Part shown: positions 1 to 64,000 of the stretch, piece by piece | How the letters are laid out: each line of letters opens with the position of its first letter | Position numbering within the stretch: position 1 is the stretch's first letter | DNA from: Synergistota bacterium | GTDB lineage: Bacteria; Synergistota; GBS-1 | NCBI GenBank assembly: GCA_021159885.1 | Contig: JAGHDO010000091.1 | Coordinates: 318 to 64,317 of the forward strand | Reading direction: 5' to 3' | Length of the DNA stretch: 64,000 nt | Position numbers and translations under genes: made by a program | The notes under the pieces: generated by a model | The model's database searches: none | What the model saw: the letters and a program-made list of their open reading frames with translations, nothing else | What the model was told of the DNA's origin: nothing

Positions 1-366
1 TTTTACTATGTGCCCTGCATGAATCTTCCTTCTCTCATCTGAAACTATCCCATGGAGATGGACAACCACTTCTCCTCTACCATCCTTCCCTATAATTCCG
101 TTTCCGCAAAGGAATTCTAAGGGCCCCTCAACCGATACCGGTTCACAATATCTGGTTTTGAGCTTTTTAGTTTCGTCCTTCACAGCGTACACGAAAGTAA
201 ACTTTCTCAAGCTTCCAAGCATTACATCTATACTACCACTTTCCAAGCCATGTTTTTTGCATATCTTAAGGACTCCTTCTATGAGATCAGTTCCGGGAAG
301 GATTCTCCCCACAATAAGTCTTCCGCCCTTGCATTCAACGGAAGAGGTTCTAACCTCCTCCTTCAT
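1..366 (-). CDS. PPC (DUF296) domain protein, N-terminal part only (gene runs off the left edge)
   Basis: Not in the ORF track because no stop lies in the window. The minus-strand ATG is CAT at 364-366, preceded by AGGGAGGAG. Translation MKEEVRTSSVECKGGRLIVGRILPGTDLIEGVLKICKKHGLESGSIDVMLGSLRKFTFVYAV...GEVVVHLHGIVSDE resembles PPC/DUF296 proteins (recognised from memory). Confidence 0.5.
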   Translation of the reverse strand, partial: MKEEVRTSSVECKGGRLIVGRILPGTDLIEGVLKICKKHGLESGSIDVMLGSLRKFTFVYAVKDETKKLKTRYCEPVSVEGPLEFLCGNGIIGKDGRGEVVVHLHGIVSDERRKIHAGHIVK

Positions 367-396
367 GAGCTTTCTCCTCCCTTTTAATCTCACTCC

Positions 397-1716
397 TTAC
401 TTAAAGGTTACGTTCGGGAACCAAGTTACTATCTGTGGGAAAATTATACAGAGTGCTAATCCTATCGCTTGCAGGCTTACGAAAGATAGAACCCCCTTAT
501 AGATATCTTTTGTAGTTACTTCTGGAGGTGCTACCCCCTTCAGGAAAAATATGGCATAAGCAAACGGTGGGGTTAAGAATGACATCTGAAGATTAACCGC
601 TATGAGCACTGCAAAGTAGAGAGGATCGAAACCTAATTTTGTAGCTATGGGCATAAATACTGGTATGACTATGTAAAGAATGCCAATCCAGTCTATAAAC
701 ATTCCGAGAATGAATATGACGAACATCATTAGAGCCAATATTCCCCACTTTCCAAAGCCAGTTGCCATAAGAAGTGATTCAACCAGTGCTCCACCTCTCA
801 TAAACAAAAACACCGATGTAAACATCCCTGCTCCGACTATAACGAAGAAAACCATGGAGGTTATTTTAAGGGTTTCATATACCGCATCCCTTAAGGTTTT
901 CCAATTTAGCTTTTTATAAGAAAGAGCTATAATCGCTGCGCCAAGGGCTCCCACCGCGGAAGCCTCCGTAGGAGAAGCAATTCCAAGCAGTATCGATCCG
1001 AGAACCGCTATGAGTAGCCCTAAAACCGGTATCATATAAATCATGGTTTGTATTATCAGCGTTTTTTTATCCTTTGCTCTTTCCTCTTCACTTATAGCTG
1101 GAGCTACTTCCGGCTTGAGCCAAGATACGATAAGTATATAGGCTATATACAATCCGGATAATAGCAGGCCGGGAAATATGGCACCTGCGAATAGCTTAGC
1201 CACGGAGAGACTACACATAGGTCCCATCATTACCAGCATGACGCTTGGTGGTATAAGGATACCGAGCGTTCCACCAGCGCAGACAACGCCCGAAGCGAGA
1301 CTCTTGCTGTAGTTTCTCTTCAACATTGCGGGAAAAGCTATGAGTGCCATTGTCGTTACAGATGCGGCTATTATGCCCGTGCACGCAGCAAACAGAGTGC
1401 TTATTATCACGGCGGTGAGGGCAAGCCCTCCACGCAGGGGACCAAAAAGCTGGAACATCGTGTTGAAAAGCTTTTCCGCCGCCTCGCTCTTCTCAAGAAT
1501 GATTCCCATAAATATAAATAGCGGTACTGCTATCAAGACCTCATTCTGCATTACCCCGTAAGTTCTGTGTATGAAGAGATTAAACATGGCGGGTCCTCTG
1601 TAAAGGTATCCAAATAGGATTGCAAGGAACATTAAAGCGAAAGCGAGCCTTACCCCGCTTATAACCAGCGCTATAAGGAGAACCATTGCTATTAAGGCTA
1701 TTGCCTCAGTTCCCAT
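397..1716 (-). CDS. dctM: TRAP transporter large permease subunit (DctM family)
   Basis: 439-aa polytopic membrane protein with DctM-like sequence throughout. It lies 3 nt downstream of the DctQ-like gene in a P-Q-M order. Confidence 0.9.
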   Translation of the reverse strand: MGTEAIALIAMVLLIALVISGVRLAFALMFLAILFGYLYRGPAMFNLFIHRTYGVMQNEVLIAVPLFIFMGIILEKSEAAEKLFNTMFQLFGPLRGGLALTAVIISTLFAACTGIIAASVTTMALIAFPAMLKRNYSKSLASGVVCAGGTLGILIPPSVMLVMMGPMCSLSVAKLFAGAIFPGLLLSGLYIAYILIVSWLKPEVAPAISEEERAKDKKTLIIQTMIYMIPVLGLLIAVLGSILLGIASPTEASAVGALGAAIIALSYKKLNWKTLRDAVYETLKITSMVFFVIVGAGMFTSVFLFMRGGALVESLLMATGFGKWGILALMMFVIFILGMFIDWIGILYIVIPVFMPIATKLGFDPLYFAVLIAVNLQMSFLTPPFAYAIFFLKGVAPPEVTTKDIYKGVLSFVSLQAIGLALCIIFPQIVTWFPNVTFK

Positions 1717-1719
1717 TGC

Positions 1720-2220
1720 TTAAGACCTCCCTTGAGCGAGCTTTTTAATAGTTTTTACGAGTTCTACTATCCCCTGAAGGAAGAGGAGCAGAAATCCCGC
1801 AGGGATCATGGTTTTTACCGGACCTGAGGGAAATCCCCAGGTTGTGGTGGAGAGCTTTTCCCCTATACTCCAAGCATACATTGCGTATTCTAATCCCTTC
1901 CAGAAGAGGATCGCCATAATGGGTAAGAACATAACGGCGAAAAAAATGAGTTCCCATACCAGTCTTACTTTCTCGGGGAGGGCGTTAAATACGAGATCTA
2001 TTCTAACATGCTTTTTTTCCTGAAGGGTATAACCTCCCCCAAGTAAGAACATGGCGCTGAAAAGCATCCAGGCGGTATCATAGACCCAATCTGTTGGGCT
2101 ATTTAACACGTATCTTATGAAAACTTCATACACCACAACCGCGTTTAATGGAATTACGAGCCAGGCTCCTCCCTTTCCACAAATCCTTACTATTTTCTCT
2201 ATGAGCGCGAGGAATTTCAT
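1720..2220 (-). CDS. dctQ: TRAP transporter small permease subunit (DctQ family)
   Basis: 166 aa with four predicted hydrophobic helices, located between the DctP-like and DctM-like genes. Confidence 0.8.
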   Translation of the reverse strand: MKFLALIEKIVRICGKGGAWLVIPLNAVVVYEVFIRYVLNSPTDWVYDTAWMLFSAMFLLGGGYTLQEKKHVRIDLVFNALPEKVRLVWELIFFAVMFLPIMAILFWKGLEYAMYAWSIGEKLSTTTWGFPSGPVKTMIPAGFLLLFLQGIVELVKTIKKLAQGRS

Positions 2221-2252
2221 TCGGTGATGCCTCCTTGATCTTTAATTTTTAT

Positions 2253-2279
2253 GCGGGAGGAGAGAAGCTCTCCTCCCGC
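2253..2279 (-). promoter_or_regulatory. Intercistronic stem-loop between dctP and dctQ
   Basis: Perfect 11-bp stem GCGGGAGGAGA / TCTCCTCCCGC with a 5-nt loop, 14 nt after the dctP stop. There is no U-run on the minus strand, so it is more likely an mRNA-stability or partial-attenuation element than a full terminator. Confidence 0.4.
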
Positions 2280-2293
2280 AGAGCAAAGAGTTT

Positions 2294-3340
2294 TTAGATG
2301 TCAAACTTGCTAAATTCATAGTAAGGCCTGAATTTCTTGAGGAAGTTCTTCTGGGATTCCCAAACCTTCTTGAAGTATGGATCTTTCTTTGCCTTTTCCT
2401 CAAGAATTTGGAAGGCTATTTCTCTCGCCTTCTTTTGATCGGCAGGAGAAAGTTTGGTCATCTTGACGCCCATCTCCTTGAACTTGGCAAAAGCTTCCAT
2501 GGTCTTTATCCACTCTTTTGCATACCCTTCGATCGTGGCTGCTACGGCAGCATTCTTCATGATCTCCCTAAGGTCAGGCGAGAGCGAATTCCAAACTTTG
2601 GAATTGATAACGAGCTGGAACATATTGGATCCCATGTGGATTGGAGGATTAAAGAGGTATTTGGCAACTTCAGGTAAACCGAGGGCTAAATCCATGTAGG
2701 GATCGCAGAATTCGGCTGCATCTATGAGACCTCTCCTCAGAGAAGGTATGACTTCTCCTCCAGGCAGGAGGACTACAGAGGCACCCAGCTTTTTCCAAAG
2801 CTCCATGCTTAAGCCAGCACATCTTATCTTGAGCCCTTTGATATCCTTCAGACTCCTTATGGGTTTCTTGGACCATATCTCCTCGGGGGGAGTAAGCCCT
2901 AATGGAAAAGCAATCACGCTTCCCTTGTACATTTCCTGCTCCAGTTTTATGCCCTCACCGCTATACATCCATACGAGTAAATCGTGGAACTGGAAGACAC
3001 CGCCAGGAAGGGTGTAGAAGAGGTCTCCAGCTGGGTACTCGCCTTTCTGCCATGCAGGCGTGTTATAACCGAGGTCGAGTACTCCTTCTCTGACGGCTTC
3101 AAGAACCTTTTGGGGAGGAACTATCTCTCCAGAGCTGTGGAGCTCGATTTTGAGGCGACCTCCGCTCATCTTTTCCACCTTTTGAGCCCAGAGCACGATA
3201 CCGTTCTGGCTTAAGGGGAGCTTGAGCGGGAAACAGCTCTGTGCCACGAGAGTTCGGGTTTTGGCAAGTGCCAGTCCACCCGCGATCAATCCGAGGGCTA
3301 TCATTCCCGCGATGATCGCTAAAAGAGCCCTTCTTTTCAT
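2294..3340 (-). CDS. dctP: TRAP transporter substrate-binding protein (DctP family)
   Basis: 348 aa with an N-terminal hydrophobic signal/anchor and a DctP-like body. First gene of the minus-strand TRAP operon. Confidence 0.85.
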   Translation of the reverse strand: MKRRALLAIIAGMIALGLIAGGLALAKTRTLVAQSCFPLKLPLSQNGIVLWAQKVEKMSGGRLKIELHSSGEIVPPQKVLEAVREGVLDLGYNTPAWQKGEYPAGDLFYTLPGGVFQFHDLLVWMYSGEGIKLEQEMYKGSVIAFPLGLTPPEEIWSKKPIRSLKDIKGLKIRCAGLSMELWKKLGASVVLLPGGEVIPSLRRGLIDAAEFCDPYMDLALGLPEVAKYLFNPPIHMGSNMFQLVINSKVWNSLSPDLREIMKNAAVAATIEGYAKEWIKTMEAFAKFKEMGVKMTKLSPADQKKAREIAFQILEEKAKKDPYFKKVWESQKNFLKKFRPYYEFSKFDI

Positions 3341-3509
3341 TCTTCTGCCACCTCCTATTAAGATTTTTTGAAGGTTAAAACATTAAAATTAAAGTAGTGA
3401 TATTACATGATGATTATATGTTAATAACATAGGCTTGTCAATATATTCCAAGTTTTGGCTATTTAGTAGCATCCTATAATATTTTTAAACCATCCTTGTA
3501 TCCTTTTGC

Positions 3510-3538
3510 TTTACTTTCGTTTCCTAAAGCTGTATAAT
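3510..3538 (+). promoter_or_regulatory. Sigma-70-type promoter candidate for livG (possibly leaderless or very short leader)
   Basis: TTTACT (3510-3515), 17-nt spacer, TATAAT (3533-3538). The ATG at 3548 lies only 10 nt after the -10 box and has no convincing Shine-Dalgarno. Confidence 0.45.
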
Positions 3539-3547
3539 GAATTTGAG

Positions 3548-4330
3548 ATGGGAGCCAAGGTTATTTTAGAGGTAAAAAACCTGACTAAGAGGTTCGGTGG
3601 GCTCGAAGCAGTAAAGAATGTCTCTTTCTTTATAAGAGAAAGAGAGATACTTGGGTTGGTAGGTCCTAACGGTGCGGGTAAAACTACGTGTTTTAATCTC
3701 ATCAGTGGGGTAATAAAGCCTACCGAAGGGAAGATATATTTTCTTGGGAAAGACATAACGGAATTGCCCGCACATGATATAGCCAAGATGGGTATAGCCA
3801 GAACCTTCCAAATCGTTCGCCCGTTTAGAGAGCTTAAGGTTTGGCAGAATGTTCTTTCCGCTTACGGAAAGGATCTATATGATTCGCTTATTGATTCCTT
3901 TAAACCCTATAACTTGCCTCCTTTAAGGGAGAGATCTCGTCAACTTATAAAGGAGGTCGATCTTCTCAATTTCGAGGAGGCCCCAGCAGGGGTTCTCCCT
4001 CTCGGTTGCTTAAGAAGATTGGAGATTGCAAGAGCTCTTGCCCTTTCTCCTAAACTTTTACTTCTCGATGAGTCGTTTTCTGGTTTAAGCTACGAGGAGA
4101 TAGAATCTCTTATGGATCTTGTAAAAGTGATAAGAGCAAATGGCGTTTCTGTACTACTTATAGAGCATAACATGAGGGTTGCTATGAGCTTGTGTGATAG
4201 GATAGTTGTCCTTGATTATGGGCAGAAAATAGCTGAGGGCTCTCCTGATGATGTAAGAAATGATCCGAGGGTCATAGAGGCTTATCTTGGAAAAGGCGGT
4301 GGAGAACTTGGAGCTTCTCAAAGTCTCTGA
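3548..4330 (+). CDS. livG: Branched-chain amino acid ABC transporter ATP-binding protein (LivG type)
   Basis: Walker A GPNGAGKTT, signature LSYEE, Walker B LLLLDE, and the LivG-type C-terminal DPRVIEAYLG. I prefer ATG 3548 (MGAKVILEVKNL) over the TTG 3506 of the ORF track, because 3506 sits inside the promoter-like AT-rich region. Confidence 0.9.
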   Translation: MGAKVILEVKNLTKRFGGLEAVKNVSFFIREREILGLVGPNGAGKTTCFNLISGVIKPTEGKIYFLGKDITELPAHDIAKMGIARTFQIVRPFRELKVWQNVLSAYGKDLYDSLIDSFKPYNLPPLRERSRQLIKEVDLLNFEEAPAGVLPLGCLRRLEIARALALSPKLLLLDESFSGLSYEEIESLMDLVKVIRANGVSVLLIEHNMRVAMSLCDRIVVLDYGQKIAEGSPDDVRNDPRVIEAYLGKGGGELGASQSL

Positions 4331-5018
4331 TCTTCATTTGAGCTATGGGGAGATAAAGGCTTTAAGAGGCATTTCTATAAGGGTTGAGGATGGAGAGCTC
4401 GTTGCGATCATCGGCGCTAATGGGGCTGGAAAGACGAGCATGTTGAGAGCAATAATGGGATTGGAAAAGATAGATAAAGGGGAGATATTCTTTAGCGGAG
4501 AGGATATTACCGATATGGAACCTTTTGAGAGAGCGAGAAAGGGTGTGAGGATGGTTCCTGAGGGAGCTCGGGTTTTCTCAGATCTCACAGTTGAAGAGAA
4601 TTTGAGGGTAGGTGCTTTTCCGCTCAAGGATCGATTTGAGATAGATAGGAGAATGCGAGAGGTTTTTGAGCTTTTCCCAGTTCTTGCGGAGAGAAGAGAG
4701 CAACTTGCGGGAACCATGAGTGGTGGGGAAAGGCAGATGCTATCTTTGGGAAGGGCTCTTATGGCAAGACCTAGATTATTAATGATAGATGAAGCTTCTC
4801 TGGGATTGATGCCTATACTCGTTGAAAAAATATATGAGGTTATAAGGGAGCTAAGAAGGAATGGAATGACCATACTTCTCGTTGAGCAAAATGCTCGTCA
4901 GGCTCTTAAGGTAGCGGATAGGGGTTATGTTCTTGAGACGGGAAGAATAGTTTTTGAGGGATGCTCGGAAGAGTTAAGGGCTAACCCTGTGGTTAAGAAA
5001 GCATATTTAGGGGGATAG
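4287..5018 (+). CDS. livF: Branched-chain amino acid ABC transporter ATP-binding protein (LivF type)
   Basis: Walker A GANGAGKTS, signature SGGERQML, Walker B LLMIDE, and C-terminal KKAYLGG. The exact start is uncertain (TTG 4287, GTG 4299 or TTG 4308). Confidence 0.9.
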   Translation: MEKAVENLELLKVSDLHLSYGEIKALRGISIRVEDGELVAIIGANGAGKTSMLRAIMGLEKIDKGEIFFSGEDITDMEPFERARKGVRMVPEGARVFSDLTVEENLRVGAFPLKDRFEIDRRMREVFELFPVLAERREQLAGTMSGGERQMLSLGRALMARPRLLMIDEASLGLMPILVEKIYEVIRELRRNGMTILLVEQNARQALKVADRGYVLETGRIVFEGCSEELRANPVVKKAYLGG

Positions 5019-5063
5019 ATGCCCCCTCGATTTGGGGGCTTAACATAACGGGGGTGATCTTTA

Positions 5064-6203
5064 ATGAGAAAGCTGGCGATAGCGGTGTTGCTGGTTTTCA
5101 CGATGGCGGGAGTGGCTTTTGCCGGAGGCACGATAAAGATAGGGTTTTTCGCTCCTTTAACCGGTTTTGCTGCTGCTGATGGAGCAAGCGCTCTTCATGC
5201 CGCTAAGCTTGCCGTTGATTATGTTAATGGGAAAGGCGGGGTTCTGGGGAAAAAGCTTGAGCTTGTGGTATACGACGATGGGTGCAAATCCAAAGAGGCG
5301 GTTGCAATAGCCCATAAACTTACTGAAAAAGATAATGTGGTTGCTGTGGTAAGCGGTTCTTACAGCGGACCAACGAGGGCAGCTGCCCCGGTGTATCAGG
5401 AGGCGAGGGTTCCCATGATTTCCGCTTATGCGGTTCATCCTGACATAACTAAGGCAGGAAACTATATATTTAGAAATGGTTTTCTTGGAACCGTTGAGGG
5501 AGCTGCTGTGGCTGAAGTTGTAGGCAAGCAGCTTAAGGCTAAAAGCGTTTGTATACTCACGCTTGATAATGACTACGGAAGGGCAATAGCCAACGGGTTT
5601 AAGAAAATGGCTAAGAAGCTTGGAATAAAGATACTTGCTGAGGAGCATTTCCCCATGGGGGAAAAGGATTTTACTCCTTATCTTACCAGGTTTAAGGGGT
5701 TAAAGCCAGAGGCTCTCTTTATAGGAGGATATTATTTCCATGCTCCTGCAGTCGTTCAGGCGCGTAATCTTGGATTCACCTGCCCGATAGTCGGTGAAGA
5801 AGGTTTTGACTCCCCTAAGTTCATAGAGATAGGTGGTAAAGCTGCTGAGGGAGTCATAATTACCACTAATTTCGATAGAGATGATCCCAGACCTCTCGTT
5901 AAGTGGTTTATAAAACAATATAAGGAGAGATACAAGATGGATCCGGATATGGTGGGAGCATCCTCCTTTGATAGCGTTCTCATCATAGCTGAGGCGATAA
6001 AGAAAGCGGATTCAAGCGATCCCAAGAAGATAAGGGATGCTATAGCCTCTTTGAAGAACTTTGATGGTTTAACTGGCAAAATAAGAGGTTTTACCAAGAT
6101 AGGCGAGGTTATAAAGCCAGTTCAGGTTCAGATAGTCAGAGGAGGAGAGTTCCACCACTTTGGAATTGTTGATGATCCAGAAGTCATAATTCCTAAGGAT
6201 TGA
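5064..6203 (+). CDS. ABC transporter substrate-binding protein, LivK/LivJ (branched-chain amino acid) family
   Basis: Signal peptide MRKLAIAVLLVFTMAGVAFA followed by the IKIGFFAPLTG...AADG motif typical of the Leu/Ile/Val-binding protein family. Confidence 0.85.
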   Translation: MRKLAIAVLLVFTMAGVAFAGGTIKIGFFAPLTGFAAADGASALHAAKLAVDYVNGKGGVLGKKLELVVYDDGCKSKEAVAIAHKLTEKDNVVAVVSGSYSGPTRAAAPVYQEARVPMISAYAVHPDITKAGNYIFRNGFLGTVEGAAVAEVVGKQLKAKSVCILTLDNDYGRAIANGFKKMAKKLGIKILAEEHFPMGEKDFTPYLTRFKGLKPEALFIGGYYFHAPAVVQARNLGFTCPIVGEEGFDSPKFIEIGGKAAEGVIITTNFDRDDPRPLVKWFIKQYKERYKMDPDMVGASSFDSVLIIAEAIKKADSSDPKKIRDAIASLKNFDGLTGKIRGFTKIGEVIKPVQVQIVRGGEFHHFGIVDDPEVIIPKD

Positions 6204-6223
6204 GATTTTGAGGGGGTGTTTGT

Positions 6224-7873
6224 ATGGGAAGAATCGTGAGAGCTCCCCGGGGAAGGGAGCTTACGTGTAAGGGGTGGGTTCAAGAAGCAGCTATGAGAAT
6301 GCTTATGAATAACTTGGATCCTGAGGTTGCTGAAAAGCCTGATGAGCTTATAGTCTATGGAGGAACCGGTAAAGCTGCGAGAAACTGGGAGTGCTTCGAT
6401 GCAATCGTTGAAAGCCTAAGGAGTCTTGAGAACGATGAGACCTTGCTTGTTCAGTCCGGTAAGCCGGTTGGAATTTTTAAGACTCACCCTTGGGCGCCAA
6501 GGGTTCTTATCGCTAATGCTAATCTTGTACCAAATTGGGCTAACTGGGACTATTTCAGAGACCTTGAAGCGAGAGGGTTAATAATGTATGGTCAGATGAC
6601 CGCTGGGAGCTGGATATATATAGGAACTCAAGGAATACTTCAGGGAACTTATGAAACGCTAGCAGCTGTTGCTAACAGGCACTTTAATGGAACGCTTAAG
6701 GGCAGGCTTGTTTTAACGGCGGGACTTGGTGGTATGGGAGGAGCTCAGCCTCTCGCCATAACGATGAATGAAGGTGTTGGCATAATAGTTGAAGTCGATA
6801 GAGAAAGGATAAAAAGAAGACTCGATACTGGTTATCTTGATGTGATGGTTGAAAGTTTAGATGAAGCATTGAACCTTGCTTTAAAGGCCAGGGATGAGGG
6901 GAAACCTCTTTCCGTGGGACTTTTAGGAAACGCTGCAGATATATTCCCTGAGTTTGTAAGGAGGGGCATTATACCGGATGTTGTTACGGATCAGACTTCT
7001 GCGCATGATGAGCTTAATGGATATGTTCCTGCTGGTATTCCTTATGAAGAAGCCCTGGAATTGAGGAAAACTAACCCCGAAAAGTATAAGGAGATGGCTC
7101 TTGATTCCATAGCTAAGCATGTGAGGGCAATGCTTGACCTTCAAAAAATGGGTTCAATAGTCTTCGACTACGGAAACAATATAAGAACGCAAGCCTACAA
7201 ACGAGGGGTTAAAAACGCATATGATTTCCCTGGATTTGTCGTTGAGTATATAAGGCCTCTGTTTTGTGAGGGACAGGGACCTTTCAGATGGGTTGCCCTA
7301 TCCGGAGATCCAGAAGACATTTACAGGACGGATGAGGCGGTTATAGAGACCTTTCCGAAGAAGAAGCACCTTGTTCGCTGGATTCGTATGGCTCAAAAGA
7401 AAGTCAAATTTCAGGGACTACCTGCAAGAATATGTTGGTTGGGGTATGGAGAGAGAGACAAGATGGGGTTAATATTCAATGAACTCGTTAAGAAGGGTGA
7501 GATAAAGGCCCCGATAGTTATAGGAAGGGATCATCTGGATACGGGCTCGGTTGCCTCTCCTTACAGAGAGACTGAGGGCATGAAAGATGGAAGCGACGCG
7601 ATAGCAGATTGGCCCGTTCTTAACGCCCTTCTTAACACCGCAAGCGGAGCAAGCTGGGTTTCCTTCCATCATGGTGGTGGCGTTGGTATAGGTTATTCGC
7701 TTCATGCGGGGCAAGTTACCGTAGTTGATGGAACTGATGAGACTGCGGAGAAGATAAAGAGAGTGTTGAGGAATGATCCTGGAATAGGCGTTGCACGTCA
7801 TGCTGATGCGGGATATGAAAGAGCAATAGAATGGGCTAAAAAACATGGTGTGAAGATACCGATGCTGAAATAA
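6224..7873 (+). CDS. hutU: Urocanate hydratase
   Basis: 549 aa. Conserved blocks [23 protein letters not shown] and VTDQTSAHD. Confidence 0.95.
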
Positions 7874-7912
7874 GCGCTGTTTCCCGTTGTAGGGTCTATT
7901 TTGAAATTCAAG

Positions 7913-7951
7913 GGGGTGGGACTCTATTAGGAAAGGGTCCCACCCCTTTTT
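7913..7951 (+). terminator. Intrinsic terminator or attenuator between hutU and the formiminotransferase gene
   Basis: 10-bp GC-rich stem GGGGTGGGAC (7913-7922) / GTCCCACCCC (7937-7946) followed by TTTTT (7947-7951). The SD AAGGAGG of the next gene follows immediately. Confidence 0.7.
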
Positions 7952-7963
7952 AAGGAGGGATGT

Positions 7964-8881
7964 GTGTTGATACCCAAGAGATTGGTTGAGTGCGTTCCAA
8001 ACTATAGCGAGGGAAGAAGAGAGGATGTTATTCAAAAGATATCTAATTGTTTCAGAGGTAAGAAGGGGGTCTGGCTTCTTGACGTTTCTGCAGATAAAGA
8101 TCACAACAGGATGGTGATAACCGCAGTTGGAGATCCGGATGAGATGGCAAAAGCGGTTTTCGACTCAGTTAAGGTGGCTACTGAGCTTATAAACATGGAG
8201 GAGCATGAGGGTGAGCATCCTCGCATAGGTGCTACGGATGTGATTCCCTTTATTCCTCTTAAAGGCATTAGCATGGAGGAATGTGTGGCTCTTGCCAGAA
8301 ACCTGGGGAAGAGAATAGCGGATGAGCTTGGTATACCGGTTTATCTCTATGAAGAGGCAGCTTTAAGACCTGAGAGAAAAAAACTTGAAGTCATAAGAAA
8401 AGGGCAGTATGAGGGATTAAAGAAGGAAATTGAAAAGCCCGAAAGGCATCCGGATTACGGTCCTCCGAGGCTTCATCCAACGGCGGGTGCTACAGTGGTG
8501 GGGGCGAGAAACTCCCTTATCGCCTTTAATGTTAACCTTGGGACAAGTGATATAAGCGTGGCTAAAAAGATAGCTCGTTTCGTTCGAGCTTCAAGCGGTG
8601 GATTAGGTTTCGTTAAAGCCATAGGGGTTGAGCTTAAGGAGAAAGGATTGGTTCAGGTTTCAATGAATCTCACGGATTACACCAAGAACGCGATTTACAG
8701 AGTATATGAGCTTATAAAGATCGAAGCGGAGAGGTGGGGCGTTCCTATCGTTGAAAGCGAGATAGTGGGTTTGCTTCCCGCGGAAGCTCTTTTTGATTCA
8801 TTAGCGTACTATCTTAAGTTACATACATTTGATCCTTTGAAACAAGTTATAGAGATGAGATTGTTGGAGATGGAGGAGTGA
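7964..8881 (+). CDS. Glutamate formiminotransferase (FtcD N-terminal-domain type)
   Basis: Hallmark N-terminus LVECVPNYSEGR. At 305 aa it matches the length of stand-alone formiminotransferases. Confidence 0.9.
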   Translation: MLIPKRLVECVPNYSEGRREDVIQKISNCFRGKKGVWLLDVSADKDHNRMVITAVGDPDEMAKAVFDSVKVATELINMEEHEGEHPRIGATDVIPFIPLKGISMEECVALARNLGKRIADELGIPVYLYEEAALRPERKKLEVIRKGQYEGLKKEIEKPERHPDYGPPRLHPTAGATVVGARNSLIAFNVNLGTSDISVAKKIARFVRASSGGLGFVKAIGVELKEKGLVQVSMNLTDYTKNAIYRVYELIKIEAERWGVPIVESEIVGLLPAEALFDSLAYYLKLHTFDPLKQVIEMRLLEMEE

Positions 8882-8885
8882 GATC

Positions 8886-10136
8886 ATGGTTGATCTGCTG
8901 ATTTACAATATTTCTCAGCTTTTAACCGTTAAGGATTTTAAAAAAGGGCCTCGCCTTCAAAGCGAGATGCTTGAGTTAGGCATAATAGAAGATGGAGCCC
9001 TTGCAATCGATGGTGAAATTATAGTGGATGTGGGAGAAAGCAAGGAGCTTCTTAAAAGATACGGAAATGCTGTTCAAAAGATAGATGCTTCAGGTTGTAT
9101 TGCTTTGCCGGGGTTTGTTGATGCGCATACTCATCTTCCATTTGTGGGGACAAGAGAGGAAGAGTTTCTGCTTCGCTTGAGGGGAGCAGAGTATATAGAG
9201 ATACTCAAGGCAGGAGGAGGTATATTAAACACCGTTAAAAAGGTTAGAGAAGCAACCAAGGAGAAACTCCTTGAGGCAACGAGATTAAACGCGAGGAAAC
9301 TGCTTGAGTCTGGCATAACGACCGCTGAGGCTAAGAGTGGTTATGGTTTAACGCTTGAGGACGAGATAAAGCAGCTCGAAGTCTTAAAAGAAGTTAATGA
9401 TGAGGTTCCTTTAGAGATAGTTCCAACTTTTCTCGGTGCACATGCGATTCCTGAGGAGTATAGATCTGATCGGAGGTCCTATATAGAGTATGTTAAGGAT
9501 GTTATGTTGCCTGAAGTCGTTGAGAGAAAACTTGCTTTATATTGTGATGTTTTCTGTGATGAAGGTGTTTTCTCAGTGGAGGAAAGTAAGGAGATACTCT
9601 CACGTGCAAAGGATTTAGGGTTGGGGTTAAGACTCCATGTTGATGAGATAGCTCCCTTAGGTGGAGCGGAGCTCGCTGCAGAGCTGCATGCAAAAAGTGC
9701 CGATCATCTTCTAAAGGTGAGCGATAGAGGAATTAGAATGATGGCTGATGAGGGGGTTTTTGCGGTTCTTCTTCCAGGAACCTCATTCTCTTTGAGAAAG
9801 CCTTTTGCTCCAGCTAGAAAAATGATAGATGCTGGGGTTCCAGTTGCTTTAGGGACGGATTTCAATCCTGGAAGTTGTTATTGTAGTTCGATGGAGATGA
9901 CGATTCAGCTTGCCGTTCTTGGAATGGGAATGCTTCCTGAGGAAGCAATAGTAGCTTCCACCTTAAACTCTGCTTACTCCATTGATCGAGGAAATAAGGT
10001 AGGCAGTCTTGATCTTGGGAAACAAGCAGATATCGTTATAATGGATGTTCCCAAATATGCTTTTCTATTTTATGAGTTTGGCAGAAGCCATGTAAAAAGC
10101 GTTATAAAGAAAGGGAGGGTGGTATATGCTTCTTAA
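8886..10136 (+). CDS. hutI: Imidazolonepropionase
   Basis: 416 aa. Amidohydrolase metal motif GFVDAHTHLPF and HutI-like blocks throughout. Confidence 0.9.
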   Translation: MVDLLIYNISQLLTVKDFKKGPRLQSEMLELGIIEDGALAIDGEIIVDVGESKELLKRYGNAVQKIDASGCIALPGFVDAHTHLPFVGTREEEFLLRLRGAEYIEILKAGGGILNTVKKVREATKEKLLEATRLNARKLLESGITTAEAKSGYGLTLEDEIKQLEVLKEVNDEVPLEIVPTFLGAHAIPEEYRSDRRSYIEYVKDVMLPEVVERKLALYCDVFCDEGVFSVEESKEILSRAKDLGLGLRLHVDEIAPLGGAELAAELHAKSADHLLKVSDRGIRMMADEGVFAVLLPGTSFSLRKPFAPARKMIDAGVPVALGTDFNPGSCYCSSMEMTIQLAVLGMGMLPEEAIVASTLNSAYSIDRGNKVGSLDLGKQADIVIMDVPKYAFLFYEFGRSHVKSVIKKGRVVYAS

Positions 10137-10743
10137 GGATCTTAAGGTTTCCGGGTTTTTGAGTGAGCTTTCTTCATCTTCGCCGGCTCCCGGGGGAGGA
10201 AGTGCAGCAGCATTAATGGGCGCTATAGGTGCATCTCTCGTTTCTATGGTTTGTAATCTTACGTTAGGAAAAAGGGGCTATGAAGGTGTCCAGGATGAAG
10301 TAAAGACGATATTGGATGAGGCTAATAGGCTAAGAGAAGAGCTTCTGAAAAAGGTGGATGAAGATACAGATGCCTTTAACACCTTTATGTTAGCTTTAAA
10401 GCTTCCTAAGGGGAGCAAAGAGCGAAAGAACGCTATGCAAGAAGCTCTTAGAAACGCCACGCTTTTGCCTCTCTCAGTCATGGAGCTTTCCATGAGAGTT
10501 CTTGAACTTGCTTGCAACCTAATCGATAAGGGAAATAAAAATGCTATAAGTGATGTGGGAGTTTCAGCCATATCAGCCTACGGTTCAATGGAGTCTGCCT
10601 ATCTTAATGTTCTTATAAACTGTGCTTCCATAAGCGACTCCGATTTTGTTAGCTCAACTAAGGAAAAGGCAGTAACTTTGCTTAAAAAGGGAAAAGAGCT
10701 TTATCATGATGTGAGGGAAAAGGTGGAGAGAGGGCTCAATTAA
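10126..10743 (+). CDS. Formimidoyltetrahydrofolate cyclodeaminase (FtcD C-terminal-domain type)
   Basis: Hallmark SSSPAPGGGSAAALMGAIGASL near the N-terminus; 205-aa helical protein. Confidence 0.85.
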   Translation: MLLKDLKVSGFLSELSSSSPAPGGGSAAALMGAIGASLVSMVCNLTLGKRGYEGVQDEVKTILDEANRLREELLKKVDEDTDAFNTFMLALKLPKGSKERKNAMQEALRNATLLPLSVMELSMRVLELACNLIDKGNKNAISDVGVSAISAYGSMESAYLNVLINCASISDSDFVSSTKEKAVTLLKKGKELYHDVREKVERGLN

Positions 10744-10757
10744 ACGAGCTCTCTCTC
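10726..10757. terminator. Hairpin spanning the stop codons of two convergent genes
   Basis: GAGAGAGGGCTC (10726-10737) pairs with GAGCTCTCTCTC (10746-10757): 12 bp with one G-U and an 8-nt loop. A T5 run lies a few nt downstream on the plus strand. Both arms are coding. Confidence 0.35.
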
Positions 10758-11859
10758 CACTATGACTTTTTCCTTTATCTTAATTCCTCTTTTTCGCAAC
10801 TCCCACATAATTTTTGAGTAAAGCCCTTCATCCATACCAAGCTTTTCGGGAGGGATAACTCCCTCATTAGTTATTTCCCCTTCCGCTATAAGTCTTGCTA
10901 CTATGGCGCAGGGAAAAGCGGTTGTCCTTGCCATAGAATGAATTTTACTTTTTTCGTCAAATCTATCGAAAAGCTCCCACTCGAGGGTTATTCTTTCTTC
11001 CTCTTTTCCCGTTCCCTCAACCTTTACCCACATTATGGTTATATCTCTATCTCCTTCTTCAGGTTTCATCTCCCATAAGGGAAAGAGCAATTTAGCCGTT
11101 AGATCTCTGTATTCGTCGCTTAACAGTTTCATTTCTCTTAGGGCTTTTATTATCATGGCGTGTCCGGGATATCTCAATGTTTTTTCTTCCATATTTTCTG
11201 CTCTGATCGTTTTAAGCAAGGACCTTAAACCATCCGTGTAGAATGCTTCAAGAAGTCCAACGTTCGGGAATTCAAAAATATTCTAATCCGCTTAAGGCTT
11301 CTTCTTCTATGAGCTTTCCATCTCGGATATACCGTGCGGGCCTTGTATATTCCTCTAAGACGTCATAAGGAGAGAAAACAGCTTTGTAGTTAAATGGGGG
11401 AACGGGGTTTTCTGGCAAGCCACCTACATATATCTTAACCTCACTTATTTTTTCCAAAAGATGTGCTCCTCTTCCAACCAAGAGATTTGATATCCCTGGT
11501 GCGACTCCCATATCGAATACTGCAGTGGTTTTCTTTTCCTTAGCGATCTCATCGAGCTTTAAGAAGTCCTCAGGCATAAAAGAAATATCACAGTATTTTT
11601 TCCCCAAGGATAGTACATTTTTAGCTACTTCATATCCTATGCTTCCTGGAAGAGCTCCACAGATGATATCAGCGTCCTTTACGAGTTCGCTTAAGAGCGA
11701 GATATCGAGAGCAGATCCCCTTATTCTTTCTATCCCTTGGTTAAGCTTAGAGAGATTTTCTTCATTTGTGTCCAGAACCTTTACCTTATATTCCTTAGAT
11801 AGGTCTTCTGCGATGGTTTTTCCCACGAGACCGCATCCAAGGACCAACGCCTTTTTCAA
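10740..11859 (-). pseudogene. Saccharopine dehydrogenase-family (NAD-binding, LysDH/carboxynorspermidine DH-like) gene broken by a 1-nt frameshift
   Basis: ORF 11272..11859 carries the Rossmann N-terminus MKKALVLGCGLVGKTIA and ends ...GLEYF*. ORF 10740..11219 carries the C-terminal domain (TLRYPGH...). Removing one base of the A5 run at 11274-11278 (T5 on the coding strand) reads through as EYFEFPNVGLLEAFYTDGLRSLLKTIR..., which restores a family motif. Confidence 0.8.
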
Positions 11860-11924
11860 GATGGTTCCCTCCTTTGCCCTATTGGATACTAAGATACTAC
11901 CTCAACTTCTTTCTTACTGCAATA

Positions 11925-11933
11925 TGTTATAAT
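11925..11933 (+). promoter_or_regulatory. Extended -10 promoter element (TGTTATAAT) upstream of the M20 amidohydrolase gene
   Basis: TGnTATAAT sits 34 nt upstream of ATG 11967 in a 98-nt divergent intergenic region. The same ATATGTTATAAT string recurs at 24968-24979. Confidence 0.45.
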
Positions 11934-11966
11934 TGGTTGAGGAATTAAACTGAGGAGGTGTTAGGT

Positions 11967-13163
11967 ATGCGCGATAGGATAAGAGGGCTGGCGGAAAAGT
12001 ATAAGAGTGAGCTTATAGAACTGAGGCATCACTTTCATGCCCATCCTGAACCCTCTTTTGAGGAATATGAAACCACTAAGTATATAGCAGCGAAGCTTAA
12101 GGAATACGGAGTTGACGAGATTAAAGTGGGATGTGGAGGAAAGGATGTAGGTGTTATAGCTACCATAAAAGGGAAGGCAGGAAAGCCTATGATAGCTCTC
12201 AGAGCTGATATAGATGCTTTGAGAATGAAGGAGGAAAATGAGGATCTACCATATCGTTCTCGCAATGAGGGGGTTATGCATGCCTGTGGACATGATGCTC
12301 ATACTGCCATTCTTCTTATAACGGCAAAGCTTTTGAATGAGCTTAAAGGAGAGTTACCGGGTAGTGTTAGGTTGATTTTTCAGCCCGCGGAGGAAATTGG
12401 TAGCGGTGCGGAGGCGATAATAAAAGCTGGTGGTCTTGAGGGAGTTGAAGCAGTAGCAGGCTTGCATGTTTGGTCTTATTTTCCATCTGGAACGCTTGGT
12501 TTTAGAAAAGGGCCATTCTTCGCGGCAGTTGATGAAATAGAGATAAAGGTCAAAGGTAAGGGAGGACATGGTGCAGCTCCTCAGTTTGCTGTTGATCCGG
12601 TGGTTATGGCTTCGAATATCGTGCTTGCCCTTCAGACGATAGTCTCAAGGGAAGTGGATCCTCTGGATTCGGCAGTGATAACCGTAGGGAAGATAGAGGG
12701 AGGAACTGCTTTTAACATAATACCAGAAGAAGCCCTTTTGGTCGGCACGGTTAGGACTTTTATTCCGGAAACGAGAGAAAAGGTTATCTCAAGGATAGAA
12801 GAGCTTTCGAAAGGTATAGCGAAAGCAATGAGAGGAGACGCTGAATTTGTGGACAATTATAGCACTCCAGCTTTGATAAATGACCCGAAGTTCACAGAGT
12901 TTGCCATAAATCTGGCAAAGGATCTTTTTGGAGAGAGTTGTATTATCTCTGAGGCGGAGAGAAATATGGGAGGGGAAGATTTTGCCCTTTATCTCGAGAA
13001 GGTTCCAGGAACCTTCTTCCTTCTGGGAACCGGTAATAAGGATAAGGGTACAGATCGTCCGCATCATAATCCCTTCTTTAACGTCGATGATGAGGTTCTT
13101 CCAATCGGGGTTGAGCTTCTTGCAAATATCGCTTATGAGTTTTTAAGGGGAGGATATGAATGA
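11967..13163 (+). CDS. M20D-family amidohydrolase (N-acyl-amino acid / hippurate hydrolase-like)
   Basis: Metal-binding motif MHACGHDAH and an M20 dimerisation-domain pattern. ATG 11967 is preceded by GAGGAGGTG; the ORF-track start at 11958 falls inside that SD. Confidence 0.85.
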   Translation: MRDRIRGLAEKYKSELIELRHHFHAHPEPSFEEYETTKYIAAKLKEYGVDEIKVGCGGKDVGVIATIKGKAGKPMIALRADIDALRMKEENEDLPYRSRNEGVMHACGHDAHTAILLITAKLLNELKGELPGSVRLIFQPAEEIGSGAEAIIKAGGLEGVEAVAGLHVWSYFPSGTLGFRKGPFFAAVDEIEIKVKGKGGHGAAPQFAVDPVVMASNIVLALQTIVSREVDPLDSAVITVGKIEGGTAFNIIPEEALLVGTVRTFIPETREKVISRIEELSKGIAKAMRGDAEFVDNYSTPALINDPKFTEFAINLAKDLFGESCIISEAERNMGGEDFALYLEKVPGTFFLLGTGNKDKGTDRPHHNPFFNVDDEVLPIGVELLANIAYEFLRGGYE

Positions 13164-13645
13164 AGTTTCTGTTTGCCCCCTGGAGGATAGAATATATCCT
13201 TGCTCCAAAAGCTGAAGGTTGCTTTCTATGTGAGCTTCCAAAGCAGGATAGGGATGAGGAAAACTTGATACTTTATAGGGGGAAAACCTGTTTTGTCATA
13301 ATGAACAATTATCCTTACAACCCGGGGCACCTGATGGTGGCACCATACAGGCACTTAGGAGATTTTGAAAAGCTTTCAAAGGAGGAGAGCTTGGAGCTCA
13401 TGCTTATAGCTCAAAAGATGCTTTCTCTTCTTAAAGAGACCATGAGCCCAGATGGCTTTAATCTTGGCTTTAATCTTGGAAAGATAGCGGGAGCGGGAGT
13501 TGAAGATCATCTGCACCTTCACATAGTTCCACGCTGGAATGGGGATACGAACTTCATGCCGGTTCTTTCAGACACGAAAGTAATACCTCAGGCGTTGAAG
13601 GACACATATCAAGCGCTAAGAGAAAAACTTTTATCTTGTCCCTAA
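13160..13645 (+). CDS. HIT-family nucleotide hydrolase/transferase
   Basis: Histidine triad HLHLHIVPRW and the N-terminal FAPWRIEYI motif. Its start forms an ATGA overlap with the upstream gene. Confidence 0.85.
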   Translation: MKFLFAPWRIEYILAPKAEGCFLCELPKQDRDEENLILYRGKTCFVIMNNYPYNPGHLMVAPYRHLGDFEKLSKEESLELMLIAQKMLSLLKETMSPDGFNLGFNLGKIAGAGVEDHLHLHIVPRWNGDTNFMPVLSDTKVIPQALKDTYQALREKLLSCP

Positions 13646-13664
13646 TAGGAAGCTATGTTAGAAT
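13636..13664 (+). promoter_or_regulatory. Promoter candidate for yajC
   Basis: TTGTCC (13636-13641), 17-nt spacer, TAGAAT (13659-13664) with a TG extension (TGTTAGAAT). Confidence 0.45.
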
Positions 13665-13702
13665 AGAGGGCGTGAATTTTTGAAAAAAGGAGGTTTTTAA
13701 AT

Positions 13703-14017
13703 ATGCAGCAGCAGCCGAGTTTGTTAAGCGGTTTGGTTCCATTAATACTTATTTTCGTGATATTCTACTTTCTCTTTCTATGGCCTCAGAAAAGGCAGAG
13801 GGAAAGACATAGAAGGATGATAGAGAGCTTAAGAAGAGGTGATAGGATAGTTACAGTTGGAGGCATATTTGGCGTAATAAGGGATATAAAGGACGATAGC
13901 TTTATAATCGAGGTTGATAGGCTTGATAACGATAAGCCAGTTAAGGTACGCATAACTAAAAATGCCGTTGCTGCTAAGAGAGAGGGGGCGGAAGTAACAA
14001 ACGAGACTAAGGAGTAA
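13703..14017 (+). CDS. yajC: Preprotein translocase subunit YajC
   Basis: 104 aa with a single N-terminal TM helix followed by GDRIVTVGGIFGVI. Confidence 0.9.
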   Translation: MQQQPSLLSGLVPLILIFVIFYFLFLWPQKRQRERHRRMIESLRRGDRIVTVGGIFGVIRDIKDDSFIIEVDRLDNDKPVKVRITKNAVAAKREGAEVTNETKE

Positions 14018-14126
14018 AGAGGATTTACGCAGGATAATAGGAAGAATAGATGGAAGAGGCTATAAGGCTTATACAGAGATAAAAGGGGTATATGATTTTG
14101 GGAAGTTTACTCTTTTTATAGATCAT

Positions 14127-15731
14127 GTGCAGGGGGATCCCTTTGCTTCACCTTCGCGGTTAAGAGTCAGAGTTTCGCAGAAGATATCGTCTTTTCCAAA
14201 GGAGCTTTTTCCCACGCGGGTTCGAAAGCTTGCTCTTGAGGACTTTTTAACGCGCATGTTTGCGAAGGCATCGAGGCGAGTAAGTGAGCGTCGGGGTTCA
14301 GGTAAAAGCGGGATGATAGCAATAGATACACCTGGGCAAGAAGTGCTTGAGAGGACATCAATGGTAGTTACGGAAAAATTTGTAGAAGCAAGATTTGTAG
14401 TCGGGCTTCCAGCGGCAGGGAGAAGAATTCTTGGAAGGGAAGCCATTGAGATGTTTTTCGATGAAATTCCATATATTGTTGAGGCTTCCCTTCTTTATTC
14501 ATCATGTGATCCTCGGGAAATCAAGCTTCACGTTGATGTTGTTGAAGATCAGGAGTTTCTGAGGGAAGAGCTTTTAAATAGGAATCTCATAGCTTTTGTC
14601 GCAAATGGATCTATCCTCCCCCGTGAAAGTGGAATCAGCGATAAGCCAATGTCTAAGGAAAAAGCCGTTCCTTTTACTTCTCCTCCTTCGCTTGAGATCG
14701 AGCTTGAGCTTCCCAACAGAGGCAGGATTAGGGGGATGGGGCTAAGGTCAGGCATCACTCTTATAGTGGGTGGAGGATATCATGGTAAAACCACGTTCTT
14801 AAAGGCGCTTGAACGATGTGTTTATCCTCATATTCCTGGAGATGGAAGAGAGTATGTGGTGTCGCTGAGGGAAACCGTTAAGATCAGGGCTGAGGATGGA
14901 AGGAGAGTCGAGGAGGTGGATATTTCCCCCTTTATTTCTTACTTACCCATGGGTAAGGATACGAGGAGCTTTTCGACTGATGACGCGAGTGGGAGTACAT
15001 CGCAGGCTGCTAATATAATGGAAGCCCTTGAAGTTGGAGCGAAGGTACTGCTGATCGATGAGGATACTTCAGCCACTAACTTTATGATAAGGGATGCGAG
15101 AATGCAGGAGCTTGTAGCCAAGGAGAAGGAGCCTATAACTCCGTTTATAGATAAGGTAAGAAGCCTTTATAAGGATTATGGAGTTTCAAGCGTTATAGTT
15201 TTGGGAGGAAGCGGGGATTATTTCGATGTTGCAGATTGCGTGATAATGATGGATGAGTATAGGCCGATTGACGTTACACACAAAGCTAAGGAGATAGCAC
15301 GGAGATTTAGGACTAATAGAAAAAGCGAAGGGGGGGAAAGCTTCGGTAATATCATTGAGAGGATACCAATTCCCTCCAGTATAAATCCTAAGAAAGGGAG
15401 TAAGGTAAAAGTTAGGGCGAAGGGGTTAAGGTATATCCAGTTTGGAAGAGAATCTATAGATCTCTCTTTCCTTGACCAGCTTGTCGATGAGAGTCAGACA
15501 AGGGCTATAGGAGATTTTCTTTATTACGGACTTGCTAAGGGATATATAAACGGGGAGAAAACCATAAAGGAGATTATAAACTTGATAGTGAAAGACATAA
15601 AGAAGAATGGACTTGATGTTCTTTCCCCCTTTAGAGGAGAGCATCCCGGTGAATATGCTATGCCGAGGGAATTCGAGATAGCAGGGGCACTAAATAGGTT
15701 AAGGACCTTAAGAGTTAGGCAAAGAAGGTGA
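14127..15731 (+). CDS. ABC_ATPase-family protein (predicted ATPase of the ABC class)
   Basis: IDHVQGDPFASPSRLRVRV motif, Walker A-like GGGYHGKTTFLKAL and Walker B-like KVLLIDEDTSATNF. Coordinates follow the first canonical start (GTG), but the conserved N-terminus clearly continues upstream to about 14019 (see findings). Confidence 0.75.
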   Translation: MQGDPFASPSRLRVRVSQKISSFPKELFPTRVRKLALEDFLTRMFAKASRRVSERRGSGKSGMIAIDTPGQEVLERTSMVVTEKFVEARFVVGLPAAGRRILGREAIEMFFDEIPYIVEASLLYSSCDPREIKLHVDVVEDQEFLREELLNRNLIAFVANGSILPRESGISDKPMSKEKAVPFTSPPSLEIELELPNRGRIRGMGLRSGITLIVGGGYHGKTTFLKALERCVYPHIPGDGREYVVSLRETVKIRAEDGRRVEEVDISPFISYLPMGKDTRSFSTDDASGSTSQAANIMEALEVGAKVLLIDEDTSATNFMIRDARMQELVAKEKEPITPFIDKVRSLYKDYGVSSVIVLGGSGDYFDVADCVIMMDEYRPIDVTHKAKEIARRFRTNRKSEGGESFGNIIERIPIPSSINPKKGSKVKVRAKGLRYIQFGRESIDLSFLDQLVDESQTRAIGDFLYYGLAKGYINGEKTIKEIINLIVKDIKKNGLDVLSPFRGEHPGEYAMPREFEIAGALNRLRTLRVRQRR

Positions 15732-15735
15732 TATC

Positions 15736-16404
15736 TTGTCGGAGGTTATAGATCTCGAGCAGGTTCAAAAAAATCCAAAGGTGAGAGCTTACATTCAAGC
15801 GGCGGATGATTTCCTCGCGGCACTTGGGTATACAGAGCATAGCTTTAGGCACGCAGGTTTTGTTGCCAAAGTTACGAGGAATATACTCCTTAAGCTTGGC
15901 TATCCTAAGAGAATGGCGGAACTCGCCGCTATAGCTGGTTATCTTCACGATATAGGTAATATATGCGGGAGGGATAGGCATGGTCCAGCGGGGGCTTTGA
16001 TAGCGTTTAAGCTTCTTGAGGATATGGGAATGGCCCCGAGCGAAATAGGAAAGATAATGATAGCTATAAGCAATCATGAGGAAGAAAAGGGGATACCGAT
16101 GGATCCTATAACTGCAGCGCTCATACTTGCTGATAAATCTGATGTTCATTGTAGCAGGGTTAGGAATCCGGATATAATAAGCTTTGATATTCACGATAGG
16201 GTGAACTATGCTGTTCGGAGATCCTTTCTGAATATTGACAAGGAGAACAAGATTATCACGCTTGAGATCGAAATAGATACGAGAATATCGCAGGTTATGG
16301 AGTATTTTGAGATCTTTCTCTCTCGAATGCTGATTTCGCGTAAGTCGGCTCATATCTTAGGCTGTGATTTTGGGCTTAAGATAAATGGTGTTAAGTTTCT
16401 CTAA
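15736..16404 (+). CDS. HD-domain phosphohydrolase
   Basis: H...HD motif (FRHAGF...YLHDIGN); 222 aa. Confidence 0.7.
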   Translation: MSEVIDLEQVQKNPKVRAYIQAADDFLAALGYTEHSFRHAGFVAKVTRNILLKLGYPKRMAELAAIAGYLHDIGNICGRDRHGPAGALIAFKLLEDMGMAPSEIGKIMIAISNHEEEKGIPMDPITAALILADKSDVHCSRVRNPDIISFDIHDRVNYAVRRSFLNIDKENKIITLEIEIDTRISQVMEYFEIFLSRMLISRKSAHILGCDFGLKINGVKFL

Positions 16405-16410
16405 AAGGGG

Positions 16411-17835
16411 GTGTCAGCTTTGAAGCGAAGGGACCTTATTCGGTTGGCTATCATAGCCGGCATTATCGTCGCCGCTATAGCTTATCTTTTCCCAATAGAG
16501 GGGAAGATAAGACTGGGGCTCGATCTTAAGGGTGGGTCCCATATAATTCTTCAATGCGTTCCGACCCCGAACGCGCCTGTGACGGAGGACTCCGTTAACA
16601 GGGTCCTGGAGATACTTAGAAACAGAATAGACCAGTTTGGTGTTACTGAGCCCGTGATTCAAAGGGCAGGAACCAATAGAATTCTGGTTCAGCTTCCGGG
16701 GGTTAAGGATCCCCAAGCAGCTATGGAACTTCTGGGGAAAACTGCGCTTCTTGAGTTTAGGGAGGTTGTTAATGTAGGTCCAGAAAAGCCTTTGAAACCC
16801 CAGAGAAAGAACTACTCCTCAGAGAATGAGTATGAAGAAGCGCTTAAGAATTATAAAGAGGCGATGAAGGAGTATGAAGATACTATCAAAAAGTTTAAGG
16901 AGAGAACTAAAAAGGAAAGGGAGCTATCTGTTAACTTCAATAGAGAAACCGGCAGAGTATATCTACTTGGTAAAACATGGTTAACTGGTAAATATCTTAA
17001 GAATGCTCGTACGACTTTTGATAGGTTTGGCACACCTGCCGTTAGTCTTGAGTTTAATAGCGAGGGAGCTAAGCTTTTTGAGGAGGCTACGAGAAAGAAT
17101 GTTGGGCGTCAGCTCGCAATCGTTCTCGATGGTAATGTAATTTCTGCACCTGTGGTTCAAGAGGTAATTTCAGGTGGTAAAGCTCAGATAACGGGTGATT
17201 TTACGCTCAGGGAGGCGCAAAAGCTCGCTATACTTTTGAGAGCAGGTGCGCTACCTGTTAAAGTTGAAGTTATAGAGAACAGAACTATAGGACCAACATT
17301 AGGACAGGACTCTATCAGGAAAGGAATAAAAGCAGGTTTATTCGGTGGGGCGTTGGTGTTCATCTTCATGCTCATCTATTATGGTTTGATGGGACTCGTT
17401 GCAGATCTCGCTCTTGCAGTGAACATTCTTCTTATCTTTGCTGCTTTAGCTGGGCTTGAAGCGACGCTCACTCTCCCGGGCATAGCGGGGATAGTTCTTA
17501 ACATAGGGATGGCTGTTGATGGCAACATACTTATCTTTGAAAGGATAAAGGAAGAGTTAAGAGAAGGAAAGACAATGCGAGCTTCCATAGATGCTGGTTT
17601 TAGGAAAGCCTTTAGAACTATATTCGATGCGAATGTTACAACCCTGATAGCGGCTGCAGTGCTTTTCTACTTTGGCAGTGGGCCGATAAAGGGATTTGCG
17701 GTTACCCTAAGCCTTGGTGTAATAATAAGTATGTTCACTGCTATAGTCGTTACGAGGAGCATCTTAGATGTTCTCGTTTCGATGAAGGTTAAGGCGCTTA
17801 GAGTGCTTATGGTTCCAAAGGTAAAGGAGGGATAG
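16411..17835 (+). CDS. secD: Protein translocase subunit SecD
   Basis: N-terminal TM helix, periplasmic-type domain (LGLDLKGG, GVTEPVIQR) and a C-terminal six-TM bundle. Confidence 0.95.
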   Translation: MSALKRRDLIRLAIIAGIIVAAIAYLFPIEGKIRLGLDLKGGSHIILQCVPTPNAPVTEDSVNRVLEILRNRIDQFGVTEPVIQRAGTNRILVQLPGVKDPQAAMELLGKTALLEFREVVNVGPEKPLKPQRKNYSSENEYEEALKNYKEAMKEYEDTIKKFKERTKKERELSVNFNRETGRVYLLGKTWLTGKYLKNARTTFDRFGTPAVSLEFNSEGAKLFEEATRKNVGRQLAIVLDGNVISAPVVQEVISGGKAQITGDFTLREAQKLAILLRAGALPVKVEVIENRTIGPTLGQDSIRKGIKAGLFGGALVFIFMLIYYGLMGLVADLALAVNILLIFAALAGLEATLTLPGIAGIVLNIGMAVDGNILIFERIKEELREGKTMRASIDAGFRKAFRTIFDANVTTLIAAAVLFYFGSGPIKGFAVTLSLGVIISMFTAIVVTRSILDVLVSMKVKALRVLMVPKVKEG

Positions 17836-17839
17836 AGCT

Positions 17840-18754
17840 ATGATGTTTTTAAGGAATGTGCCTAAAATAAACTTTATGGATAGAAGGAAAATAGCCTTTA
17901 TGATTTCCGGTGCATTGGTTTTGCTGAGTTTAGTATTGCTTTCGGTAAGGGGATTGAACTTAGGTATAGATTTTAAGGGAGGAACGGTTTTTCAGTTCAC
18001 TCTTGCCCAAAATGCCCATGTTTCAGATGTGAGAGCGGTTTTGTCTCAGTTCGGTCTTGGAAACAGCGTGATTCAGAAGGCAAGCGATGGTAGTTTCGTT
18101 GTTAAGGCGAAGTCTCTTGGAAGAGAAACCCAGCTTAAGATCTTCAATGCTTTGAAAAAGAGATTTGGGGAAATAAATATTCTGAGAATAGAGAGCGTTG
18201 GTCCGGTAATAGGTAAGGAGCTTCGTAGGCAGGCTTTTATTGCTCTCGTGCTTGCTCTTGGAGGAATTCTTCTATATATCACGATGAGATTCAAGTTTGA
18301 CTTTGCGGTTGTTTCTGTGCTGGCTCTTATTCACGATAGCACCATTGTTCTTGGCGCTTATTCGCTTCTTTGGAAGGAAATAAATCTCCCATTTATAGCT
18401 GCGATTTTGACGATAGTAGGTTATTCTCTTAACGATACGATAGTGGTTTTAGACAGAGTCAGAGAGAACTTGAGAGCTGCTTCAAGAAGGTTCGATTATA
18501 AAACATTGATTAACATGAGTATAAATCAGACTCTCTCGAGGACTATAAATACATCTTTGACTACTCTTTTGCCAGTGCTAACGCTTTACCTTTTTGGAGG
18601 AGAGGTTCTTTCAAACTTTGCTTTAGCTCTCTTATTAGGTATAATAGTAGGGACATATTCTTCCATATATGTTGCGGGGGCTCTTCTCGTGGAGTGGAAT
18701 CTTAGAAGGAAGACAAAGGGGAGATCGCCCGCTTTGAGAACCACGCGGGCTTGA
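17840..18754 (+). CDS. secF: Protein translocase subunit SecF
   Basis: LGIDFKGGT motif and a C-terminal TM bundle (YSLNDTIVVLDRVREN). Directly follows secD. Confidence 0.95.
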   Translation: MMFLRNVPKINFMDRRKIAFMISGALVLLSLVLLSVRGLNLGIDFKGGTVFQFTLAQNAHVSDVRAVLSQFGLGNSVIQKASDGSFVVKAKSLGRETQLKIFNALKKRFGEINILRIESVGPVIGKELRRQAFIALVLALGGILLYITMRFKFDFAVVSVLALIHDSTIVLGAYSLLWKEINLPFIAAILTIVGYSLNDTIVVLDRVRENLRAASRRFDYKTLINMSINQTLSRTINTSLTTLLPVLTLYLFGGEVLSNFALALLLGIIVGTYSSIYVAGALLVEWNLRRKTKGRSPALRTTRA

Positions 18755-18774
18755 AAATAAGGAGGTGAAGCAAG

Positions 18775-19110
18775 GTGTTTGAGGTGGTAAGGAAGCTTCT
18801 TTTAAGCGGTTTGGGTATACTGGCTTTCACGAGGGAGCAGTTGGAGTCCCTGATAAGGGATTTGGTATCGAAAGGGGAGCTAAGAGAGGAGGAAGGTAAA
18901 AAGCTGATCGAAGAGTTTGTGAGAAGAATGGAGCTGAGGAAAGAGGAAATGTATGAGAAAATAAGGCAGGAAATAATAAAGTTCCTGGATATCATAGATA
19001 TAGCTCGAAGAAGCGAGCTTGAGGAGACGAGAAAAAAAGTCAAGGCTCTTGAGACTCGTCTTGAGCTTCTTGAGGAAATGGTAAGGGATCTCAAAAGGGG
19101 TGAGTCGTAA
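18775..19110 (+). CDS. Phasin-like coiled-coil protein (COG3937-like, polyhydroxyalkanoate synthesis regulator/phasin family)
   Basis: 111-aa all-helical protein. N-terminal LLSGLGILAFTREQLESLIRDLVSKGEL resembles this family. Its stop overlaps the next start (TAATG at 19108-19112). Confidence 0.55.
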   Translation: MFEVVRKLLLSGLGILAFTREQLESLIRDLVSKGELREEEGKKLIEEFVRRMELRKEEMYEKIRQEIIKFLDIIDIARRSELEETRKKVKALETRLELLEEMVRDLKRGES

Positions 19111-20645
19111 TGGGAATCGGGATGTTAACCAAGGTCAAAGGATACGTTTCTGGTAAAATACTTGAGGGAATAGCTAACCTTGTGGCATCGGATACATCTG
19201 ATGCCAAGATTAAGAAAGTTTTTCAGCTCCTGTCCTCCCTTTCTCTCACAAAGTTTCATCGTGAGTCCTTCAAGGAGATAGCCAGAATGGCGGATGAAGG
19301 GCATCCTTTCTTCGTTTTATGGAAGCGCGTTTTTAAGGAGCTGTCTCCAAAAGCGAGGGAGAAGCTAATATGGAACTTGCTTGTTAACGCGATGATCTTC
19401 GGTAGAGTTATAAGAGATAAGAAGGAAGAAGAGCTTGGTATACATCTTCCCTTCTTTATGGTCATAAGCCCCACAATGAAGTGTAATCTGAGATGCAAAG
19501 GATGCTATGCTGCAGATTACGATACTTCAAATGATCTCACATTTGAGGAGATAGATAGGATTATAACTGAGGCAAAAGAGCTTGGTATGTATTTCTTTAC
19601 ATTCTCAGGCGGGGAAATTTTCTTGAGAAAAGACATGTTCGATCTTTGGGAAAAGCACAACGATGCTTACTTCAATCTATATACCAATGGAACGCTCATT
19701 ACTAAGGAAGTGGCGGAGAGATTAGCTGAGCTTGGAAACGTTGCTCCTATGATAAGCGTTGAGGGATCTAAGGAGGTAACGGATAGAAGAAGGGGGCCTG
19801 GTATATATGATAAGGTTATGCAAGCGATGAATAATCTAAGGGAGGCGGGAGTTCTCTTTGGCTTTTCTGCAACACTAACCCGTGATAGTGCCGATTCTCT
19901 CACACGCGATGAATTTATAGATACGATGATAGAGAAGGGCTGTAAGGTAGGATGGTTCTTCCAATACATACCTACAGGGGAAAACCCTGATCTTTCCTAC
20001 ATGGCTACTCCGGAGCAGAGGGCTCGTCTACATGAAAAGGTGGAATACTGGCGTTCTACCCGCCCCATATTCTTGGGCGACTTCTGGAACGATGGGAGGT
20101 ATGTAGATGGTTGTATGGCTGCTGGTGAGAGATACCTTCATATAATTTCAAACGGTGATGTTGAACCTTGTGTTTTCGCACACTTCGCTGTAGATAATAT
20201 AAGAGAAAAAAGTTTAGTTGAAGTTTTAAAATCCCCCTTCTTCCAAGCTATAAGGGAAGCCCAGCCATATTGTGATGATAATCTCCTTGCTCCGTGTATG
20301 ATAATCGATAAACCTCATGTTTTAAGAGAACTCGTTAGGAAGTATGGTGCTCATCCTACTCATCCTGGTGCGGATAAGCTCCTTGATGAGCTCGCTCCCG
20401 GCGTTGATGAATACGCTAAGAGAATAAACGAGATATATAAGAGGCGGTGGGAGGAGTATGAAAGGTGGCTTTATGTGAGGAGCATTCTCTTCAAAGAGGA
20501 CAAGGAATATTATAGAAAGAGAATGGAGAAACGTTGGAGGGAGATGGGGCTCGATCCTGAGGAAATATATAAGAAAGCGAAGGAGTGGAAGGGCAAGGTT
20601 GAAGATTGGAGGGGAAAGACTGCGACGGGAGCAGGGAGTGATTGA
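19110..20645 (+). CDS. Radical SAM enzyme with a Twitch/SPASM-like auxiliary-cluster domain, function unknown
   Basis: CX3CX2C motif CNLRCKGC; FTFSGGEIF SAM-binding strand; C-x13-G-x4-C (CMAAGERYLHIISNGDVEPC) plus further Cys. It also has a roughly 110-aa helical N-extension and a K/E/R/W-rich C-terminal tail. Confidence 0.8.
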   Translation: MGIGMLTKVKGYVSGKILEGIANLVASDTSDAKIKKVFQLLSSLSLTKFHRESFKEIARMADEGHPFFVLWKRVFKELSPKAREKLIWNLLVNAMIFGRVIRDKKEEELGIHLPFFMVISPTMKCNLRCKGCYAADYDTSNDLTFEEIDRIITEAKELGMYFFTFSGGEIFLRKDMFDLWEKHNDAYFNLYTNGTLITKEVAERLAELGNVAPMISVEGSKEVTDRRRGPGIYDKVMQAMNNLREAGVLFGFSATLTRDSADSLTRDEFIDTMIEKGCKVGWFFQYIPTGENPDLSYMATPEQRARLHEKVEYWRSTRPIFLGDFWNDGRYVDGCMAAGERYLHIISNGDVEPCVFAHFAVDNIREKSLVEVLKSPFFQAIREAQPYCDDNLLAPCMIIDKPHVLRELVRKYGAHPTHPGADKLLDELAPGVDEYAKRINEIYKRRWEEYERWLYVRSILFKEDKEYYRKRMEKRWREMGLDPEEIYKKAKEWKGKVEDWRGKTATGAGSD

Positions 20646-21124
20646 AAGTGGCTAAGGTGCTGGTTGCTTATTATTCTCGTAGCGGTAATACCAAGGCGAT
20701 GGCTGAAGCGGTCGCTGAGGGAGTTAGGGAAGAAGGGTTAAAGTGTACCTTAAAGAAGGTTGAAGATACTACTCCTGATGATATGAAAGAACATGAGGGA
20801 ATTATATTTGGCACACCTACATACTTTGGAGATGCTTCTGCTCAGGTTAGGAAGTTAATTGATGAAAGTGTAAGGTATTATGGAAAGTTTGAGGGCAAGG
20901 TGGGGGCAGCTTTTGCATCGTGTGGCACACATGGAGGTGGAGCGGAAACGGCGATCATGAGCATACTTCAGGCTTTTCTGATTCATGGGATGGTCATTCA
21001 AGGGATATCCGTTGGGGGAGCGCATTATGGTCCAATCTCGGTTGGTAAGCCTAAGGAAGCCGATCTAAAGGAGTGCAGGAATCTTGGGAGGAGGGTTGCA
21101 AAGCTGGTTAAAAAGTTGTTTTAA
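20642..21124 (+). CDS. Flavodoxin-like FMN protein (flavodoxin/WrbA fold)
   Basis: VLVAYYSRSGNTKAMAE FMN phosphate-binding loop and GTPTYFG; 160 aa. Overlaps the radical SAM stop. Confidence 0.8.
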   Translation: MKVAKVLVAYYSRSGNTKAMAEAVAEGVREEGLKCTLKKVEDTTPDDMKEHEGIIFGTPTYFGDASAQVRKLIDESVRYYGKFEGKVGAAFASCGTHGGGAETAIMSILQAFLIHGMVIQGISVGGAHYGPISVGKPKEADLKECRNLGRRVAKLVKKLF

Positions 21125-21133
21125 ATAAACAGG

Positions 21134-22489
21134 GTGGGGGGGATGAATGGAATGACGAAGGTTAAGTGGAACGTCAAACCGGAGGAGGTTCTTAGCGTTC
21201 TTGGTAATTATATGCTTGTCGATGGTTTCCCTATAGTGCTTGATCTCGAGAAAAGCCATGGAAGTTGGTTGGTTGATGCTCGAGATGGGAGAAAGTTCCT
21301 CGATTTCTACTCTTTCTTTGCTTCTTCTCCATTAGGATGCAATCATCCTAAGCTCGCTAATGATGAATTCAAAGAGAAGATTTTTAGGGCTGCTATTAAT
21401 AAGGTAGCAAACTCTGATATTTATACGCTTGAAATGGCTGAATTTGTTAAGACCTTTATGAGAGTTGCTGCTCCTCCTACACATAAACATCTCTTTCTTA
21501 TAGACGGAGGGGCTCTGGCGGTTGAGAATGCCCTTAAAGTTGCGTTCGATTGGAAGGTCAGGAAGAACTTTAAGAAAGGATATAAGGAAGAGAAAGGGCA
21601 CAAGGTAATTCATTTTAGGGAGGCCTTTCACGGCAGAAGCGGATATACCCTGAGCATGACTAATACCGCTGATCCGAGGAAATATATGTATTTCCCGAAA
21701 TTTGATTGGCCGAGGGTTCTTAATCCTAAGATAGTATGGCCTCTTGAGGACCATCTTGAAGAAGTTGAAAAGGCTGAGGAAGAAAGTATCAGGCAAATAA
21801 AGCAGGCGATACACGATAATCCGGACGATATTGCTGCTATTATAATAGAAACTATTCAGGGAGAGGGAGGAGATAACCATTTCCGTGGTGAGTTCTTTAG
21901 AAAGCTAAGAGAAATAGCTGATGAGGAGGATATCATGCTTATATTTGACGAAGTTCAATGTGGCATGGGTATAACTGGAAAGATGTGGGCGTTTCAGCAT
22001 TTTGATGTTTCTCCGGACATCATCGTCTTTGGTAAGAAAGCTCAAGTGTGTGGGATACTCGTCAATGACAGAGTGGATGAGGTTGAGAATAACTGTTTTG
22101 TTGAATCGAGCAGGATAAATTCTACTTGGGGTGGTAATATATGCGATATGGTGAGATCGACAAGAATACTTGAAATCTATGAGGAAGATAAGGTTCTTGA
22201 TCATGTTAATAAAGTTGCTCCCGTTCTTCAAGATGGATTGCTTGAGCTTAAAGAAGAATTCTCTGATCTGATTTCGAATGTAAGATATAGGGGACTAATG
22301 GCTGCCTTTGATTTTCCAAATTCTGAAGTAAGAGATGAATTTAGAAAAAGGGCTTTTGAGAGGAGCCTTCTTATCTTAGCGTGTGGCGTAAAGGGCATTA
22401 GGTTTAGGCCTATTTTGACGGTTACGGAAGAGGAGATGAAGGAAGGATTAGGGATAGTAAAAGAGGTTTTAAAAGAACTGAGGACTTAA
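21134..22489 (+). CDS. lat: L-lysine 6-transaminase (class III aminotransferase)
   Basis: N-terminal VDGFPIVLDLEKSHGSWLVDARDGRKFLDFYSFFASSPLG is typical of LAT. PLP-lysine region FDEVQCGMGITGKMWAFQH...FGKK. Confidence 0.8.
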   Translation: MGGMNGMTKVKWNVKPEEVLSVLGNYMLVDGFPIVLDLEKSHGSWLVDARDGRKFLDFYSFFASSPLGCNHPKLANDEFKEKIFRAAINKVANSDIYTLEMAEFVKTFMRVAAPPTHKHLFLIDGGALAVENALKVAFDWKVRKNFKKGYKEEKGHKVIHFREAFHGRSGYTLSMTNTADPRKYMYFPKFDWPRVLNPKIVWPLEDHLEEVEKAEEESIRQIKQAIHDNPDDIAAIIIETIQGEGGDNHFRGEFFRKLREIADEEDIMLIFDEVQCGMGITGKMWAFQHFDVSPDIIVFGKKAQVCGILVNDRVDEVENNCFVESSRINSTWGGNICDMVRSTRILEIYEEDKVLDHVNKVAPVLQDGLLELKEEFSDLISNVRYRGLMAAFDFPNSEVRDEFRKRAFERSLLILACGVKGIRFRPILTVTEEEMKEGLGIVKEVLKELRT

Positions 22490-22490
22490 A

Positions 22491-22534
22491 GAATGAGGGG
22501 GAGCCCTTTCGAAAGGGCTCCCCCTCATTCTTTT
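22491..22534. terminator. Bidirectional intrinsic terminator between convergent genes
   Basis: Perfect 20+20-nt palindrome GAATGAGGGGGAGCCCTTTC/GAAAGGGCTCCCCCTCATTC (22491-22530) followed by TTTT. It sits exactly between the lat stop and the stop of the minus-strand coiled-coil gene. Confidence 0.85.
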
Positions 22535-22535
22535 C

Positions 22536-23444
22536 TCACCATTCGAAGCTCTGGATTACTATGAACCCTGCTTCTTGAGCTTTTTCCTTAAGCTTCGTTT
22601 TTGCAAAGTGAGTGACTATAATACCAATTACTTCTTTGCCATAAACACGTTTTATTTTTTCAGCTTTTCTTTCTAAGGATTTTATTTCTCTAGCGTGTGT
22701 AAACTTGGCAACTGATTCTCCGACGAGCAATATCTCTTGCCCATTTCTCTTTGCTTTTGCGAAAAGATTAATTTCTTCGCCATCTAGGTCAAATCGTATT
22801 ATTCTGTCGAGGACTTCTATTCCATACCTCTCCTTCAGAAATGCGGGCAATCTTCTGTAAGCCTCATTCTCAAGAGCGTAGGAAAAAGATCTTGCAAGAC
22901 CGCTAACTTCTTCTCTCAGGTTTCTTAAGCCCCGCGTTAGCTTTTCTATTTCTTTTTCGGTTCTTTCCTGTGCTTCTGCGAGTTCATTTAGTCTTTTTTC
23001 GGTTTGTTTTTGTGCTTCTGCGAGTTCGCTTAATCTTTTTTCGGTTTGTTTTTGTGCTTCTGCGAGTTCGCTTAATCTTTTTTCGGTTTGCTTTTGCGCA
23101 TTTATTAATTCCTCAATGGCTTTCTCAACCCTTGATAATCTTTCCTCTACTTTAGCTAATCTTTTCTCAGATTCTCTATGAGCTTTAATCAGCTCTTCCA
23201 ATACTTTTTCGATTTTCGATAATCTTTCCTCTGTTTTAATTTGCGCTTTTATTAGCTCTTCTACGGCTTTTTCAAGTCTGGATAATCTTTCTTCAGATTT
23301 AGATTGAGCCTCTGTTAGTTTCCTCACAATCTCCTTAATTTCGCCAAAGTCCTCGAGATTTTCCACGAGGGTAAGTATTACTTCTCTTATATCTTCAGGG
23401 AGTCTATTAATTTTCCTTATTAAATCAGCCCGTAAGGGTAACAT
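22536..23444 (-). CDS. Coiled-coil protein with tandem AEAQKQTEKRLSEL repeats and a compact alpha/beta C-terminal domain (possible PD-(D/E)xK-like fold)
   Basis: 302 aa. Roughly 170 aa of heptad-like E/K/R/L repeats are followed by ...IRFDLDGEEINLFAKAKRNGQEILLVGESVAKF...GIIVTHFA.... It resembles the multi-copy coiled-coil proteins of thermophiles (DUF3782-like, from memory). Its ATG directly abuts the epmA stop (TAAATG). Confidence 0.5.
   Translation of the reverse strand: MLPLRADLIRKINRLPEDIREVILTLVENLEDFGEIKEIVRKLTEAQSKSEERLSRLEKAVEELIKAQIKTEERLSKIEKVLEELIKAHRESEKRLAKVEERLSRVEKAIEELINAQKQTEKRLSELAEAQKQTEKRLSELAEAQKQTEKRLNELAEAQERTEKEIEKLTRGLRNLREEVSGLARSFSYALENEAYRRLPAFLKERYGIEVLDRIIRFDLDGEEINLFAKAKRNGQEILLVGESVAKFTHAREIKSLERKAEKIKRVYGKEVIGIIVTHFAKTKLKEKAQEAGFIVIQSFEW
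22969..23094 (-). repeat. 3 x 42-bp in-frame tandem repeat inside the coiled-coil gene
   Basis: Plus-strand units start at 22969, 23011 and 23053 (TGTGCTTCTGCGAGTTCGCTTAATCTTTTTTCGGTTTGTTTT). Units 2 and 3 differ at one base, and unit 1 differs at a few. Each encodes the 14-aa unit AEAQKQTEKRL(S/N)EL. Confidence 0.95.
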
Positions 23445-24353
23445 TTAAGACACCTCACTTTCTAAGGAGGGGCTAAATGGAAGTATATCATGTATATTCT
23501 TTGCTCCTACCTTGAGCATCAATAATCTTTCGAGGCCTAAGGCTATTCCAGCACAAGGGGGAAGGCCCTTCCTTTTGAGAAGACTTATATATTCCCAATC
23601 GATTTCGCTTTCGCATCCTCGTTGGAGCCATCTTTTAAGCTGTTCTTCTGGATCATCGAGCTCCATATATCCATTTGCAAGTTCTATACCTTCTACATAT
23701 GCTTCATATCTTGTGCTCCAGAAACCATTACATTTCGATGCTGCGGATAAGGGATAAGGATAATCGGTTAACCAGAAGGCTTCGTTTTTGGGAAGGTAAG
23801 GCTCTATCTCCGTAATAAATGCGCACTCGAAAAGTTCTTCCCATGAATACTCATTTTTGACCCTTATGCCTGCTTTCTTAAGGCTTTTTAGAAATCGATT
23901 CTTGTCCTTGTTTTTCTCAAGATCTATTTCCAATCTTTGCAGGAAAAGATCCTTTAAGCTAAGTTTTTTCCATGAAGGCTTGAATTTCCCTAAAGTTTCA
24001 TATACGAGATCCTCAACATCTTTCATTATAAGGTCGATTCCCTCTCCTACTCTATACCATTCGAGTATCAGAAATTCCTTATTATGCAACCTATCTATTG
24101 GATCATCTCTAAAGGCATGAGCTATCTGGAATATCTTTTTTGCTCCAAACATTATTAGCTTTTTCATGAAAAACTCCGGTGAAGTTTGAAGGAAATATCC
24201 ATCTTGTGTTTTTATAGGGCATATGTTGAGATCTAAGCTCCACCAGCGCGCGATGCACGGCGTGTTAACTTCTATAAAACCCCGTTTAAGGAAGAAGGTT
24301 CTAATACTGGAAAGGAACTCACTCCATATCTTGGCTTTATCCCAAGGTGTCAT
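23445..24353 (-). CDS. epmA: EF-P lysine ligase-like protein (EpmA/PoxA/GenX, truncated class II lysyl-tRNA synthetase paralogue)
   Basis: 302 aa with a class II aaRS core and no anticodon-binding domain (FLQTSPEFFMKKL, AFRDDP...HNKEFLILEWY, GIALGLERLLM). ATGA overlap with efp. Confidence 0.75.
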   Translation of the reverse strand: MTPWDKAKIWSEFLSSIRTFFLKRGFIEVNTPCIARWWSLDLNICPIKTQDGYFLQTSPEFFMKKLIMFGAKKIFQIAHAFRDDPIDRLHNKEFLILEWYRVGEGIDLIMKDVEDLVYETLGKFKPSWKKLSLKDLFLQRLEIDLEKNKDKNRFLKSLKKAGIRVKNEYSWEELFECAFITEIEPYLPKNEAFWLTDYPYPLSAASKCNGFWSTRYEAYVEGIELANGYMELDDPEEQLKRWLQRGCESEIDWEYISLLKRKGLPPCAGIALGLERLLMLKVGAKNIHDILPFSPSLESEVS

Positions 24354-24922
24354 TTATTTATCCTCTCTATATACTCTCCGCTTTCCGTATCTATTCTAAC
24401 CAAATCTCCCTCCTGTATGAAAAGAGGGACCATTATCTTTAGCCCAGTTTCAAGTTCTGCTTCTTTCATGGCACCGGATACGGTATCTCCCTTAACCCCA
24501 GGTTCGGTTCTCGCTATTACAAGATCAACATGCTTGGGAGGATTAACTCCTATTGGTTTTCCTTGATAGAAGATAATATAAACGCTCATGCCTTCCTTTA
24601 TGAAATTCTTCGCCCTACCCACGATGTTTTCGGGGATCTCTATTTGGTCATATGTTTCGGGATCCATGAATACGAAAGAATCCTTTTGTGCGTATAGGAA
24701 TTCCATTTCCTTTTCAAGGCAATCAGCCAGGGTTAAGGAATCGCTGGACTTAAAGCTCATTCTTTCCACATTTCCGGTAAAGAGATTAAGCATTTTCACT
24801 CTTACGAATGCTTGTCCTTTTCCTGGCTTAACATGCTCATATTCGATAACTTCATATGGAGTGCCATCTATTTCTATCTTAGCTCCTCTGTAAATTTGGT
24901 TTATGCCTATCCTTTGCGCCAC
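24350..24922 (-). CDS. efp: Translation elongation factor P
   Basis: 190 aa. The conserved loop VKPGKGQAFVRVKM carries the modifiable Lys. Confidence 0.95.
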   Translation of the reverse strand: MAQRIGINQIYRGAKIEIDGTPYEVIEYEHVKPGKGQAFVRVKMLNLFTGNVERMSFKSSDSLTLADCLEKEMEFLYAQKDSFVFMDPETYDQIEIPENIVGRAKNFIKEGMSVYIIFYQGKPIGVNPPKHVDLVIARTEPGVKGDTVSGAMKEAELETGLKIMVPLFIQEGDLVRIDTESGEYIERINK

Positions 24923-24957
24923 GGTGATCCCTCCCTGATCTTGAATGTCTATCCGTT

Positions 24958-24979
24958 ATTATAACACATATGTTATAAT
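24958..24979. promoter_or_regulatory. Back-to-back divergent extended -10 elements forming an inverted repeat
   Basis: TGTTATAAT reads on the plus strand at 24971-24979 (towards the ATPase gene) and on the minus strand at 24958-24966 (towards efp). The arms TTATAAC / GTTATAA are separated by 6 nt. Confidence 0.45.
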
Positions 24980-25010
24980 TTATTGTGTATTTTTAATTTA
25001 AAAAGCGGAG

Positions 25011-26039
25011 GTGCCTTTAAGGTTGAGATTCTGGGATAGGAAGGATGAGATCAAGTATCTTAAGGCTTATCTCAGGGGATTTCCAAATTCCATTCTCTTT
25101 ATCTATGGGCCAAAGTCATCGGGAAAAAGCACGCTTATGAAAAGGGTTATAAAGAAGCTTAGTCCTAATCAGGAAAAACTCCTTCAGAAGTACAATATTC
25201 TTTACTATGATTTTAGAAGCAAGCTTATAAGGGGAGCTCGGACTATTATAGATCTCTTCTTCAAAGTGGTGGAGGAAAAGGAAGCTTCTGCTATAAAGGC
25301 GGGTATCGAGATCGATGAAAATACTAAGGTAGCTATCAAGGAGGGGAAAATAGAGCCGTTTGAGCTTATAGAGAATCGGTTAAGAGAAAGTGGTAGGAAA
25401 AACGTTATAGTACTCGATGAGCTTCAGAAGCTTAAGGGGATATACCTTGAGGATTCTTCGGAGAATGGGCGCCTCTTAGATGAGCTTTTTAACTTCTTTG
25501 TTAGGATAACTAAGGTGGAGCATCTTGCTCACGTGATAGTCATGACATCTGATACCTTTTTCGTTGAGAAGCTTTATTCCAACTCTTCTTTGGCTAATTG
25601 TGCTGAGTACTACCTCGTTGATTTCTTCTCAGATGATATAGCCAAAGGCGTTTTGGTATCTGAAAGGCTAAATGAGGTTGAGGCTTCCTATGTAGTCTCT
25701 TGGTGTGGAGGGGTTCCTTGGTTCTTAGAAAGAGTCTTATCGAAGAAAAAGGTTTTGGGCATAAGAGAGGCGGTCAAAAGCCTTTATAGGATGGTAAAGG
25801 GAGAGGTTTTAGAAAAGCTTGGTAGGCTCTGGAGGGGTAGAGAGACATTAGCCAAAAGAGATGGAGAGGTTCTCGTAAAGGTAGTTATGGGTAGCGGAGT
25901 TGATATGCTACTTAAGGACAGGGAAAGTGTTGAGAGACTCGCCTCTGCTGAAATACTGTTTTACGATCCTCTTAGCGGGACCGCTCGTCCCCAGACCCGT
26001 CTCCATGAAAGGGCGATAAAAGAAATTTTAGGGTTGTAG
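25011..26039 (+). CDS. AAA ATPase of the archaeal-ATPase (PF01637-like) type
   Basis: F-DR-x-E N-terminus (FWDRKDEIKYL), Walker A GPKSSGKST and Walker B VIVLDELQ. The more likely start is TTG 25023, 9 nt after GGAGGTG. Confidence 0.7.
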   Translation: MPLRLRFWDRKDEIKYLKAYLRGFPNSILFIYGPKSSGKSTLMKRVIKKLSPNQEKLLQKYNILYYDFRSKLIRGARTIIDLFFKVVEEKEASAIKAGIEIDENTKVAIKEGKIEPFELIENRLRESGRKNVIVLDELQKLKGIYLEDSSENGRLLDELFNFFVRITKVEHLAHVIVMTSDTFFVEKLYSNSSLANCAEYYLVDFFSDDIAKGVLVSERLNEVEASYVVSWCGGVPWFLERVLSKKKVLGIREAVKSLYRMVKGEVLEKLGRLWRGRETLAKRDGEVLVKVVMGSGVDMLLKDRESVERLASAEILFYDPLSGTARPQTRLHERAIKEILGL

Positions 26040-26114
26040 CAAGGCTTTAGCTTACACTGCTTAAGAATCTGAGCTTGATATCCGATTACCAAATTGGAAG
26101 GGTGAGGGGAAAAG

Positions 26115-28319
26115 ATGTTGATTTATGATGCACTTTATGTGAAAGAAAAGGACTTGATTTTAGTCTCTTCATATCTTGAAGGAAAGGTTTATGAGCTTAA
26201 TAATAGTGGGGCTGTGGCTTTCAAGTATAACAGCTTTAAAAATCCTCTTTCCCTATGTGCTTATAAGGGGGTTCCTCATCTTCTTGATGTAGGAACCCTT
26301 AATCTTTATAAATATTCTTTTGATGAAAATAAGTGGCTTAAAGAGAGCTTTCCGTTTGAGGTTTCGCACCCTTACTGGATAGCCTCCTACGGAGGGAAGC
26401 TTATAGCTGTAGATAAGGAAAAGAAAAGAATCTTGAATTTCGAGAAAGAGAGGCATCCTGTTGGCCGTCTTGAATCTCTCCCTCATCTTTATGATGTTCC
26501 ATGTTCTGTGAAAACTTCTAAAGATAGGGTTTTTCTTCTTGCTGATGGAGAGAGGCTTCTTGTAGAGCTTATGCCTGATGGAGAGCCCATTTTACTATGG
26601 CTCCTTCCTTCTTCCCCTGTATCCTGGGCGATTCATGATGGGAAACCTTATCTTCTTTTTGAAGGCGCTCTTATTACTCCATCGGGGAAAAAGCTTAAAA
26701 GGCTTTCTTTGTCCCCTCGATATAGAGCAGTTTTATCGGGAGAATCCCTTCTTCTCTGGGATGGAAAATCATTAACCGAGCCTCAAGGAGAGTGGGAAGA
26801 GCTGCCGGAAAATCCTATTCCTTCATATAAGCTTATTATCCTTAGGAAAAATCTCGATGATAGAGTGGATGATTTTAAGAATCTCGTTAATGAGCTTGAA
26901 AATGAGGAGCATGAAACTGGTGCTTCCTTGCAAAGGGTTGTTGAGGATTTTTATAAGAAACCGACTTTCCAGAACGCTTTAAAGCTTCACTCTCAAAGGC
27001 TTCCCTTAGATCTAAAGCTTAGGAGGATTTATCCTAATGTGGTTTCCTTCATGGATTCTCTCAAGATCAGCTGGAACGATGCCCTGCTCCCTTATCTTTT
27101 AAAACTGTTTAAAATCTTCTTGGCTGTAGATAGGGGATGGTATTTTCCATGGGAAATCTACTGGAGAATTCCTTTAAGCGAACGGGCAGAGTTTAAAGAA
27201 AGGCTTTATGAAGCTTTGCCAGTTCCCTCTCTTGATATAAAAGATATTTTTAAGGTAATCGACATTTCTTTAGCTGAGCTGAGGAAATATATGGATATGG
27301 CTCTGAATAAGGAGCAACGACAGGATGCCATAAGGAATTTTGATTTCTGGCACTGGATCAATAGGCTTTATCAGCTTTCCTTAGTAATAAATGGAAAAGG
27401 TGAGGATATCGCTGAATGGTGGAAGAAGTTTGTCAGCTGGAGAGAGAAGATTGATTATACGAGATATCTTGATCTTCCATTAAGGGGGCTTTTAGGCAAC
27501 GCTTTCTGGAATCTATGGGCGTGGGAACAGTTTTACTATTGTCTTGTAGAAAGAAAGAAGAAAGGCATGTGGAATTATCTTTCCGATCGCGGAGAGAAAA
27601 TCAAAAGCATAGGAGATTTCTTCTTTATCTCATATGCGAGGTATCATGATGGTTATATCTACCTTTCTGACTGGGGAGAGGGGGTTTCCTATAAGCTTTC
27701 AGCTGATGACTATAGTCCCATCTGGCAGAGGGAAGTGTACTCCCCGTTTTATATAGCTTTTAGCGGGGATAAACTTTATCTGGCGCAAGCTGGGGATAAT
27801 AAAATCACGGTTCTTAATTCTGAAACTGGTGATTTGATGGATGAGATAGTTCTTAAAGATGGGGGGAAATTTGGACAGGTTTGGGAAAACGGAAAGGGAG
27901 AAATAGTGGGCTTTTATAGATCCAAGGATGGCATGGTATTTAAAAACTTCTCAGCGGGGCAAAAGATTTTTTCTACAGATGTAGGCATAAGATACCTTAG
28001 GGAAAGCGATGCTTATCTGCTTTATCTACCTGCTTCTGTAAGATCTTATGTTTCTTATCCCCTTAGGGTTTTCTTCCATCCTCAGCTTATAACTCCGCGC
28101 GATTATATTTATGCTGATGGGAAGTATATAGTAAGTTTAATTTGGAAAGGAGAAGTGAAAAACTTTTCCTTGGCAGAGAAGGAAAGTATCAAAGAGATTC
28201 ATCTTTTAAGAGGAGGATATATATATCCTCCTTATCCTCTCAGTGTAAGACATCATCGCTTTTTGTGTCTTCACCCGTGGCATGCGTGGGAAGGATCGCT
28301 TATAATTCCAGCTCAATAG
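26115..28319 (+). CDS. Hypothetical protein, 734 aa (beta-rich N- and C-terminal parts, Trp-rich helical middle)
   Basis: Long uninterrupted ORF with codon and amino-acid usage like its neighbours. No signal peptide, no TM helix and no motif I can recognise. Confidence 0.6.
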   Translation: MLIYDALYVKEKDLILVSSYLEGKVYELNNSGAVAFKYNSFKNPLSLCAYKGVPHLLDVGTLNLYKYSFDENKWLKESFPFEVSHPYWIASYGGKLIAVDKEKKRILNFEKERHPVGRLESLPHLYDVPCSVKTSKDRVFLLADGERLLVELMPDGEPILLWLLPSSPVSWAIHDGKPYLLFEGALITPSGKKLKRLSLSPRYRAVLSGESLLLWDGKSLTEPQGEWEELPENPIPSYKLIILRKNLDDRVDDFKNLVNELENEEHETGASLQRVVEDFYKKPTFQNALKLHSQRLPLDLKLRRIYPNVVSFMDSLKISWNDALLPYLLKLFKIFLAVDRGWYFPWEIYWRIPLSERAEFKERLYEALPVPSLDIKDIFKVIDISLAELRKYMDMALNKEQRQDAIRNFDFWHWINRLYQLSLVINGKGEDIAEWWKKFVSWREKIDYTRYLDLPLRGLLGNAFWNLWAWEQFYYCLVERKKKGMWNYLSDRGEKIKSIGDFFFISYARYHDGYIYLSDWGEGVSYKLSADDYSPIWQREVYSPFYIAFSGDKLYLAQAGDNKITVLNSETGDLMDEIVLKDGGKFGQVWENGKGEIVGFYRSKDGMVFKNFSAGQKIFSTDVGIRYLRESDAYLLYLPASVRSYVSYPLRVFFHPQLITPRDYIYADGKYIVSLIWKGEVKNFSLAEKESIKEIHLLRGGYIYPPYPLSVRHHRFLCLHPWHAWEGSLIIPAQ

Positions 28320-28339
28320 GAGAGGAGGTATTTTAAAAT

Positions 28340-29506
28340 ATGTCTTTTTACTCTCTTGAAGGCGAAAAGATAGTCTTTCTGCATCTTCCTAAGGTTGGAG
28401 GCACTACTTTAAAGGCATTTTTTTCAAAGTTTTATTCATTGGAAGATATAATCCATTTTAATTGTTTTATACCTAAGATTTATGACTTCACGAAGACTTT
28501 GCTAAAAGATTTTAAGTACAAGAAGCTCATTATGGGACATTTTCCTCTTTTAGTTGATCCAAGTAGCTTGAAAGACGCAAAGTTTATTACTTTTTTGAGA
28601 GAGCCTGTAAAGAGAAGCCTATCTTGGTATTGTTTTTCTCTTGTTTCTCAAGGAGTAGATGTGGCTCCTCCCAAAGATGTTAGGGAAAATCCAGAACTAT
28701 GGCCGGACAATATTCAAACAAGGCTGCTTTGTGGTAAGTTGGAGGGGACACTATCTGAAGCTGATTTAGAAAGGGCAAAACGTAATTTAAGTCAATTCTT
28801 TTTCGTTGGTTTAACGGAGAGATTTGACGAGTCCCTCCTCATTTTACAAAAGCTTTTGAATCTCAGGGAAGTTTATTATGGCGTCAAGCGTAATGTTACG
28901 AAGGTTACAATCCCGGTGGGTGATTTGCCTAAAGAAGTTTTAAAGCAAATAGAGGAAATCAATGGCTATGATACAGAAATTTACAACTTGGCACGCAAGC
29001 TGTTTAACGAAAGATTTAAAGAATATAAGGATGAAATATTGGCAGAACTGAGTGAATTCAGAGAAAATAATCAGGGTATGCTTGGGTGGCTGGCATCAAG
29101 TTATTTGGATCTTTTAAATCGTGTGAGATGCGCAAGAGTTTCTTTCTTGTTTAGTCTTGCAAAGCGTTTTGCTGAAGATGGGAAAGGAGAAGAAGCACTT
29201 GCTTTCTTGAGAAAAGGGATTTATCTTAGTTGGGGTATACATGTGAATGGCCCTCTTTTCCTTTATAATGAAGCTTCTGTTTGGGAATCACTGGGGGAGT
29301 TGGAGAAGGCGAAGGGTATTTTTAGAATCGTTGCCGACCATCCTTGGAGAATAGATGCTTTGAAGGGGGGAGCTTGTTATCATCTTGGATGTATAGCTCT
29401 GCGGGAGGGAGACAAAGCTTTAGCGAAGGAATACCTGCAGAGATGTTTGTCTTTCGAACCTAATCATGAGGGAGCTAAAAGGCTTCTTATCGAGCTTGGG
29501 GGTTGA
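28340..29506 (+). CDS. Sulfotransferase-family protein with C-terminal TPR-like repeats
   Basis: 5-prime-PSB-like FLHLPKVGGTTL, 3-prime-PB-like FLREPVKRSLSWY and FVGLTERFDESLLIL, as in HS6ST-like / family-2 sulfotransferases. The C-terminal roughly 120 aa is TPR-like (ALAFLRKGI..., ALAKEYLQRCLSFEPNHEGA). It is a paralogue of 39507..40643. Confidence 0.7.
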   Translation: MSFYSLEGEKIVFLHLPKVGGTTLKAFFSKFYSLEDIIHFNCFIPKIYDFTKTLLKDFKYKKLIMGHFPLLVDPSSLKDAKFITFLREPVKRSLSWYCFSLVSQGVDVAPPKDVRENPELWPDNIQTRLLCGKLEGTLSEADLERAKRNLSQFFFVGLTERFDESLLILQKLLNLREVYYGVKRNVTKVTIPVGDLPKEVLKQIEEINGYDTEIYNLARKLFNERFKEYKDEILAELSEFRENNQGMLGWLASSYLDLLNRVRCARVSFLFSLAKRFAEDGKGEEALAFLRKGIYLSWGIHVNGPLFLYNEASVWESLGELEKAKGIFRIVADHPWRIDALKGGACYHLGCIALREGDKALAKEYLQRCLSFEPNHEGAKRLLIELGG

Positions 29507-29510
29507 GGGA

Positions 29511-29914
29511 ATGAGCGAGCTTGGCTTGTTGGTAGATTCTCTTGAACTTCTTGAGAAGTTTATAACTGATGTTATGGAGGCAGAGAAGATCGTTATATTC
29601 GGTGCTTCAGGTGGCGGAAAAAGGGCATGGAGATTCTCAAGGAATTAAACAAAGAGCCAATATATTTCGTCGACAACGATTCTTCCAAGTGGGGAAAGAC
29701 AGTAGAAGGCATAAAGGTTTTACCGCCTTCTGAGCTAAAGCGAATCGATTTCGACATCATCGTTGTAGCTTCGTCTGTGGGTGAGGCTGATATAGTTTCT
29801 CAGCTTGAGAAAATGGGGTACGAGGAAAAAACCTACACGCTTGCTTTTGCAAGATTGCTTCTTTGGGCTAAGAGATTTTTTGGAAAACTGAGAAAGTATT
29901 TCCTCGAACGATAA
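29511..29914 (+). pseudogene. Stand-alone Rossmann-like GASGGGK...DND..KWGK module gene, split by a 1-nt frameshift
   Basis: ORFs 29466..29648 (...KIVIFGASGGGKRAWRFSRN*) and 29627..29914 (MEILKELNKEPIYFVDNDSSKWGK...). Adding one A to the A5 run at 29618-29622 gives GGGKKGMEILKELNKEPIYFVDND, colinear with the intact paralogue at 31890. Confidence 0.75.
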
Positions 29915-29926
29915 GGAGGTATTAGA

Positions 29927-30650
29927 ATGGAGTTGAAGAAGGGCATTTCTGCGATAGTTCATACCTTTAACGAGGAGCATAATATTCGAAATTGCTTGGA
30001 GAGCGTTAAGTGGGCTGATGAAATAGTAATAATAGACATGTATAGTGAAGATAAAACCGTTGAGATAGCAAGGGAATATACTGACAAAATATATTTCTTT
30101 GAGAGAAAGGGGTATGCGGATCCCGCGCGTCAATTTGGGATTGACCAGGCTTCTTGTAAGTGGATACTGATAGTTGATGCGGATGAAATGATACCTAAAA
30201 GGCTTAGCCAGAGACTCAAAGAAATAGCTGAAAAAGATGAGGCTGACGTAGTTTATATTCCTCGAAGAAATTTTCTCTTTGGTAAACCCCTGAAGGGGGG
30301 GGTGGTGGGGGACTCTTCAAGTAATGATACCGAGGTTTTTTAAAAAGGGTTTTTTGAAGTTTGGTGAAAAGGTTCATGATCCCATAGATGAGATATCTTC
30401 GGAGGCTAAGATACTGTATTTATGGGATGAGAGTCTGGCTGTTATTCATTTTACTTACATTGATATAAATCATTTCTTGAGAAAAGGGATTAACGGTTAT
30501 ACAACGATAGAGGCTTTAAATATGTTTGAGGGAAAGAAGGAGAAATTGGAACCAGGTTCCTTGTTGCTAAAAGCAATTGAAGAAATATTAATTAGACTAT
30601 TCCTTCAAAAAGGATATAAAGATGGTTTTATTGGATGGGGATTCATGTGA
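29927..30650 (+). pseudogene. Family 2 glycosyltransferase (WaaE/KdtX-like), split by a frameshift in a G8 tract
   Basis: The N-terminal ORF (ISAIVHTFNEEHNI..., WADEIVIIDMYSEDKT, IVDADE) ends 41 nt after the G8 run at 30295-30302. With G7 the frame continues KGGWWGTLQVMIPRFFKKGFLKFGEKVHDPI into ORF 30324..30650. Confidence 0.8.
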
Positions 30651-30753
30651 GGGAGAAAGACGTTTATAAAATTAGAGATGTATTGCTTGAGGCATCATTT
30701 AATCTTTAAAATCAGGCAAAGCTCAAGGTATTAAGCAGAGGTGCCCTATAGGA

Positions 30754-31896
30754 ATGAAGGTACTTTTCTGTATTAGAAAAGACTGGCGTACTGCTCCTGG
30801 TGGGGATGTAATTCAGATGTTGGGCACTAAAGAAGCTATGGAAAAACAGTTTGATATAAAAATCTATGTGGAAGGTAATCCCTTTATGGTGGCTAATTAT
30901 AATAATGTAAGTATAGTACATGTTTTCAATATTCAGAATATAGACGTAACTCTTAGCTTTATAGAATCGGCAAAAGCTATTGGGAAAAAAGTAATACTTT
31001 CTCCTATTTTTTGGAATTTGTCTCACGCATGTTTTGTAAATACCTTAGCTTTGATAGGAATCTTTGATCTTTCTCCTAAGTTCTACTTTTGTGAAAGGTT
31101 ACATAGGAATTTTGCACAAGTGTTTAGTGAAATCGGAACGAGGTTTTATTATTTTTCAGCTGCTTATAAATATAAAGTAAGAAAAGCTCTTAACTTAGTG
31201 GATATGCTTTTGCCAAATTCTATTGAGGAAAAGAGAATTATAGAGCACACATTTGATATGAAGGTTAAAAAATGCAGGATTGTTTTAAACGCGGTAGATA
31301 AAAGAGTTTTCAACCATAAATCTCATAGGCAAAGCTGTGAGAATTCTAAGAAAGAAGTTATATGCGTTGCAAGGATAGAACCGGTGAAGAATCAAATATC
31401 AATAATTAGAGCCCTTGAAGATCTTAAAGATATAAAGGTGATCTTGGTAGGAAGACCGAAAGAGGAAGACAGATATTATTATGAATCACTTCTTTGGATT
31501 GCACGGGAACGAGGGAATGTTGAAATTATAGAGAACCACCTCGATCATCAAGCTCTTTCAGAGCTATATAGAAAAGCAAATGTTCATGTTTTACCTTCTT
31601 TTCGAGAAAGTCCTGGATTAAGCACGTTAGAGGCTCTTTGTTGCGGACTCAATGTGGTTATTTCTGATAGAGAATTTTTACCGGTGGATACATATTTTAA
31701 GGACCTTTTAGATAAGCACGTTTTTATGTGTAATCCATATGATCCATCGTCTATTAGAAAGGCTGTCTTAATGGCATTGGAGTCCCCTCCCCCCAAGGAT
31801 TTGATTTCAGATTATATAGCTGATTGGGAAATGACAGCTCGGGAAACTTATAAAGCATATTTGGAGGTTTTAGAGGAGGCATTTGAGGGATGCTAA
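30754..31896 (+). CDS. Family 4 glycosyltransferase (GT-B, Glycos_transf_1)
   Basis: C-terminal domain with ...VLPSFRESPGLSTLEALCCGLNVVISD (E-x7-E motif region). Confidence 0.8.
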   Translation: MKVLFCIRKDWRTAPGGDVIQMLGTKEAMEKQFDIKIYVEGNPFMVANYNNVSIVHVFNIQNIDVTLSFIESAKAIGKKVILSPIFWNLSHACFVNTLALIGIFDLSPKFYFCERLHRNFAQVFSEIGTRFYYFSAAYKYKVRKALNLVDMLLPNSIEEKRIIEHTFDMKVKKCRIVLNAVDKRVFNHKSHRQSCENSKKEVICVARIEPVKNQISIIRALEDLKDIKVILVGRPKEEDRYYYESLLWIARERGNVEIIENHLDHQALSELYRKANVHVLPSFRESPGLSTLEALCCGLNVVISDREFLPVDTYFKDLLDKHVFMCNPYDPSSIRKAVLMALESPPPKDLISDYIADWEMTARETYKAYLEVLEEAFEGC

Positions 31897-32288
31897 GTTC
31901 TTTAGATATATTGGAGTATAAGTTAAGAACCTTTTTAAGTGCAAGCAAGGTTGCTATATTTGGTGCTTCTGGTGGAGGGAGACGTGCTTTACTTTTGATG
32001 AGAAAAGTAGGAAAGACTCCCATTGCTTTTCTTGATAATGATAATACCAAGTGGGGAAACCTGATTGAAGGAGTGAAAGTTTTCCCACCAACGGATTTAG
32101 GTGTAATCTCTCCCGAGGTTGTGGTAATAGCTTCAGTTAGGAGAGACGAGATTCTGAAACAGATTTATGCGATGGAATATAGCGGTGTCGTAATAGATCT
32201 TGGGGAGATGGAGCTGTTAGTTATCTGTGGAACTTTATTTAAGATCTTCTGCGATTTTTTCTGCAAACAGCATTTAGGTAAGGAGTAG
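31890..32288 (+). CDS. Stand-alone Rossmann-like GASGGGK...DND..KWG module protein
   Basis: 132 aa: KVAIFGASGGGRRALLLMRKVGKTPIAFLDNDNTKWGNLIEGVKVFPPTDL...VVVIAS. This is the intact copy of the module repeated four times in the island. Confidence 0.65.
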   Translation: MLSSLDILEYKLRTFLSASKVAIFGASGGGRRALLLMRKVGKTPIAFLDNDNTKWGNLIEGVKVFPPTDLGVISPEVVVIASVRRDEILKQIYAMEYSGVVIDLGEMELLVICGTLFKIFCDFFCKQHLGKE

Positions 32289-32291
32289 AAG

Positions 32292-33773
32292 GTGTGTATG
32301 GTCTCTTCCCCAAAGGTCTGCGTTTTAGTCCTAAATTGGAATGGATGGCAAGATACTATAGAGTGCCTTAGAAGTTTGCTTGAAAGCGATTATCCTAATA
32401 TGGAGATAGTTGTGCTGGATAACGGTTCTACTGATGACTCCATAGAAAGGATAAAGAACTGGTTTGAGGAGACCTTTTCTATAGCCTGCGTGATTTGTGA
32501 TCGGAAAGCATTGAAAGGTATAGACTTTAGGAATCACGATTTGATGATAGTGGACATTGGCGAAAATTTGGGGTATGCAGGGGGGAACAACGTAGGGATA
32601 GAGTATGCTCTATCAAGGGATGATGTGAAATATATATGGATACTCAATAATGATACAGTGGTTGCAGGAGATGCGTTGTCTCTTATGATTAAGTTGGCTG
32701 AGTCTGGCGATAAAATCGGATTAGTGGGAGCAAAAGTGCTTTTTTATGATAGCCCTGATGTTATTCAGTGTTTGGGAGGAACTGACTATATAAGGTGGAA
32801 CGGTTTTGGTAAGCCTATAGCCAGAGGAGAAAAAGAGGAGAAATTTACGGACAGCTTTGAAATAAAAGGCTATGTATATGGGGCGTGTCTTTTGCTTAAA
32901 AAAGAGGTACTTGAGAACATAGGGATGTTTGACGAGGCTTATTTCCTTCAAACCGAGGAAACGGATTTATGTTTTAGAGCTAAACAGTGTGGGTGGAAGC
33001 AAGTTTGCTGTAGCCGTGCTAAGATATGGCATAAGGAGGGAAAAGCTACTGGGAAAGAAGATGAAGGGTCACTAAGGTACTATGTTATTGGTAGATATTA
33101 TAACAGAAGGAATTACATCTATTTTTTAAAAAAGCATCTTCGGAACTATTTAAAACATGGCATTATCAATCTGCTTCTGTCTTCGCTAAAAGTATTCAAA
33201 CATGCCATGATCTGCCCTTCTCATTTTCAAGATACTTTAATTGAGTTTTTTTTCTCAATTTGGGGTTTATTTGATGGTCTGCGAGGTAATATGGGGAAAA
33301 CTCTGGATCCTGCTGAATTTGATAATAAAAATGGAGGTGAAGGAAAAACAAAGAAAATGGAGGATTTGTGGGAAGCTATAGAAGAATTTAGAGAACAGTT
33401 CAACCGCCTTGTAAGCGCGCAAAAGGTAGCTATATTCGGAGCGTCCAGTGGGGGAAAAAAAGCCTTGGCTTTTTTAAAGAAACTGAGGAAAAAGGTTGTT
33501 TGTTTCTTTGATAACGATCCTTCGAAGTGGGGAAAGAGGGTAGGGGGGATTGAGGTCTTGTCTCCTTCAAGTATTGAAGGAATTGCCCCTGATTTGATAG
33601 TTGTAGCTTCATCAACGGGAGAAGGGGAAATCGTTACGCAGTTAACTGAAGGCGGTTATGAGGATAAAGTAATGATTATCGGATTTCTCGAGCTAATTTT
33701 ATGGAGCAAAGAGCTCTTTGAGCTCTTCAGAGAAATCTATGACTATGTGCGTGAGCTGAATGCGCAGGCTTAA
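32292..33773 (+). CDS. Family 2 glycosyltransferase fused to a C-terminal GASSGGK...DND..KWGK module
   Basis: GT2 motifs (VLVLNWNGWQDTIECLRSL, VLDNGSTDDS, NLGYAGGNN, ETDLCFR). From about aa 355 (about 33354) the module reads KVAIFGASSGGKKALAFLKKLRKKVVCFFDNDPSKWGKRVGGIEVLSP...LIVVASS. Confidence 0.8.
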   Translation: MCMVSSPKVCVLVLNWNGWQDTIECLRSLLESDYPNMEIVVLDNGSTDDSIERIKNWFEETFSIACVICDRKALKGIDFRNHDLMIVDIGENLGYAGGNNVGIEYALSRDDVKYIWILNNDTVVAGDALSLMIKLAESGDKIGLVGAKVLFYDSPDVIQCLGGTDYIRWNGFGKPIARGEKEEKFTDSFEIKGYVYGACLLLKKEVLENIGMFDEAYFLQTEETDLCFRAKQCGWKQVCCSRAKIWHKEGKATGKEDEGSLRYYVIGRYYNRRNYIYFLKKHLRNYLKHGIINLLLSSLKVFKHAMICPSHFQDTLIEFFFSIWGLFDGLRGNMGKTLDPAEFDNKNGGEGKTKKMEDLWEAIEEFREQFNRLVSAQKVAIFGASSGGKKALAFLKKLRKKVVCFFDNDPSKWGKRVGGIEVLSPSSIEGIAPDLIVVASSTGEGEIVTQLTEGGYEDKVMIIGFLELILWSKELFELFREIYDYVRELNAQA

Positions 33774-34896
33774 GATCTTATGGTTTTGGATTATTCCCTG
33801 GGGTTTTATAAAACAGCGTTGCCATTATCTTGCTGAGGGGCTTTCCCGTTATCATGATTTAACTATTGTGTACCAGAAGGTTTCTTATGAAGCTTTAGAA
33901 AAGGTTCCTTCTTCCTTGAAGTTTAAAAAGGTGAGAGCTTTACCTTTTGAGCAAGGGAGCACTTTAATTTCTGCGCATGTAGCATCGTTAATGTGGTATT
34001 TTCAGGTAGCGCGTGATCTGAAAGTGAACGACATGATATGGTTTTCTCATCCTTACCTGTTTGAGGTTGTGAAATATGTTCCTTTGAAAAGAAAGTTAGT
34101 AGTTTATGACTGTGCGGATGACGTGTTGGAATTTTCTTCTGTTGCTGCGGATCCGAATGCCCGCAAGGTGATTTTATCTATTGAGAAAAAGCTTATTCAA
34201 AGAAGCAGTGTAACATTTGTTTCATCCTTTCACCTCAAAAGCTTACTCTTGGAAAGACATTCAGTAGATGAAGATAAGATTTTTGTTGTTAACAATGCGG
34301 TAGATTCTGCTTTTCTCGTGAATAGTGATTCAGCCGAAAAGCTTCCTGAGTCAATGGAGAAATTTTTTAACTTTAAAGTGATAAAGTTGGTCTATATAGG
34401 AGCTATTGCTGAATGGTTAGATATAGAACTTATATTAAAAAGTCTTAATGCTTTTAAGGAAATCCATTACTTTTTTGTAGGGCATCTTTATAAACCTCTC
34501 CCATTTCATGAAAGAATACATTATTTAGGGAAAGTGAAGCATTCTTTGCTCCCAGAAATAATGAGAAGGAGCGATGCTCTCATAATGCCGTTTAAATTGA
34601 ATAGACTGATTCTTGCTGTGGATCCTATCAAGATGTATGAGTATATCTCTGCTAACAAGCCTATCATTGCTATTGCCTATCCAGAGGTAGAAAGGTTTAA
34701 AGAATTTGTTTACTTTTATAGAAATATAGAGGAGTATTTTACTTTACTTAAAAATTGTATTATGAAGAATTTACCCCCGAAGGGTGGAGGTAAGCAGAGA
34801 GCTAACTTTATAGAAAGGAATACATGGGAGAAGAGGGTTGAGCAAGTACTAAGGATTCTCTCGGCAGTATTAGAAAGGAATAGATATCATGCGTAA
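33760..34896 (+). CDS. Glycosyltransferase, GT-B fold (GT4/TuaH-like)
   Basis: N-terminal KILWFWIIPWGFIKQRCHYLAEGL and C-terminal ...IKMYEYISANKPIIA resemble group-1 glycosyltransferases of the TuaH type (weaker recognition). Confidence 0.55.
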   Translation: MRRLKILWFWIIPWGFIKQRCHYLAEGLSRYHDLTIVYQKVSYEALEKVPSSLKFKKVRALPFEQGSTLISAHVASLMWYFQVARDLKVNDMIWFSHPYLFEVVKYVPLKRKLVVYDCADDVLEFSSVAADPNARKVILSIEKKLIQRSSVTFVSSFHLKSLLLERHSVDEDKIFVVNNAVDSAFLVNSDSAEKLPESMEKFFNFKVIKLVYIGAIAEWLDIELILKSLNAFKEIHYFFVGHLYKPLPFHERIHYLGKVKHSLLPEIMRRSDALIMPFKLNRLILAVDPIKMYEYISANKPIIAIAYPEVERFKEFVYFYRNIEEYFTLLKNCIMKNLPPKGGGKQRANFIERNTWEKRVEQVLRILSAVLERNRYHA

Positions 34897-36439
34897 AGTA
34901 CTGATAATTTTTGATAGAAGTATCGGTAAGTTTTTCTGGGGAGGGGAAATAAGGGCTCTTAAAATAGCTGAGTTTTTGAGGAAGAAGGGGATTTTGGTTG
35001 TCCTTTTAGCTAATAAGTGTGCTTTTAGAGGTGATAAGAATTTTCTTTTTGTTGATTCACGGTCAGAGCGTGAGAAAGTAGTTAAAGACTTTAAGCCAGA
35101 TATTTTTATTATAGAAAGCTGGGAAGTAGGTTTATCTAAGAAAATATTACAGGATTTAACTGGAAAGGAAGTCTATATAGTTCAGGATATATCATGTCCT
35201 CGTCATTTAGAGGTAATTTATGAAAAGAATCCCTTAGGGGAGAGAATCGAAAACTATTTTCAGATAGTTAATATGTTTATCCCACGAATTTTAAGGCAGG
35301 CTGATTTTCTTATATGTGGTTCCCCTCGCCAGAAAGATATGTGGATAGGCTTTATGAGCGCTTTGGGATTATTGGGGAATAATATTATTTTGGAAGAGGA
35401 TTTAGACTTTATAGAGGTAATTCCATATGGGGTTGATGAGGAAAAGTGCCCCGCCTCTCCACCTTTAGAAGATGAGACTTTAAAAATCGGTTGGTTCGGA
35501 TCAATGTGGGATTGGTATGATCCCTTTCCGATGCTTAAAGCGATAAGGAGATTAATTGATGAGGGATACGGATTAAGATATTTTTCCACTCCTCTCACTG
35601 CTCCTTCCGGGGAAGAGCCCAGGATTGCCCTAAGGTTTAAGGAAATGGTGAAGGATCTTGATCTTGAAAGCGTGGTTTCTTTTTCGAAAGAGAGATATCC
35701 GTATGATAAAAGATGGGAATTTTTTAACGAGGTAAACGTTGGAGTTATAAGCGCTTCTGAGACTTTGGAGGATATTTATTCCATAAGGGTTAGGTTTTTT
35801 GATTATGTATGGGCTGGGGTTCCCATAATCGTTTCGGGGAAAGGCTATGTTTCGGATATAGTTAAGGATTACGGAATAGGTCTTGTAATAAGGAATGTAG
35901 AGGATGAGTGGTATAAAGCCCTGAGGAAGCTGGTGGATGTCTCTTTCCGATTAGAGTGCGCGAAAAGGATCGAGGAGGTGAGGAGGGACTTTTCGTGGGA
36001 CAAGGTGATTGAGCCTCTGGTGAGATACTGTAATAATCCTAAAAGAATGATAGATCATGGGTGGATAAAAGCTTATTGGGATGCCCTGAAGAATGGCTTG
36101 AATAGGGCCATAGAATTAAAAGGCAGTTTAAAAGCTATGGTATGGGGAGCTGGAAAGGCAGGAAAGATATTTTATGAAACGCTTGGCAATAAGATTGATA
36201 TAGTCGGTTATGTAGATTCCGATAAGAAGAAGTGGGGAAAGAGGTTAGGAAATGTGCCGATATATTCTCCAGAATTGGCTAAGGAGATGATTTTTGAGGA
36301 TGAGAGCATATTTGTTGTAATAGCTACTGAGCCGGGAAAGAAAGAAGTCGAATCTCTCTTAAGGAAATGGGGCTTGTCAGAAAGAAGGTTTTCTTACTAT
36401 TTGAGCCCGATGTTTTTTTATCTTGATATGCTTCTTTAG
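34889..36439 (+). CDS. GT-B glycosyltransferase-like protein fused to a divergent C-terminal copy of the Rossmann-like module
   Basis: GT4-like blocks (KIGWFGSMWDWYDP, FFDYVWAGVPIIVS). From about aa 395 (about 36071) the module reads AMVWGAGKAGKIFYETLGNKIDIVGYVDSDKKKWGKRLGNVPIYSPE...FVVIAT. Confidence 0.6.
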   Translation: MRKVLIIFDRSIGKFFWGGEIRALKIAEFLRKKGILVVLLANKCAFRGDKNFLFVDSRSEREKVVKDFKPDIFIIESWEVGLSKKILQDLTGKEVYIVQDISCPRHLEVIYEKNPLGERIENYFQIVNMFIPRILRQADFLICGSPRQKDMWIGFMSALGLLGNNIILEEDLDFIEVIPYGVDEEKCPASPPLEDETLKIGWFGSMWDWYDPFPMLKAIRRLIDEGYGLRYFSTPLTAPSGEEPRIALRFKEMVKDLDLESVVSFSKERYPYDKRWEFFNEVNVGVISASETLEDIYSIRVRFFDYVWAGVPIIVSGKGYVSDIVKDYGIGLVIRNVEDEWYKALRKLVDVSFRLECAKRIEEVRRDFSWDKVIEPLVRYCNNPKRMIDHGWIKAYWDALKNGLNRAIELKGSLKAMVWGAGKAGKIFYETLGNKIDIVGYVDSDKKKWGKRLGNVPIYSPELAKEMIFEDESIFVVIATEPGKKEVESLLRKWGLSERRFSYYLSPMFFYLDMLL

Positions 36440-36460
36440 GAGGTAAGGAGGTGGTGTTCT

Positions 36461-36949
36461 GTGAAAGAGGTAAAACAGGTAGGCAGGTGGAATGAGGCGA
36501 GCATAAAGGATGTAAAGCTTTTACCTCTTAAGGTGAACGTGGATGAGCGTGGTTATTTAATAGAGATATTGAGGATGGACTGGGGCGTTATGGAGAAATT
36601 TGCGCAGGTTTACATAGTGGGGAACTTTGCTCGTGGCGTTATAAGAGCGTTTCACAAGCATGAGAAACTCTGGGATTACTTTTTTATATCCCATGGTTCC
36701 GCGAAGTTCATGCTCATTGATGACAGGGAGGATAGTCCGACCTATCTTCACTTAAACAGGTTTGTTCTTTCCGAGAGGAATCCGCATCTACTTGTGGTTC
36801 CTCCTGGCGTTTATCATGGTTGGATGAGCTTGGAGGACGACACTCAGATGATAAGCATAGCGAGTGAGCTTTACAATTATGAGAAGCCTGACGAGGTCAG
36901 AATAGATCCTTATACCTTTGGGGATCTGTGGACGGTGAAAGGGAGATAG
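36461..36949 (+). CDS. Cupin-fold sugar-nucleotide epimerase/isomerase (RmlC / WxcM-like)
   Basis: 162 aa. DERGYLIEILR and RAFHKHEKLWDYFFISHGSAKFMLID match the pattern of RmlC-like cupins. Confidence 0.6.
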   Translation: MKEVKQVGRWNEASIKDVKLLPLKVNVDERGYLIEILRMDWGVMEKFAQVYIVGNFARGVIRAFHKHEKLWDYFFISHGSAKFMLIDDREDSPTYLHLNRFVLSERNPHLLVVPPGVYHGWMSLEDDTQMISIASELYNYEKPDEVRIDPYTFGDLWTVKGR

Positions 36950-36952
36950 ATC

Positions 36953-38020
36953 ATGGGCAGTAAGGTACTCGTTGTTGGAGGAGCTGGTTATGTAGGGAGC
37001 GTGCTTGTGAGAGAGCTTTTAGAGAGAGGATATGCCGTCAGGGTGTTAGATAGGCTTTACTTTGGGGATCATGGAATAAAAGAGGTGATGGATCGAATTG
37101 AGCTGGTAATAGGCGATATGAGGACGGTTGACGAGAGGATCTTTGAGGATGTCATGGCTGTGATAAACCTCGGGGGGTTATCTAACGATCCGACGGCGGA
37201 GTATAATCCGAAGGCTAACTATGAGATGAACACGGAGGCTACCTATAAGCTTGCGGTATTAGCTAAGAAAAACGGCGTGAGAAGATATATCCTTGCTTCA
37301 AGCTGTTCCATATACGACAGAGGAGTATTTGATGAGAAGGCTGATGTCGTGCTTGATGAGGAATCACCCGTTTATCCCAAGGCTGCTTATTCCACTTCAA
37401 AGCTCAAGGCGGAGGAGAAGATAAGAGAGCTTATAGATGATAGCTTTTCACCTGTTTTCTTGAGGAAAGGCACCATATACGGCTTTTCTCCTCGTATGAG
37501 ATACGATCTTGTTGTTAACGCCTTTGTAAAGGATGCTTTAAGCAAGGGGTATCTCACCGTATTTTACGGAGGCGAGATGTGGAGGCCTCTCGTTGATGTG
37601 AGGGATGCATGTAGAGCTTACATAGCCTGCCTTCAGGTTCCTGAGGAGAGCATAAAAGGTCAGATAATAAACATAGCGTATCGTAATTTCAGGATATCTG
37701 AGCTTGGTTTAAGGGTGAGAGAGACCTTAAGGGAATTGGGCTACGATGTTGACATAAAGCCTGATTATACTTACAGGGGAGTAAGAAGCTACAGGGTTTC
37801 AGCTGAAAAAGCCTATAAACTTTTAAATTGGAAGCCGGAGGTAACTGTTGAAGATTCCGTCAAAGATATGGTTGAGAAGATACAGAGATATGGATACACT
37901 GATTTCAGCAATCCTCGCTATTACAACATAGGTTGGATGAAGCTACTTGAAGAAGCCCAGCGGATAATATCCATAACCGGCTCTGTTTTCGAAGCTGGGA
38001 GTGAGAGTCAAGATGGCTAA
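36953..38020 (+). CDS. NAD-dependent sugar epimerase/dehydratase (extended SDR)
   Basis: VLVVGGAGYVGSVLVRELL Rossmann motif and catalytic YSTSK. Confidence 0.85.
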   Translation: MGSKVLVVGGAGYVGSVLVRELLERGYAVRVLDRLYFGDHGIKEVMDRIELVIGDMRTVDERIFEDVMAVINLGGLSNDPTAEYNPKANYEMNTEATYKLAVLAKKNGVRRYILASSCSIYDRGVFDEKADVVLDEESPVYPKAAYSTSKLKAEEKIRELIDDSFSPVFLRKGTIYGFSPRMRYDLVVNAFVKDALSKGYLTVFYGGEMWRPLVDVRDACRAYIACLQVPEESIKGQIINIAYRNFRISELGLRVRETLRELGYDVDIKPDYTYRGVRSYRVSAEKAYKLLNWKPEVTVEDSVKDMVEKIQRYGYTDFSNPRYYNIGWMKLLEEAQRIISITGSVFEAGSESQDG

Positions 38021-38867
38021 GATAGCTATTATAGGCTCAACAGGTCAGCTTGGAAGCGAGCTTTTAAGCGAGCTTGGTGAGCGAGCGATACCTTTAAGCC
38101 ACGAGGATATAGAGATAACCGATCATGAGGGTACTCAGGAAGTTCTTTTATCGCTTTCTCCCTCCGTGATTATAAACACCGCGGCCTATCACAAGGTTGA
38201 TCTCTGCGAGGAAAACCCATTAAAAACCTTTGAGGTTAACACGATAGCTTTAAAGAACCTGGTAGAGATCTCTAATGAGCTTAACTCTCTTTTGGTTTAT
38301 ATTTCTACCGACTATGTATTCGATGGAGCTAAGAGCTCGCCTTATTCTGAAGAAGATATTCCCAATCCTTTGAACGTTTATGGGTTATCCAAGTATGCTG
38401 GTGAAATTCTTTTAAGAAACCACGCCCATAGCTATCTTATAGTGAGGGTGGCAAGCTTATTCGGAAAAGGAGGTTCCAAGTTAAAGGGCGGTAACTTCGT
38501 TCGCACTATACTTAGGAAGGCCTCTTCTGGTGAGGATCTGAGAGTAGTAAACGATATAGTTATGAGTCCAACTTATGCTAAGGATGCTTCTAAGGCTATA
38601 GTGAAACTTATTGGAAAGGGAAGAGTGGGAATTTATCATGTTGTTAATAGCGGGTATTGCACTTGGTATGAGTTTGCTAAGGAGATAGTGAGACTTGGTG
38701 GATACAATGTGGTAATTGAGGCGATAAGCTCCAGTGAGCTTCCGATGAAAGCTAAGCGCCCTTCTTTTTCGGCTTTGTCAAATGAGAAATTAAAGAGAGA
38801 TATCGGTTTTGAGATGCCGCATTGGAAGGATGCGTTAAGCAGGTATTTAGAAGAAGTTGTGTTATAA
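38013..38867 (+). CDS. rfbD: dTDP-4-dehydrorhamnose reductase-like SDR
   Basis: IAIIGSTGQLGSEL, STDYVFDG and YGLSKYAGE. The likely start is ATG 38013; the track ORF starts at 38001. Confidence 0.8.
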   Translation: MAKIAIIGSTGQLGSELLSELGERAIPLSHEDIEITDHEGTQEVLLSLSPSVIINTAAYHKVDLCEENPLKTFEVNTIALKNLVEISNELNSLLVYISTDYVFDGAKSSPYSEEDIPNPLNVYGLSKYAGEILLRNHAHSYLIVRVASLFGKGGSKLKGGNFVRTILRKASSGEDLRVVNDIVMSPTYAKDASKAIVKLIGKGRVGIYHVVNSGYCTWYEFAKEIVRLGGYNVVIEAISSSELPMKAKRPSFSALSNEKLKRDIGFEMPHWKDALSRYLEEVVL

Positions 38868-38879
38868 TCCATTGATGAG

Positions 38880-39490
38880 ATGAAGGCGCTTATACTCTGT
38901 GGAGGGAAAGGAGTACGGCTTTTTCCGCTCTCGAAGGAGAATTTCCCAAAACAGTTTTTAAAAATAGGCAGTGATCTTTCCCTTTTTCAGCGGACGCTGA
39001 GAAGGACTTTAAGACATTTGAAGTTAGATGACGTATTTATCATCACGGGCAAAAGGTATGAAGATAGGATTAAGAGCGATATAAAAGGAATTTTGGGAGA
39101 AGAGGGGCTTAAAACTTTAAGCGGGAATTTAGTGCTTGAACCAGCGGGGAGGAATACTTTCCCCGCTATTTTATTGGAAACTTGCCCGCTACCTCTATAG
39201 ACTATGCGATAATGGAGAGAACAGATAAAGCAGTTGTAATTCCTCTCGAAGTTAAGTGGTCTGATATAGGGAACTGGGAGGGCATTTATGAGATGTTAGA
39301 GAAGGACGGGGATGAAAACATAATAGTGGGGGATGCTTTATGTAAGGATGTTTTTAGGTCTCTTATCTGGGGAGGAAAAAGAAGTATAATCGTTATTGGA
39401 GTGGAGGATTTGATAGTCGTTGATGGAGAAGATGCGCTTCTTATTGCTAAGAAAGGAAAAAGTGGAGAAATAAAGACACTTATTTCTTAG
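38880..39490 (+). pseudogene. Mannose-1-phosphate guanylyltransferase-type nucleotidyltransferase remnant (internal deletion plus frame change)
   Basis: ORF 38880..39200 is the N-terminal about 100 aa (MKALILCGGKGVRLFPLS...PKQFLK...LEPAGRNTFPAI). ORF 39182..39490 is the C-terminal about 100 aa (SIDYAIMERTDKAVVIPLEVKWSDIGNWE...). The catalytic middle, roughly 130-150 aa in full-length relatives, is missing, and the two parts are in different frames. Confidence 0.75.
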
Positions 39491-39506
39491 TTAGGGGGAT
39501 GAGGCA

Positions 39507-40643
39507 TTGGTTCTTATATTTTTGCATATTCCCAAAACAGGTGGCTCATCGCTTTTATGGATCCTTCAGAGGCACTATAGATTAGAAGAGGTATTTCACG
39601 ATACCGTTTTTCAGAAGGCTGGTGATTGCTTTTTAAACGATAAGAAATTTCTACATGGGCACTTTAAATATGGCATTCACGAGCTCCTAAAGCTTAGGAA
39701 TTATAAGTATATTTCTTTGCTCAGAAATCCGGTATATAGGGTTTTTTCTCATTATTTTTATGCCAGGGAGCAGATGTTTATGAATGACAGAGAATTCCGA
39801 GATCAGGACTTGGTAAGTTGGCTTGAGAAGAACAAATCTTGGGTGTCTAATCTTCAAACCGCTTATATAAGTGGAGAAGATCACGTGGATTTAAAGGCGC
39901 TGAGGAAAGCTAAGGACAATCTGAAAAAGGATTTTTTATTTATAGGTATAACTGAGCTTTTCGATGAAAGCTTGTTAATCTTGAGGAAACTCCTTGGTTT
40001 AAAGGATATTTATTACGGTTTGCCAAGGAACGCGACTCAGTTTAAACACCTTATGGAGCGAGCTAATGAGGATCTTTTTCTGGAAGTGGAAAGAGTGAAC
40101 CGGTATGATATGGAGCTTTACGAGTATGCTAAGGATCTTTTGATGGAACATATAAAAAATTACGGGAGCGATTTTTCGCGCGATTTAGAAGAATTTAGGA
40201 AAAGAAATAGAGGAAAGGAGGGTATATTGGCTCACGCTTTAGATGTAGGCCTGAGGGAGGTAAGACGTGGAAGAGTAATTGCGTTGTTCAGAATAGCGCA
40301 GGTGTTTGCGATGAGAGGTGAAAGGGAAAAAGCATTAGCTATCTGTGATAGAGCGAGAAGGTTGGGTTGGGGACTAATCACGATGGAGCCTGATTTTATC
40401 TATTTAGAAGCCGGCGTTTATAGACTTCTTAGGATATTTAAAAAGGCGGAGGAGCTTTATATTGGTCTTGCGAAGGACGAAGGTATCGATACTCCTATCA
40501 GGGGTAAATCCTATTATTACCTTGGGGAAATTTATCTTGAAGAGGGTAAACGTGAAGAGGCGTTAGAAGCATTTAAGAGTTGCCTTGAGCTCTATCCAGG
40601 ACATGCTAAAGCTTATATAAGGCTTAAGGAGTTAGACCTATGA
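39507..40643 (+). CDS. Sulfotransferase-family protein with C-terminal TPR-like repeats (paralogue of 28340..29506)
   Basis: IFLHIPKTGGSSL, LLRNPVYRVFSHY, FIGITELFDESLLIL and a TPR-like C-terminus (EEALEAFKSCLELYPGHAKAYIRL). Confidence 0.7.
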   Translation: MVLIFLHIPKTGGSSLLWILQRHYRLEEVFHDTVFQKAGDCFLNDKKFLHGHFKYGIHELLKLRNYKYISLLRNPVYRVFSHYFYAREQMFMNDREFRDQDLVSWLEKNKSWVSNLQTAYISGEDHVDLKALRKAKDNLKKDFLFIGITELFDESLLILRKLLGLKDIYYGLPRNATQFKHLMERANEDLFLEVERVNRYDMELYEYAKDLLMEHIKNYGSDFSRDLEEFRKRNRGKEGILAHALDVGLREVRRGRVIALFRIAQVFAMRGEREKALAICDRARRLGWGLITMEPDFIYLEAGVYRLLRIFKKAEELYIGLAKDEGIDTPIRGKSYYYLGEIYLEEGKREEALEAFKSCLELYPGHAKAYIRLKELDL

Positions 40644-40966
40644 AGAGATCATTTACCCTTATGGAAGTCCTAATTGCAACCTTAATACTTGCTCTTGTTG
40701 GAGTCGGAGCACTGAGTTTGATAACGCAAAGCGTTTCTTTAATCAAAGAGTCTCAGGATGTACTTAATGCGACTCTGCTGGGAGAGAATATAGCCACAAG
40801 GGATCTTCTGGGTCTTCTTCCGCGGTGGAAGATTGAGGGGGAGCAGGGTATCTTTAAGTGGAAAAGGGAAATTTTCCCCACACAGTTACCTCGTATAAAG
40901 CTGTGCAAATATACTATAAGTTGGGAGGGAAGAAAGATTGAATTCGTCCTCGTTAAGGAGCAGTAA
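40640..40966 (+). CDS. Pseudopilin-like protein with a prepilin-type N-terminal methylation motif (GspI-like size)
   Basis: MKRS/FTLMEVLIATLILALVGVGAL gives F at +1, E at +5 and a hydrophobic helix, with Ser instead of the usual Gly at -1. 108 aa. ATGA overlap with the upstream sulfotransferase. Confidence 0.6.
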   Translation: MKRSFTLMEVLIATLILALVGVGALSLITQSVSLIKESQDVLNATLLGENIATRDLLGLLPRWKIEGEQGIFKWKREIFPTQLPRIKLCKYTISWEGRKIEFVLVKEQ

Positions 40967-43379
40967 TTTTTTAATTTTTGCCTTCTTAGGGATCCTTTTA
41001 ACTCATGGTGTAGCTTTTGGGGCGGTCTTTGAGGTTCCAAGCATGGAGTTTCCGACGGTTAGTGATGCTATTTCGGTTGCGCTTTCTAATGGAGAAGAGG
41101 ATACCATCTTTCTCGTAGATGACGTTACGGAAAGCGTGGTAATTACGATCAATGGGGTAGATGATCGCATAGTTATTGAGGGTAAGGAAGGGAAGTTTAG
41201 TATAAGCGGAAATGGAGAGAAGCAGTGCTTTAGAGTGGAGGTAAAAAGCGGGAATCTTAGTTTAACGTTGAAAGATATTATTATGTGTGATGGTTTTTCC
41301 TCTGATTATAAGGGTGGGGGAATTCTTTTAAAAGTTTCGGAAGGAGCAAGGTTAGATTTTCAAATGGATGGTGTTGAGGTTAAAAATTGTGTGAGCGGGA
41401 GTCTTGGTGGAGGACTTGCCTGTGTCAATTATGGGACGGCTACCCTTACTTTAAAGTCAAGCGTTTTTAGATGGAATCGAAGTCAAAAGTATGGTGGCGC
41501 GGTTTCCATAGATGGAGCTAACGCTCGTTTTGAAAATTGCTTAATAGCTGAGAATATAGCTTTCTACAGGGGTGGGGGAATATACGCTGTTGATGCTCCT
41601 AATCTTGTTTTAGAAAGCAGCACCGTTAGTAAGAATCAAGCTCGGCAGGGTTTTACTAAAAACGATGGAGGTGGTATTTATCTCGCAGGAAGTACTATCG
41701 CAAGTTTAAATAATGTTATAGTTTGGGGAAATGTGGGAAGCCTTTTCAGCAAGGAGATCTATGTTTCGATTGGATCTTCTCTTGAGGCATCCTATAGTTG
41801 TTTACCGTTAGAGGGAGAAGGTTGTGTTAATGAAGACCCAGCGCTTAATGATGACTATACTCTTTCAGAGGGTAGTCCTTGCGTGGATGCGGGAAATCCA
41901 CACGTTTTTTTAATAGTCGATTTAGACGGTAAACCCCGCCCTGTAGATGGCGATAATGATGGAAAAGTTTTCACTGACATCGGAGCTTTTGAAGCACAAA
42001 CTGATGTAACTCCACCCCTTGAAATTGAAATTTTAGAGGCTTCTCCTGCAACTCACAGTGTTTCCTTGAGCTGGAGTAATCCTGAGGATTCGGATTTTTA
42101 CTGTGTTAGGGTTTATTTGAGGAATAATGGTGTTTGGAATAAGCTTTGTGAACTTTTTGATGATAGTTATCTTGTTGAGGGGCTTTCTTCTGGGACGGAG
42201 TATGCCTTTAAGCTTACGACGGTTGATACGTCTGGCAATGAGAGTGATGGTGTAGTTATATCGGTTAAGACTCTTCAAGAGGAGGCTCCTGAACCTGATC
42301 CGGAACCGGAGCCTGATGTTGAGCCCCCTGATGAAGTGTTAGATCTTGCTGCGGAACCTTCAACTGATTCTATCACTTTGCGTTGGAGGACTCCATTGGA
42401 TGGAGATTTAAAGGGATGTAGAGTCTATGTGGACGGTGAGCTTTTTAAAACGATAATATTCCCTCCTTTATCGTCTTGCTCGATTAAAGTGGATGGCTTA
42501 TTAGAAAATACGCTTTACATCATTAAGATAACAACATTTGATCTAAATGGAAATGAAAGCAACGGGAAGTCGATATCTGTCAGAACGCTAAGATCTAATC
42601 TTCCTCCGGTTATAGAGCTTATAGAATGTGAACCATTAAGCGGAAGTAAGGGAACTCTTTTTAAGATAACCGCTTTGGTTAGCGATCCTGAAGGGGAAGG
42701 TATTTCATACGATTGGAATCTTGAGGATCCCACAGCAGGTATTTTAGTACCCTTAGAGAACGAGGCTTATTTCATAGCTTTCGCTTTGCCTCAGGATAGG
42801 ATGGTTTCGGTGAAACTTTGTGCTTCAGATCTCAATGGAAATAAAACGGAGGCTGAAACAGAGTTGGAGATACTCGGTGTTTCGGGCAAGGATGACGATG
42901 GTGATGGCGTCAATAACGATGCGGAAAGAGACACCGCTTTTGATCCATCTAGGGTACTTTTTTCTGAAAAAGGAATCTTAATCGAGATCGATTCAGGACG
43001 CTTTAGGAATGTTTCTCTTAAGGGAAACGATCCTTATGAGCTTTTCTTAACGATAAGCGGCATCGATACCGGTGGAGGATTAGACCTTAAAGTGGCATTC
43101 CCTCTACCTCTGAGAGATTTTTCGGTAGAGGCGTGGGAAAAAGGAAAATTTGTTAGTCGAAAGAAGGAGCTGCCTATTTACATCCTTGATGGTAGTTCTA
43201 TCGATCTTGATGGCGAGAAAAATGGAGAAATTCACGTTCTGCTTAAGCTGGATGTTGAGTATGGAGAAACAGGTGGAGGGTGCGCCATTGATCGAGGGTT
43301 TCATCCGGTAGCTTCTTTAATATTGTTCTGCCTTCCTATTTTTCTTATCTCTTTTATAAGGAAGGTGATTTCTCTCTGA
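40938..43379 (+). CDS. Secreted beta-helix (GGG-repeat, DIGAFE-type) / 2 x FN3 / PKD-like / Asp-rich calcium-type motif protein with a C-terminal TM sorting-like tail
   Basis: Signal peptide ...LLTHGVAFG/AV. Recurrent GGGI/GGAV beta-helix rungs end in DLDGKPRPVDGDNDGKVFTDIGAFE. Two FN3-like units follow (LSWSNP...YAFKLTTVDTSGNES; LRWRTP...YIIKITTFDLNGNES), joined by PEPDPEPEPDVEPPDE. The protein also has GKDDDGDGVNND and the tail GGGCAIDRGFHPVASLILFCLPIFLISFIRKVISL. Confidence 0.75.
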   Translation: MNSSSLRSSNFLIFAFLGILLTHGVAFGAVFEVPSMEFPTVSDAISVALSNGEEDTIFLVDDVTESVVITINGVDDRIVIEGKEGKFSISGNGEKQCFRVEVKSGNLSLTLKDIIMCDGFSSDYKGGGILLKVSEGARLDFQMDGVEVKNCVSGSLGGGLACVNYGTATLTLKSSVFRWNRSQKYGGAVSIDGANARFENCLIAENIAFYRGGGIYAVDAPNLVLESSTVSKNQARQGFTKNDGGGIYLAGSTIASLNNVIVWGNVGSLFSKEIYVSIGSSLEASYSCLPLEGEGCVNEDPALNDDYTLSEGSPCVDAGNPHVFLIVDLDGKPRPVDGDNDGKVFTDIGAFEAQTDVTPPLEIEILEASPATHSVSLSWSNPEDSDFYCVRVYLRNNGVWNKLCELFDDSYLVEGLSSGTEYAFKLTTVDTSGNESDGVVISVKTLQEEAPEPDPEPEPDVEPPDEVLDLAAEPSTDSITLRWRTPLDGDLKGCRVYVDGELFKTIIFPPLSSCSIKVDGLLENTLYIIKITTFDLNGNESNGKSISVRTLRSNLPPVIELIECEPLSGSKGTLFKITALVSDPEGEGISYDWNLEDPTAGILVPLENEAYFIAFALPQDRMVSVKLCASDLNGNKTEAETELEILGVSGKDDDGDGVNNDAERDTAFDPSRVLFSEKGILIEIDSGRFRNVSLKGNDPYELFLTISGIDTGGGLDLKVAFPLPLRDFSVEAWEKGKFVSRKKELPIYILDGSSIDLDGEKNGEIHVLLKLDVEYGETGGGCAIDRGFHPVASLILFCLPIFLISFIRKVISL

Positions 43380-44569
43380 ATCTTCTTTGGATAGCTCCCT
43401 ATCTCTTCTATCCCCCCAGAGCGGGAGGACAATTTTCAATCTATCCATGGGCAAAGGAGCTTTCGAGAAGGGGATGGAAGCTCCTTTTAGTTCAATATCA
43501 CTCTCCATGGGGGTTTTTATCTCGCTCTCTGAAGGGATTGGATTGGGCTGAAAATGTCATAACCATTGAGCCTCGAAGATTTCAAAGCAATATGGAGTAT
43601 CTGAGGACGCTAATTCTTTCATCGGACAGCTTTCTGAAAATCAGAAATGATGTCCCGGATATCTACCACAGGCTTAAAGAAGTGACTGAGATTTTTTCTC
43701 CTAACTTTATAGTTTTAAGCCATTCTTATATGGGCTTTCTAATCCCTTCCTTACGCAAGCTTTTTCCGGGGAGCAAGATCTTGATTGATCTTCATAACTT
43801 AGAATGGCGTGCTTATCAGAATGAGCTTTCTGAAGATGATTTCATAAAAAGGGCTATAGCGCTTATAAACTACGTTAGATTGAAGGAGGAAGAGAAAAAG
43901 GCTTTATCATCCTGTGATGGAATTATTTTCCCTTCGCCGATAGAAGGGAAATTCGGTGCTTTCTTTGAAAAGCCAATGCTGTGGAGACCTGCCCGCTTCT
44001 CGGAAGAAGGAATTTTATCTGAAGACGAGCTTTTAAGGAATCGTGATATCCTTCTTACCTCGAGCTTAAACGTGGATTTCATATGTGAGGAAATACTCGA
44101 GTTTTTAGAAAAGGTTTGGCTTAGGTATAAGAGAGTTTTTAGAAACGCTAACTTCTGGTTGGTGGGAAGAGAGCCTTTAAGCTGGTTTAGGGAGAAAGCC
44201 TCTGAGTTCGAAGGTGTTCACCTTACGGGATGGATTGATGATGTTTCTCCTTATGTTAGGAAATCGAGAATTTTTGTAGCTCCTTTTAGGAGAACTATGG
44301 GAAGTCTCACGAAAATTGTAAGTGCATGGTCGTGGGGATTACCGGTGATTACCACAACCATTGTTGCAAGGGGGTTGAAGTGTGAGCCTGGCAAGCATTT
44401 GCTGGTTGGAAGGGATTTGGATGAGCTCTTGGTTTGCTGCTTGAGAGTTGCGAGAGATGACAGGCTTGCTTTAAGTCTGACTAAGGAAGCGCGTGAGCTC
44501 GTGGATAGGGAATATTCTCTTGACGTTTTTATCAACCGTTTTGAAAGGTGGGTGAAGAAACTATCATGA
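43376..44569 (+). CDS. Family 4 glycosyltransferase (start probably non-canonical, upstream of the track ORF)
   Basis: The track ORF starts at TTG 43538. The same frame upstream encodes NLLWIAPYLFYPPRAGGQFSIYPWAKELSRRGWKLLLV, a typical GT4 N-terminus, with no ATG/GTG/TTG back to the stop at 43289. CTG 43376 is preceded by AAGGAAGGTGA. Confidence 0.65.
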   Translation: MNLLWIAPYLFYPPRAGGQFSIYPWAKELSRRGWKLLLVQYHSPWGFLSRSLKGLDWAENVITIEPRRFQSNMEYLRTLILSSDSFLKIRNDVPDIYHRLKEVTEIFSPNFIVLSHSYMGFLIPSLRKLFPGSKILIDLHNLEWRAYQNELSEDDFIKRAIALINYVRLKEEEKKALSSCDGIIFPSPIEGKFGAFFEKPMLWRPARFSEEGILSEDELLRNRDILLTSSLNVDFICEEILEFLEKVWLRYKRVFRNANFWLVGREPLSWFREKASEFEGVHLTGWIDDVSPYVRKSRIFVAPFRRTMGSLTKIVSAWSWGLPVITTTIVARGLKCEPGKHLLVGRDLDELLVCCLRVARDDRLALSLTKEARELVDREYSLDVFINRFERWVKKLS

Positions 44570-45642
44570 TTGTCAAAACTGACTGTAGGTTTTATAGGGG
44601 AGATGTTCCATGTAAGTTTCACAAGGAAGAGGGGGTCCATTGTGAGAATTGTAGATACTATGTCCCGGTTGGGAGAAAATATCTGATAGTAAAGCTTGGC
44701 GCTGCTGGAGATGTTCTAAGAACTACGCCTATATTAAGAGCTATAAGGAAGGATGATTCAGAGGCGGAGATAACCTGGGTTACTTACTATCCGGAGCTCG
44801 TTCCCTCGGGATGGGTTGATAGAATATATAGCTTCGATATGAGGGGTATTGCCTCAGTATTAGCTTCCTCATACGATTATTGTTTTTCCCTGGATAAAGA
44901 CAAGGAGGCGCTATGGCTTGCACGTGAAGCAAAAGCGGAGGTTAAAAGGGGATTCATACCGGATGAGAGAGGGAACGTTTATCCTTTGGATTTTCCCTCA
45001 AGGCTTAAGTGGTTAACTGGTCTTTTCGATGATATCTCTCGTAAAAATGAAAGGAGCTATCTTGAGGAGATTTTTGAGATATGTGGTTACGAGTTTAAGG
45101 GAGAGCGTTACATAATAGAGAGGAAGGAGCTTAAAGAAAAACCTTGGGAGATTTCGAAAGATAAGAAGGTGATAGGTCTAAATACAGGTTGTGGTCCAAG
45201 ATGGAAAGCCCGGGAGTATCCCGAGGAAAATTGGATCGAGCTTGCTAAGCTTCTTATAGCTCATGGATATGAGGTTATACTTCTTGGAGGCCCAGATGAA
45301 AATGATAAAAATAAAAGGATAGCTGAGGAGAGCGGAGCCAGGTACTTTGGGTATTTCCCTATCAAGGTTTTCTTCGAGCTTGTTTCTGAGTGTGATCTTG
45401 TTATTACAGGTGTCACTCTTGCTCTTCATGTGGCTATAGCTCTTGAGAGGAAAATAATATTGCTTAACAACATTTTTAACAAGAATGAATTTGAGCTTTA
45501 TGGCCTCGGAATAGTAATGGAACCCCCCAAGAAGTGCGTTGGCTGTTATAGAAGCTTCTGTGATGAAAAATGCATGGAGCTAATCAAGCCGGAAAGTATA
45601 TTAAGTGAAGTTTTTAGATTAACGTCAGATATTGTGGTATAA
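44548..45642 (+). CDS. Family 9 glycosyltransferase (heptosyltransferase fold) with Cys-rich N- and C-terminal extensions
   Basis: KYLIVKLGAAGDVLRTTPILRAIRK and VIGLNTGCG...LLGGPDE are GT9 hallmarks. It also has C-x8-C-x9-C-x2-C at the N-terminus and C-x2-C-x4-C-x3-C near the C-terminus. The likely start is ATG 44566. Confidence 0.75.
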   Translation: MGEETIMIVKTDCRFYRGDVPCKFHKEEGVHCENCRYYVPVGRKYLIVKLGAAGDVLRTTPILRAIRKDDSEAEITWVTYYPELVPSGWVDRIYSFDMRGIASVLASSYDYCFSLDKDKEALWLAREAKAEVKRGFIPDERGNVYPLDFPSRLKWLTGLFDDISRKNERSYLEEIFEICGYEFKGERYIIERKELKEKPWEISKDKKVIGLNTGCGPRWKAREYPEENWIELAKLLIAHGYEVILLGGPDENDKNKRIAEESGARYFGYFPIKVFFELVSECDLVITGVTLALHVAIALERKIILLNNIFNKNEFELYGLGIVMEPPKKCVGCYRSFCDEKCMELIKPESILSEVFRLTSDIVV

Positions 45643-45643
45643 T
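45635..45643 (+). promoter_or_regulatory. Extended -10 promoter element for the rpsF operon
   Basis: TGGTATAAT (TGnTATAAT) overlaps the GT9 stop codon, about 90 nt upstream of the rpsF start. Confidence 0.45.
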
Positions 45644-45673
45644 TAGCCGTGATGCTATCCTTTTATGTGCCCT

Positions 45674-45698
45674 GCTCCTTCTTCTTAGAGGAGGGAGC
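45674..45698 (+). promoter_or_regulatory. Leader hairpin upstream of rpsF (candidate S6:S18-type autoregulatory leader)
   Basis: The pyrimidine arm GCTCCTTCTTC pairs with the purine arm GAGGAGGGAGC (G-U pairs included). A second purine-rich SD (AGAGGGAGGTG, 45714-45724) serves the TTG start at 45733. Confidence 0.35.
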
Positions 45699-45732
45699 CA
45701 TTTAAGAATGTCCAGAGGGAGGTGCGTTAAAG

Positions 45733-46020
45733 TTGAGGAAATATGAAATGATGGTTATCTTTACGCCCGAGCTTGAGGATGAAGCTTTGAAGGAGGAGGT
45801 TTCAAAGGTTGAGGATTTGATTAAGCGAGAGGAAGGCGAAGTTGAGAAGGTGGATCTTTGGGGAAAGAGAAGGTTGGCTTATCCCATTAAGAAGAAACGG
45901 GAGGGGATCTATGCGGTATTTTACTTTCAGGTAGAGCCCGACAAGCTGAAGGAGATAGACAGGGTGATGAAGATAAACCAGAAGGTGATGAGGTTTATGA
46001 TAGTTAAGAGGGAGGATTGA
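45733..46020 (+). CDS. rpsF: 30S ribosomal protein S6
   Basis: MRKYEMMVIFTPEL... is a canonical S6 N-terminus; 95 aa. Confidence 0.95.
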   Translation: MRKYEMMVIFTPELEDEALKEEVSKVEDLIKREEGEVEKVDLWGKRRLAYPIKKKREGIYAVFYFQVEPDKLKEIDRVMKINQKVMRFMIVKRED

Positions 46021-46024
46021 TTTA

Positions 46025-46453
46025 ATGGCAAGAGGGTATAATAAGGTAATTCTCTTGGGGAACCTCGCTCGGGATCCAGAGCTTCGCTATACGCCTTCGG
46101 GGCAGGCAGTAGCGAGGTTCACGGTAGCAGTTAATAGAAGCTATACTAATAGGGATGGAGCTCAAGTGGATGAAGTTGATTTTATCCCAGTTGTGGTTTG
46201 GGGAAAGCAGGCGGAAAACTGCTCTCAATATCTTACAAAAGGTAGAGCTGTACTGGTTGAAGGGCGATTGAGGGTTAGAAGTTATGAGACCCAGGATGGA
46301 CAGAGAAGGAGAGCGTTCGAAGTAGTAGCTCTAAGAGTTCAGTTTATCGGTGGAGCACCGAGAACCGAGGAGGAAGAGGAATTTTCATCCTTGAGAGATG
46401 AGGCTGATTTTCCTCCTCTTGATAGCAATGGTGAAGATGATATACCATTTTAG
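46025..46453 (+). CDS. ssb: Single-stranded DNA-binding protein
   Basis: OB-fold N-terminus [26 protein letters not shown] and an acidic tail ending DDIPF. Confidence 0.95.
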
Positions 46454-46479
46454 CTTTGAGGAAAGGGGGTAGTCTCTCA

Positions 46480-46704
46480 ATGGCGAGACAGCGTCGTCAG
46501 AGACGTAAGATATGCGCATTTTGCGTTGATGGTATAAAAGAGATAGATTATAAGGATGTTGAACGCTTGAGGAGATATCTTTCTGAAAGGGGGAAGATTT
46601 TGCCAAGGAGGCTTACGGGAAATTGCGCTAAGCATCAAAGACAGCTTACTCGAGCTATAAAGAGAGCTCGAATAATGGCGTTGTTACCATTTGTAGTTGA
46701 ATAG
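46480..46704 (+). CDS. rpsR: 30S ribosomal protein S18
   Basis: [15 protein letters not shown]...[46 protein letters not shown] 46480 follows an AAAGGGGG SD; the track ORF starts earlier at 46456. Confidence 0.95.
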
Positions 46705-46719
46705 CGAAATCATCGTTTA

Positions 46720-47661
46720 ATGCGGGCGAAACCTCTTATTGAGACTTCTCTCTTAATTGCTTTAACTGTTGTTCTTTTCCTGGGAAGCTTCTATATTCCT
46801 CTTCTGGGAATAGCAATAAGTTTCTTTTCGCCTGTGCCGCTTGTAGTTCTGAGCATGAGATATGGCCTGAGACGGGGGATAGGAGGGAGCCTTATAGCTT
46901 CCTTCTTTATTCTTCTTATCGCAGGGCCGTTTCAGGCCTTCTTATTTTTGTTTAATTCCGCTGCTGTTGCTATAGCGGTGGGGTATTTAGTGGGGAAGGG
47001 GTTTAAAGCAAGCGAGGTAATATTTTACGGAACGTTGGTTTCATTGGGGGCTAAGATAACCTTCTTTGGGTTATCGGCTTTGCTTATGGGGATAAATCCC
47101 TTTGAGATGAACCTTAAGTTCATGCAAGATGCTGTAAAAAGCTCTATTGGTATATACGAGAAGCTTGGTGTTAGTGGGGAGGAGCTTTCAACCCTTAAGA
47201 AAAATCTCGGTGAAATGATAGGATACCTGAGGATAGTCTTTCCTGCGGTCATAATAGTTGCTTCTGCGTTTGACACTTTTCTGACTTTTATTGTATCTGG
47301 GTGGGTTTTGAGAAAAAGCGGGGAAAATTTCCCAAGTTTACCACCGCTCTCAGAGTGGAGATTTCCTCGATCCGTATTCTGGGGCCTTGTTGCGGGGATA
47401 GGTTTTTCTCTCGTAGGAGGATATTTATCTAATCCTTATTTAGCACATGCAGGAGCGAATCTCCAGCTTGTTTTTGGTTTTCTATTCATAATTCAGGGGC
47501 TTTCAGTGATTGACTTCCTTATGAAGAGGTTTAACTTTCCAAGAGCTATAAGAGCGCTTTTGATCGTTATTTTCTTCATACAGCCTATTTTGTCAAGGAT
47601 AGCTATGTTTATAGGTATGTTTGATATTCTGGTGGATCTTAGGAGGAGAAGGAGGGGATAG
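46720..47661 (+). CDS. DUF2232 (YybS-like) integral membrane protein
   Basis: 313-aa polytopic membrane protein in the position YybS occupies in Bacillus-type rpsF-ssb-rpsR-yybS-(gdpP)-rplI-dnaB clusters. Confidence 0.7.
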   Translation: MRAKPLIETSLLIALTVVLFLGSFYIPLLGIAISFFSPVPLVVLSMRYGLRRGIGGSLIASFFILLIAGPFQAFLFLFNSAAVAIAVGYLVGKGFKASEVIFYGTLVSLGAKITFFGLSALLMGINPFEMNLKFMQDAVKSSIGIYEKLGVSGEELSTLKKNLGEMIGYLRIVFPAVIIVASAFDTFLTFIVSGWVLRKSGENFPSLPPLSEWRFPRSVFWGLVAGIGFSLVGGYLSNPYLAHAGANLQLVFGFLFIIQGLSVIDFLMKRFNFPRAIRALLIVIFFIQPILSRIAMFIGMFDILVDLRRRRRG

Positions 47662-47663
47662 AT

Positions 47664-48113
47664 GTGAGAGTTATTCTTCTTGAGGATATCCCGAAGCTGG
47701 GTAAGCGAGGGGATGTTGTAAACGTTAAGGATGGGTATGCTCGAAATTACTTAATACCCAAGGGACTGGCGGTTAAAGCAACCGAGGGAGAGATAAGCAA
47801 GCTGAGAGAGGAGGTTTTAAGAAGAAAGGAGAAGGAAGAAAGGAAGAAGAAGGCACTATTAGAGATTAAGGAGGCAATTGATGGTAAAGAAGTTCTTTTA
47901 AGAGCAAAAGCTGGTTCTAAGGGAAAACTCTTTGGATCTATAACCTCGGGTGCTCTCGCTGATGCTATAGCGAATTCACTGAATGTTGAGATAGATAAAA
48001 AGAGCATCGATCTTGAATCTCCTATAAAGGAGGTAGGAGAATACCCCGTAAAGGTGAAGCTTGGTATGGGTATAGAGGCGGAGGTGAAAGTTAAGATAGA
48101 GCCAGAGGAATGA
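47664..48113 (+). CDS. rplI: 50S ribosomal protein L9
   Basis: MRVILLEDIPKLGKRGDVVNVKDGYARNYLIPKGLA. Confidence 0.95.
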   Translation: MRVILLEDIPKLGKRGDVVNVKDGYARNYLIPKGLAVKATEGEISKLREEVLRRKEKEERKKKALLEIKEAIDGKEVLLRAKAGSKGKLFGSITSGALADAIANSLNVEIDKKSIDLESPIKEVGEYPVKVKLGMGIEAEVKVKIEPEE

Positions 48114-49444
48114 TAGAAGAGAGAGTTCCCCCGCAGAATATAGAAGCTGAGCAGTCAGTATTGGGCTCCATACTTATAGATAGTGATGCTTTAGCTCGTG
48201 TGATAGAGATATTAAAGCCAGAGGATTTTTATGAGCCTGCGCATAAGCTTATATACGATGTTATACTGGAACTCTTTGATAGAGGTAGGGCGATAGATCT
48301 GATTACTGTATCCGAAGCCCTTAAAAAGAAGGGAAAGTTTGAAGAGATAGGAGGAATCGATTATTTAACGGAACTTATTCATACCGTTCCCACCGCTGTT
48401 AACGCTGACTACTATGCTCAGATTGTCAAGGAGAAAGCAATTTTGAGAGCTTTAATAAGAGCTGGAACGGAGATAGCGCGTCTTGGGTATGAGGAGGGAA
48501 GGCCTCCTGAGCAGCTGGTTGATGATGCTGAACGAATTCTCTTTGAAATCATAAGGAGAGGCGAGGAGGGAGGATTTAAGCATATAAGCGGGGTTGTTTC
48601 TCCTCTTATAGATGAAATAGAAAGAAGGTATGGAGAAGGTAGAGAGGTTACCGGTGTCCCTTCCGGTTTCTTAGAGCTTGATAGATTGACCTCGGGTTTT
48701 CAGCCCTCCTCTTTAAATATAATAGCTGCTCGCCCCTCTATGGGAAAAACTGCTTTTGCCACAAATATAGCGGTTTTTGCAGCATGTAGAGAAAGAATCC
48801 CGGTAGCGATTTTTAGCTTAGAGATGTCTAAGGAACAGCTTGCTCAAAGGATGCTTAGTGCAGAAGCTCGCATAGATGCGCATAGAATAAGAACGGGTTT
48901 CTTAAGCGATCAGGAATGGAGAAAGCTTGCTGAGGTGGCTGCTCGATTGAGCGAAGCCCCAATTTATATAGATGATACTCCTAACATAAGTATAGCTGAG
49001 ATAAGAGCTCGTTCGAGAAGGCTAAAGGCAGAGGTAAATCTTGGCTTAATCGTGGTAGATTATCTTCAGCTTGTTCAGCTTAGAAGAAGAGTCGAGAATA
49101 AGCAACAGGAGGTTTCAGAGGTATCCCGTTCACTTAAAGCTTTAGCGAGGGAGCTTGATGTTCCTGTTGTTGCTCTTTCTCAGCTTTCCCGGGCAGTTGA
49201 GCAGAGGCAAGATAGAAGACCTCAGCTTTCTGATCTTAGGGATTCTGGAGCTATAGAGCAGGATGCAGATTTGGTTGCCTTTATATATCGTGAGGAGGTT
49301 TATAGAAGCGACGCTGATGCAGGAGTAGCTGAAATAATAATTGGTAAGCATAGAAATGGTCCCGTTGGCACCGTTAAGCTAAGGTTTTTTAAGGAATATA
49401 CTCGCTTTGAAAATCTTATATCTGAAGATGTTATAGATGTTTAA
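48110..49444 (+). CDS. dnaB: Replicative DNA helicase
   Basis: PPQNIEAEQSVLGSIL N-terminus, Walker A ARPSMGKTAF and LIVVDYLQL. Confidence 0.95.
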   Translation: MIEERVPPQNIEAEQSVLGSILIDSDALARVIEILKPEDFYEPAHKLIYDVILELFDRGRAIDLITVSEALKKKGKFEEIGGIDYLTELIHTVPTAVNADYYAQIVKEKAILRALIRAGTEIARLGYEEGRPPEQLVDDAERILFEIIRRGEEGGFKHISGVVSPLIDEIERRYGEGREVTGVPSGFLELDRLTSGFQPSSLNIIAARPSMGKTAFATNIAVFAACRERIPVAIFSLEMSKEQLAQRMLSAEARIDAHRIRTGFLSDQEWRKLAEVAARLSEAPIYIDDTPNISIAEIRARSRRLKAEVNLGLIVVDYLQLVQLRRRVENKQQEVSEVSRSLKALARELDVPVVALSQLSRAVEQRQDRRPQLSDLRDSGAIEQDADLVAFIYREEVYRSDADAGVAEIIIGKHRNGPVGTVKLRFFKEYTRFENLISEDVIDV

Positions 49445-49448
49445 CGTC

Positions 49449-49477
49449 TTGACATAAGGTTAAACAAGGTTTATAAT
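49449..49477 (+). promoter_or_regulatory. Consensus sigma-A promoter of the ctsR-clpC operon
   Basis: TTGACA (49449-49454), exactly 17 nt, TATAAT (49472-49477). Confidence 0.8.
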
Positions 49478-49480
49478 GAA

Positions 49481-49497
49481 GGTCAGAAAAGGTCAAA
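49481..49497 (+). promoter_or_regulatory. CtsR operator (direct heptad repeat)
   Basis: GGTCAGA-AAA-GGTCAAA matches the CtsR box consensus (A/G)GTCAAA-NAN-(A/G)GTCAAA. It lies between the -10 box and the SD, covering the expected transcription start. Confidence 0.8.
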
Positions 49498-49509
49498 GGG
49501 GTGGTGTGA

Positions 49510-50019
49510 ATGGCGAGCCTTGCGAGCCATATAGAAGCTTATATTAAGAGGCTTCTTGAGGAAGCATCTAACGAAGTTATAAGGCTTCAGCGAAGGGAGC
49601 TGGCTCGAAGGTTCGGGTGCGTACCATCTCAAATAAATTATGTTATAAGAACACGTTTTACACCAGAAAGGGGATACATTGTTGAAAGTCAGCGAGGGGG
49701 CGGGGGATATATAAGGATAATAAGGGTTAATCTCCCCTCAGGGGGGAGATTGATGGAAAGCGTCAACTATGAGATAGGAGAAGCTATTGATAGAGGAAGA
49801 GCTCGGCGTCTTATAAATAGACTGACGGAAGATAAGCATATATCTTTGAGGGAGCGTCTCCTTATAGAATCAGCCTTGATGGCGCTTGAGGATATAATGG
49901 ATGAGCTTGGAGATTTCCCCGATTACAGGCATAATATATCAAGAGCCCATATGTTAAAGAGGCTTCTTTCATCTATTTTAGGAGGAGAAGGTGAGAAAGA
50001 TGTTGTGTCAGAGATGTAA
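49510..50019 (+). CDS. ctsR: Class III stress-gene repressor CtsR
   Basis: IEAYIKRLL...RRELARRFGCVPSQINYVIRTRFTPERGYIVESQRGGGGYIRI (HTH plus glycine-rich loop). Confidence 0.9.
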   Translation: MASLASHIEAYIKRLLEEASNEVIRLQRRELARRFGCVPSQINYVIRTRFTPERGYIVESQRGGGGYIRIIRVNLPSGGRLMESVNYEIGEAIDRGRARRLINRLTEDKHISLRERLLIESALMALEDIMDELGDFPDYRHNISRAHMLKRLLSSILGGEGEKDVVSEM

Positions 50020-50509
50020 GCGTAAAGAAGCCACGGTTCACATAACCAGATTTATAGGAGGGAAGAAAGAGGAGCTCCATCTCTGTAGAGATTGTGCAGA
50101 AGAGCTGTTAGGCACGGGGGATTTTTTATCTTTTGACTTTTCTCTTCCTGACCTATTGGGAAGTCTGGTTAAACCAGCTGCATCGCTTTTAGGGGAAGCT
50201 AAGGAACCCATCTTAAAGTGTGCTAAGTGCGGGCTTACTTATGAGGGATTTCAAGAAATAGGGAGACTTGGATGTGCTAATTGCTATAAAACATTCAGAG
50301 GAAAGTTAATTCCACTTTTAAGAAGGATCCACGGTAATACCAAGCATGGAGGAAAGGCGCCTTCCAAGATAGGAAGGAAACTTGACAAAGAAAGGGAGCT
50401 TGAGAAGCTGAGACTTGAACTTGAGAATGCTGTTAGAAAGGAGGAATATGAAAGAGCTGCGGAGATTAGAGACAGAATTAAGGAATTGGAGGGTAAGATA
50501 GCGAAGTGA
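49991..50509 (+). CDS. mcsA: McsA (protein arginine kinase activator; zinc-ribbon plus UVR domain)
   Basis: CQRCKRKEATVH...LCRDCA and CAKCG...GCANCY Cys pairs, with a C-terminal UVR-like EEYERAAEIRDRIKELE. The probable start is ATG 50000. Confidence 0.85.
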   Translation: MRKMLCQRCKRKEATVHITRFIGGKKEELHLCRDCAEELLGTGDFLSFDFSLPDLLGSLVKPAASLLGEAKEPILKCAKCGLTYEGFQEIGRLGCANCYKTFRGKLIPLLRRIHGNTKHGGKAPSKIGRKLDKERELEKLRLELENAVRKEEYERAAEIRDRIKELEGKIAK

Positions 50510-51549
50510 GAGTGAAAGATGTAAGCTTAGAGTGGCTCAAGGGGATAGGTCCAAACTCTAATATTGCTCTTTCAAGCAGAATAAGATTGGCTCGTAACTT
50601 GAGAGATTATCCCTTTCCGTCCGTTGCGAAAAAGAGGGATCTTGAAAGCGTTGTTGACAGAATTAAAGGAATCCTTAGCTTAGATCCTTACTTTAAGGGC
50701 TTTTCTCTGCTAATGCTTGAGAATTTAAGCAGGGTGGAGAGAGAAGCCTTGGTGGAGAAGCATCTCATAAGCCCTGAGCATGCTAAAGGGGGGATAAGGA
50801 AGTCGGGAGCAGTTCTGATAGAGCATGAAGGCGTATTAAGTGTCATGGTAAATGAGGAGGATCACCTAAGGATACAGTGTTTCTTGGGTGGATTGCAGCT
50901 TGGAGAGGTGTGGAGGATAATAGATAGATTTGATTCTATTCTTGAGAAGTATGTGGATTATGCCTTTGATGAGGAATTTGGTTATCTGACTGCTTGCCCG
51001 ACCAATGTTGGTACGGGGCTTAGAGCCTCGGTCATGCTTCATCTACCGGGGCTCGTTATGACGAAGAAGATGGGTAGGGTTGTAGAAGAGCTATCAAAGA
51101 TAGGCTTGACGGTGAGAGGTATCTATGGTGAGGGAACTGAGGCATTGGGTAATCTCTTTCAGCTTTCTAATCAGGTTACACTCGGTCCATCTGAGGAGGA
51201 GATAATAGACAAGCTTGAGAAGATAGCGCTAAGGGTGATAGAGGAGGAGGAGCTTTCTCGCAAGCAACTTCTTAAGGTTAAGGGTATAAAGCTTGAGGAC
51301 TCGATATGGAGAGCTTACGGAGTTTTAAAAAACGCGAGGATAATGACTACTAAGGAAGCCATGGAGCTCCTGTCTCAGGTTAGGATGGGGGTCGATATGG
51401 GTATTCTGCCCCCTGTGGATAAGCGTAAGTTTAACGAGCTTTTAATCTCCATAAGACCTGCGCATTTGCAGCTTTCCACGGGGAGAGAGCTTGTCCCTGA
51501 GGAGAGAGACAGGATGAGGGCGGATCTACTGAGAGGGAGCTTTTCATAA
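50506..51549 (+). CDS. mcsB: Protein arginine kinase McsB
   Basis: Guanido phosphotransferase motifs NEEDHLRIQ and CPTNVGTGLRASVMLHLP. Confidence 0.9.
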   Translation: MRVKDVSLEWLKGIGPNSNIALSSRIRLARNLRDYPFPSVAKKRDLESVVDRIKGILSLDPYFKGFSLLMLENLSRVEREALVEKHLISPEHAKGGIRKSGAVLIEHEGVLSVMVNEEDHLRIQCFLGGLQLGEVWRIIDRFDSILEKYVDYAFDEEFGYLTACPTNVGTGLRASVMLHLPGLVMTKKMGRVVEELSKIGLTVRGIYGEGTEALGNLFQLSNQVTLGPSEEEIIDKLEKIALRVIEEEELSRKQLLKVKGIKLEDSIWRAYGVLKNARIMTTKEAMELLSQVRMGVDMGILPPVDKRKFNELLISIRPAHLQLSTGRELVPEERDRMRADLLRGSFS

Positions 51550-51564
51550 GGAGGTGAATGATGG

Positions 51565-54045
51565 ATGTTTTTCAGCTATTTTACAGAGAGAGCACGCAGG
51601 GTAATTAATAACGCGGCTCAAGAAGCGAGGAGTTTAAATCATGATTACGTTGGTACTGAGCACCTTCTCCTCGGGTTGACGAGGGAGAAGGATAGCGTTG
51701 CTGCGAGAGTTCTGGATAGTCTGGGAATAAGCCTTGATAAGGTTCGTCAGGAGATAGAGAGGATCATAGGAAGGGGGGAGGAAGAAGTTAGAGCGGAGCA
51801 GCTTCCATTAACTCCGAGGGCGAAGAGAGCCCTTGAGCTTGCGACTGCCGAGGCGCGAGCGTTAGGACACAACTACGTTGGGACAGAACACATTCTTCTC
51901 GGTTTAATAAGAGAAGGAGAAGGGCTTGCTGCCCAGATATTGATAAACTTAGGAGCTGATCTGGAAACGGTAAGGGAAAAGCTCCTTGATCTTCTTGAAA
52001 GCGAGGGGATTCCACACGCGGGCGGACCCCATCTGGGGAGAAAGCCCTCCTCGCGTAGAAAAACGAAATCATCAACGCCTACTCTCGATGAGTTTGGGGT
52101 AGACTTAACCAAACTCGCTAAGGAAGGGAAGCTTGATCCGGTTATAGGCAGGGAGAAGGAGATAGAAAGAGTGATCGAAATATTGAGCAGGAGGACCAAG
52201 AATAATCCTGTTTTGATAGGAGATCCGGGCGTTGGAAAGACTGCTATAGTGGAGGGCTTGGCTCAAAAGATAGTTGCAGGAGATGTCCCTGAGGTGCTGA
52301 AAAATAAGAGAATAATACAGCTTAATATGGCAAACCTCGTTGCTGGAACCAAATACAGAGGAGAATTTGAGGAAAGGATGAGAAGAATCCTTAAAGAGCT
52401 TGAGACATCGAGGGATGTCATACTCTTTATAGATGAGCTTCATACCGTTGTAGGTGCGGGTGCTGCCGAGGGAGCGGTGGATGCTGCAAACATTCTCAAG
52501 CCCGCTCTGGCAAGGGGAGATATACAGGTAATCGGCGCTACCACATTGGACGAATACAGAAAGTACATAGAAAAGGATGCTGCTTTAGAGAGGAGATTCC
52601 AACCTGTAATGGTTTCGGAGCCTACGGAGGAAGAAACGCGTGAGATATTAAAGGGGTTAAGGGACAAGTATGAGGCCCACCATAGGGTGAAGATCAGCAA
52701 TGAGGCTATAGATGCTGCTGCAAAGCTATCATCACGCTATATTAAGGATAGATTCCTCCCCGATAAGGCGATAGATCTCATAGACGAAGCTGCTGCTAAG
52801 GTTAGGTTGAAATCTGCTTTTGAACCGGAGGGAGTTAAAAAGTTGGAAAAAGAGCTTGAGGAAATAGCTAAGGAAAAGGAGGAAGCCGTTAAAAAGCAGG
52901 AATTTGAAAAGGCAGCGCAGTTAAGGGATAGAGAAAGAGAGCTGAGGAAGAAGCTTGAGGAGGAAAAGAAAAAATGGTCTGAGGAGAAGGGCAAGGAAGA
53001 GCCTGTTGTTACAGCGGAGGACATAGCTAATGTGGTTTCAGGCTGGACAGGCATTCCTGTGACTAAGCTTAGGGAAGAGGAAGCTGACAAGCTTACCAAG
53101 ATGGAGGAAATAATTCATAGAAGACTTATAAATCAGGACGAAGCCGTTAGAGCGGTATGCAGGGCTATAAGAAGAGCACGTGCTGGGTTGAAGGATCCCA
53201 AGAGACCTATAGGCTCTTTCCTTTTCCTTGGTCCGACCGGCGTTGGGAAGACCGAGCTTGCAAGAGCTTTGGCTGAGTTTCTCTTCGGTAGCGAGGAAGC
53301 GATGATCAGATTGGACATGTCTGAGTATATGGAGAAGCACTCGGTTGCGAAGCTTATAGGTGCTCCTCCTGGATATGTTGGGTACGAGGAAGGCGGACAG
53401 CTAACCGAAGCGGTGAGAAGGAGACCCTATTCAGTTGTGCTTCTCGATGAGATAGAAAAGGCACATCCAGATGTCTTTAACATTCTTCTTCAGGTTCTTG
53501 AGGACGGTAGGCTAACCGATAGCAAGGGTAGAACAGTTGATTTTAAAAACACGGTGCTTATAATGACATCTAACGTTGGTGCTGAGTATATAAGGAGCCA
53601 GAGCTCTCTTGGTTTTACAAAAAGCGAAGAGGAAGATTTTGAAAGAGTCAGAGAGAGGATAATGGATGCGGTTAAGAGAACGTTTAGGCCGGAGTTTTTG
53701 AACAGACTCGATGAGATAATCATCTTCAGAATGCTTAAGCAAGACGAAATTAAAAAGATCGTTGATCTTATGGTAGCTAAGGTGAACGAAAGGTTGAAAG
53801 AGCAAGGGATGGAAATAGAGCTTACGGAAAGCGCTAAGGAGTACTTAGCTAAGGTGGGTTATGATCCGATTTACGGTGCAAGGCCTCTAAGGAGAGCTAT
53901 TCAAAGACATATAGAGGATCCGCTCTCTGAGGCTATATTGAAAGGAGAGTTTAAAGAAGGGGATAAGATACTTGTCGATAAAGCGGAAAAGTCTGATGAG
54001 CTCAGATTTATAAAAAGGGAGAAGGAGAGAAAGGAGGGAGCTTAG
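51565..54045 (+). CDS. clpC: ATP-dependent Clp protease ATP-binding subunit ClpC
   Basis: Double Clp_N repeat; AAA1 GDPGVGKTA; UVR linker ([13 protein letters not shown]); AAA2 GPTGVGKTE. Confidence 0.95.
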
Positions 54046-54046
54046 C

Positions 54047-54913
54047 TTGCCAGGTACGTATTATGGATGGTATTTCTTAAACAATCTGTTCTGGTTCATA
54101 CTTCTTTTCCTGATACTTACTCCTATGATCAATCAGTGGAACCTTGAGAGAACGAGGCTTAGGTTGCTGCAATCGATTGAGAGAAGAAGGGGTAGCAGGG
54201 TTATAACATTGATCCATCGCCAGGAAAGTTTCTCCTTCTTAGGACTTGCTTTCTCAAGATTTATAAACATTGAGGACTCAGAGCAGATCTTAAGGGCTAT
54301 AAGGATGACACCGCAGGATATGCCGATAGATCTTATCGTGCATACGCCTGGAGGATTGGTACTGGCTGCTGAGCAGATCGCTTCTGCGCTTAAAAAGCAT
54401 AAGGCAAAGGTGACGGTTTTTGTTCCTCACTATGCTATGTCTGGTGGAACGCTGATAGCTCTGGCTGCGGATGAGATAGTAATGGATGAGAACGCTGTTA
54501 TGGGGCCAGTAGATCCTCAGCTTGGACAATATCCAGCCGCATCTATACTTAGGGTTCTTGAAAAGAAGGACATAAACGAGGTTGATGATCAAACGCTTAT
54601 ATTGGCTGACATAGCTAAAAAAGCAATAGACCAGGTTTATAAGTTCGTTTATTCTTTGCTTGAGGACAAGATGGGAAGCGAGAAAGCAGACAAGATAGCT
54701 CGTGCCTTAACGGAGGGAAGATGGACGCACGACTATCCGCTTACATACGATGAGCTTAAAGAGATGGGGTTACCTGTCTCTAAAGAGATGCCAGAGGAGG
54801 TCTTTGCTCTTATGGAGCTTTATCCTCAGACTTCTCAAAGGAGACCATCGGTTCAGTATATACCTTTGCCTTATCATAAGGAGGCTAATGGGAGAAGAGG
54901 AGATAATGCCTAA
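54047..54913 (+). CDS. Membrane-anchored Clp-fold serine protease (SDH / serine dehydrogenase proteinase family)
   Basis: N-terminal TM helix followed by ITLIHRQE...IDLIVHTPGGLVLAAEQIA...VPHYAMSGGTLIALAADEIVM, typical of the PF01972-like family. Confidence 0.7.
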   Translation: MPGTYYGWYFLNNLFWFILLFLILTPMINQWNLERTRLRLLQSIERRRGSRVITLIHRQESFSFLGLAFSRFINIEDSEQILRAIRMTPQDMPIDLIVHTPGGLVLAAEQIASALKKHKAKVTVFVPHYAMSGGTLIALAADEIVMDENAVMGPVDPQLGQYPAASILRVLEKKDINEVDDQTLILADIAKKAIDQVYKFVYSLLEDKMGSEKADKIARALTEGRWTHDYPLTYDELKEMGLPVSKEMPEEVFALMELYPQTSQRRPSVQYIPLPYHKEANGRRGDNA

Positions 54914-56252
54914 GGCTAAGGTAAGATATGTCTGTCAGAATTGTGGCTATGAGAGTATAAAGTGGCTTGGAAACTGCCCAGAGTGTGGAGCATGGGGGAG
55001 CTTCGTTGAGAAGACTCCCCCATTAACTTTATCGTCGTCTTCTTCAGCTGTGGCATCTCTTGGCGAGGTTTTAGCCAAAGAGGAAGAAAGGCTTTGCACA
55101 GGTATCGAGGAGTTTGATAGGGTCTTAGGTGGAGGAATCGTTAAAGGGTCTGTATCTCTTCTCGGGGGAGAACCTGGAGTTGGAAAATCTACGCTTTTGC
55201 TTCAGGTGGCAAATGCCCTTTCCCTGCAGGGGTTAAAGGTATTGTATATTTCCGCTGAGGAGTCACCGCGACAGGTAGCTTTGAGAGCGAAGAGGTTAGG
55301 CATTCGAGCGAAAAGCATATCTTTGCTTTCCGAGAGCGAGGTTGATACCGCGTTGGAGCTTGCGAATTCCTTGGAGGTAGATCTTATCGTAGTGGATTCT
55401 ATTCAGACAGTTAGGGCTTCGAATGTTAGCTCAGTACCCGGTTCTCCTTCTCAAGTTAGAGAGTGCGCTCAAAAGATATTTTCCTTCGCTAAAGAAAGGG
55501 GTGTATCGACGTTTATTGTTGGCCATGTTACCAAAGAAGGCGCTATAGCTGGTCCTAAGCTTCTGGAACATCTGGTAGATGTTGTGTTATACTTTGAAGG
55601 AGACAAGAGAATGCAATACAGAACATTGAGAGCAGTTAAGAATAGATATGGTTCCACTCTTGAAGTTGGAATATTCGAGATGACCTCATCGGGCTTAAGG
55701 GAGGTTAAAGACCCCTCAGCGATATTCTTAAGCGGTTTAGGTGGCGTGTCTGGTGCAGCCATCGGCGTTGTCATGGAGGGAGAGAGGCCTATTTTGGTAG
55801 AAATCCAAGCTCTGGTTGCTCCTACGTTTTTTCCCTATCCTAAGAGAATTTCACAGGGATTCGATTTCAACAGGCTTCAACTTCTGATAGCGGTTCTTGA
55901 GAAAAGGGTTGGGATTCCCCTTGGTAAATATGATGTTTACCTAAATATAGTTGGAGGATTGAGATCTAACGATCCCGCTCTTGACGTTCCTGTATGTTGC
56001 GCCATATTTTCATCGTATAGAAATACCCCTATTCCTCCTGGAAGAATATTTATTGGGGAAGTGGGGCTACTTGGCGAGGTAAGACCCGTTCCTTTCGTCT
56101 TTGCGCGTTTGAGGGAAGCGAGTCGTCGAGGCTTCAGAATAGCTTATATTCCGAAGGCGAGCGAGAATTTTCGCTTCGAAAGAGACATGGAAGTAGTGAG
56201 GGTTTCTCTTATCAAGGATATTATAAAGGGGATAAGAGAAGGCGGTGATTAG
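54906..56252 (+). CDS. radA: DNA repair protein RadA (Sms)
   Basis: Zinc ribbon YVCQNCGYES..W.GNCPECGAW, Walker A GEPGVGKST, KNRYG and a Lon-like C-terminal domain. ATG 54906 overlaps the upstream stop; the 52-codon extension in the track ORF is rejected. Confidence 0.95.
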   Translation: MPKAKVRYVCQNCGYESIKWLGNCPECGAWGSFVEKTPPLTLSSSSSAVASLGEVLAKEEERLCTGIEEFDRVLGGGIVKGSVSLLGGEPGVGKSTLLLQVANALSLQGLKVLYISAEESPRQVALRAKRLGIRAKSISLLSESEVDTALELANSLEVDLIVVDSIQTVRASNVSSVPGSPSQVRECAQKIFSFAKERGVSTFIVGHVTKEGAIAGPKLLEHLVDVVLYFEGDKRMQYRTLRAVKNRYGSTLEVGIFEMTSSGLREVKDPSAIFLSGLGGVSGAAIGVVMEGERPILVEIQALVAPTFFPYPKRISQGFDFNRLQLLIAVLEKRVGIPLGKYDVYLNIVGGLRSNDPALDVPVCCAIFSSYRNTPIPPGRIFIGEVGLLGEVRPVPFVFARLREASRRGFRIAYIPKASENFRFERDMEVVRVSLIKDIIKGIREGGD

Positions 56253-57581
56253 GTGAGAAAAGCCATATTGTGGATAGTTTTTTTAATGAGTGGTTTGCTT
56301 TTTGCTAACTTTTCTTGGGCTATGACCATATATAGAGTAGATATAAAAGGATTGATAAATCCTGTTACTCTTAAATATATTTCGAACTCCTTTAGGAGGG
56401 CCGAGGAAAGCAAGAATTCCGCTTTGCTTGCGATCATAGATACTCCTGGTGGGCTGGTCAGCTCCATGAGGCCTATAGTACAGGCCTTTTTAAATTCCGA
56501 TATTCCCGTAATTGCGTATGTTTATCCCAGAGGAGCGCGAGCAGCCTCTGCAGGGACATTTATTCTCCTTTCTGCCCACATTGCAGCTATGGCGCCTGGC
56601 ACAACGCTTGGTGCAGCTCATCCAGTGACTGTTGGCTTTGGGGGAGAAAAGAAAGAGAACAAGATTATGGAAGGAAAGATAGTCAATGATCTGGTTGCGC
56701 TCATAAAGGCGATAGCTAAGGAAAGGGGAAGAAACGAGAAGTGGGCAGAGATGGCTATAAGAACGAGTGCTACTTTGACAGCTGATGAAGCATTAAAGGA
56801 GAAAGTTATAGATATGGTTTCACCAAATATAGGTTCTCTTCTAAAGTCCCTTAATGGTAAAACGGTGAAGCTTTCCTCTGGCAAGGAAGTTAAGTTAGAC
56901 TTCGAGAGTTATAAGTTGATTCATTTAAAAATGCCGTGGCACGATAAGATTCTTCATCTAATAGGGGATCCGAATATAGCCTATGTGCTACTCTTTATAG
57001 GATTTTACGCATTAATCTTTGAAGTAACGCATCCAGGTGCAATTTTGCCTGGGGTCATAGGGGCGCTTTCTTTGATATTGTTTTTCTTCTCTTTTCAAAT
57101 TTTGCCTTTTAGCGTTGCGGGACTCATATTGATATTTTTAGGGATAGGACTGCTTATACTTGAGCTTTTTGTGGTTTCACATGGGGTTTTAACCATAGGA
57201 GGGACCGTGTCTCTTCTTTTAGGTTCTTTTATGCTCATGGGTGGAGGAAAAGAAGCGCCATACCTTAAAATATCCACTGGACTTATAATAGGGATGGTGG
57301 CGGCAACTGTGGTATTTTTCGCTTTCGCACTGAGCTTAGCGTTGTACGCTCAAAGGAGAAAGCCTATATCTGGCAGAGAGGGAATGATAGGAGAAAAGGG
57401 TGTGGTGAAAACGAAACTCTCACCACAGGGGACGATCTTGGTTCACGGTGAGTTGTGGAAGGCGGTTTCCTTAAACGGTGAGATTGAGGAGGGTGAGAGC
57501 GTGGAAGTTGTGGGAATCGATGGCTTAACCCTTAAAGTCAGGAGGGTTAAGAAGGAGGGAGGGGAGAAAGGTGTTTTATGA
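56253..57581 (+). CDS. NfeD-family membrane-bound Clp-class serine protease
   Basis: Signal/anchor, ClpP-like domain (IDTPGGLV...[10 protein letters not shown]), multi-TM region and a C-terminal OB-fold ([14 protein letters not shown]). Confidence 0.85.
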
Positions 57582-58341
57582 TCTAAGCTCAATTATAGGG
57601 GTTCTGATAGTTATAGCTATAATGTTATCTTCGGCCTTAAAGGTGGTTAGGGAATATGAAAGGGGAGTGGTTTTTAGGCTGGGGAGGTTAATAGGTGCCA
57701 AGGGGCCGGGGCTGATAATTCTCATTCCTCTCGTGGACAAGATGGTTAAGGTTAGCCTGAGGGTGATAACCTTAGATGTACCAGTTCAGGAGGTCATAAC
57801 TAAGGATAATGTTCCTATTAAGATAAATGCGGTGGTTTATTTTCGCGTTCTCGATCCTATAAAGGCGGTTGTCGAAGTTGAGGATTACGTGATGGCAACC
57901 TCCCAAATTTCACAAACTACCTTAAGGAGTGTTGCAGGCCAAGTAGAGCTTGATGAGCTTCTTGCTCACAGAGAAAGGGTCAATCAGCGTCTGCAGAGCA
58001 TAATAGATGAGCAAACCGATCCTTGGGGTATAAAAGTGAGTATGGTTGAGATAAAGGACCTCGAGCTCCCGGAGGGAATGAAGAGAGCCATGGCACGTCA
58101 GGCTGAGGCGGAAAGGGAAAGGAGAGCCAAGATAATAAACGCTGAGGGAGAATTCCAAGCTGCTCAAAAGCTTTCTGAAGCTGCAGGAATTCTTGAGAGA
58201 TACCCGAAGGCGCTCCAGCTCAGGTTTCTTCAGACCGTTAGGGAGGTTGCAAGTGAGCGCAATTCTATGATAATATTCCCATTGCCAATAGATATACTCG
58301 ATGCGTTTGTCAGGAGGTGGGGAAAGGATGGGGAAAGTTAA
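57571..58341 (+). CDS. SPFH/band 7 (stomatin-like) protein
   Basis: An N-terminal TM helix is followed by [15 protein letters not shown]...ITKDNVPI..., the classic stomatin paired with NfeD. Confidence 0.9.
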
Positions 58342-58576
58342 GGTGTATTCGACTCCCGTTTGCCCATATTGTAATATGGCTAAGGAGTATCTTTCTCAGA
58401 AAGGGGTGGAGTATGAGGATATCGATGTAAGCAGGGATAGAGAAGCTGCCATGTATATGATAATGAAGACGGGACAGATGGGGGTTCCCGTAATAGAAAT
58501 ATGTGATAAGTTCATCGTGGGATATGATCCCCGTGCCATAGATGAAGCCTTGGAGGAATGCCAGCGAGAGGGATAG
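58328..58576 (+). CDS. Glutaredoxin-like protein (CPYC active site)
   Basis: [22 protein letters not shown]...GVPVI; about 82 aa from ATG 58328. Confidence 0.8.
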
Positions 58577-58613
58577 GGAGCAAAACTAAAATTCTCAAGG
58601 GAGGGATGGAGAC

Positions 58614-59159
58614 GTGAGAGAAGAGCTTCTCAAGCTGCTCCCGGAGATTAACTGGATCGAGGAGGAGGATCTCAGAGAGAAGGTCATTTCCACTTGGATC
58701 GAAGCACTTGAGAGAGGCGGGTGGAAACCCGAGGATACGAAAAAGATACCGTTCACCTTACTTCTTGAAGGTGTGGGAATAAGCTTTCTCGATCACACGA
58801 GGGCGGTGACCCAGATGGCGAAAGCTATTTGCGATATCGCGAAGGAGATTTATGGAGAAAAGATGCCTCTGAATAGGGACTATTTAATAGCTGGAGCTCT
58901 TCTTCACGATGTTGGTAAGCTTATGGAGTACGAGATAAAGGATGGTAAATATGTGCAAACCAAGATAGGCAAGACCCTAAGACATCCCTTCATCGGAGCT
59001 GCTTTGGCTTATCTTAATGGCTTACCCCCGGAGGTTGCCCATATTATCGCCTTCCATTCCCATGAAGGTGATCACGTTAAGAGAATCCCTGAGGCTATTA
59101 TAGTTAACAAGGCAGATTTCGTTAACTTCGATACGATTAAAGCGATAATGGGGAGGTGA
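58614..59159 (+). CDS. HD-domain protein
   Basis: H...HDVGK motif (LDHTRAV...ALLHDVGKL). Confidence 0.65.
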   Translation: MREELLKLLPEINWIEEEDLREKVISTWIEALERGGWKPEDTKKIPFTLLLEGVGISFLDHTRAVTQMAKAICDIAKEIYGEKMPLNRDYLIAGALLHDVGKLMEYEIKDGKYVQTKIGKTLRHPFIGAALAYLNGLPPEVAHIIAFHSHEGDHVKRIPEAIIVNKADFVNFDTIKAIMGR

Positions 59160-59165
59160 AGGAGA

Positions 59166-60431
59166 GTGGGCAAGACCATAATTGAGAAAATCGTTTCGGA
59201 AAAGCTTGGAAGGGATGTTAAGGCAGGAGAGAGGGTTTGGGTTCCCCTCGATCTCGTAGTTATAAGGGATTTTGCTGGGCCTAACGCGGTACTCCAGTTT
59301 GATGATGTTACGGGCGGAACCGGGAAGGTTTTCGATCCTGAGAAGATAGCCATCACCTTTGATTATCAGGCTCCGGCTAAGGTTGAGAAAGTGGCCAATA
59401 ATCAGAGGATCTGCAGGGAGTTTGCCGAGCGTCAGGGTATAAAGCATCTTTTCGATGTTAACACTGGTGTGGGACAGCATACGATACTCGAGGCAGGACT
59501 TGTGACTCCAGGAAGCGTGATAATAGGAACCGATAGTCACATGAATCTCCTGGGAGCGGTTGAGTCCTTCTCAACCGGGGTTGGAACCACCGATATAGTC
59601 GCGGGATTTATTCTTGGTAAACTTTGGTTCAGGGTTCCTAACAGTATAAAGATCATATTTAGTGGAAAGCTTGAGTACCCCGTTACTCCTAAGGATTTAA
59701 CCCTCTTTTATGTCAAGGAGATGGGAGGGGATGGAGCGAATTATCTTTCTGTGGAGTTCAGCGGTGAAGTCATAGATTCTCTTGATCTTGCAGGAAGGCT
59801 TACGCTTGCCAGTATGGTTACGGAAACGAGTGGGAAGATAGGATTGATGGTTCCAAATGATGATGTTAAAGCTTTTCTCAGGGAAAAGACAGGTAGAGAT
59901 TTCGATGGAATAGAGCCCGATAAGGATGCTGAATATCTTGAGATAAGAGAGTATGATGTTAGCAATCTTGAGCCTCTGATCTCATGTCCTCACACCCCGG
60001 AAAACGTTAAGAAGGTTAGAGAAGTTAAGGGTACCAAGATAGATGAGGTATTTATAGGATCGTGTACCAATGGGCGATACGAGGACTTCAAGGCAGCATA
60101 CGATTATCTGATGAAGGTAGGAAAGGAGTTCCATCCAAAGGTGCGCGTTATATTCACTCCATCCACGAGAGAAGTGGCTTTAAGACTCCTTGAGGAGGGA
60201 ATAGCCAAGGCGTTTGTTGAGGCGGGAGGTATAGTTACCAATCCGGGTTGTAGTCTATGCACCATAGGACATCACGGCGTTTTAGCTAGGGATGATGTCC
60301 TCTTAAGCACCTCCAATAGGAACTTCCAGGGTAAGCTTGGAAAGGGATCCTATGTATATCTGTGCAGTCCATTAACTGCGATAGCTTCTGCTATAACCGG
60401 AGAGATTACTGATCCGAGAGATTTGCTTTAA
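59166..60431 (+). CDS. Aconitase-family dehydratase large subunit (LeuC/HacA type), copy 1
   Basis: TDSHMN, IGSCTNGR, GCSLCTIGH and TSNRNFQGK cluster/substrate motifs; 421 aa. Confidence 0.9.
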   Translation: MGKTIIEKIVSEKLGRDVKAGERVWVPLDLVVIRDFAGPNAVLQFDDVTGGTGKVFDPEKIAITFDYQAPAKVEKVANNQRICREFAERQGIKHLFDVNTGVGQHTILEAGLVTPGSVIIGTDSHMNLLGAVESFSTGVGTTDIVAGFILGKLWFRVPNSIKIIFSGKLEYPVTPKDLTLFYVKEMGGDGANYLSVEFSGEVIDSLDLAGRLTLASMVTETSGKIGLMVPNDDVKAFLREKTGRDFDGIEPDKDAEYLEIREYDVSNLEPLISCPHTPENVKKVREVKGTKIDEVFIGSCTNGRYEDFKAAYDYLMKVGKEFHPKVRVIFTPSTREVALRLLEEGIAKAFVEAGGIVTNPGCSLCTIGHHGVLARDDVLLSTSNRNFQGKLGKGSYVYLCSPLTAIASAITGEITDPRDLL

Positions 60432-60445
60432 GGAGGTGTTTAAGA

Positions 60446-60949
60446 ATGGCTGTATTGAGGGGAAAAGCTTGGGTTTTCGGGGATAATATAGACACCGATC
60501 TCATTTACCATGGTAAGTACCTTCCCATAACCGATCCTGAGGAAATGGCAAAGCACGCAATGGAGTATGTTCCTGGAATGGAGAACTTCGCTAAGGAGGT
60601 TAAGCCTGGAGATTTAGTTGTAGCGGGGAGAAACTTTGGTTCTGGTAGCTCTCGTGAGCATGCCGTCTTATGCCTTAAGTATCTTAAGGTCGCTGGTGTC
60701 ATAGCTGAGAGTATATCGAGGATATACTATAGAAATGCGGTGAATAATGGTTTTATGATTCTTGAATGTCCTGATGTTACGAAAAAGGTCAAGACAGGTG
60801 ACGAGCTTGAAGTTGAGCCTGAGACTGGAAGAATAAAGAACCTTACGACGGGAGAGGAGTTCTATGCTCATCCAGTTTCCGGGTTAGAGAAGGAGATAAT
60901 GGAAAAAGGCGGGCTTATAGAGTACATAAAGTCGCAGATGGGAAGGTGA
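60446..60949 (+). CDS. Aconitase-family dehydratase small subunit (LeuD/HacB type), copy 1
   Basis: GKAWVFGDNIDTD, GRNFGSGSSREHA and YYRNAVNNG. Confidence 0.9.
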   Translation: MAVLRGKAWVFGDNIDTDLIYHGKYLPITDPEEMAKHAMEYVPGMENFAKEVKPGDLVVAGRNFGSGSSREHAVLCLKYLKVAGVIAESISRIYYRNAVNNGFMILECPDVTKKVKTGDELEVEPETGRIKNLTTGEEFYAHPVSGLEKEIMEKGGLIEYIKSQMGR

Positions 60950-60956
60950 GCTAAGA

Positions 60957-62219
60957 ATGGGAATGACCTTTGCTGAGAAAGTTTTGGCTAAAAAGGCGGG
61001 GCTTTCAAGCGTTAAACCTGGGGATATAGTTACTGTAGAACCAGATAGAGCTATGTCTCATGATAACGCTGCTCCTATCTCCAAGATCTTTAAATCCATA
61101 GGTGTTGAGAAAGTTTGGAATCCAGAGAAAATAGTAATAATTCTTGACCATGCTGTTCCTGCTCCTACTGATAAGCATGCCAAGAATCACAGGGATATAA
61201 GGAAATTCGTCGAAGAGCAGGGTATAAAATACTTTTACGATGTTAATTCCGATGGCGGAGTTTGTCATCAACTATTCTGCGAAGAAGGCTTTGCCTTACC
61301 AGGGCATGTGATAGTAGGGAGTGATTCCCATACCTGTACCTATGGGGCGTTCGGGGCTTTTTCCACGGGAATAGGCAGAAGCGAGATGGCTGCGGTTTGG
61401 GCCACTGGTCAAATATGGTTCAGGGTTCCCGAGAGCATGAAGATAGAGATCGAGGGGAGCTTTCCTGAGGGTGTTTATGCTAAAGATTTGATCCTCAAGA
61501 TAATAGGAGATATAGGTGCTGATGGAGCTGACTATAAATCGGTGGAATTCACTGGTAGTGCGGTCAAAGAAATGTCTATTTCTGAGAGAATGACGCTCTG
61601 TAATATGGTCATAGAAATGGGTGGTAAAAACGGCGTGGTAGAACCAGATGACAAAACGCTTTCCTATCTTCAGGGAATAGCAAAGGGGGATTTCGAAGTT
61701 ATAAAAGCAGATCCGGATGCGAGGTACGAGAAGATTCTTAAATATAATCTTTCTGAGCTTGAACCCGTTGTGGCTAAGCCTCATACGGTGGATAATGTTT
61801 CTCCTATTAAGGAGGTTGAGGGACTAAAGGTAGATCAAGCTTTTCTTGGAACGTGTACAAACGGGAGAGTTGAGGATCTTAGAATCGCTGCTCGGATTCT
61901 TAAGGGCAGGAGAATAGCTAAAGGAGTCAGACTCATAGTGATCCCTGCTTCTTGGAGGGTATATAAAGAGGCAATGAAGGAAGGGATTCTTGAGACTTTG
62001 ATCGAAGCTGGTGCTGTCGTTGGTCCTCCGGGTTGCGGACCTTGTATGGGAAATCACCTTGGCATTCTTGCACCTGGTGAGGTCTGTATAAGCACCGCAA
62101 ACAGGAACTTTAAGGGAAGAATGGGTAATCCGGAGTCCGAAATATACCTTGTGAGTCCTGCTACCGTTGCTGCATCTGCGCTTAGGGGAGTTATAACCGA
62201 TCCAAGGGAGGTGCTTTAA
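60957..62219 (+). CDS. Aconitase-family dehydratase large subunit (LeuC/HacA type), copy 2
   Basis: [24 protein letters not shown] and TANRNFKGR. Confidence 0.9.
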
Positions 62220-62221
62220 CC

Positions 62222-62719
62222 TTGAAGGTTAAGGGAAGAGTCTGGAAATATGGTGATGACATAAATACGGATGTGATTTTCCCGGGGAAGTACACTTATA
62301 CGGTGCTGGATCTGGAGGAGATGGCAAAGCATGCTCTTGAGGATCTCGATCCTTCCTTCGCTAAGGAAGTAAAGCCGGGAGACCTAATAGTTGCTGGGAA
62401 AAATTTCGGGTGTGGAAGCTCGAGGGAACAAGCTGCTACCTGTCTCAAGGCGGCGGGTGTGGGAGCGGTCGTTGCGAAGAGCTTTGCACGTATATATTAC
62501 AGAAATGCCATTAATCAGGGGCTCCCCATCGTTCAATGTCCTGAAGTTTATGATGCCGTTGAGAAGGGGGACGAAATGGAGATAGATTTTGATAAGGGCG
62601 AGATAAGGACCTCTAAGGGAGACGTTTTTAGCTTCTCTCCTCTGCCCGAATTTGTCAGAGGGATATTAGAGGATGGGGGACTAATTCCGCACATAAAGAA
62701 GAAGCTCGGAAAGTCATAA
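62222..62719 (+). CDS. Aconitase-family dehydratase small subunit (LeuD/HacB type), copy 2
   Basis: [26 protein letters not shown] and YYRNAINQG. Confidence 0.9.
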
Positions 62720-62726
62720 GGAGGAA

Positions 62727-64000
<1,274 letters not shown>

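Follow-up and report, generated by a model that had tools for sequence, protein, structure and literature searches.

The window analysed here is a 64-kb stretch of the genome of an uncultured, thermophilic, Synergistetes-like MAG. According to an ORF map, every gene from 28340 to 45642 lies on the plus strand (Table 1), the minus-strand ORFs of this interval being at most 132 aa long and all nested in plus-strand genes. The map reproduces each gene and the all-plus arrangement given in an initial annotation of this DNA, together with the ATGA overlap between the second sulfotransferase gene (ST2) and the pseudopilin gene at 40640-40643, the 29-nt overlap of the pseudopilin gene with that of the 813-aa protein, and the 22-nt overlap between the conserved GT4 gene and the GT9 gene. 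The cTGA junction at 43376-43379 was recovered as well. The junction is genuine: the conserved GT4 gene has no canonical start in the window, since the TTG start codon of the closest relative, L085, is TTC in the window, and its frame extends up to a CTG at 43376, with the first TTG at 43538. Pfam agreed with the annotated domains, namely GT2, GT4, GT9, RmlC-like, SDR, RmlD and sulfotransferases with TPR, Beta_helix, fn3 and a weak PKD match in the 813-aa protein, and an N_methyl motif in the pseudopilin. The soluble protein U734, at the left edge, had no match in Pfam, NCBIfam, PADLOC or PDB.

Table 1. Features of the island and its left flank (window coordinates).
Feature	Position	Strand	Evidence
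AAA/ATPase_2 P-loop protein, conserved left flank	25011..26039	+	Pfam PF01637 5.7e-37
U734, soluble, function not assigned by similarity	26115..28319	+	
ST1: O-sulfotransferase domain (res. ~8-245) and C-terminal TPR tail (res. ~295-388)	28340..29506	+	Pfam PF03567
Truncated Ross (Rossmann-like) domain ORF, 95 aa, without N-terminal GxGxxG part	29627..29914	+	Alignment with other Ross copies; repeat family D1
GT2, frameshifted	29927..30650	+	Pfam PF00535 1e-20, first part
GT4, 380 aa	30754..31896	+	Pfam PF00534 7e-20
Stand-alone Ross domain protein, 132 aa, PglD_N / Methyltransf_14 C-terminal-domain-like	31890..32288	+	
GT2 (rhamnosyltransferase-like) with C-terminal Ross domain	32292..33773	+	Pfam PF00535; NCBIfam TIGR01556 7.6e-22 (below cut-off); Ross HMM res. 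359-483
GT4-like, TuaH-like, 378 aa	33760..34896	+	NCBIfam NF047676 2.1e-25 (below cut-off); weak Pfam GT4
Weak GT4-like domain with C-terminal Ross domain	34889..36439	+	Ross HMM res. 396-516
RmlC-like epimerase, SDR epimerase/dehydratase (355 aa), RmlD reductase	36461..38867	+	Pfam PF00908 5.5e-20, PF01370 4.3e-38, PF04321 2.6e-84
ManC-type sugar-1-P nucleotidyltransferase remnant, two ORFs	38880..39490	+	Pfam NTP_transferase positions 1-92 and 208-242 of 245 only
ST2: second sulfotransferase with TPR tail	39507..40643	+	Pfam
Minor-pseudopilin-like protein, 108 aa	40640..40966	+	Pfam N_methyl; NCBIfam PilV/GspI-like
813-aa surface protein	40938..43379	+	Signal peptide, right-handed beta-helix (choice-of-anchor Q), 2 FN3, PKD-like
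Conserved GT4, coupled to beta-helix gene	43376..44569	+	
GT9-family glycosyltransferase, N- and C-terminal Cys clusters	44548..45642	+	Pfam PF01075 1.3e-13

The locus is not a single unit but a composite of two parts. A 12.3-kb cassette of lower GC content (28320-40639) occupies the slot of the GT-TPR gene found in relatives (slot GC 0.381-0.395 versus 0.433 and 0.448 in the flanks), and is followed by a lineage-conserved cell-surface module made up of the pseudopilin, the beta-helix protein and the conserved GT4. The cassette encodes two PAPS-type sulfotransferases, five or six glycosyltransferases and 6-deoxyhexose-type sugar-nucleotide enzymes, and it is partly eroded. The GT2 frameshift lies in a G8 run at 30294-30301, and removal of one G yields the joined product ...KGGWWGTLQVMIPRFFKKG..., while the ManC remnant is devoid of profile positions ~93-207, with the same gene end present in L085. 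The sugar-nucleotide set of the island is incomplete, lacking an intact nucleotidyltransferase as well as any clear RmlA or RmlB. The Ross domain occurs in four copies in the island, the 95-aa ORF being the truncated one, and the 132-aa Ross protein is 39% identical to the Ross protein located upstream of the pseudopilin gene in the relative L086.

Both sulfotransferases of about 380 aa are soluble, fused to TPRs and equipped with the annotated motifs, as initially described, matching Sulfotransfer_2 plus TPR with 23.7 and 24.7 bits (the Sulfotransfer_2 cut-off is 22 bits). Full-length alignment of ST1 and ST2 gives 34% identity. Profile-HMM comparison and structure prediction, which the initial annotation had proposed as a check, upheld the assignment. 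Residues H15, K18, G21, R87, P89, R92 and S95, which correspond to 5′-PSB and 3′-PB residues in the family alignment, are invariant in 20 homologues; the family profile matched the heparan sulfate (HS) 6-O-sulfotransferase 5t03 (5e-25) and HS2ST (4ndz/3f5f; ~1e-17 to 3e-18) over a region spanning the FLHIxKTGGTT and LRxPVxRxxS loops; and the AF2 model of ST1 (pLDDT 89) had 5t03, in complex with PAP, as its best fold match. By sequence, profile and predicted fold, ST1 and ST2 are credible PAPS-type carbohydrate O-sulfotransferases. The supposed rarity of such sulfation systems does not hold for this family, which comprises 2117 representative clusters at E<=1e-10. In 29 genomes the neighbours of family members were mostly GT4, GT2 and additional sulfotransferases, and ordinary members frequently have Wzy_C, Wzt or ABC genes, and polytopic proteins, in their vicinity. 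ST2 varies by presence or absence relative to L085, whose DNA aligns to window positions 39250-39484 and resumes at 40649; other samples contain almost identical copies of ST2 and U734.

Comparison loci were all metagenomic fragments, some of which end at the island edge. The relatives (L085-L088) retain the AAA-ATPase (64-67% identity, same position, in L086 and L088), U734 (39-40% in L086-L088), a GT-TPR of 673 aa, a small Rossmann protein, the pseudopilin (55-87% in L085-L088), the beta-helix protein, the GT4 and rpsF. U734 lies upstream of the first tail-bearing enzyme in all relatives, directly adjoining it in the window, L086 (where the U734 stop overlaps the GT-TPR673 start) and L087, and separated from it by a 473-aa ORF in L088. 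In every relative a gene for a soluble enzyme with a TPR tail and one for a small Rossmann-domain protein precede the surface module, all of these genes being adjacent in all four lineages. Full-length orthologues of the 813-aa protein, which ends in a GGC motif, a TM segment and a basic tail, occur only within the same lineage (80, 48 and 43-44% identity). Its gene is tightly coupled to the GT4 gene, by stop/start overlap or abutment, in all lineages; the best NCBIfam match of this GT4 is TIGR03087, a PEP-CTERM/XrtA-system glycosyltransferase (1.9e-20, below cut-off). The GT9 gene follows the GT4 gene in the window and L085 only, and its product falls far under the cut-offs of NCBIfam heptosyltransferase equivalogs.

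A hydropathy scan revealed no protein with more than two TM segments between SecF (ending at 18754) and YybS (starting at 46720), the only TM-bearing proteins there being the pseudopilin (1 TM) and the 813-aa protein, and the same interval gave no Bac_transf/PGT, Wzx, Wzy, ABC or synthase match. The reported absence from the island of polytopic proteins, Wzx/Wzy, ABC exporter, synthase and priming transferase therefore extends over 18.8-46.7 kb, that is, at least 28 kb. By comparison, 27 of 45 ordinary sulfotransferase loci (60%) have a protein with at least six TM segments inside 7 kb. With the view limited to these 64 kb, other parts of the genome may encode exporters, a priming transferase and PAPS synthesis.

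The C-terminal tail of ST1 and ST2 spans ~75 aa, with two TPRs and the motif GAYFHLGEIAL...P.H.KA. The tails of ST1 and the L086 GT-TPR673 are 41% identical (E 4e-15), and 13 tails from four catalytic families could be aligned. The same tail ends GT2, GT4, GT8 and B12-radical-SAM enzymes in six other metagenomic islands, and a tail HMM exceeded 100 bits solely in tail-type loci, with weak generic TPR matches (<=45 bits) in 80 ordinary sulfotransferase loci. One to six tail-bearing enzymes per locus were counted in L092, L093, L095, L096 (short), L097, L098 and L099; the Ross domain is present in L093, L095, L098 and L099, weak in L092, and was not found in L096 or L097. The new point is one tail common to chemically different soluble enzymes, with others bearing a PglD_N-like Rossmann domain. 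These loci showed no internal ORF with more than two predicted TM segments, and the six islands no exporter in the 4-17 kb visible. The view of the locus as other than a standard O-antigen/EPS locus stands, and its exporter-less, TPR-tagged design recurs. The DNA visible of the other tail-type islands (4-21 kb) held no beta-helix protein, pseudopilin or U734 homologue and no obvious acceptor protein gene; the association of the sulfating and glycosylating enzymes with an adjacent surface protein is a local arrangement and not a general one. In several of these islands there are TagF-like Glyphos_transf and GLF genes, as usual for lipid-linked wall polymers. Polysaccharide machineries are TPR-organised too, and LapB, PelB, BcsC and PrsT-like proteins were among the matches recorded.

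The best explanation, to which we assign a probability of roughly 0.45, is that a surface module has been combined with a tail-tagged cassette of a recurring, so far uncharacterised type of glycan island without exporter, whose enzymes would dock to build a sulfated glycan on a common partner. The enzymes would act in the cytoplasm, where the shared tail may dock all of them on one partner; the glycan would be assembled stepwise on it and then O-sulfated with PAPS. The partner would most likely be a protein exported by its own route, because flippase, ABC exporter and priming enzyme accompany no such island. Candidates are the adjacent beta-helix protein or pseudopilin, or else a flagellin or S-layer protein whose gene lies in another part of the genome. 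A protein acceptor is plausible from TPR-glycosyltransferase precedents, as the TPR domain of FlmG binds flagellins (PMC7591256) and Ogt, a TPR-GT41 enzyme without secretion signal, is required for PilA glycosylation (PMC9306852). Two cassette genes are disrupted, which counts against this explanation. So do the Sec-type or prepilin-type signals of the beta-helix protein and pseudopilin, cytoplasmic glycosylation ahead of Sec export being uncommon. The tail-type islands with Glyphos_transf and GLF genes but no obvious acceptor gene, the TPRs of polysaccharide machineries, the 64-kb limit of the view and the fragmentary nature of the comparison loci weigh on the same side.

Somewhat less probable, though a serious competitor, is a lipid-linked surface glycan of the conventional kind (an LPS/O-antigen-like, capsule or teichoic-like polymer) that would receive its sulfate at the cytoplasmic face, with genes for the priming phosphoglycosyltransferase, for a flippase or ABC exporter and for the ligase elsewhere in the genome, and with tails that only keep peripheral enzymes together at the membrane. 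GT2, GT4, GT9, RmlC, RmlD, low GC, a poly-G frameshift and pseudogenes typify variable polysaccharide loci, and the Wzy_C, Wzt/ABC and polytopic neighbours of ordinary family sulfotransferases, the Glyphos_transf and GLF genes of related islands, the TuaH-like 378-aa GT4 and the resemblance of the conserved GT4 to PEP-CTERM-system EPS glycosyltransferases point the same way. The Synergistetes label of the nearest named relative also fits, this phylum being diderm. Cyanobacterial sulfotransferases, moreover, work in Wzx/Wzy clusters, frequently "partial" ones (PMC8205485). However, 28 kb here contain no exporter or priming enzyme, nor do seven other tail-type loci internally, versus a polytopic neighbour in 60% of ordinary loci; a C-terminal tail common to six enzyme classes is foreign to known Wzx/Wzy or ABC pathways; and the relatives' locus has only two glycosyltransferases beside secreted proteins.

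In the initial annotation the island surrounds the 813-aa protein and is a candidate dedicated system for glycosylating and sulfating a surface protein. As a sub-case of the preferred docking explanation, dedication of the whole island to the 813-aa protein is unlikely, even if ST2 through GT9 are co-oriented with overlapping genes, the tail enzyme, Ross protein and surface module are neighbours in all four lineages, and E. coli GT9-family enzymes heptosylate beta-helix passenger domains in the cytoplasm (AIDA-I/Aah, TibA/TibC). The module occurs in L086-L088 (43-48% protein identity) without sulfotransferases or sugar-nucleotide genes, the cassette sits in a variable slot, L085 has no ST2, and the other tail-type islands are without beta-helix protein, pseudopilin and U734 homologue in the DNA visible. 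Moreover, the GT9 matches only WaaF and WaaC in PDB and not TibC, and is not adjacent in L086; and the 813-aa protein carries a Sec signal peptide. Least probable is that the island is what decay has left of a glycan cluster gained by horizontal transfer, now mostly non-functional and without current product. The frameshifted GT2, truncated Ross ORF, ManC remnant, GT4 without canonical start and incomplete sugar-nucleotide pathway would fit, but 13 further ORFs are undamaged and preserve their catalytic motifs, neither ST1 nor ST2 has lost any of the invariant family residues, ST2 and U734 recur near-identically in other samples, and the G8 frameshift may reflect misassembly or phase variation.

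Among known systems, ST1 and ST2 resemble HS 6-O- and 2-O-sulfotransferases (Pfam Sulfotransfer_2 / Gal-3-O_sulfotr type, PAPS-dependent) in profile and fold, but are bacterial and soluble, with a ~240-aa catalytic domain, no Golgi anchor, a C-terminal TPR tail and a predicted activity. The island shares its GT2/GT4/GT9 mix, RmlC and RmlD, low GC, homopolymer frameshift, pseudogenes and strain-level indels with O-antigen, EPS and teichoic-type variable loci, and differs from them in the absence of priming transferase, Wzx/Wzy, ABC exporter and synthase over 28 kb and in the TPR tails or Ross domains of its enzymes. A GT9-family gene near a beta-helix surface-protein gene recalls the Aah/TibC autotransporter heptosyltransferases and their adhesins, but this GT9 has no detectable sequence similarity to TibC and no conserved position, and the 813-aa protein has a C-terminal TM anchor and no beta-barrel. 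The synechan (xss) cluster of Synechocystis PCC 6803 likewise pairs two sulfotransferases with many glycosyltransferases, for a rhamnose-containing sulfated glycan (PMC8205485). Unlike the window island, xss includes Wzx, Wzy and PCP, TPR tails have not been reported for it, and its host is a cyanobacterium; XssA and XssE were not detected with the ST1 query (tblastn, plasmid collection, E<=1e-5). Finally, FlmG of Caulobacter, Ogt of Synechococcus and GmaR of Listeria are TPR-glycosyltransferases of cytoplasmic protein O-glycosylation. Unlike in these, the TPR of the window is a short conserved C-terminal tail common to many enzyme classes including sulfotransferases, acceptor binding is only putative, and there is no flagellin gene, GT41 or Maf domain. 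Like FlmG and Ogt, however, the window enzymes combine soluble TPR and catalytic domains that would need no flippase and, as with Ogt acting on pilin (PMC9306852), a pilin-like gene stands beside the tail-bearing enzymes.

The island lies in DNA whose G+C content is about 0.43 and whose GC skew is strongly positive; almost every gene of the window is on the plus strand. The gene order was built from the ORF map together with Pfam and NCBIfam scans, and the gene overlaps quoted in the initial annotation were all correct on that map.

Main features of the window (ST1 and ST2, sulfotransferase-like proteins of about 380 aa with a C-terminal TPR tail; U734, a soluble protein; Ross, a small Rossmann-like domain)
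Feature	Position	Strand
Saccharopine-dehydrogenase-like gene, split	10740-11859	-
302-aa coiled-coil protein	22536-23444	-
EF-P and EpmA/PoxA-like pair	23445-24922	-
AAA/ATPase_2	25011-26039	+
U734, 734 aa, no family	26115-28319	+
ST1, sulfotransferase + TPR	28340-29506	+
95-aa ORF (Ross copy, truncated)	29627-29914	+
GT2 in two pieces	29927-30343 / 30324-30650	+
GT4	30754-31896	+
132-aa ORF (Ross copy)	31890-32288	+
GT2, 493 aa, Ross at C-terminus, rhamnosyltransferase-like	32292-33773	+
TuaH-like GT4	33760-34896	+
Weak GT4-like protein, 516 aa, Ross at C-terminus	34889-36439	+
RmlC-like	36461-36949	+
SDR (355 aa)	36953-38020	+
RmlD	38001-38867	+
Two ManC fragments	38880-39490	+
ST2	39507-40643	+
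Pseudopilin-like protein	40640-40966	+
813-aa beta-helix / 2xFN3 / PKD-like protein	40938-43379	+
GT4	43376 or 43538 to 44569	+
GT9	44548-45642	+

On the 3′ side the island is followed, in order, by rpsF, ssb, rpsR, yybS, rplI, dnaB, ctsR, mcsAB and clpC. ClpC shares 94% identity with MAG proteins, 85% with entries named 'Synergistetes bacterium' or 'bacterium' and 65-70% with proteins of thermophilic Firmicutes; amino-acid composition and relatives suggest that the host is an uncultured thermophile. Promoter and terminator counts equalled the shuffled expectation and therefore allow no inference on operon structure; Rfam and tRNA scans gave no match. Upstream of the island, EF-P is encoded beside an EpmA/PoxA-like truncated lysyl-tRNA-synthetase paralogue; conservation of the pair in two related loci (L086 and L088) implies that EF-P is beta-lysylated in this Firmicutes- or Synergistetes-like lineage. 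The neighbouring 302-aa protein combines a C-terminal globular domain with a long coiled-coil region whose tandem repeats (AEAQKQTEKRLSELAEAQKQTEKRL) are near-perfect, and its PADLOC matches are only coiled-coil artefacts. The saccharopine-dehydrogenase-like gene is split into two ORFs, of 195 aa and of 159 aa, that are separated by 52 nt, which may represent a frameshift, a pseudogene or an assembly error.

ST1 and ST2, which are 34% identical over their full length, both pass the Pfam Sulfotransfer_2 (PF03567) cut-off of 22 bits narrowly, with 23.7 and 24.7 bits, respectively. The PAPS-binding residues that the initial annotation had pointed to are kept in both proteins, with a 5′-phosphosulfate loop (PKxGG[TS]; LHLPKVGGTT in ST1 and LHIPKTGGSS in ST2) and a 3′-phosphate motif (RxPxxRxxS; REPVKRSLS and RNPVYRVFS), and columns H15, K18, G21, R87, P89, R92 and S95 are invariant in an alignment of the pair with 18 database homologues (20 sequences). 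A profile built from the family alignment matches the HS 6-O-sulfotransferase structure 5t03 (E 5e-25), with the FLHIxKTGGTT and LRxPVxRxxS loops in register, and 2-O-sulfotransferase with E values of about 1e-17 to 3e-18. The AlphaFold (AF2) model, made for ST1 only (pLDDT 89.2, pTM 0.86), has as its best PDB fold match in Foldseek the HS6ST-PAP complex 5t03 (E 2.9e-5), followed by cytosolic SULTs, while the C-terminal third matches TPR proteins. The proposed sulfotransferase identity is thus borne out for both proteins by Pfam threshold, PAPS-loop residues and family profile, and for ST1 also by the fold model. Beyond Pfam, sequence, profile and fold argue strongly that ST1 and ST2 are PAPS-type carbohydrate sulfotransferases. 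Among the ORF translations of the 64-kb window, no sat, cysDN or cysC for PAPS supply was recognised.

To our knowledge, this HS2ST/HS6ST-like catalytic family is uncharacterised in bacteria. An exhaustive HMMER search nevertheless returned 6913 representative clusters with E<=1e-3, of which 2117 reach E<=1e-10. When the four nearest neighbours of family members were inspected in 29 genomes, GT4 (15 of 116 proteins) and GT2 (11 of 116) dominated, accompanied by further sulfotransferases, methyltransferases and occasional Wzy_C, Wzt and ABC genes; such GT-rich neighbourhoods fit a role in glycan sulfation. In a plasmid collection, the sulfotransferase search retrieved only tail-less Priestia homologues (about 31% identity) in an uninformative context, and the tail alone gave no match.

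The TPR segment of about 75 aa that ends ST1 and ST2 is not confined to sulfotransferases. Over its final 87 residues, ST1 shares 41% identity (E 4e-15) with the end of GT-TPR673, a 673-aa GT4-like protein of the syntenic locus L086, whose catalytic domain is unlike that of ST1 yet which occupies the same genomic position after U734. ST1, ST2 and the GT-TPR673 proteins of L086-L088 are all soluble and TPR-bearing, with neither a TM segment nor a signal peptide. A tail HMM matches ST1 (2.1e-33) and ST2 (2.2e-31), so that the window holds at least two tail-ended soluble enzymes. The consensus of 13 tails, L..Y..AS..K.LG....A...F...(about 10)...GAYFHLGEIAL..G....A...F..CL...P.H.KA...L, lies at the extreme C-terminus; scores above 100 bits were obtained only in tail-type loci, whereas 80 ordinary sulfotransferase loci gave weak generic TPR matches of at most 45 bits. 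Eight of the best 150 family representatives are tail-ended (P0001, P0397, P0413, P0456, P0467, P0468, P0506 and P0514), and their contigs were scanned with the tail HMM and a Ross HMM. The database homologue nearest to ST1, P0001 (39% identity, same tail; L001 10001-11158), is encoded by a solitary gene located after dnaX, dnaE, pfk, pyk and fpg and before an ArsR-type regulator, with no GT within 10 kb upstream.

Tail-type islands on contigs carrying tail-bearing sulfotransferases
Contig	G+C	Tail matches	Other features
L092	0.52	717-aa GT4, two or three GT2, sulfotransferase, upstream gene fragment	B12-radical-SAM; two TagF-like Glyphos_transf
L093	0.35	GT8, GT4, 711-aa homologue of GT-TPR673, sulfotransferase	GT-like protein with Ross-like C-terminus; RmlC, RmlD, GT4
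L095	0.41	two sulfotransferases	two GTs of about 660 aa with C-terminal Ross; Ross-radical-SAM/SPASM protein (11471-12652)
L096	0.35	sulfotransferase	4.3-kb contig; GT4 follows
L097	0.45	GT2, sulfotransferase, 1345-aa GT4/GT2 protein (internal match)	preceding asparagine-synthase-type gene with Pfam TPR matches (1-62), almost wholly outside the DNA examined
L098	0.43	GT4, GT2, sulfotransferase; internal match in second GT2	Ross protein
L099	0.47	C-terminal on B12-radical-SAM enzyme, GT4, GT2, sulfotransferase; N-terminal match in second GT2	Ross on radical-SAM enzyme and on Glyphos_transf; tail or Ross tags at 1-589 and 4149-5771

The window encodes four copies of the Ross domain (about 100 aa): two are ORFs of their own (the 132-aa one and the truncated 95-aa one), and two end larger proteins, the 493-aa GT2 and the 516-aa protein. 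Weak similarity links the domain to PglD_N, to the C-terminal domain of sugar C-methyltransferases (Methyltransf_14-C) and to C2185-like_N, and it is related to NDP-sugar-binding domains. Ross was also found in L086-L088, L093, L095, L098 and L099 and weakly in L092, and not in L096 or L097. Since radical-SAM, SPASM and TagF-like enzymes carry the tail or Ross, the tags are not limited to glycosyltransferases.

Export functions are missing from the window island as well as from the other tail-type islands. A hydropathy scan agreed with the initial annotation that the island encodes no polytopic membrane protein, as all ORFs between SecF (ending at 18754) and YybS (starting at 46720) have at most two TM segments; of the island's products only two are membrane-associated, the pseudopilin through a single N-terminal TM and the 813-aa protein through its signal peptide and C-terminal anchor. 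No island ORF matched the Pfam models Bac_transf or Glycos_transf_4 of priming phosphoglycosyltransferases, and neither a flippase or polymerase, an ABC exporter (no ABC_tran match) nor a membrane synthase was found in the island. The locus therefore has neither the priming enzyme nor the exporter or synthase of Wzx/Wzy-, ABC- and synthase-type loci, and the view that it is not a standard O-antigen/EPS locus stands. Predicted TM segments number two at most in any ORF of the tail-type islands, whereas 27 of 45 ordinary loci encode, within 7 kb, a protein with 6 or more of them. Sequence comparison thus shows one tail common to at least five enzyme chemistries, with priming and export functions consistently absent from the islands. 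Comparison with other genomes bore out the initial annotation in part: exporter-less tail-type islands do recur, but none of them carries the beta-helix protein. Homologues of U734, the pseudopilin and the beta-helix protein were all lacking in the L092, L093 and L095-L099 islands, and no pilin or flagellin gene was seen in these, whereas a pseudopilin-like gene adjoins the enzymes in the window and in L085-L088. The shared tail and the exporter-less islands place the window cassette in a rare but recurrent and phylogenetically scattered island type, whereas its association with the beta-helix module is a peculiarity of this lineage.

The syntenic loci of the same lineage reveal how the locus is put together. 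Their gene order is aminotransferase, EpmA (minus strand), EF-P (minus strand), AAA, U731 (the U734 counterpart), GT-TPR673, a 128-134-aa Ross protein, pseudopilin, beta-helix protein, GT4 and rpsF, with a 473-aa ORF between U731 and GT-TPR673 in L088 only. Pseudopilin, beta-helix and GT4 genes thus occur in relatives that have no sulfotransferase or sugar-nucleotide gene, and these three therefore form a conserved module. The window block 28320-40639 occupies the GT-TPR673 slot of the relatives; with a G+C content of 0.395 (0.381 within 29.5-36.45 kb), it is poorer in G+C than its flanks (0.433 and 0.448). In L085, the closest locus (83-94% nucleotide identity), the pseudopilin gene comes directly after the ManC remnant, that is, the segment corresponding to window 39485-40648 (the ST2 gene) is absent; a GT9 gene after GT4 was found only in the window and L085. 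The initial picture of one island wrapped around a secreted protein thus gives way to that of a composite locus, in which a variable cassette is inserted beside a surface module. The AAA gene and the gene for the protein of about 731 aa form another conserved pair (window 25011-28319, L086 3998-7225, L088 2483-5774). U734 is soluble, with beta-rich ends and a helical middle, and matched nothing in Pfam, NCBIfam, PADLOC or PDB; its AF2 model, built from 3 close sequences, reached a pLDDT of 34.5. In the loci of this lineage its gene is always upstream of the first tail-bearing gene, immediately so in the window and L086/L087, and in L086 the stop of the homologue overlaps the start of the first tail-enzyme gene. 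A defence-system reading of this pair and of the island was rejected, since PADLOC gave only weak P-loop and coiled-coil matches.

Within the surface module, the pseudopilin scores 21.8 bits against the Pfam N_methyl cut-off of 21.2 and 18.0 against 16.3 for TIGR02532, that is, it has the type IV pilin/pseudopilin motif; its cleavage site, RS|FTLMEVLIA, has Glu at +5 but Ser in place of Gly at -1. Full-length homologues of the 813-aa protein were found only within its own lineage (P0145, 80% identity; P0146, L087 and L088, 43-48%). At its C-terminus (43260-43379), a conserved GGC motif lies 8-12 residues ahead of a single TM helix, and the chain finishes with a basic stretch; the arrangement is also present in the L086 and L088 orthologues and looks like a Cys-type C-terminal sorting signal. 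A Synergist-CTERM or MYXO-CTERM label is, however, unsupported, because no NCBIfam sorting-domain model matched the three orthologous C-termini even at E<=10. For the GT4 gene that follows, the TTG start of L085 is TTC in the window (43370-43538); the N-terminal 54 codons are open and conserved back to CTG 43376, and translation may start at this CTG, overlapping the TGA of the beta-helix gene.

Several cassette genes are damaged or ambiguous. The split in the GT2 gene comes from a +1 frameshift that lies within a G8 tract (30294-30301); a G7 run would give one ORF, and deleting one G restores the usual ...GGW...RFFKKG... continuation. The tract may be a site of slipped-strand phase variation in a surface-glycan gene; alternatively, the gene may be a fixed pseudogene or the assembly may be wrong here. 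The ManC gene is a remnant, because only both ends of the nucleotidyltransferase model are matched (positions 1-92 and 208-242 of 245, about 115 middle residues missing); its C-terminal piece is also present in L085. The dTDP-L-rhamnose set (RmlABCD) is incomplete, with a clear RmlD (2.6e-84), no RmlA and a nucleotidyltransferase that is a remnant; the RmlC-like protein is recognised at the Pfam level only (TIGR01221, 43.5 against a cut-off of 155.75), and the SDR may be either GalE or a dehydratase. GT9 belongs to its family by Pfam (PF01075, 51.3 bits against a cut-off of 22) and falls below the NCBIfam LPS heptosyltransferase equivalogs (WaaC/WaaF/WaaQ), the best being TIGR02193 with 54.2 against 185.3 bits. 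Its candidacy as a BAHT enzyme (TibC/Aah) was rejected, as phmmer against PDB at E<=1 retrieved only WaaF, WaaC and the uncharacterised GT9 structure 3tov, and no TibC chain. GT9 carries two groups of four Cys: C13, C22, C32 and C35 within the first 35 residues (44548-44700), and a C-x2-C-x4-C-x3-C cluster near its C-terminus (45540-45600). The WaaC and WaaF structures have neither group, and both may be metal-binding sites.

TPRs are protein-binding modules, and the tail would thus be a docking device. Precedents are FlmG, whose TPR domain is necessary and sufficient for binding its flagellin acceptor (PMC7591256), and Ogt, a TPR-GT41 without secretion signal that is required for pilin glycosylation (PMC9306852). 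We tentatively favour, with a probability of about 0.45, a reading in which tail-docked soluble enzymes would build a glycan and O-sulfate it from PAPS, most plausibly on a protein partner or acceptor with an export route of its own. One tail on initiating, elongating and decorating enzymes would be expected if all visit the same partner, and the lack of carrier-lipid machinery in every island favours a separately exported protein partner or acceptor. The glycan would contain 6-deoxyhexose (RmlC-like protein, SDR, RmlD and rhamnosyltransferase-like GT2) and bear a PAPS-derived O-sulfate; the adjacent, translationally coupled pseudopilin, beta-helix and GT4 genes would provide the candidate clients of this lineage, and U734, upstream of the first tail-bearing gene, is a candidate scaffold. 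A bolder form, in which tail and Ross would be complementary docking tags assembling a carrier-free, exporter-free cytoplasmic line that sulfates and glycosylates proteins, with the pseudopilin/beta-helix module as client, is rather doubtful. If true, the tail/Ross line on sulfotransferases, GT2, GT4, GT8, radical-SAM and TagF-like enzymes would constitute an unrecognised, scattered class of protein glycosylation-plus-sulfation systems.

An ordinary lipid-linked surface glycan, with priming and export genes elsewhere in the genome, is a serious possibility, as the window shows only 64 kb of that genome and cyanobacterial sulfotransferase clusters are often partial (PMC8205485). The O-antigen-like gene content, low G+C and poly-G frameshift, the TuaH-like and PEP-CTERM-system-like GT4s and the TagF-like and GLF genes of sister islands would all suit it, and it is the absence of carrier-lipid machinery from every island that speaks for a protein partner instead. 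The narrower proposal of the initial annotation, a system dedicated to the 813-aa protein, is a sub-case of the docked-enzyme reading and seems unlikely: the locus is composite, tail-type islands exist without the beta-helix protein, and GT9 lacks similarity to the autotransporter heptosyltransferase TibC. That the whole island is a decaying remnant is very improbable, since most ORFs and all catalytic motifs are intact.

We found neither a paper dealing with TPR-fused bacterial sulfotransferases nor one on accession LDZR01, and no description of HS2ST/HS6ST-like sulfotransferases fused to a conserved TPR tail, of one tail on GT2, GT4, GT8 and radical-SAM enzymes within one island, of the co-occurrence of tail and Ross, or of the systematic absence of export genes. 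According to PMC8205485, sulfated glycans have not been reported in bacteria other than cyanobacteria, and their genetic documentation is almost only cyanobacterial, despite thousands of uncharacterised bacterial members of the HS2ST/HS6ST-like family. The island design puts the tail on at least five chemistries, with a possible sixth (asparagine-synthase-type with TPR) partly within the DNA examined. If the tail docks, it would offer a handle for acceptor pull-down, for reading pathway membership from sequence and for engineered site-directed sulfation or glycosylation; if the glycan is lipid-linked instead, sulfated surface glycans would still be extended to deep-branching thermophiles. ST1 and ST2 form a compact, thermophile-derived enzyme pair that should be stable and expressible. 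The catalytic parts are of known kinds and TPR-bearing protein glycosyltransferases are already known; the soluble TPR-bearing transferase without secretion signal of the FlmG/Ogt/GmaR type is a feature also of ST1, ST2 and GT-TPR673.
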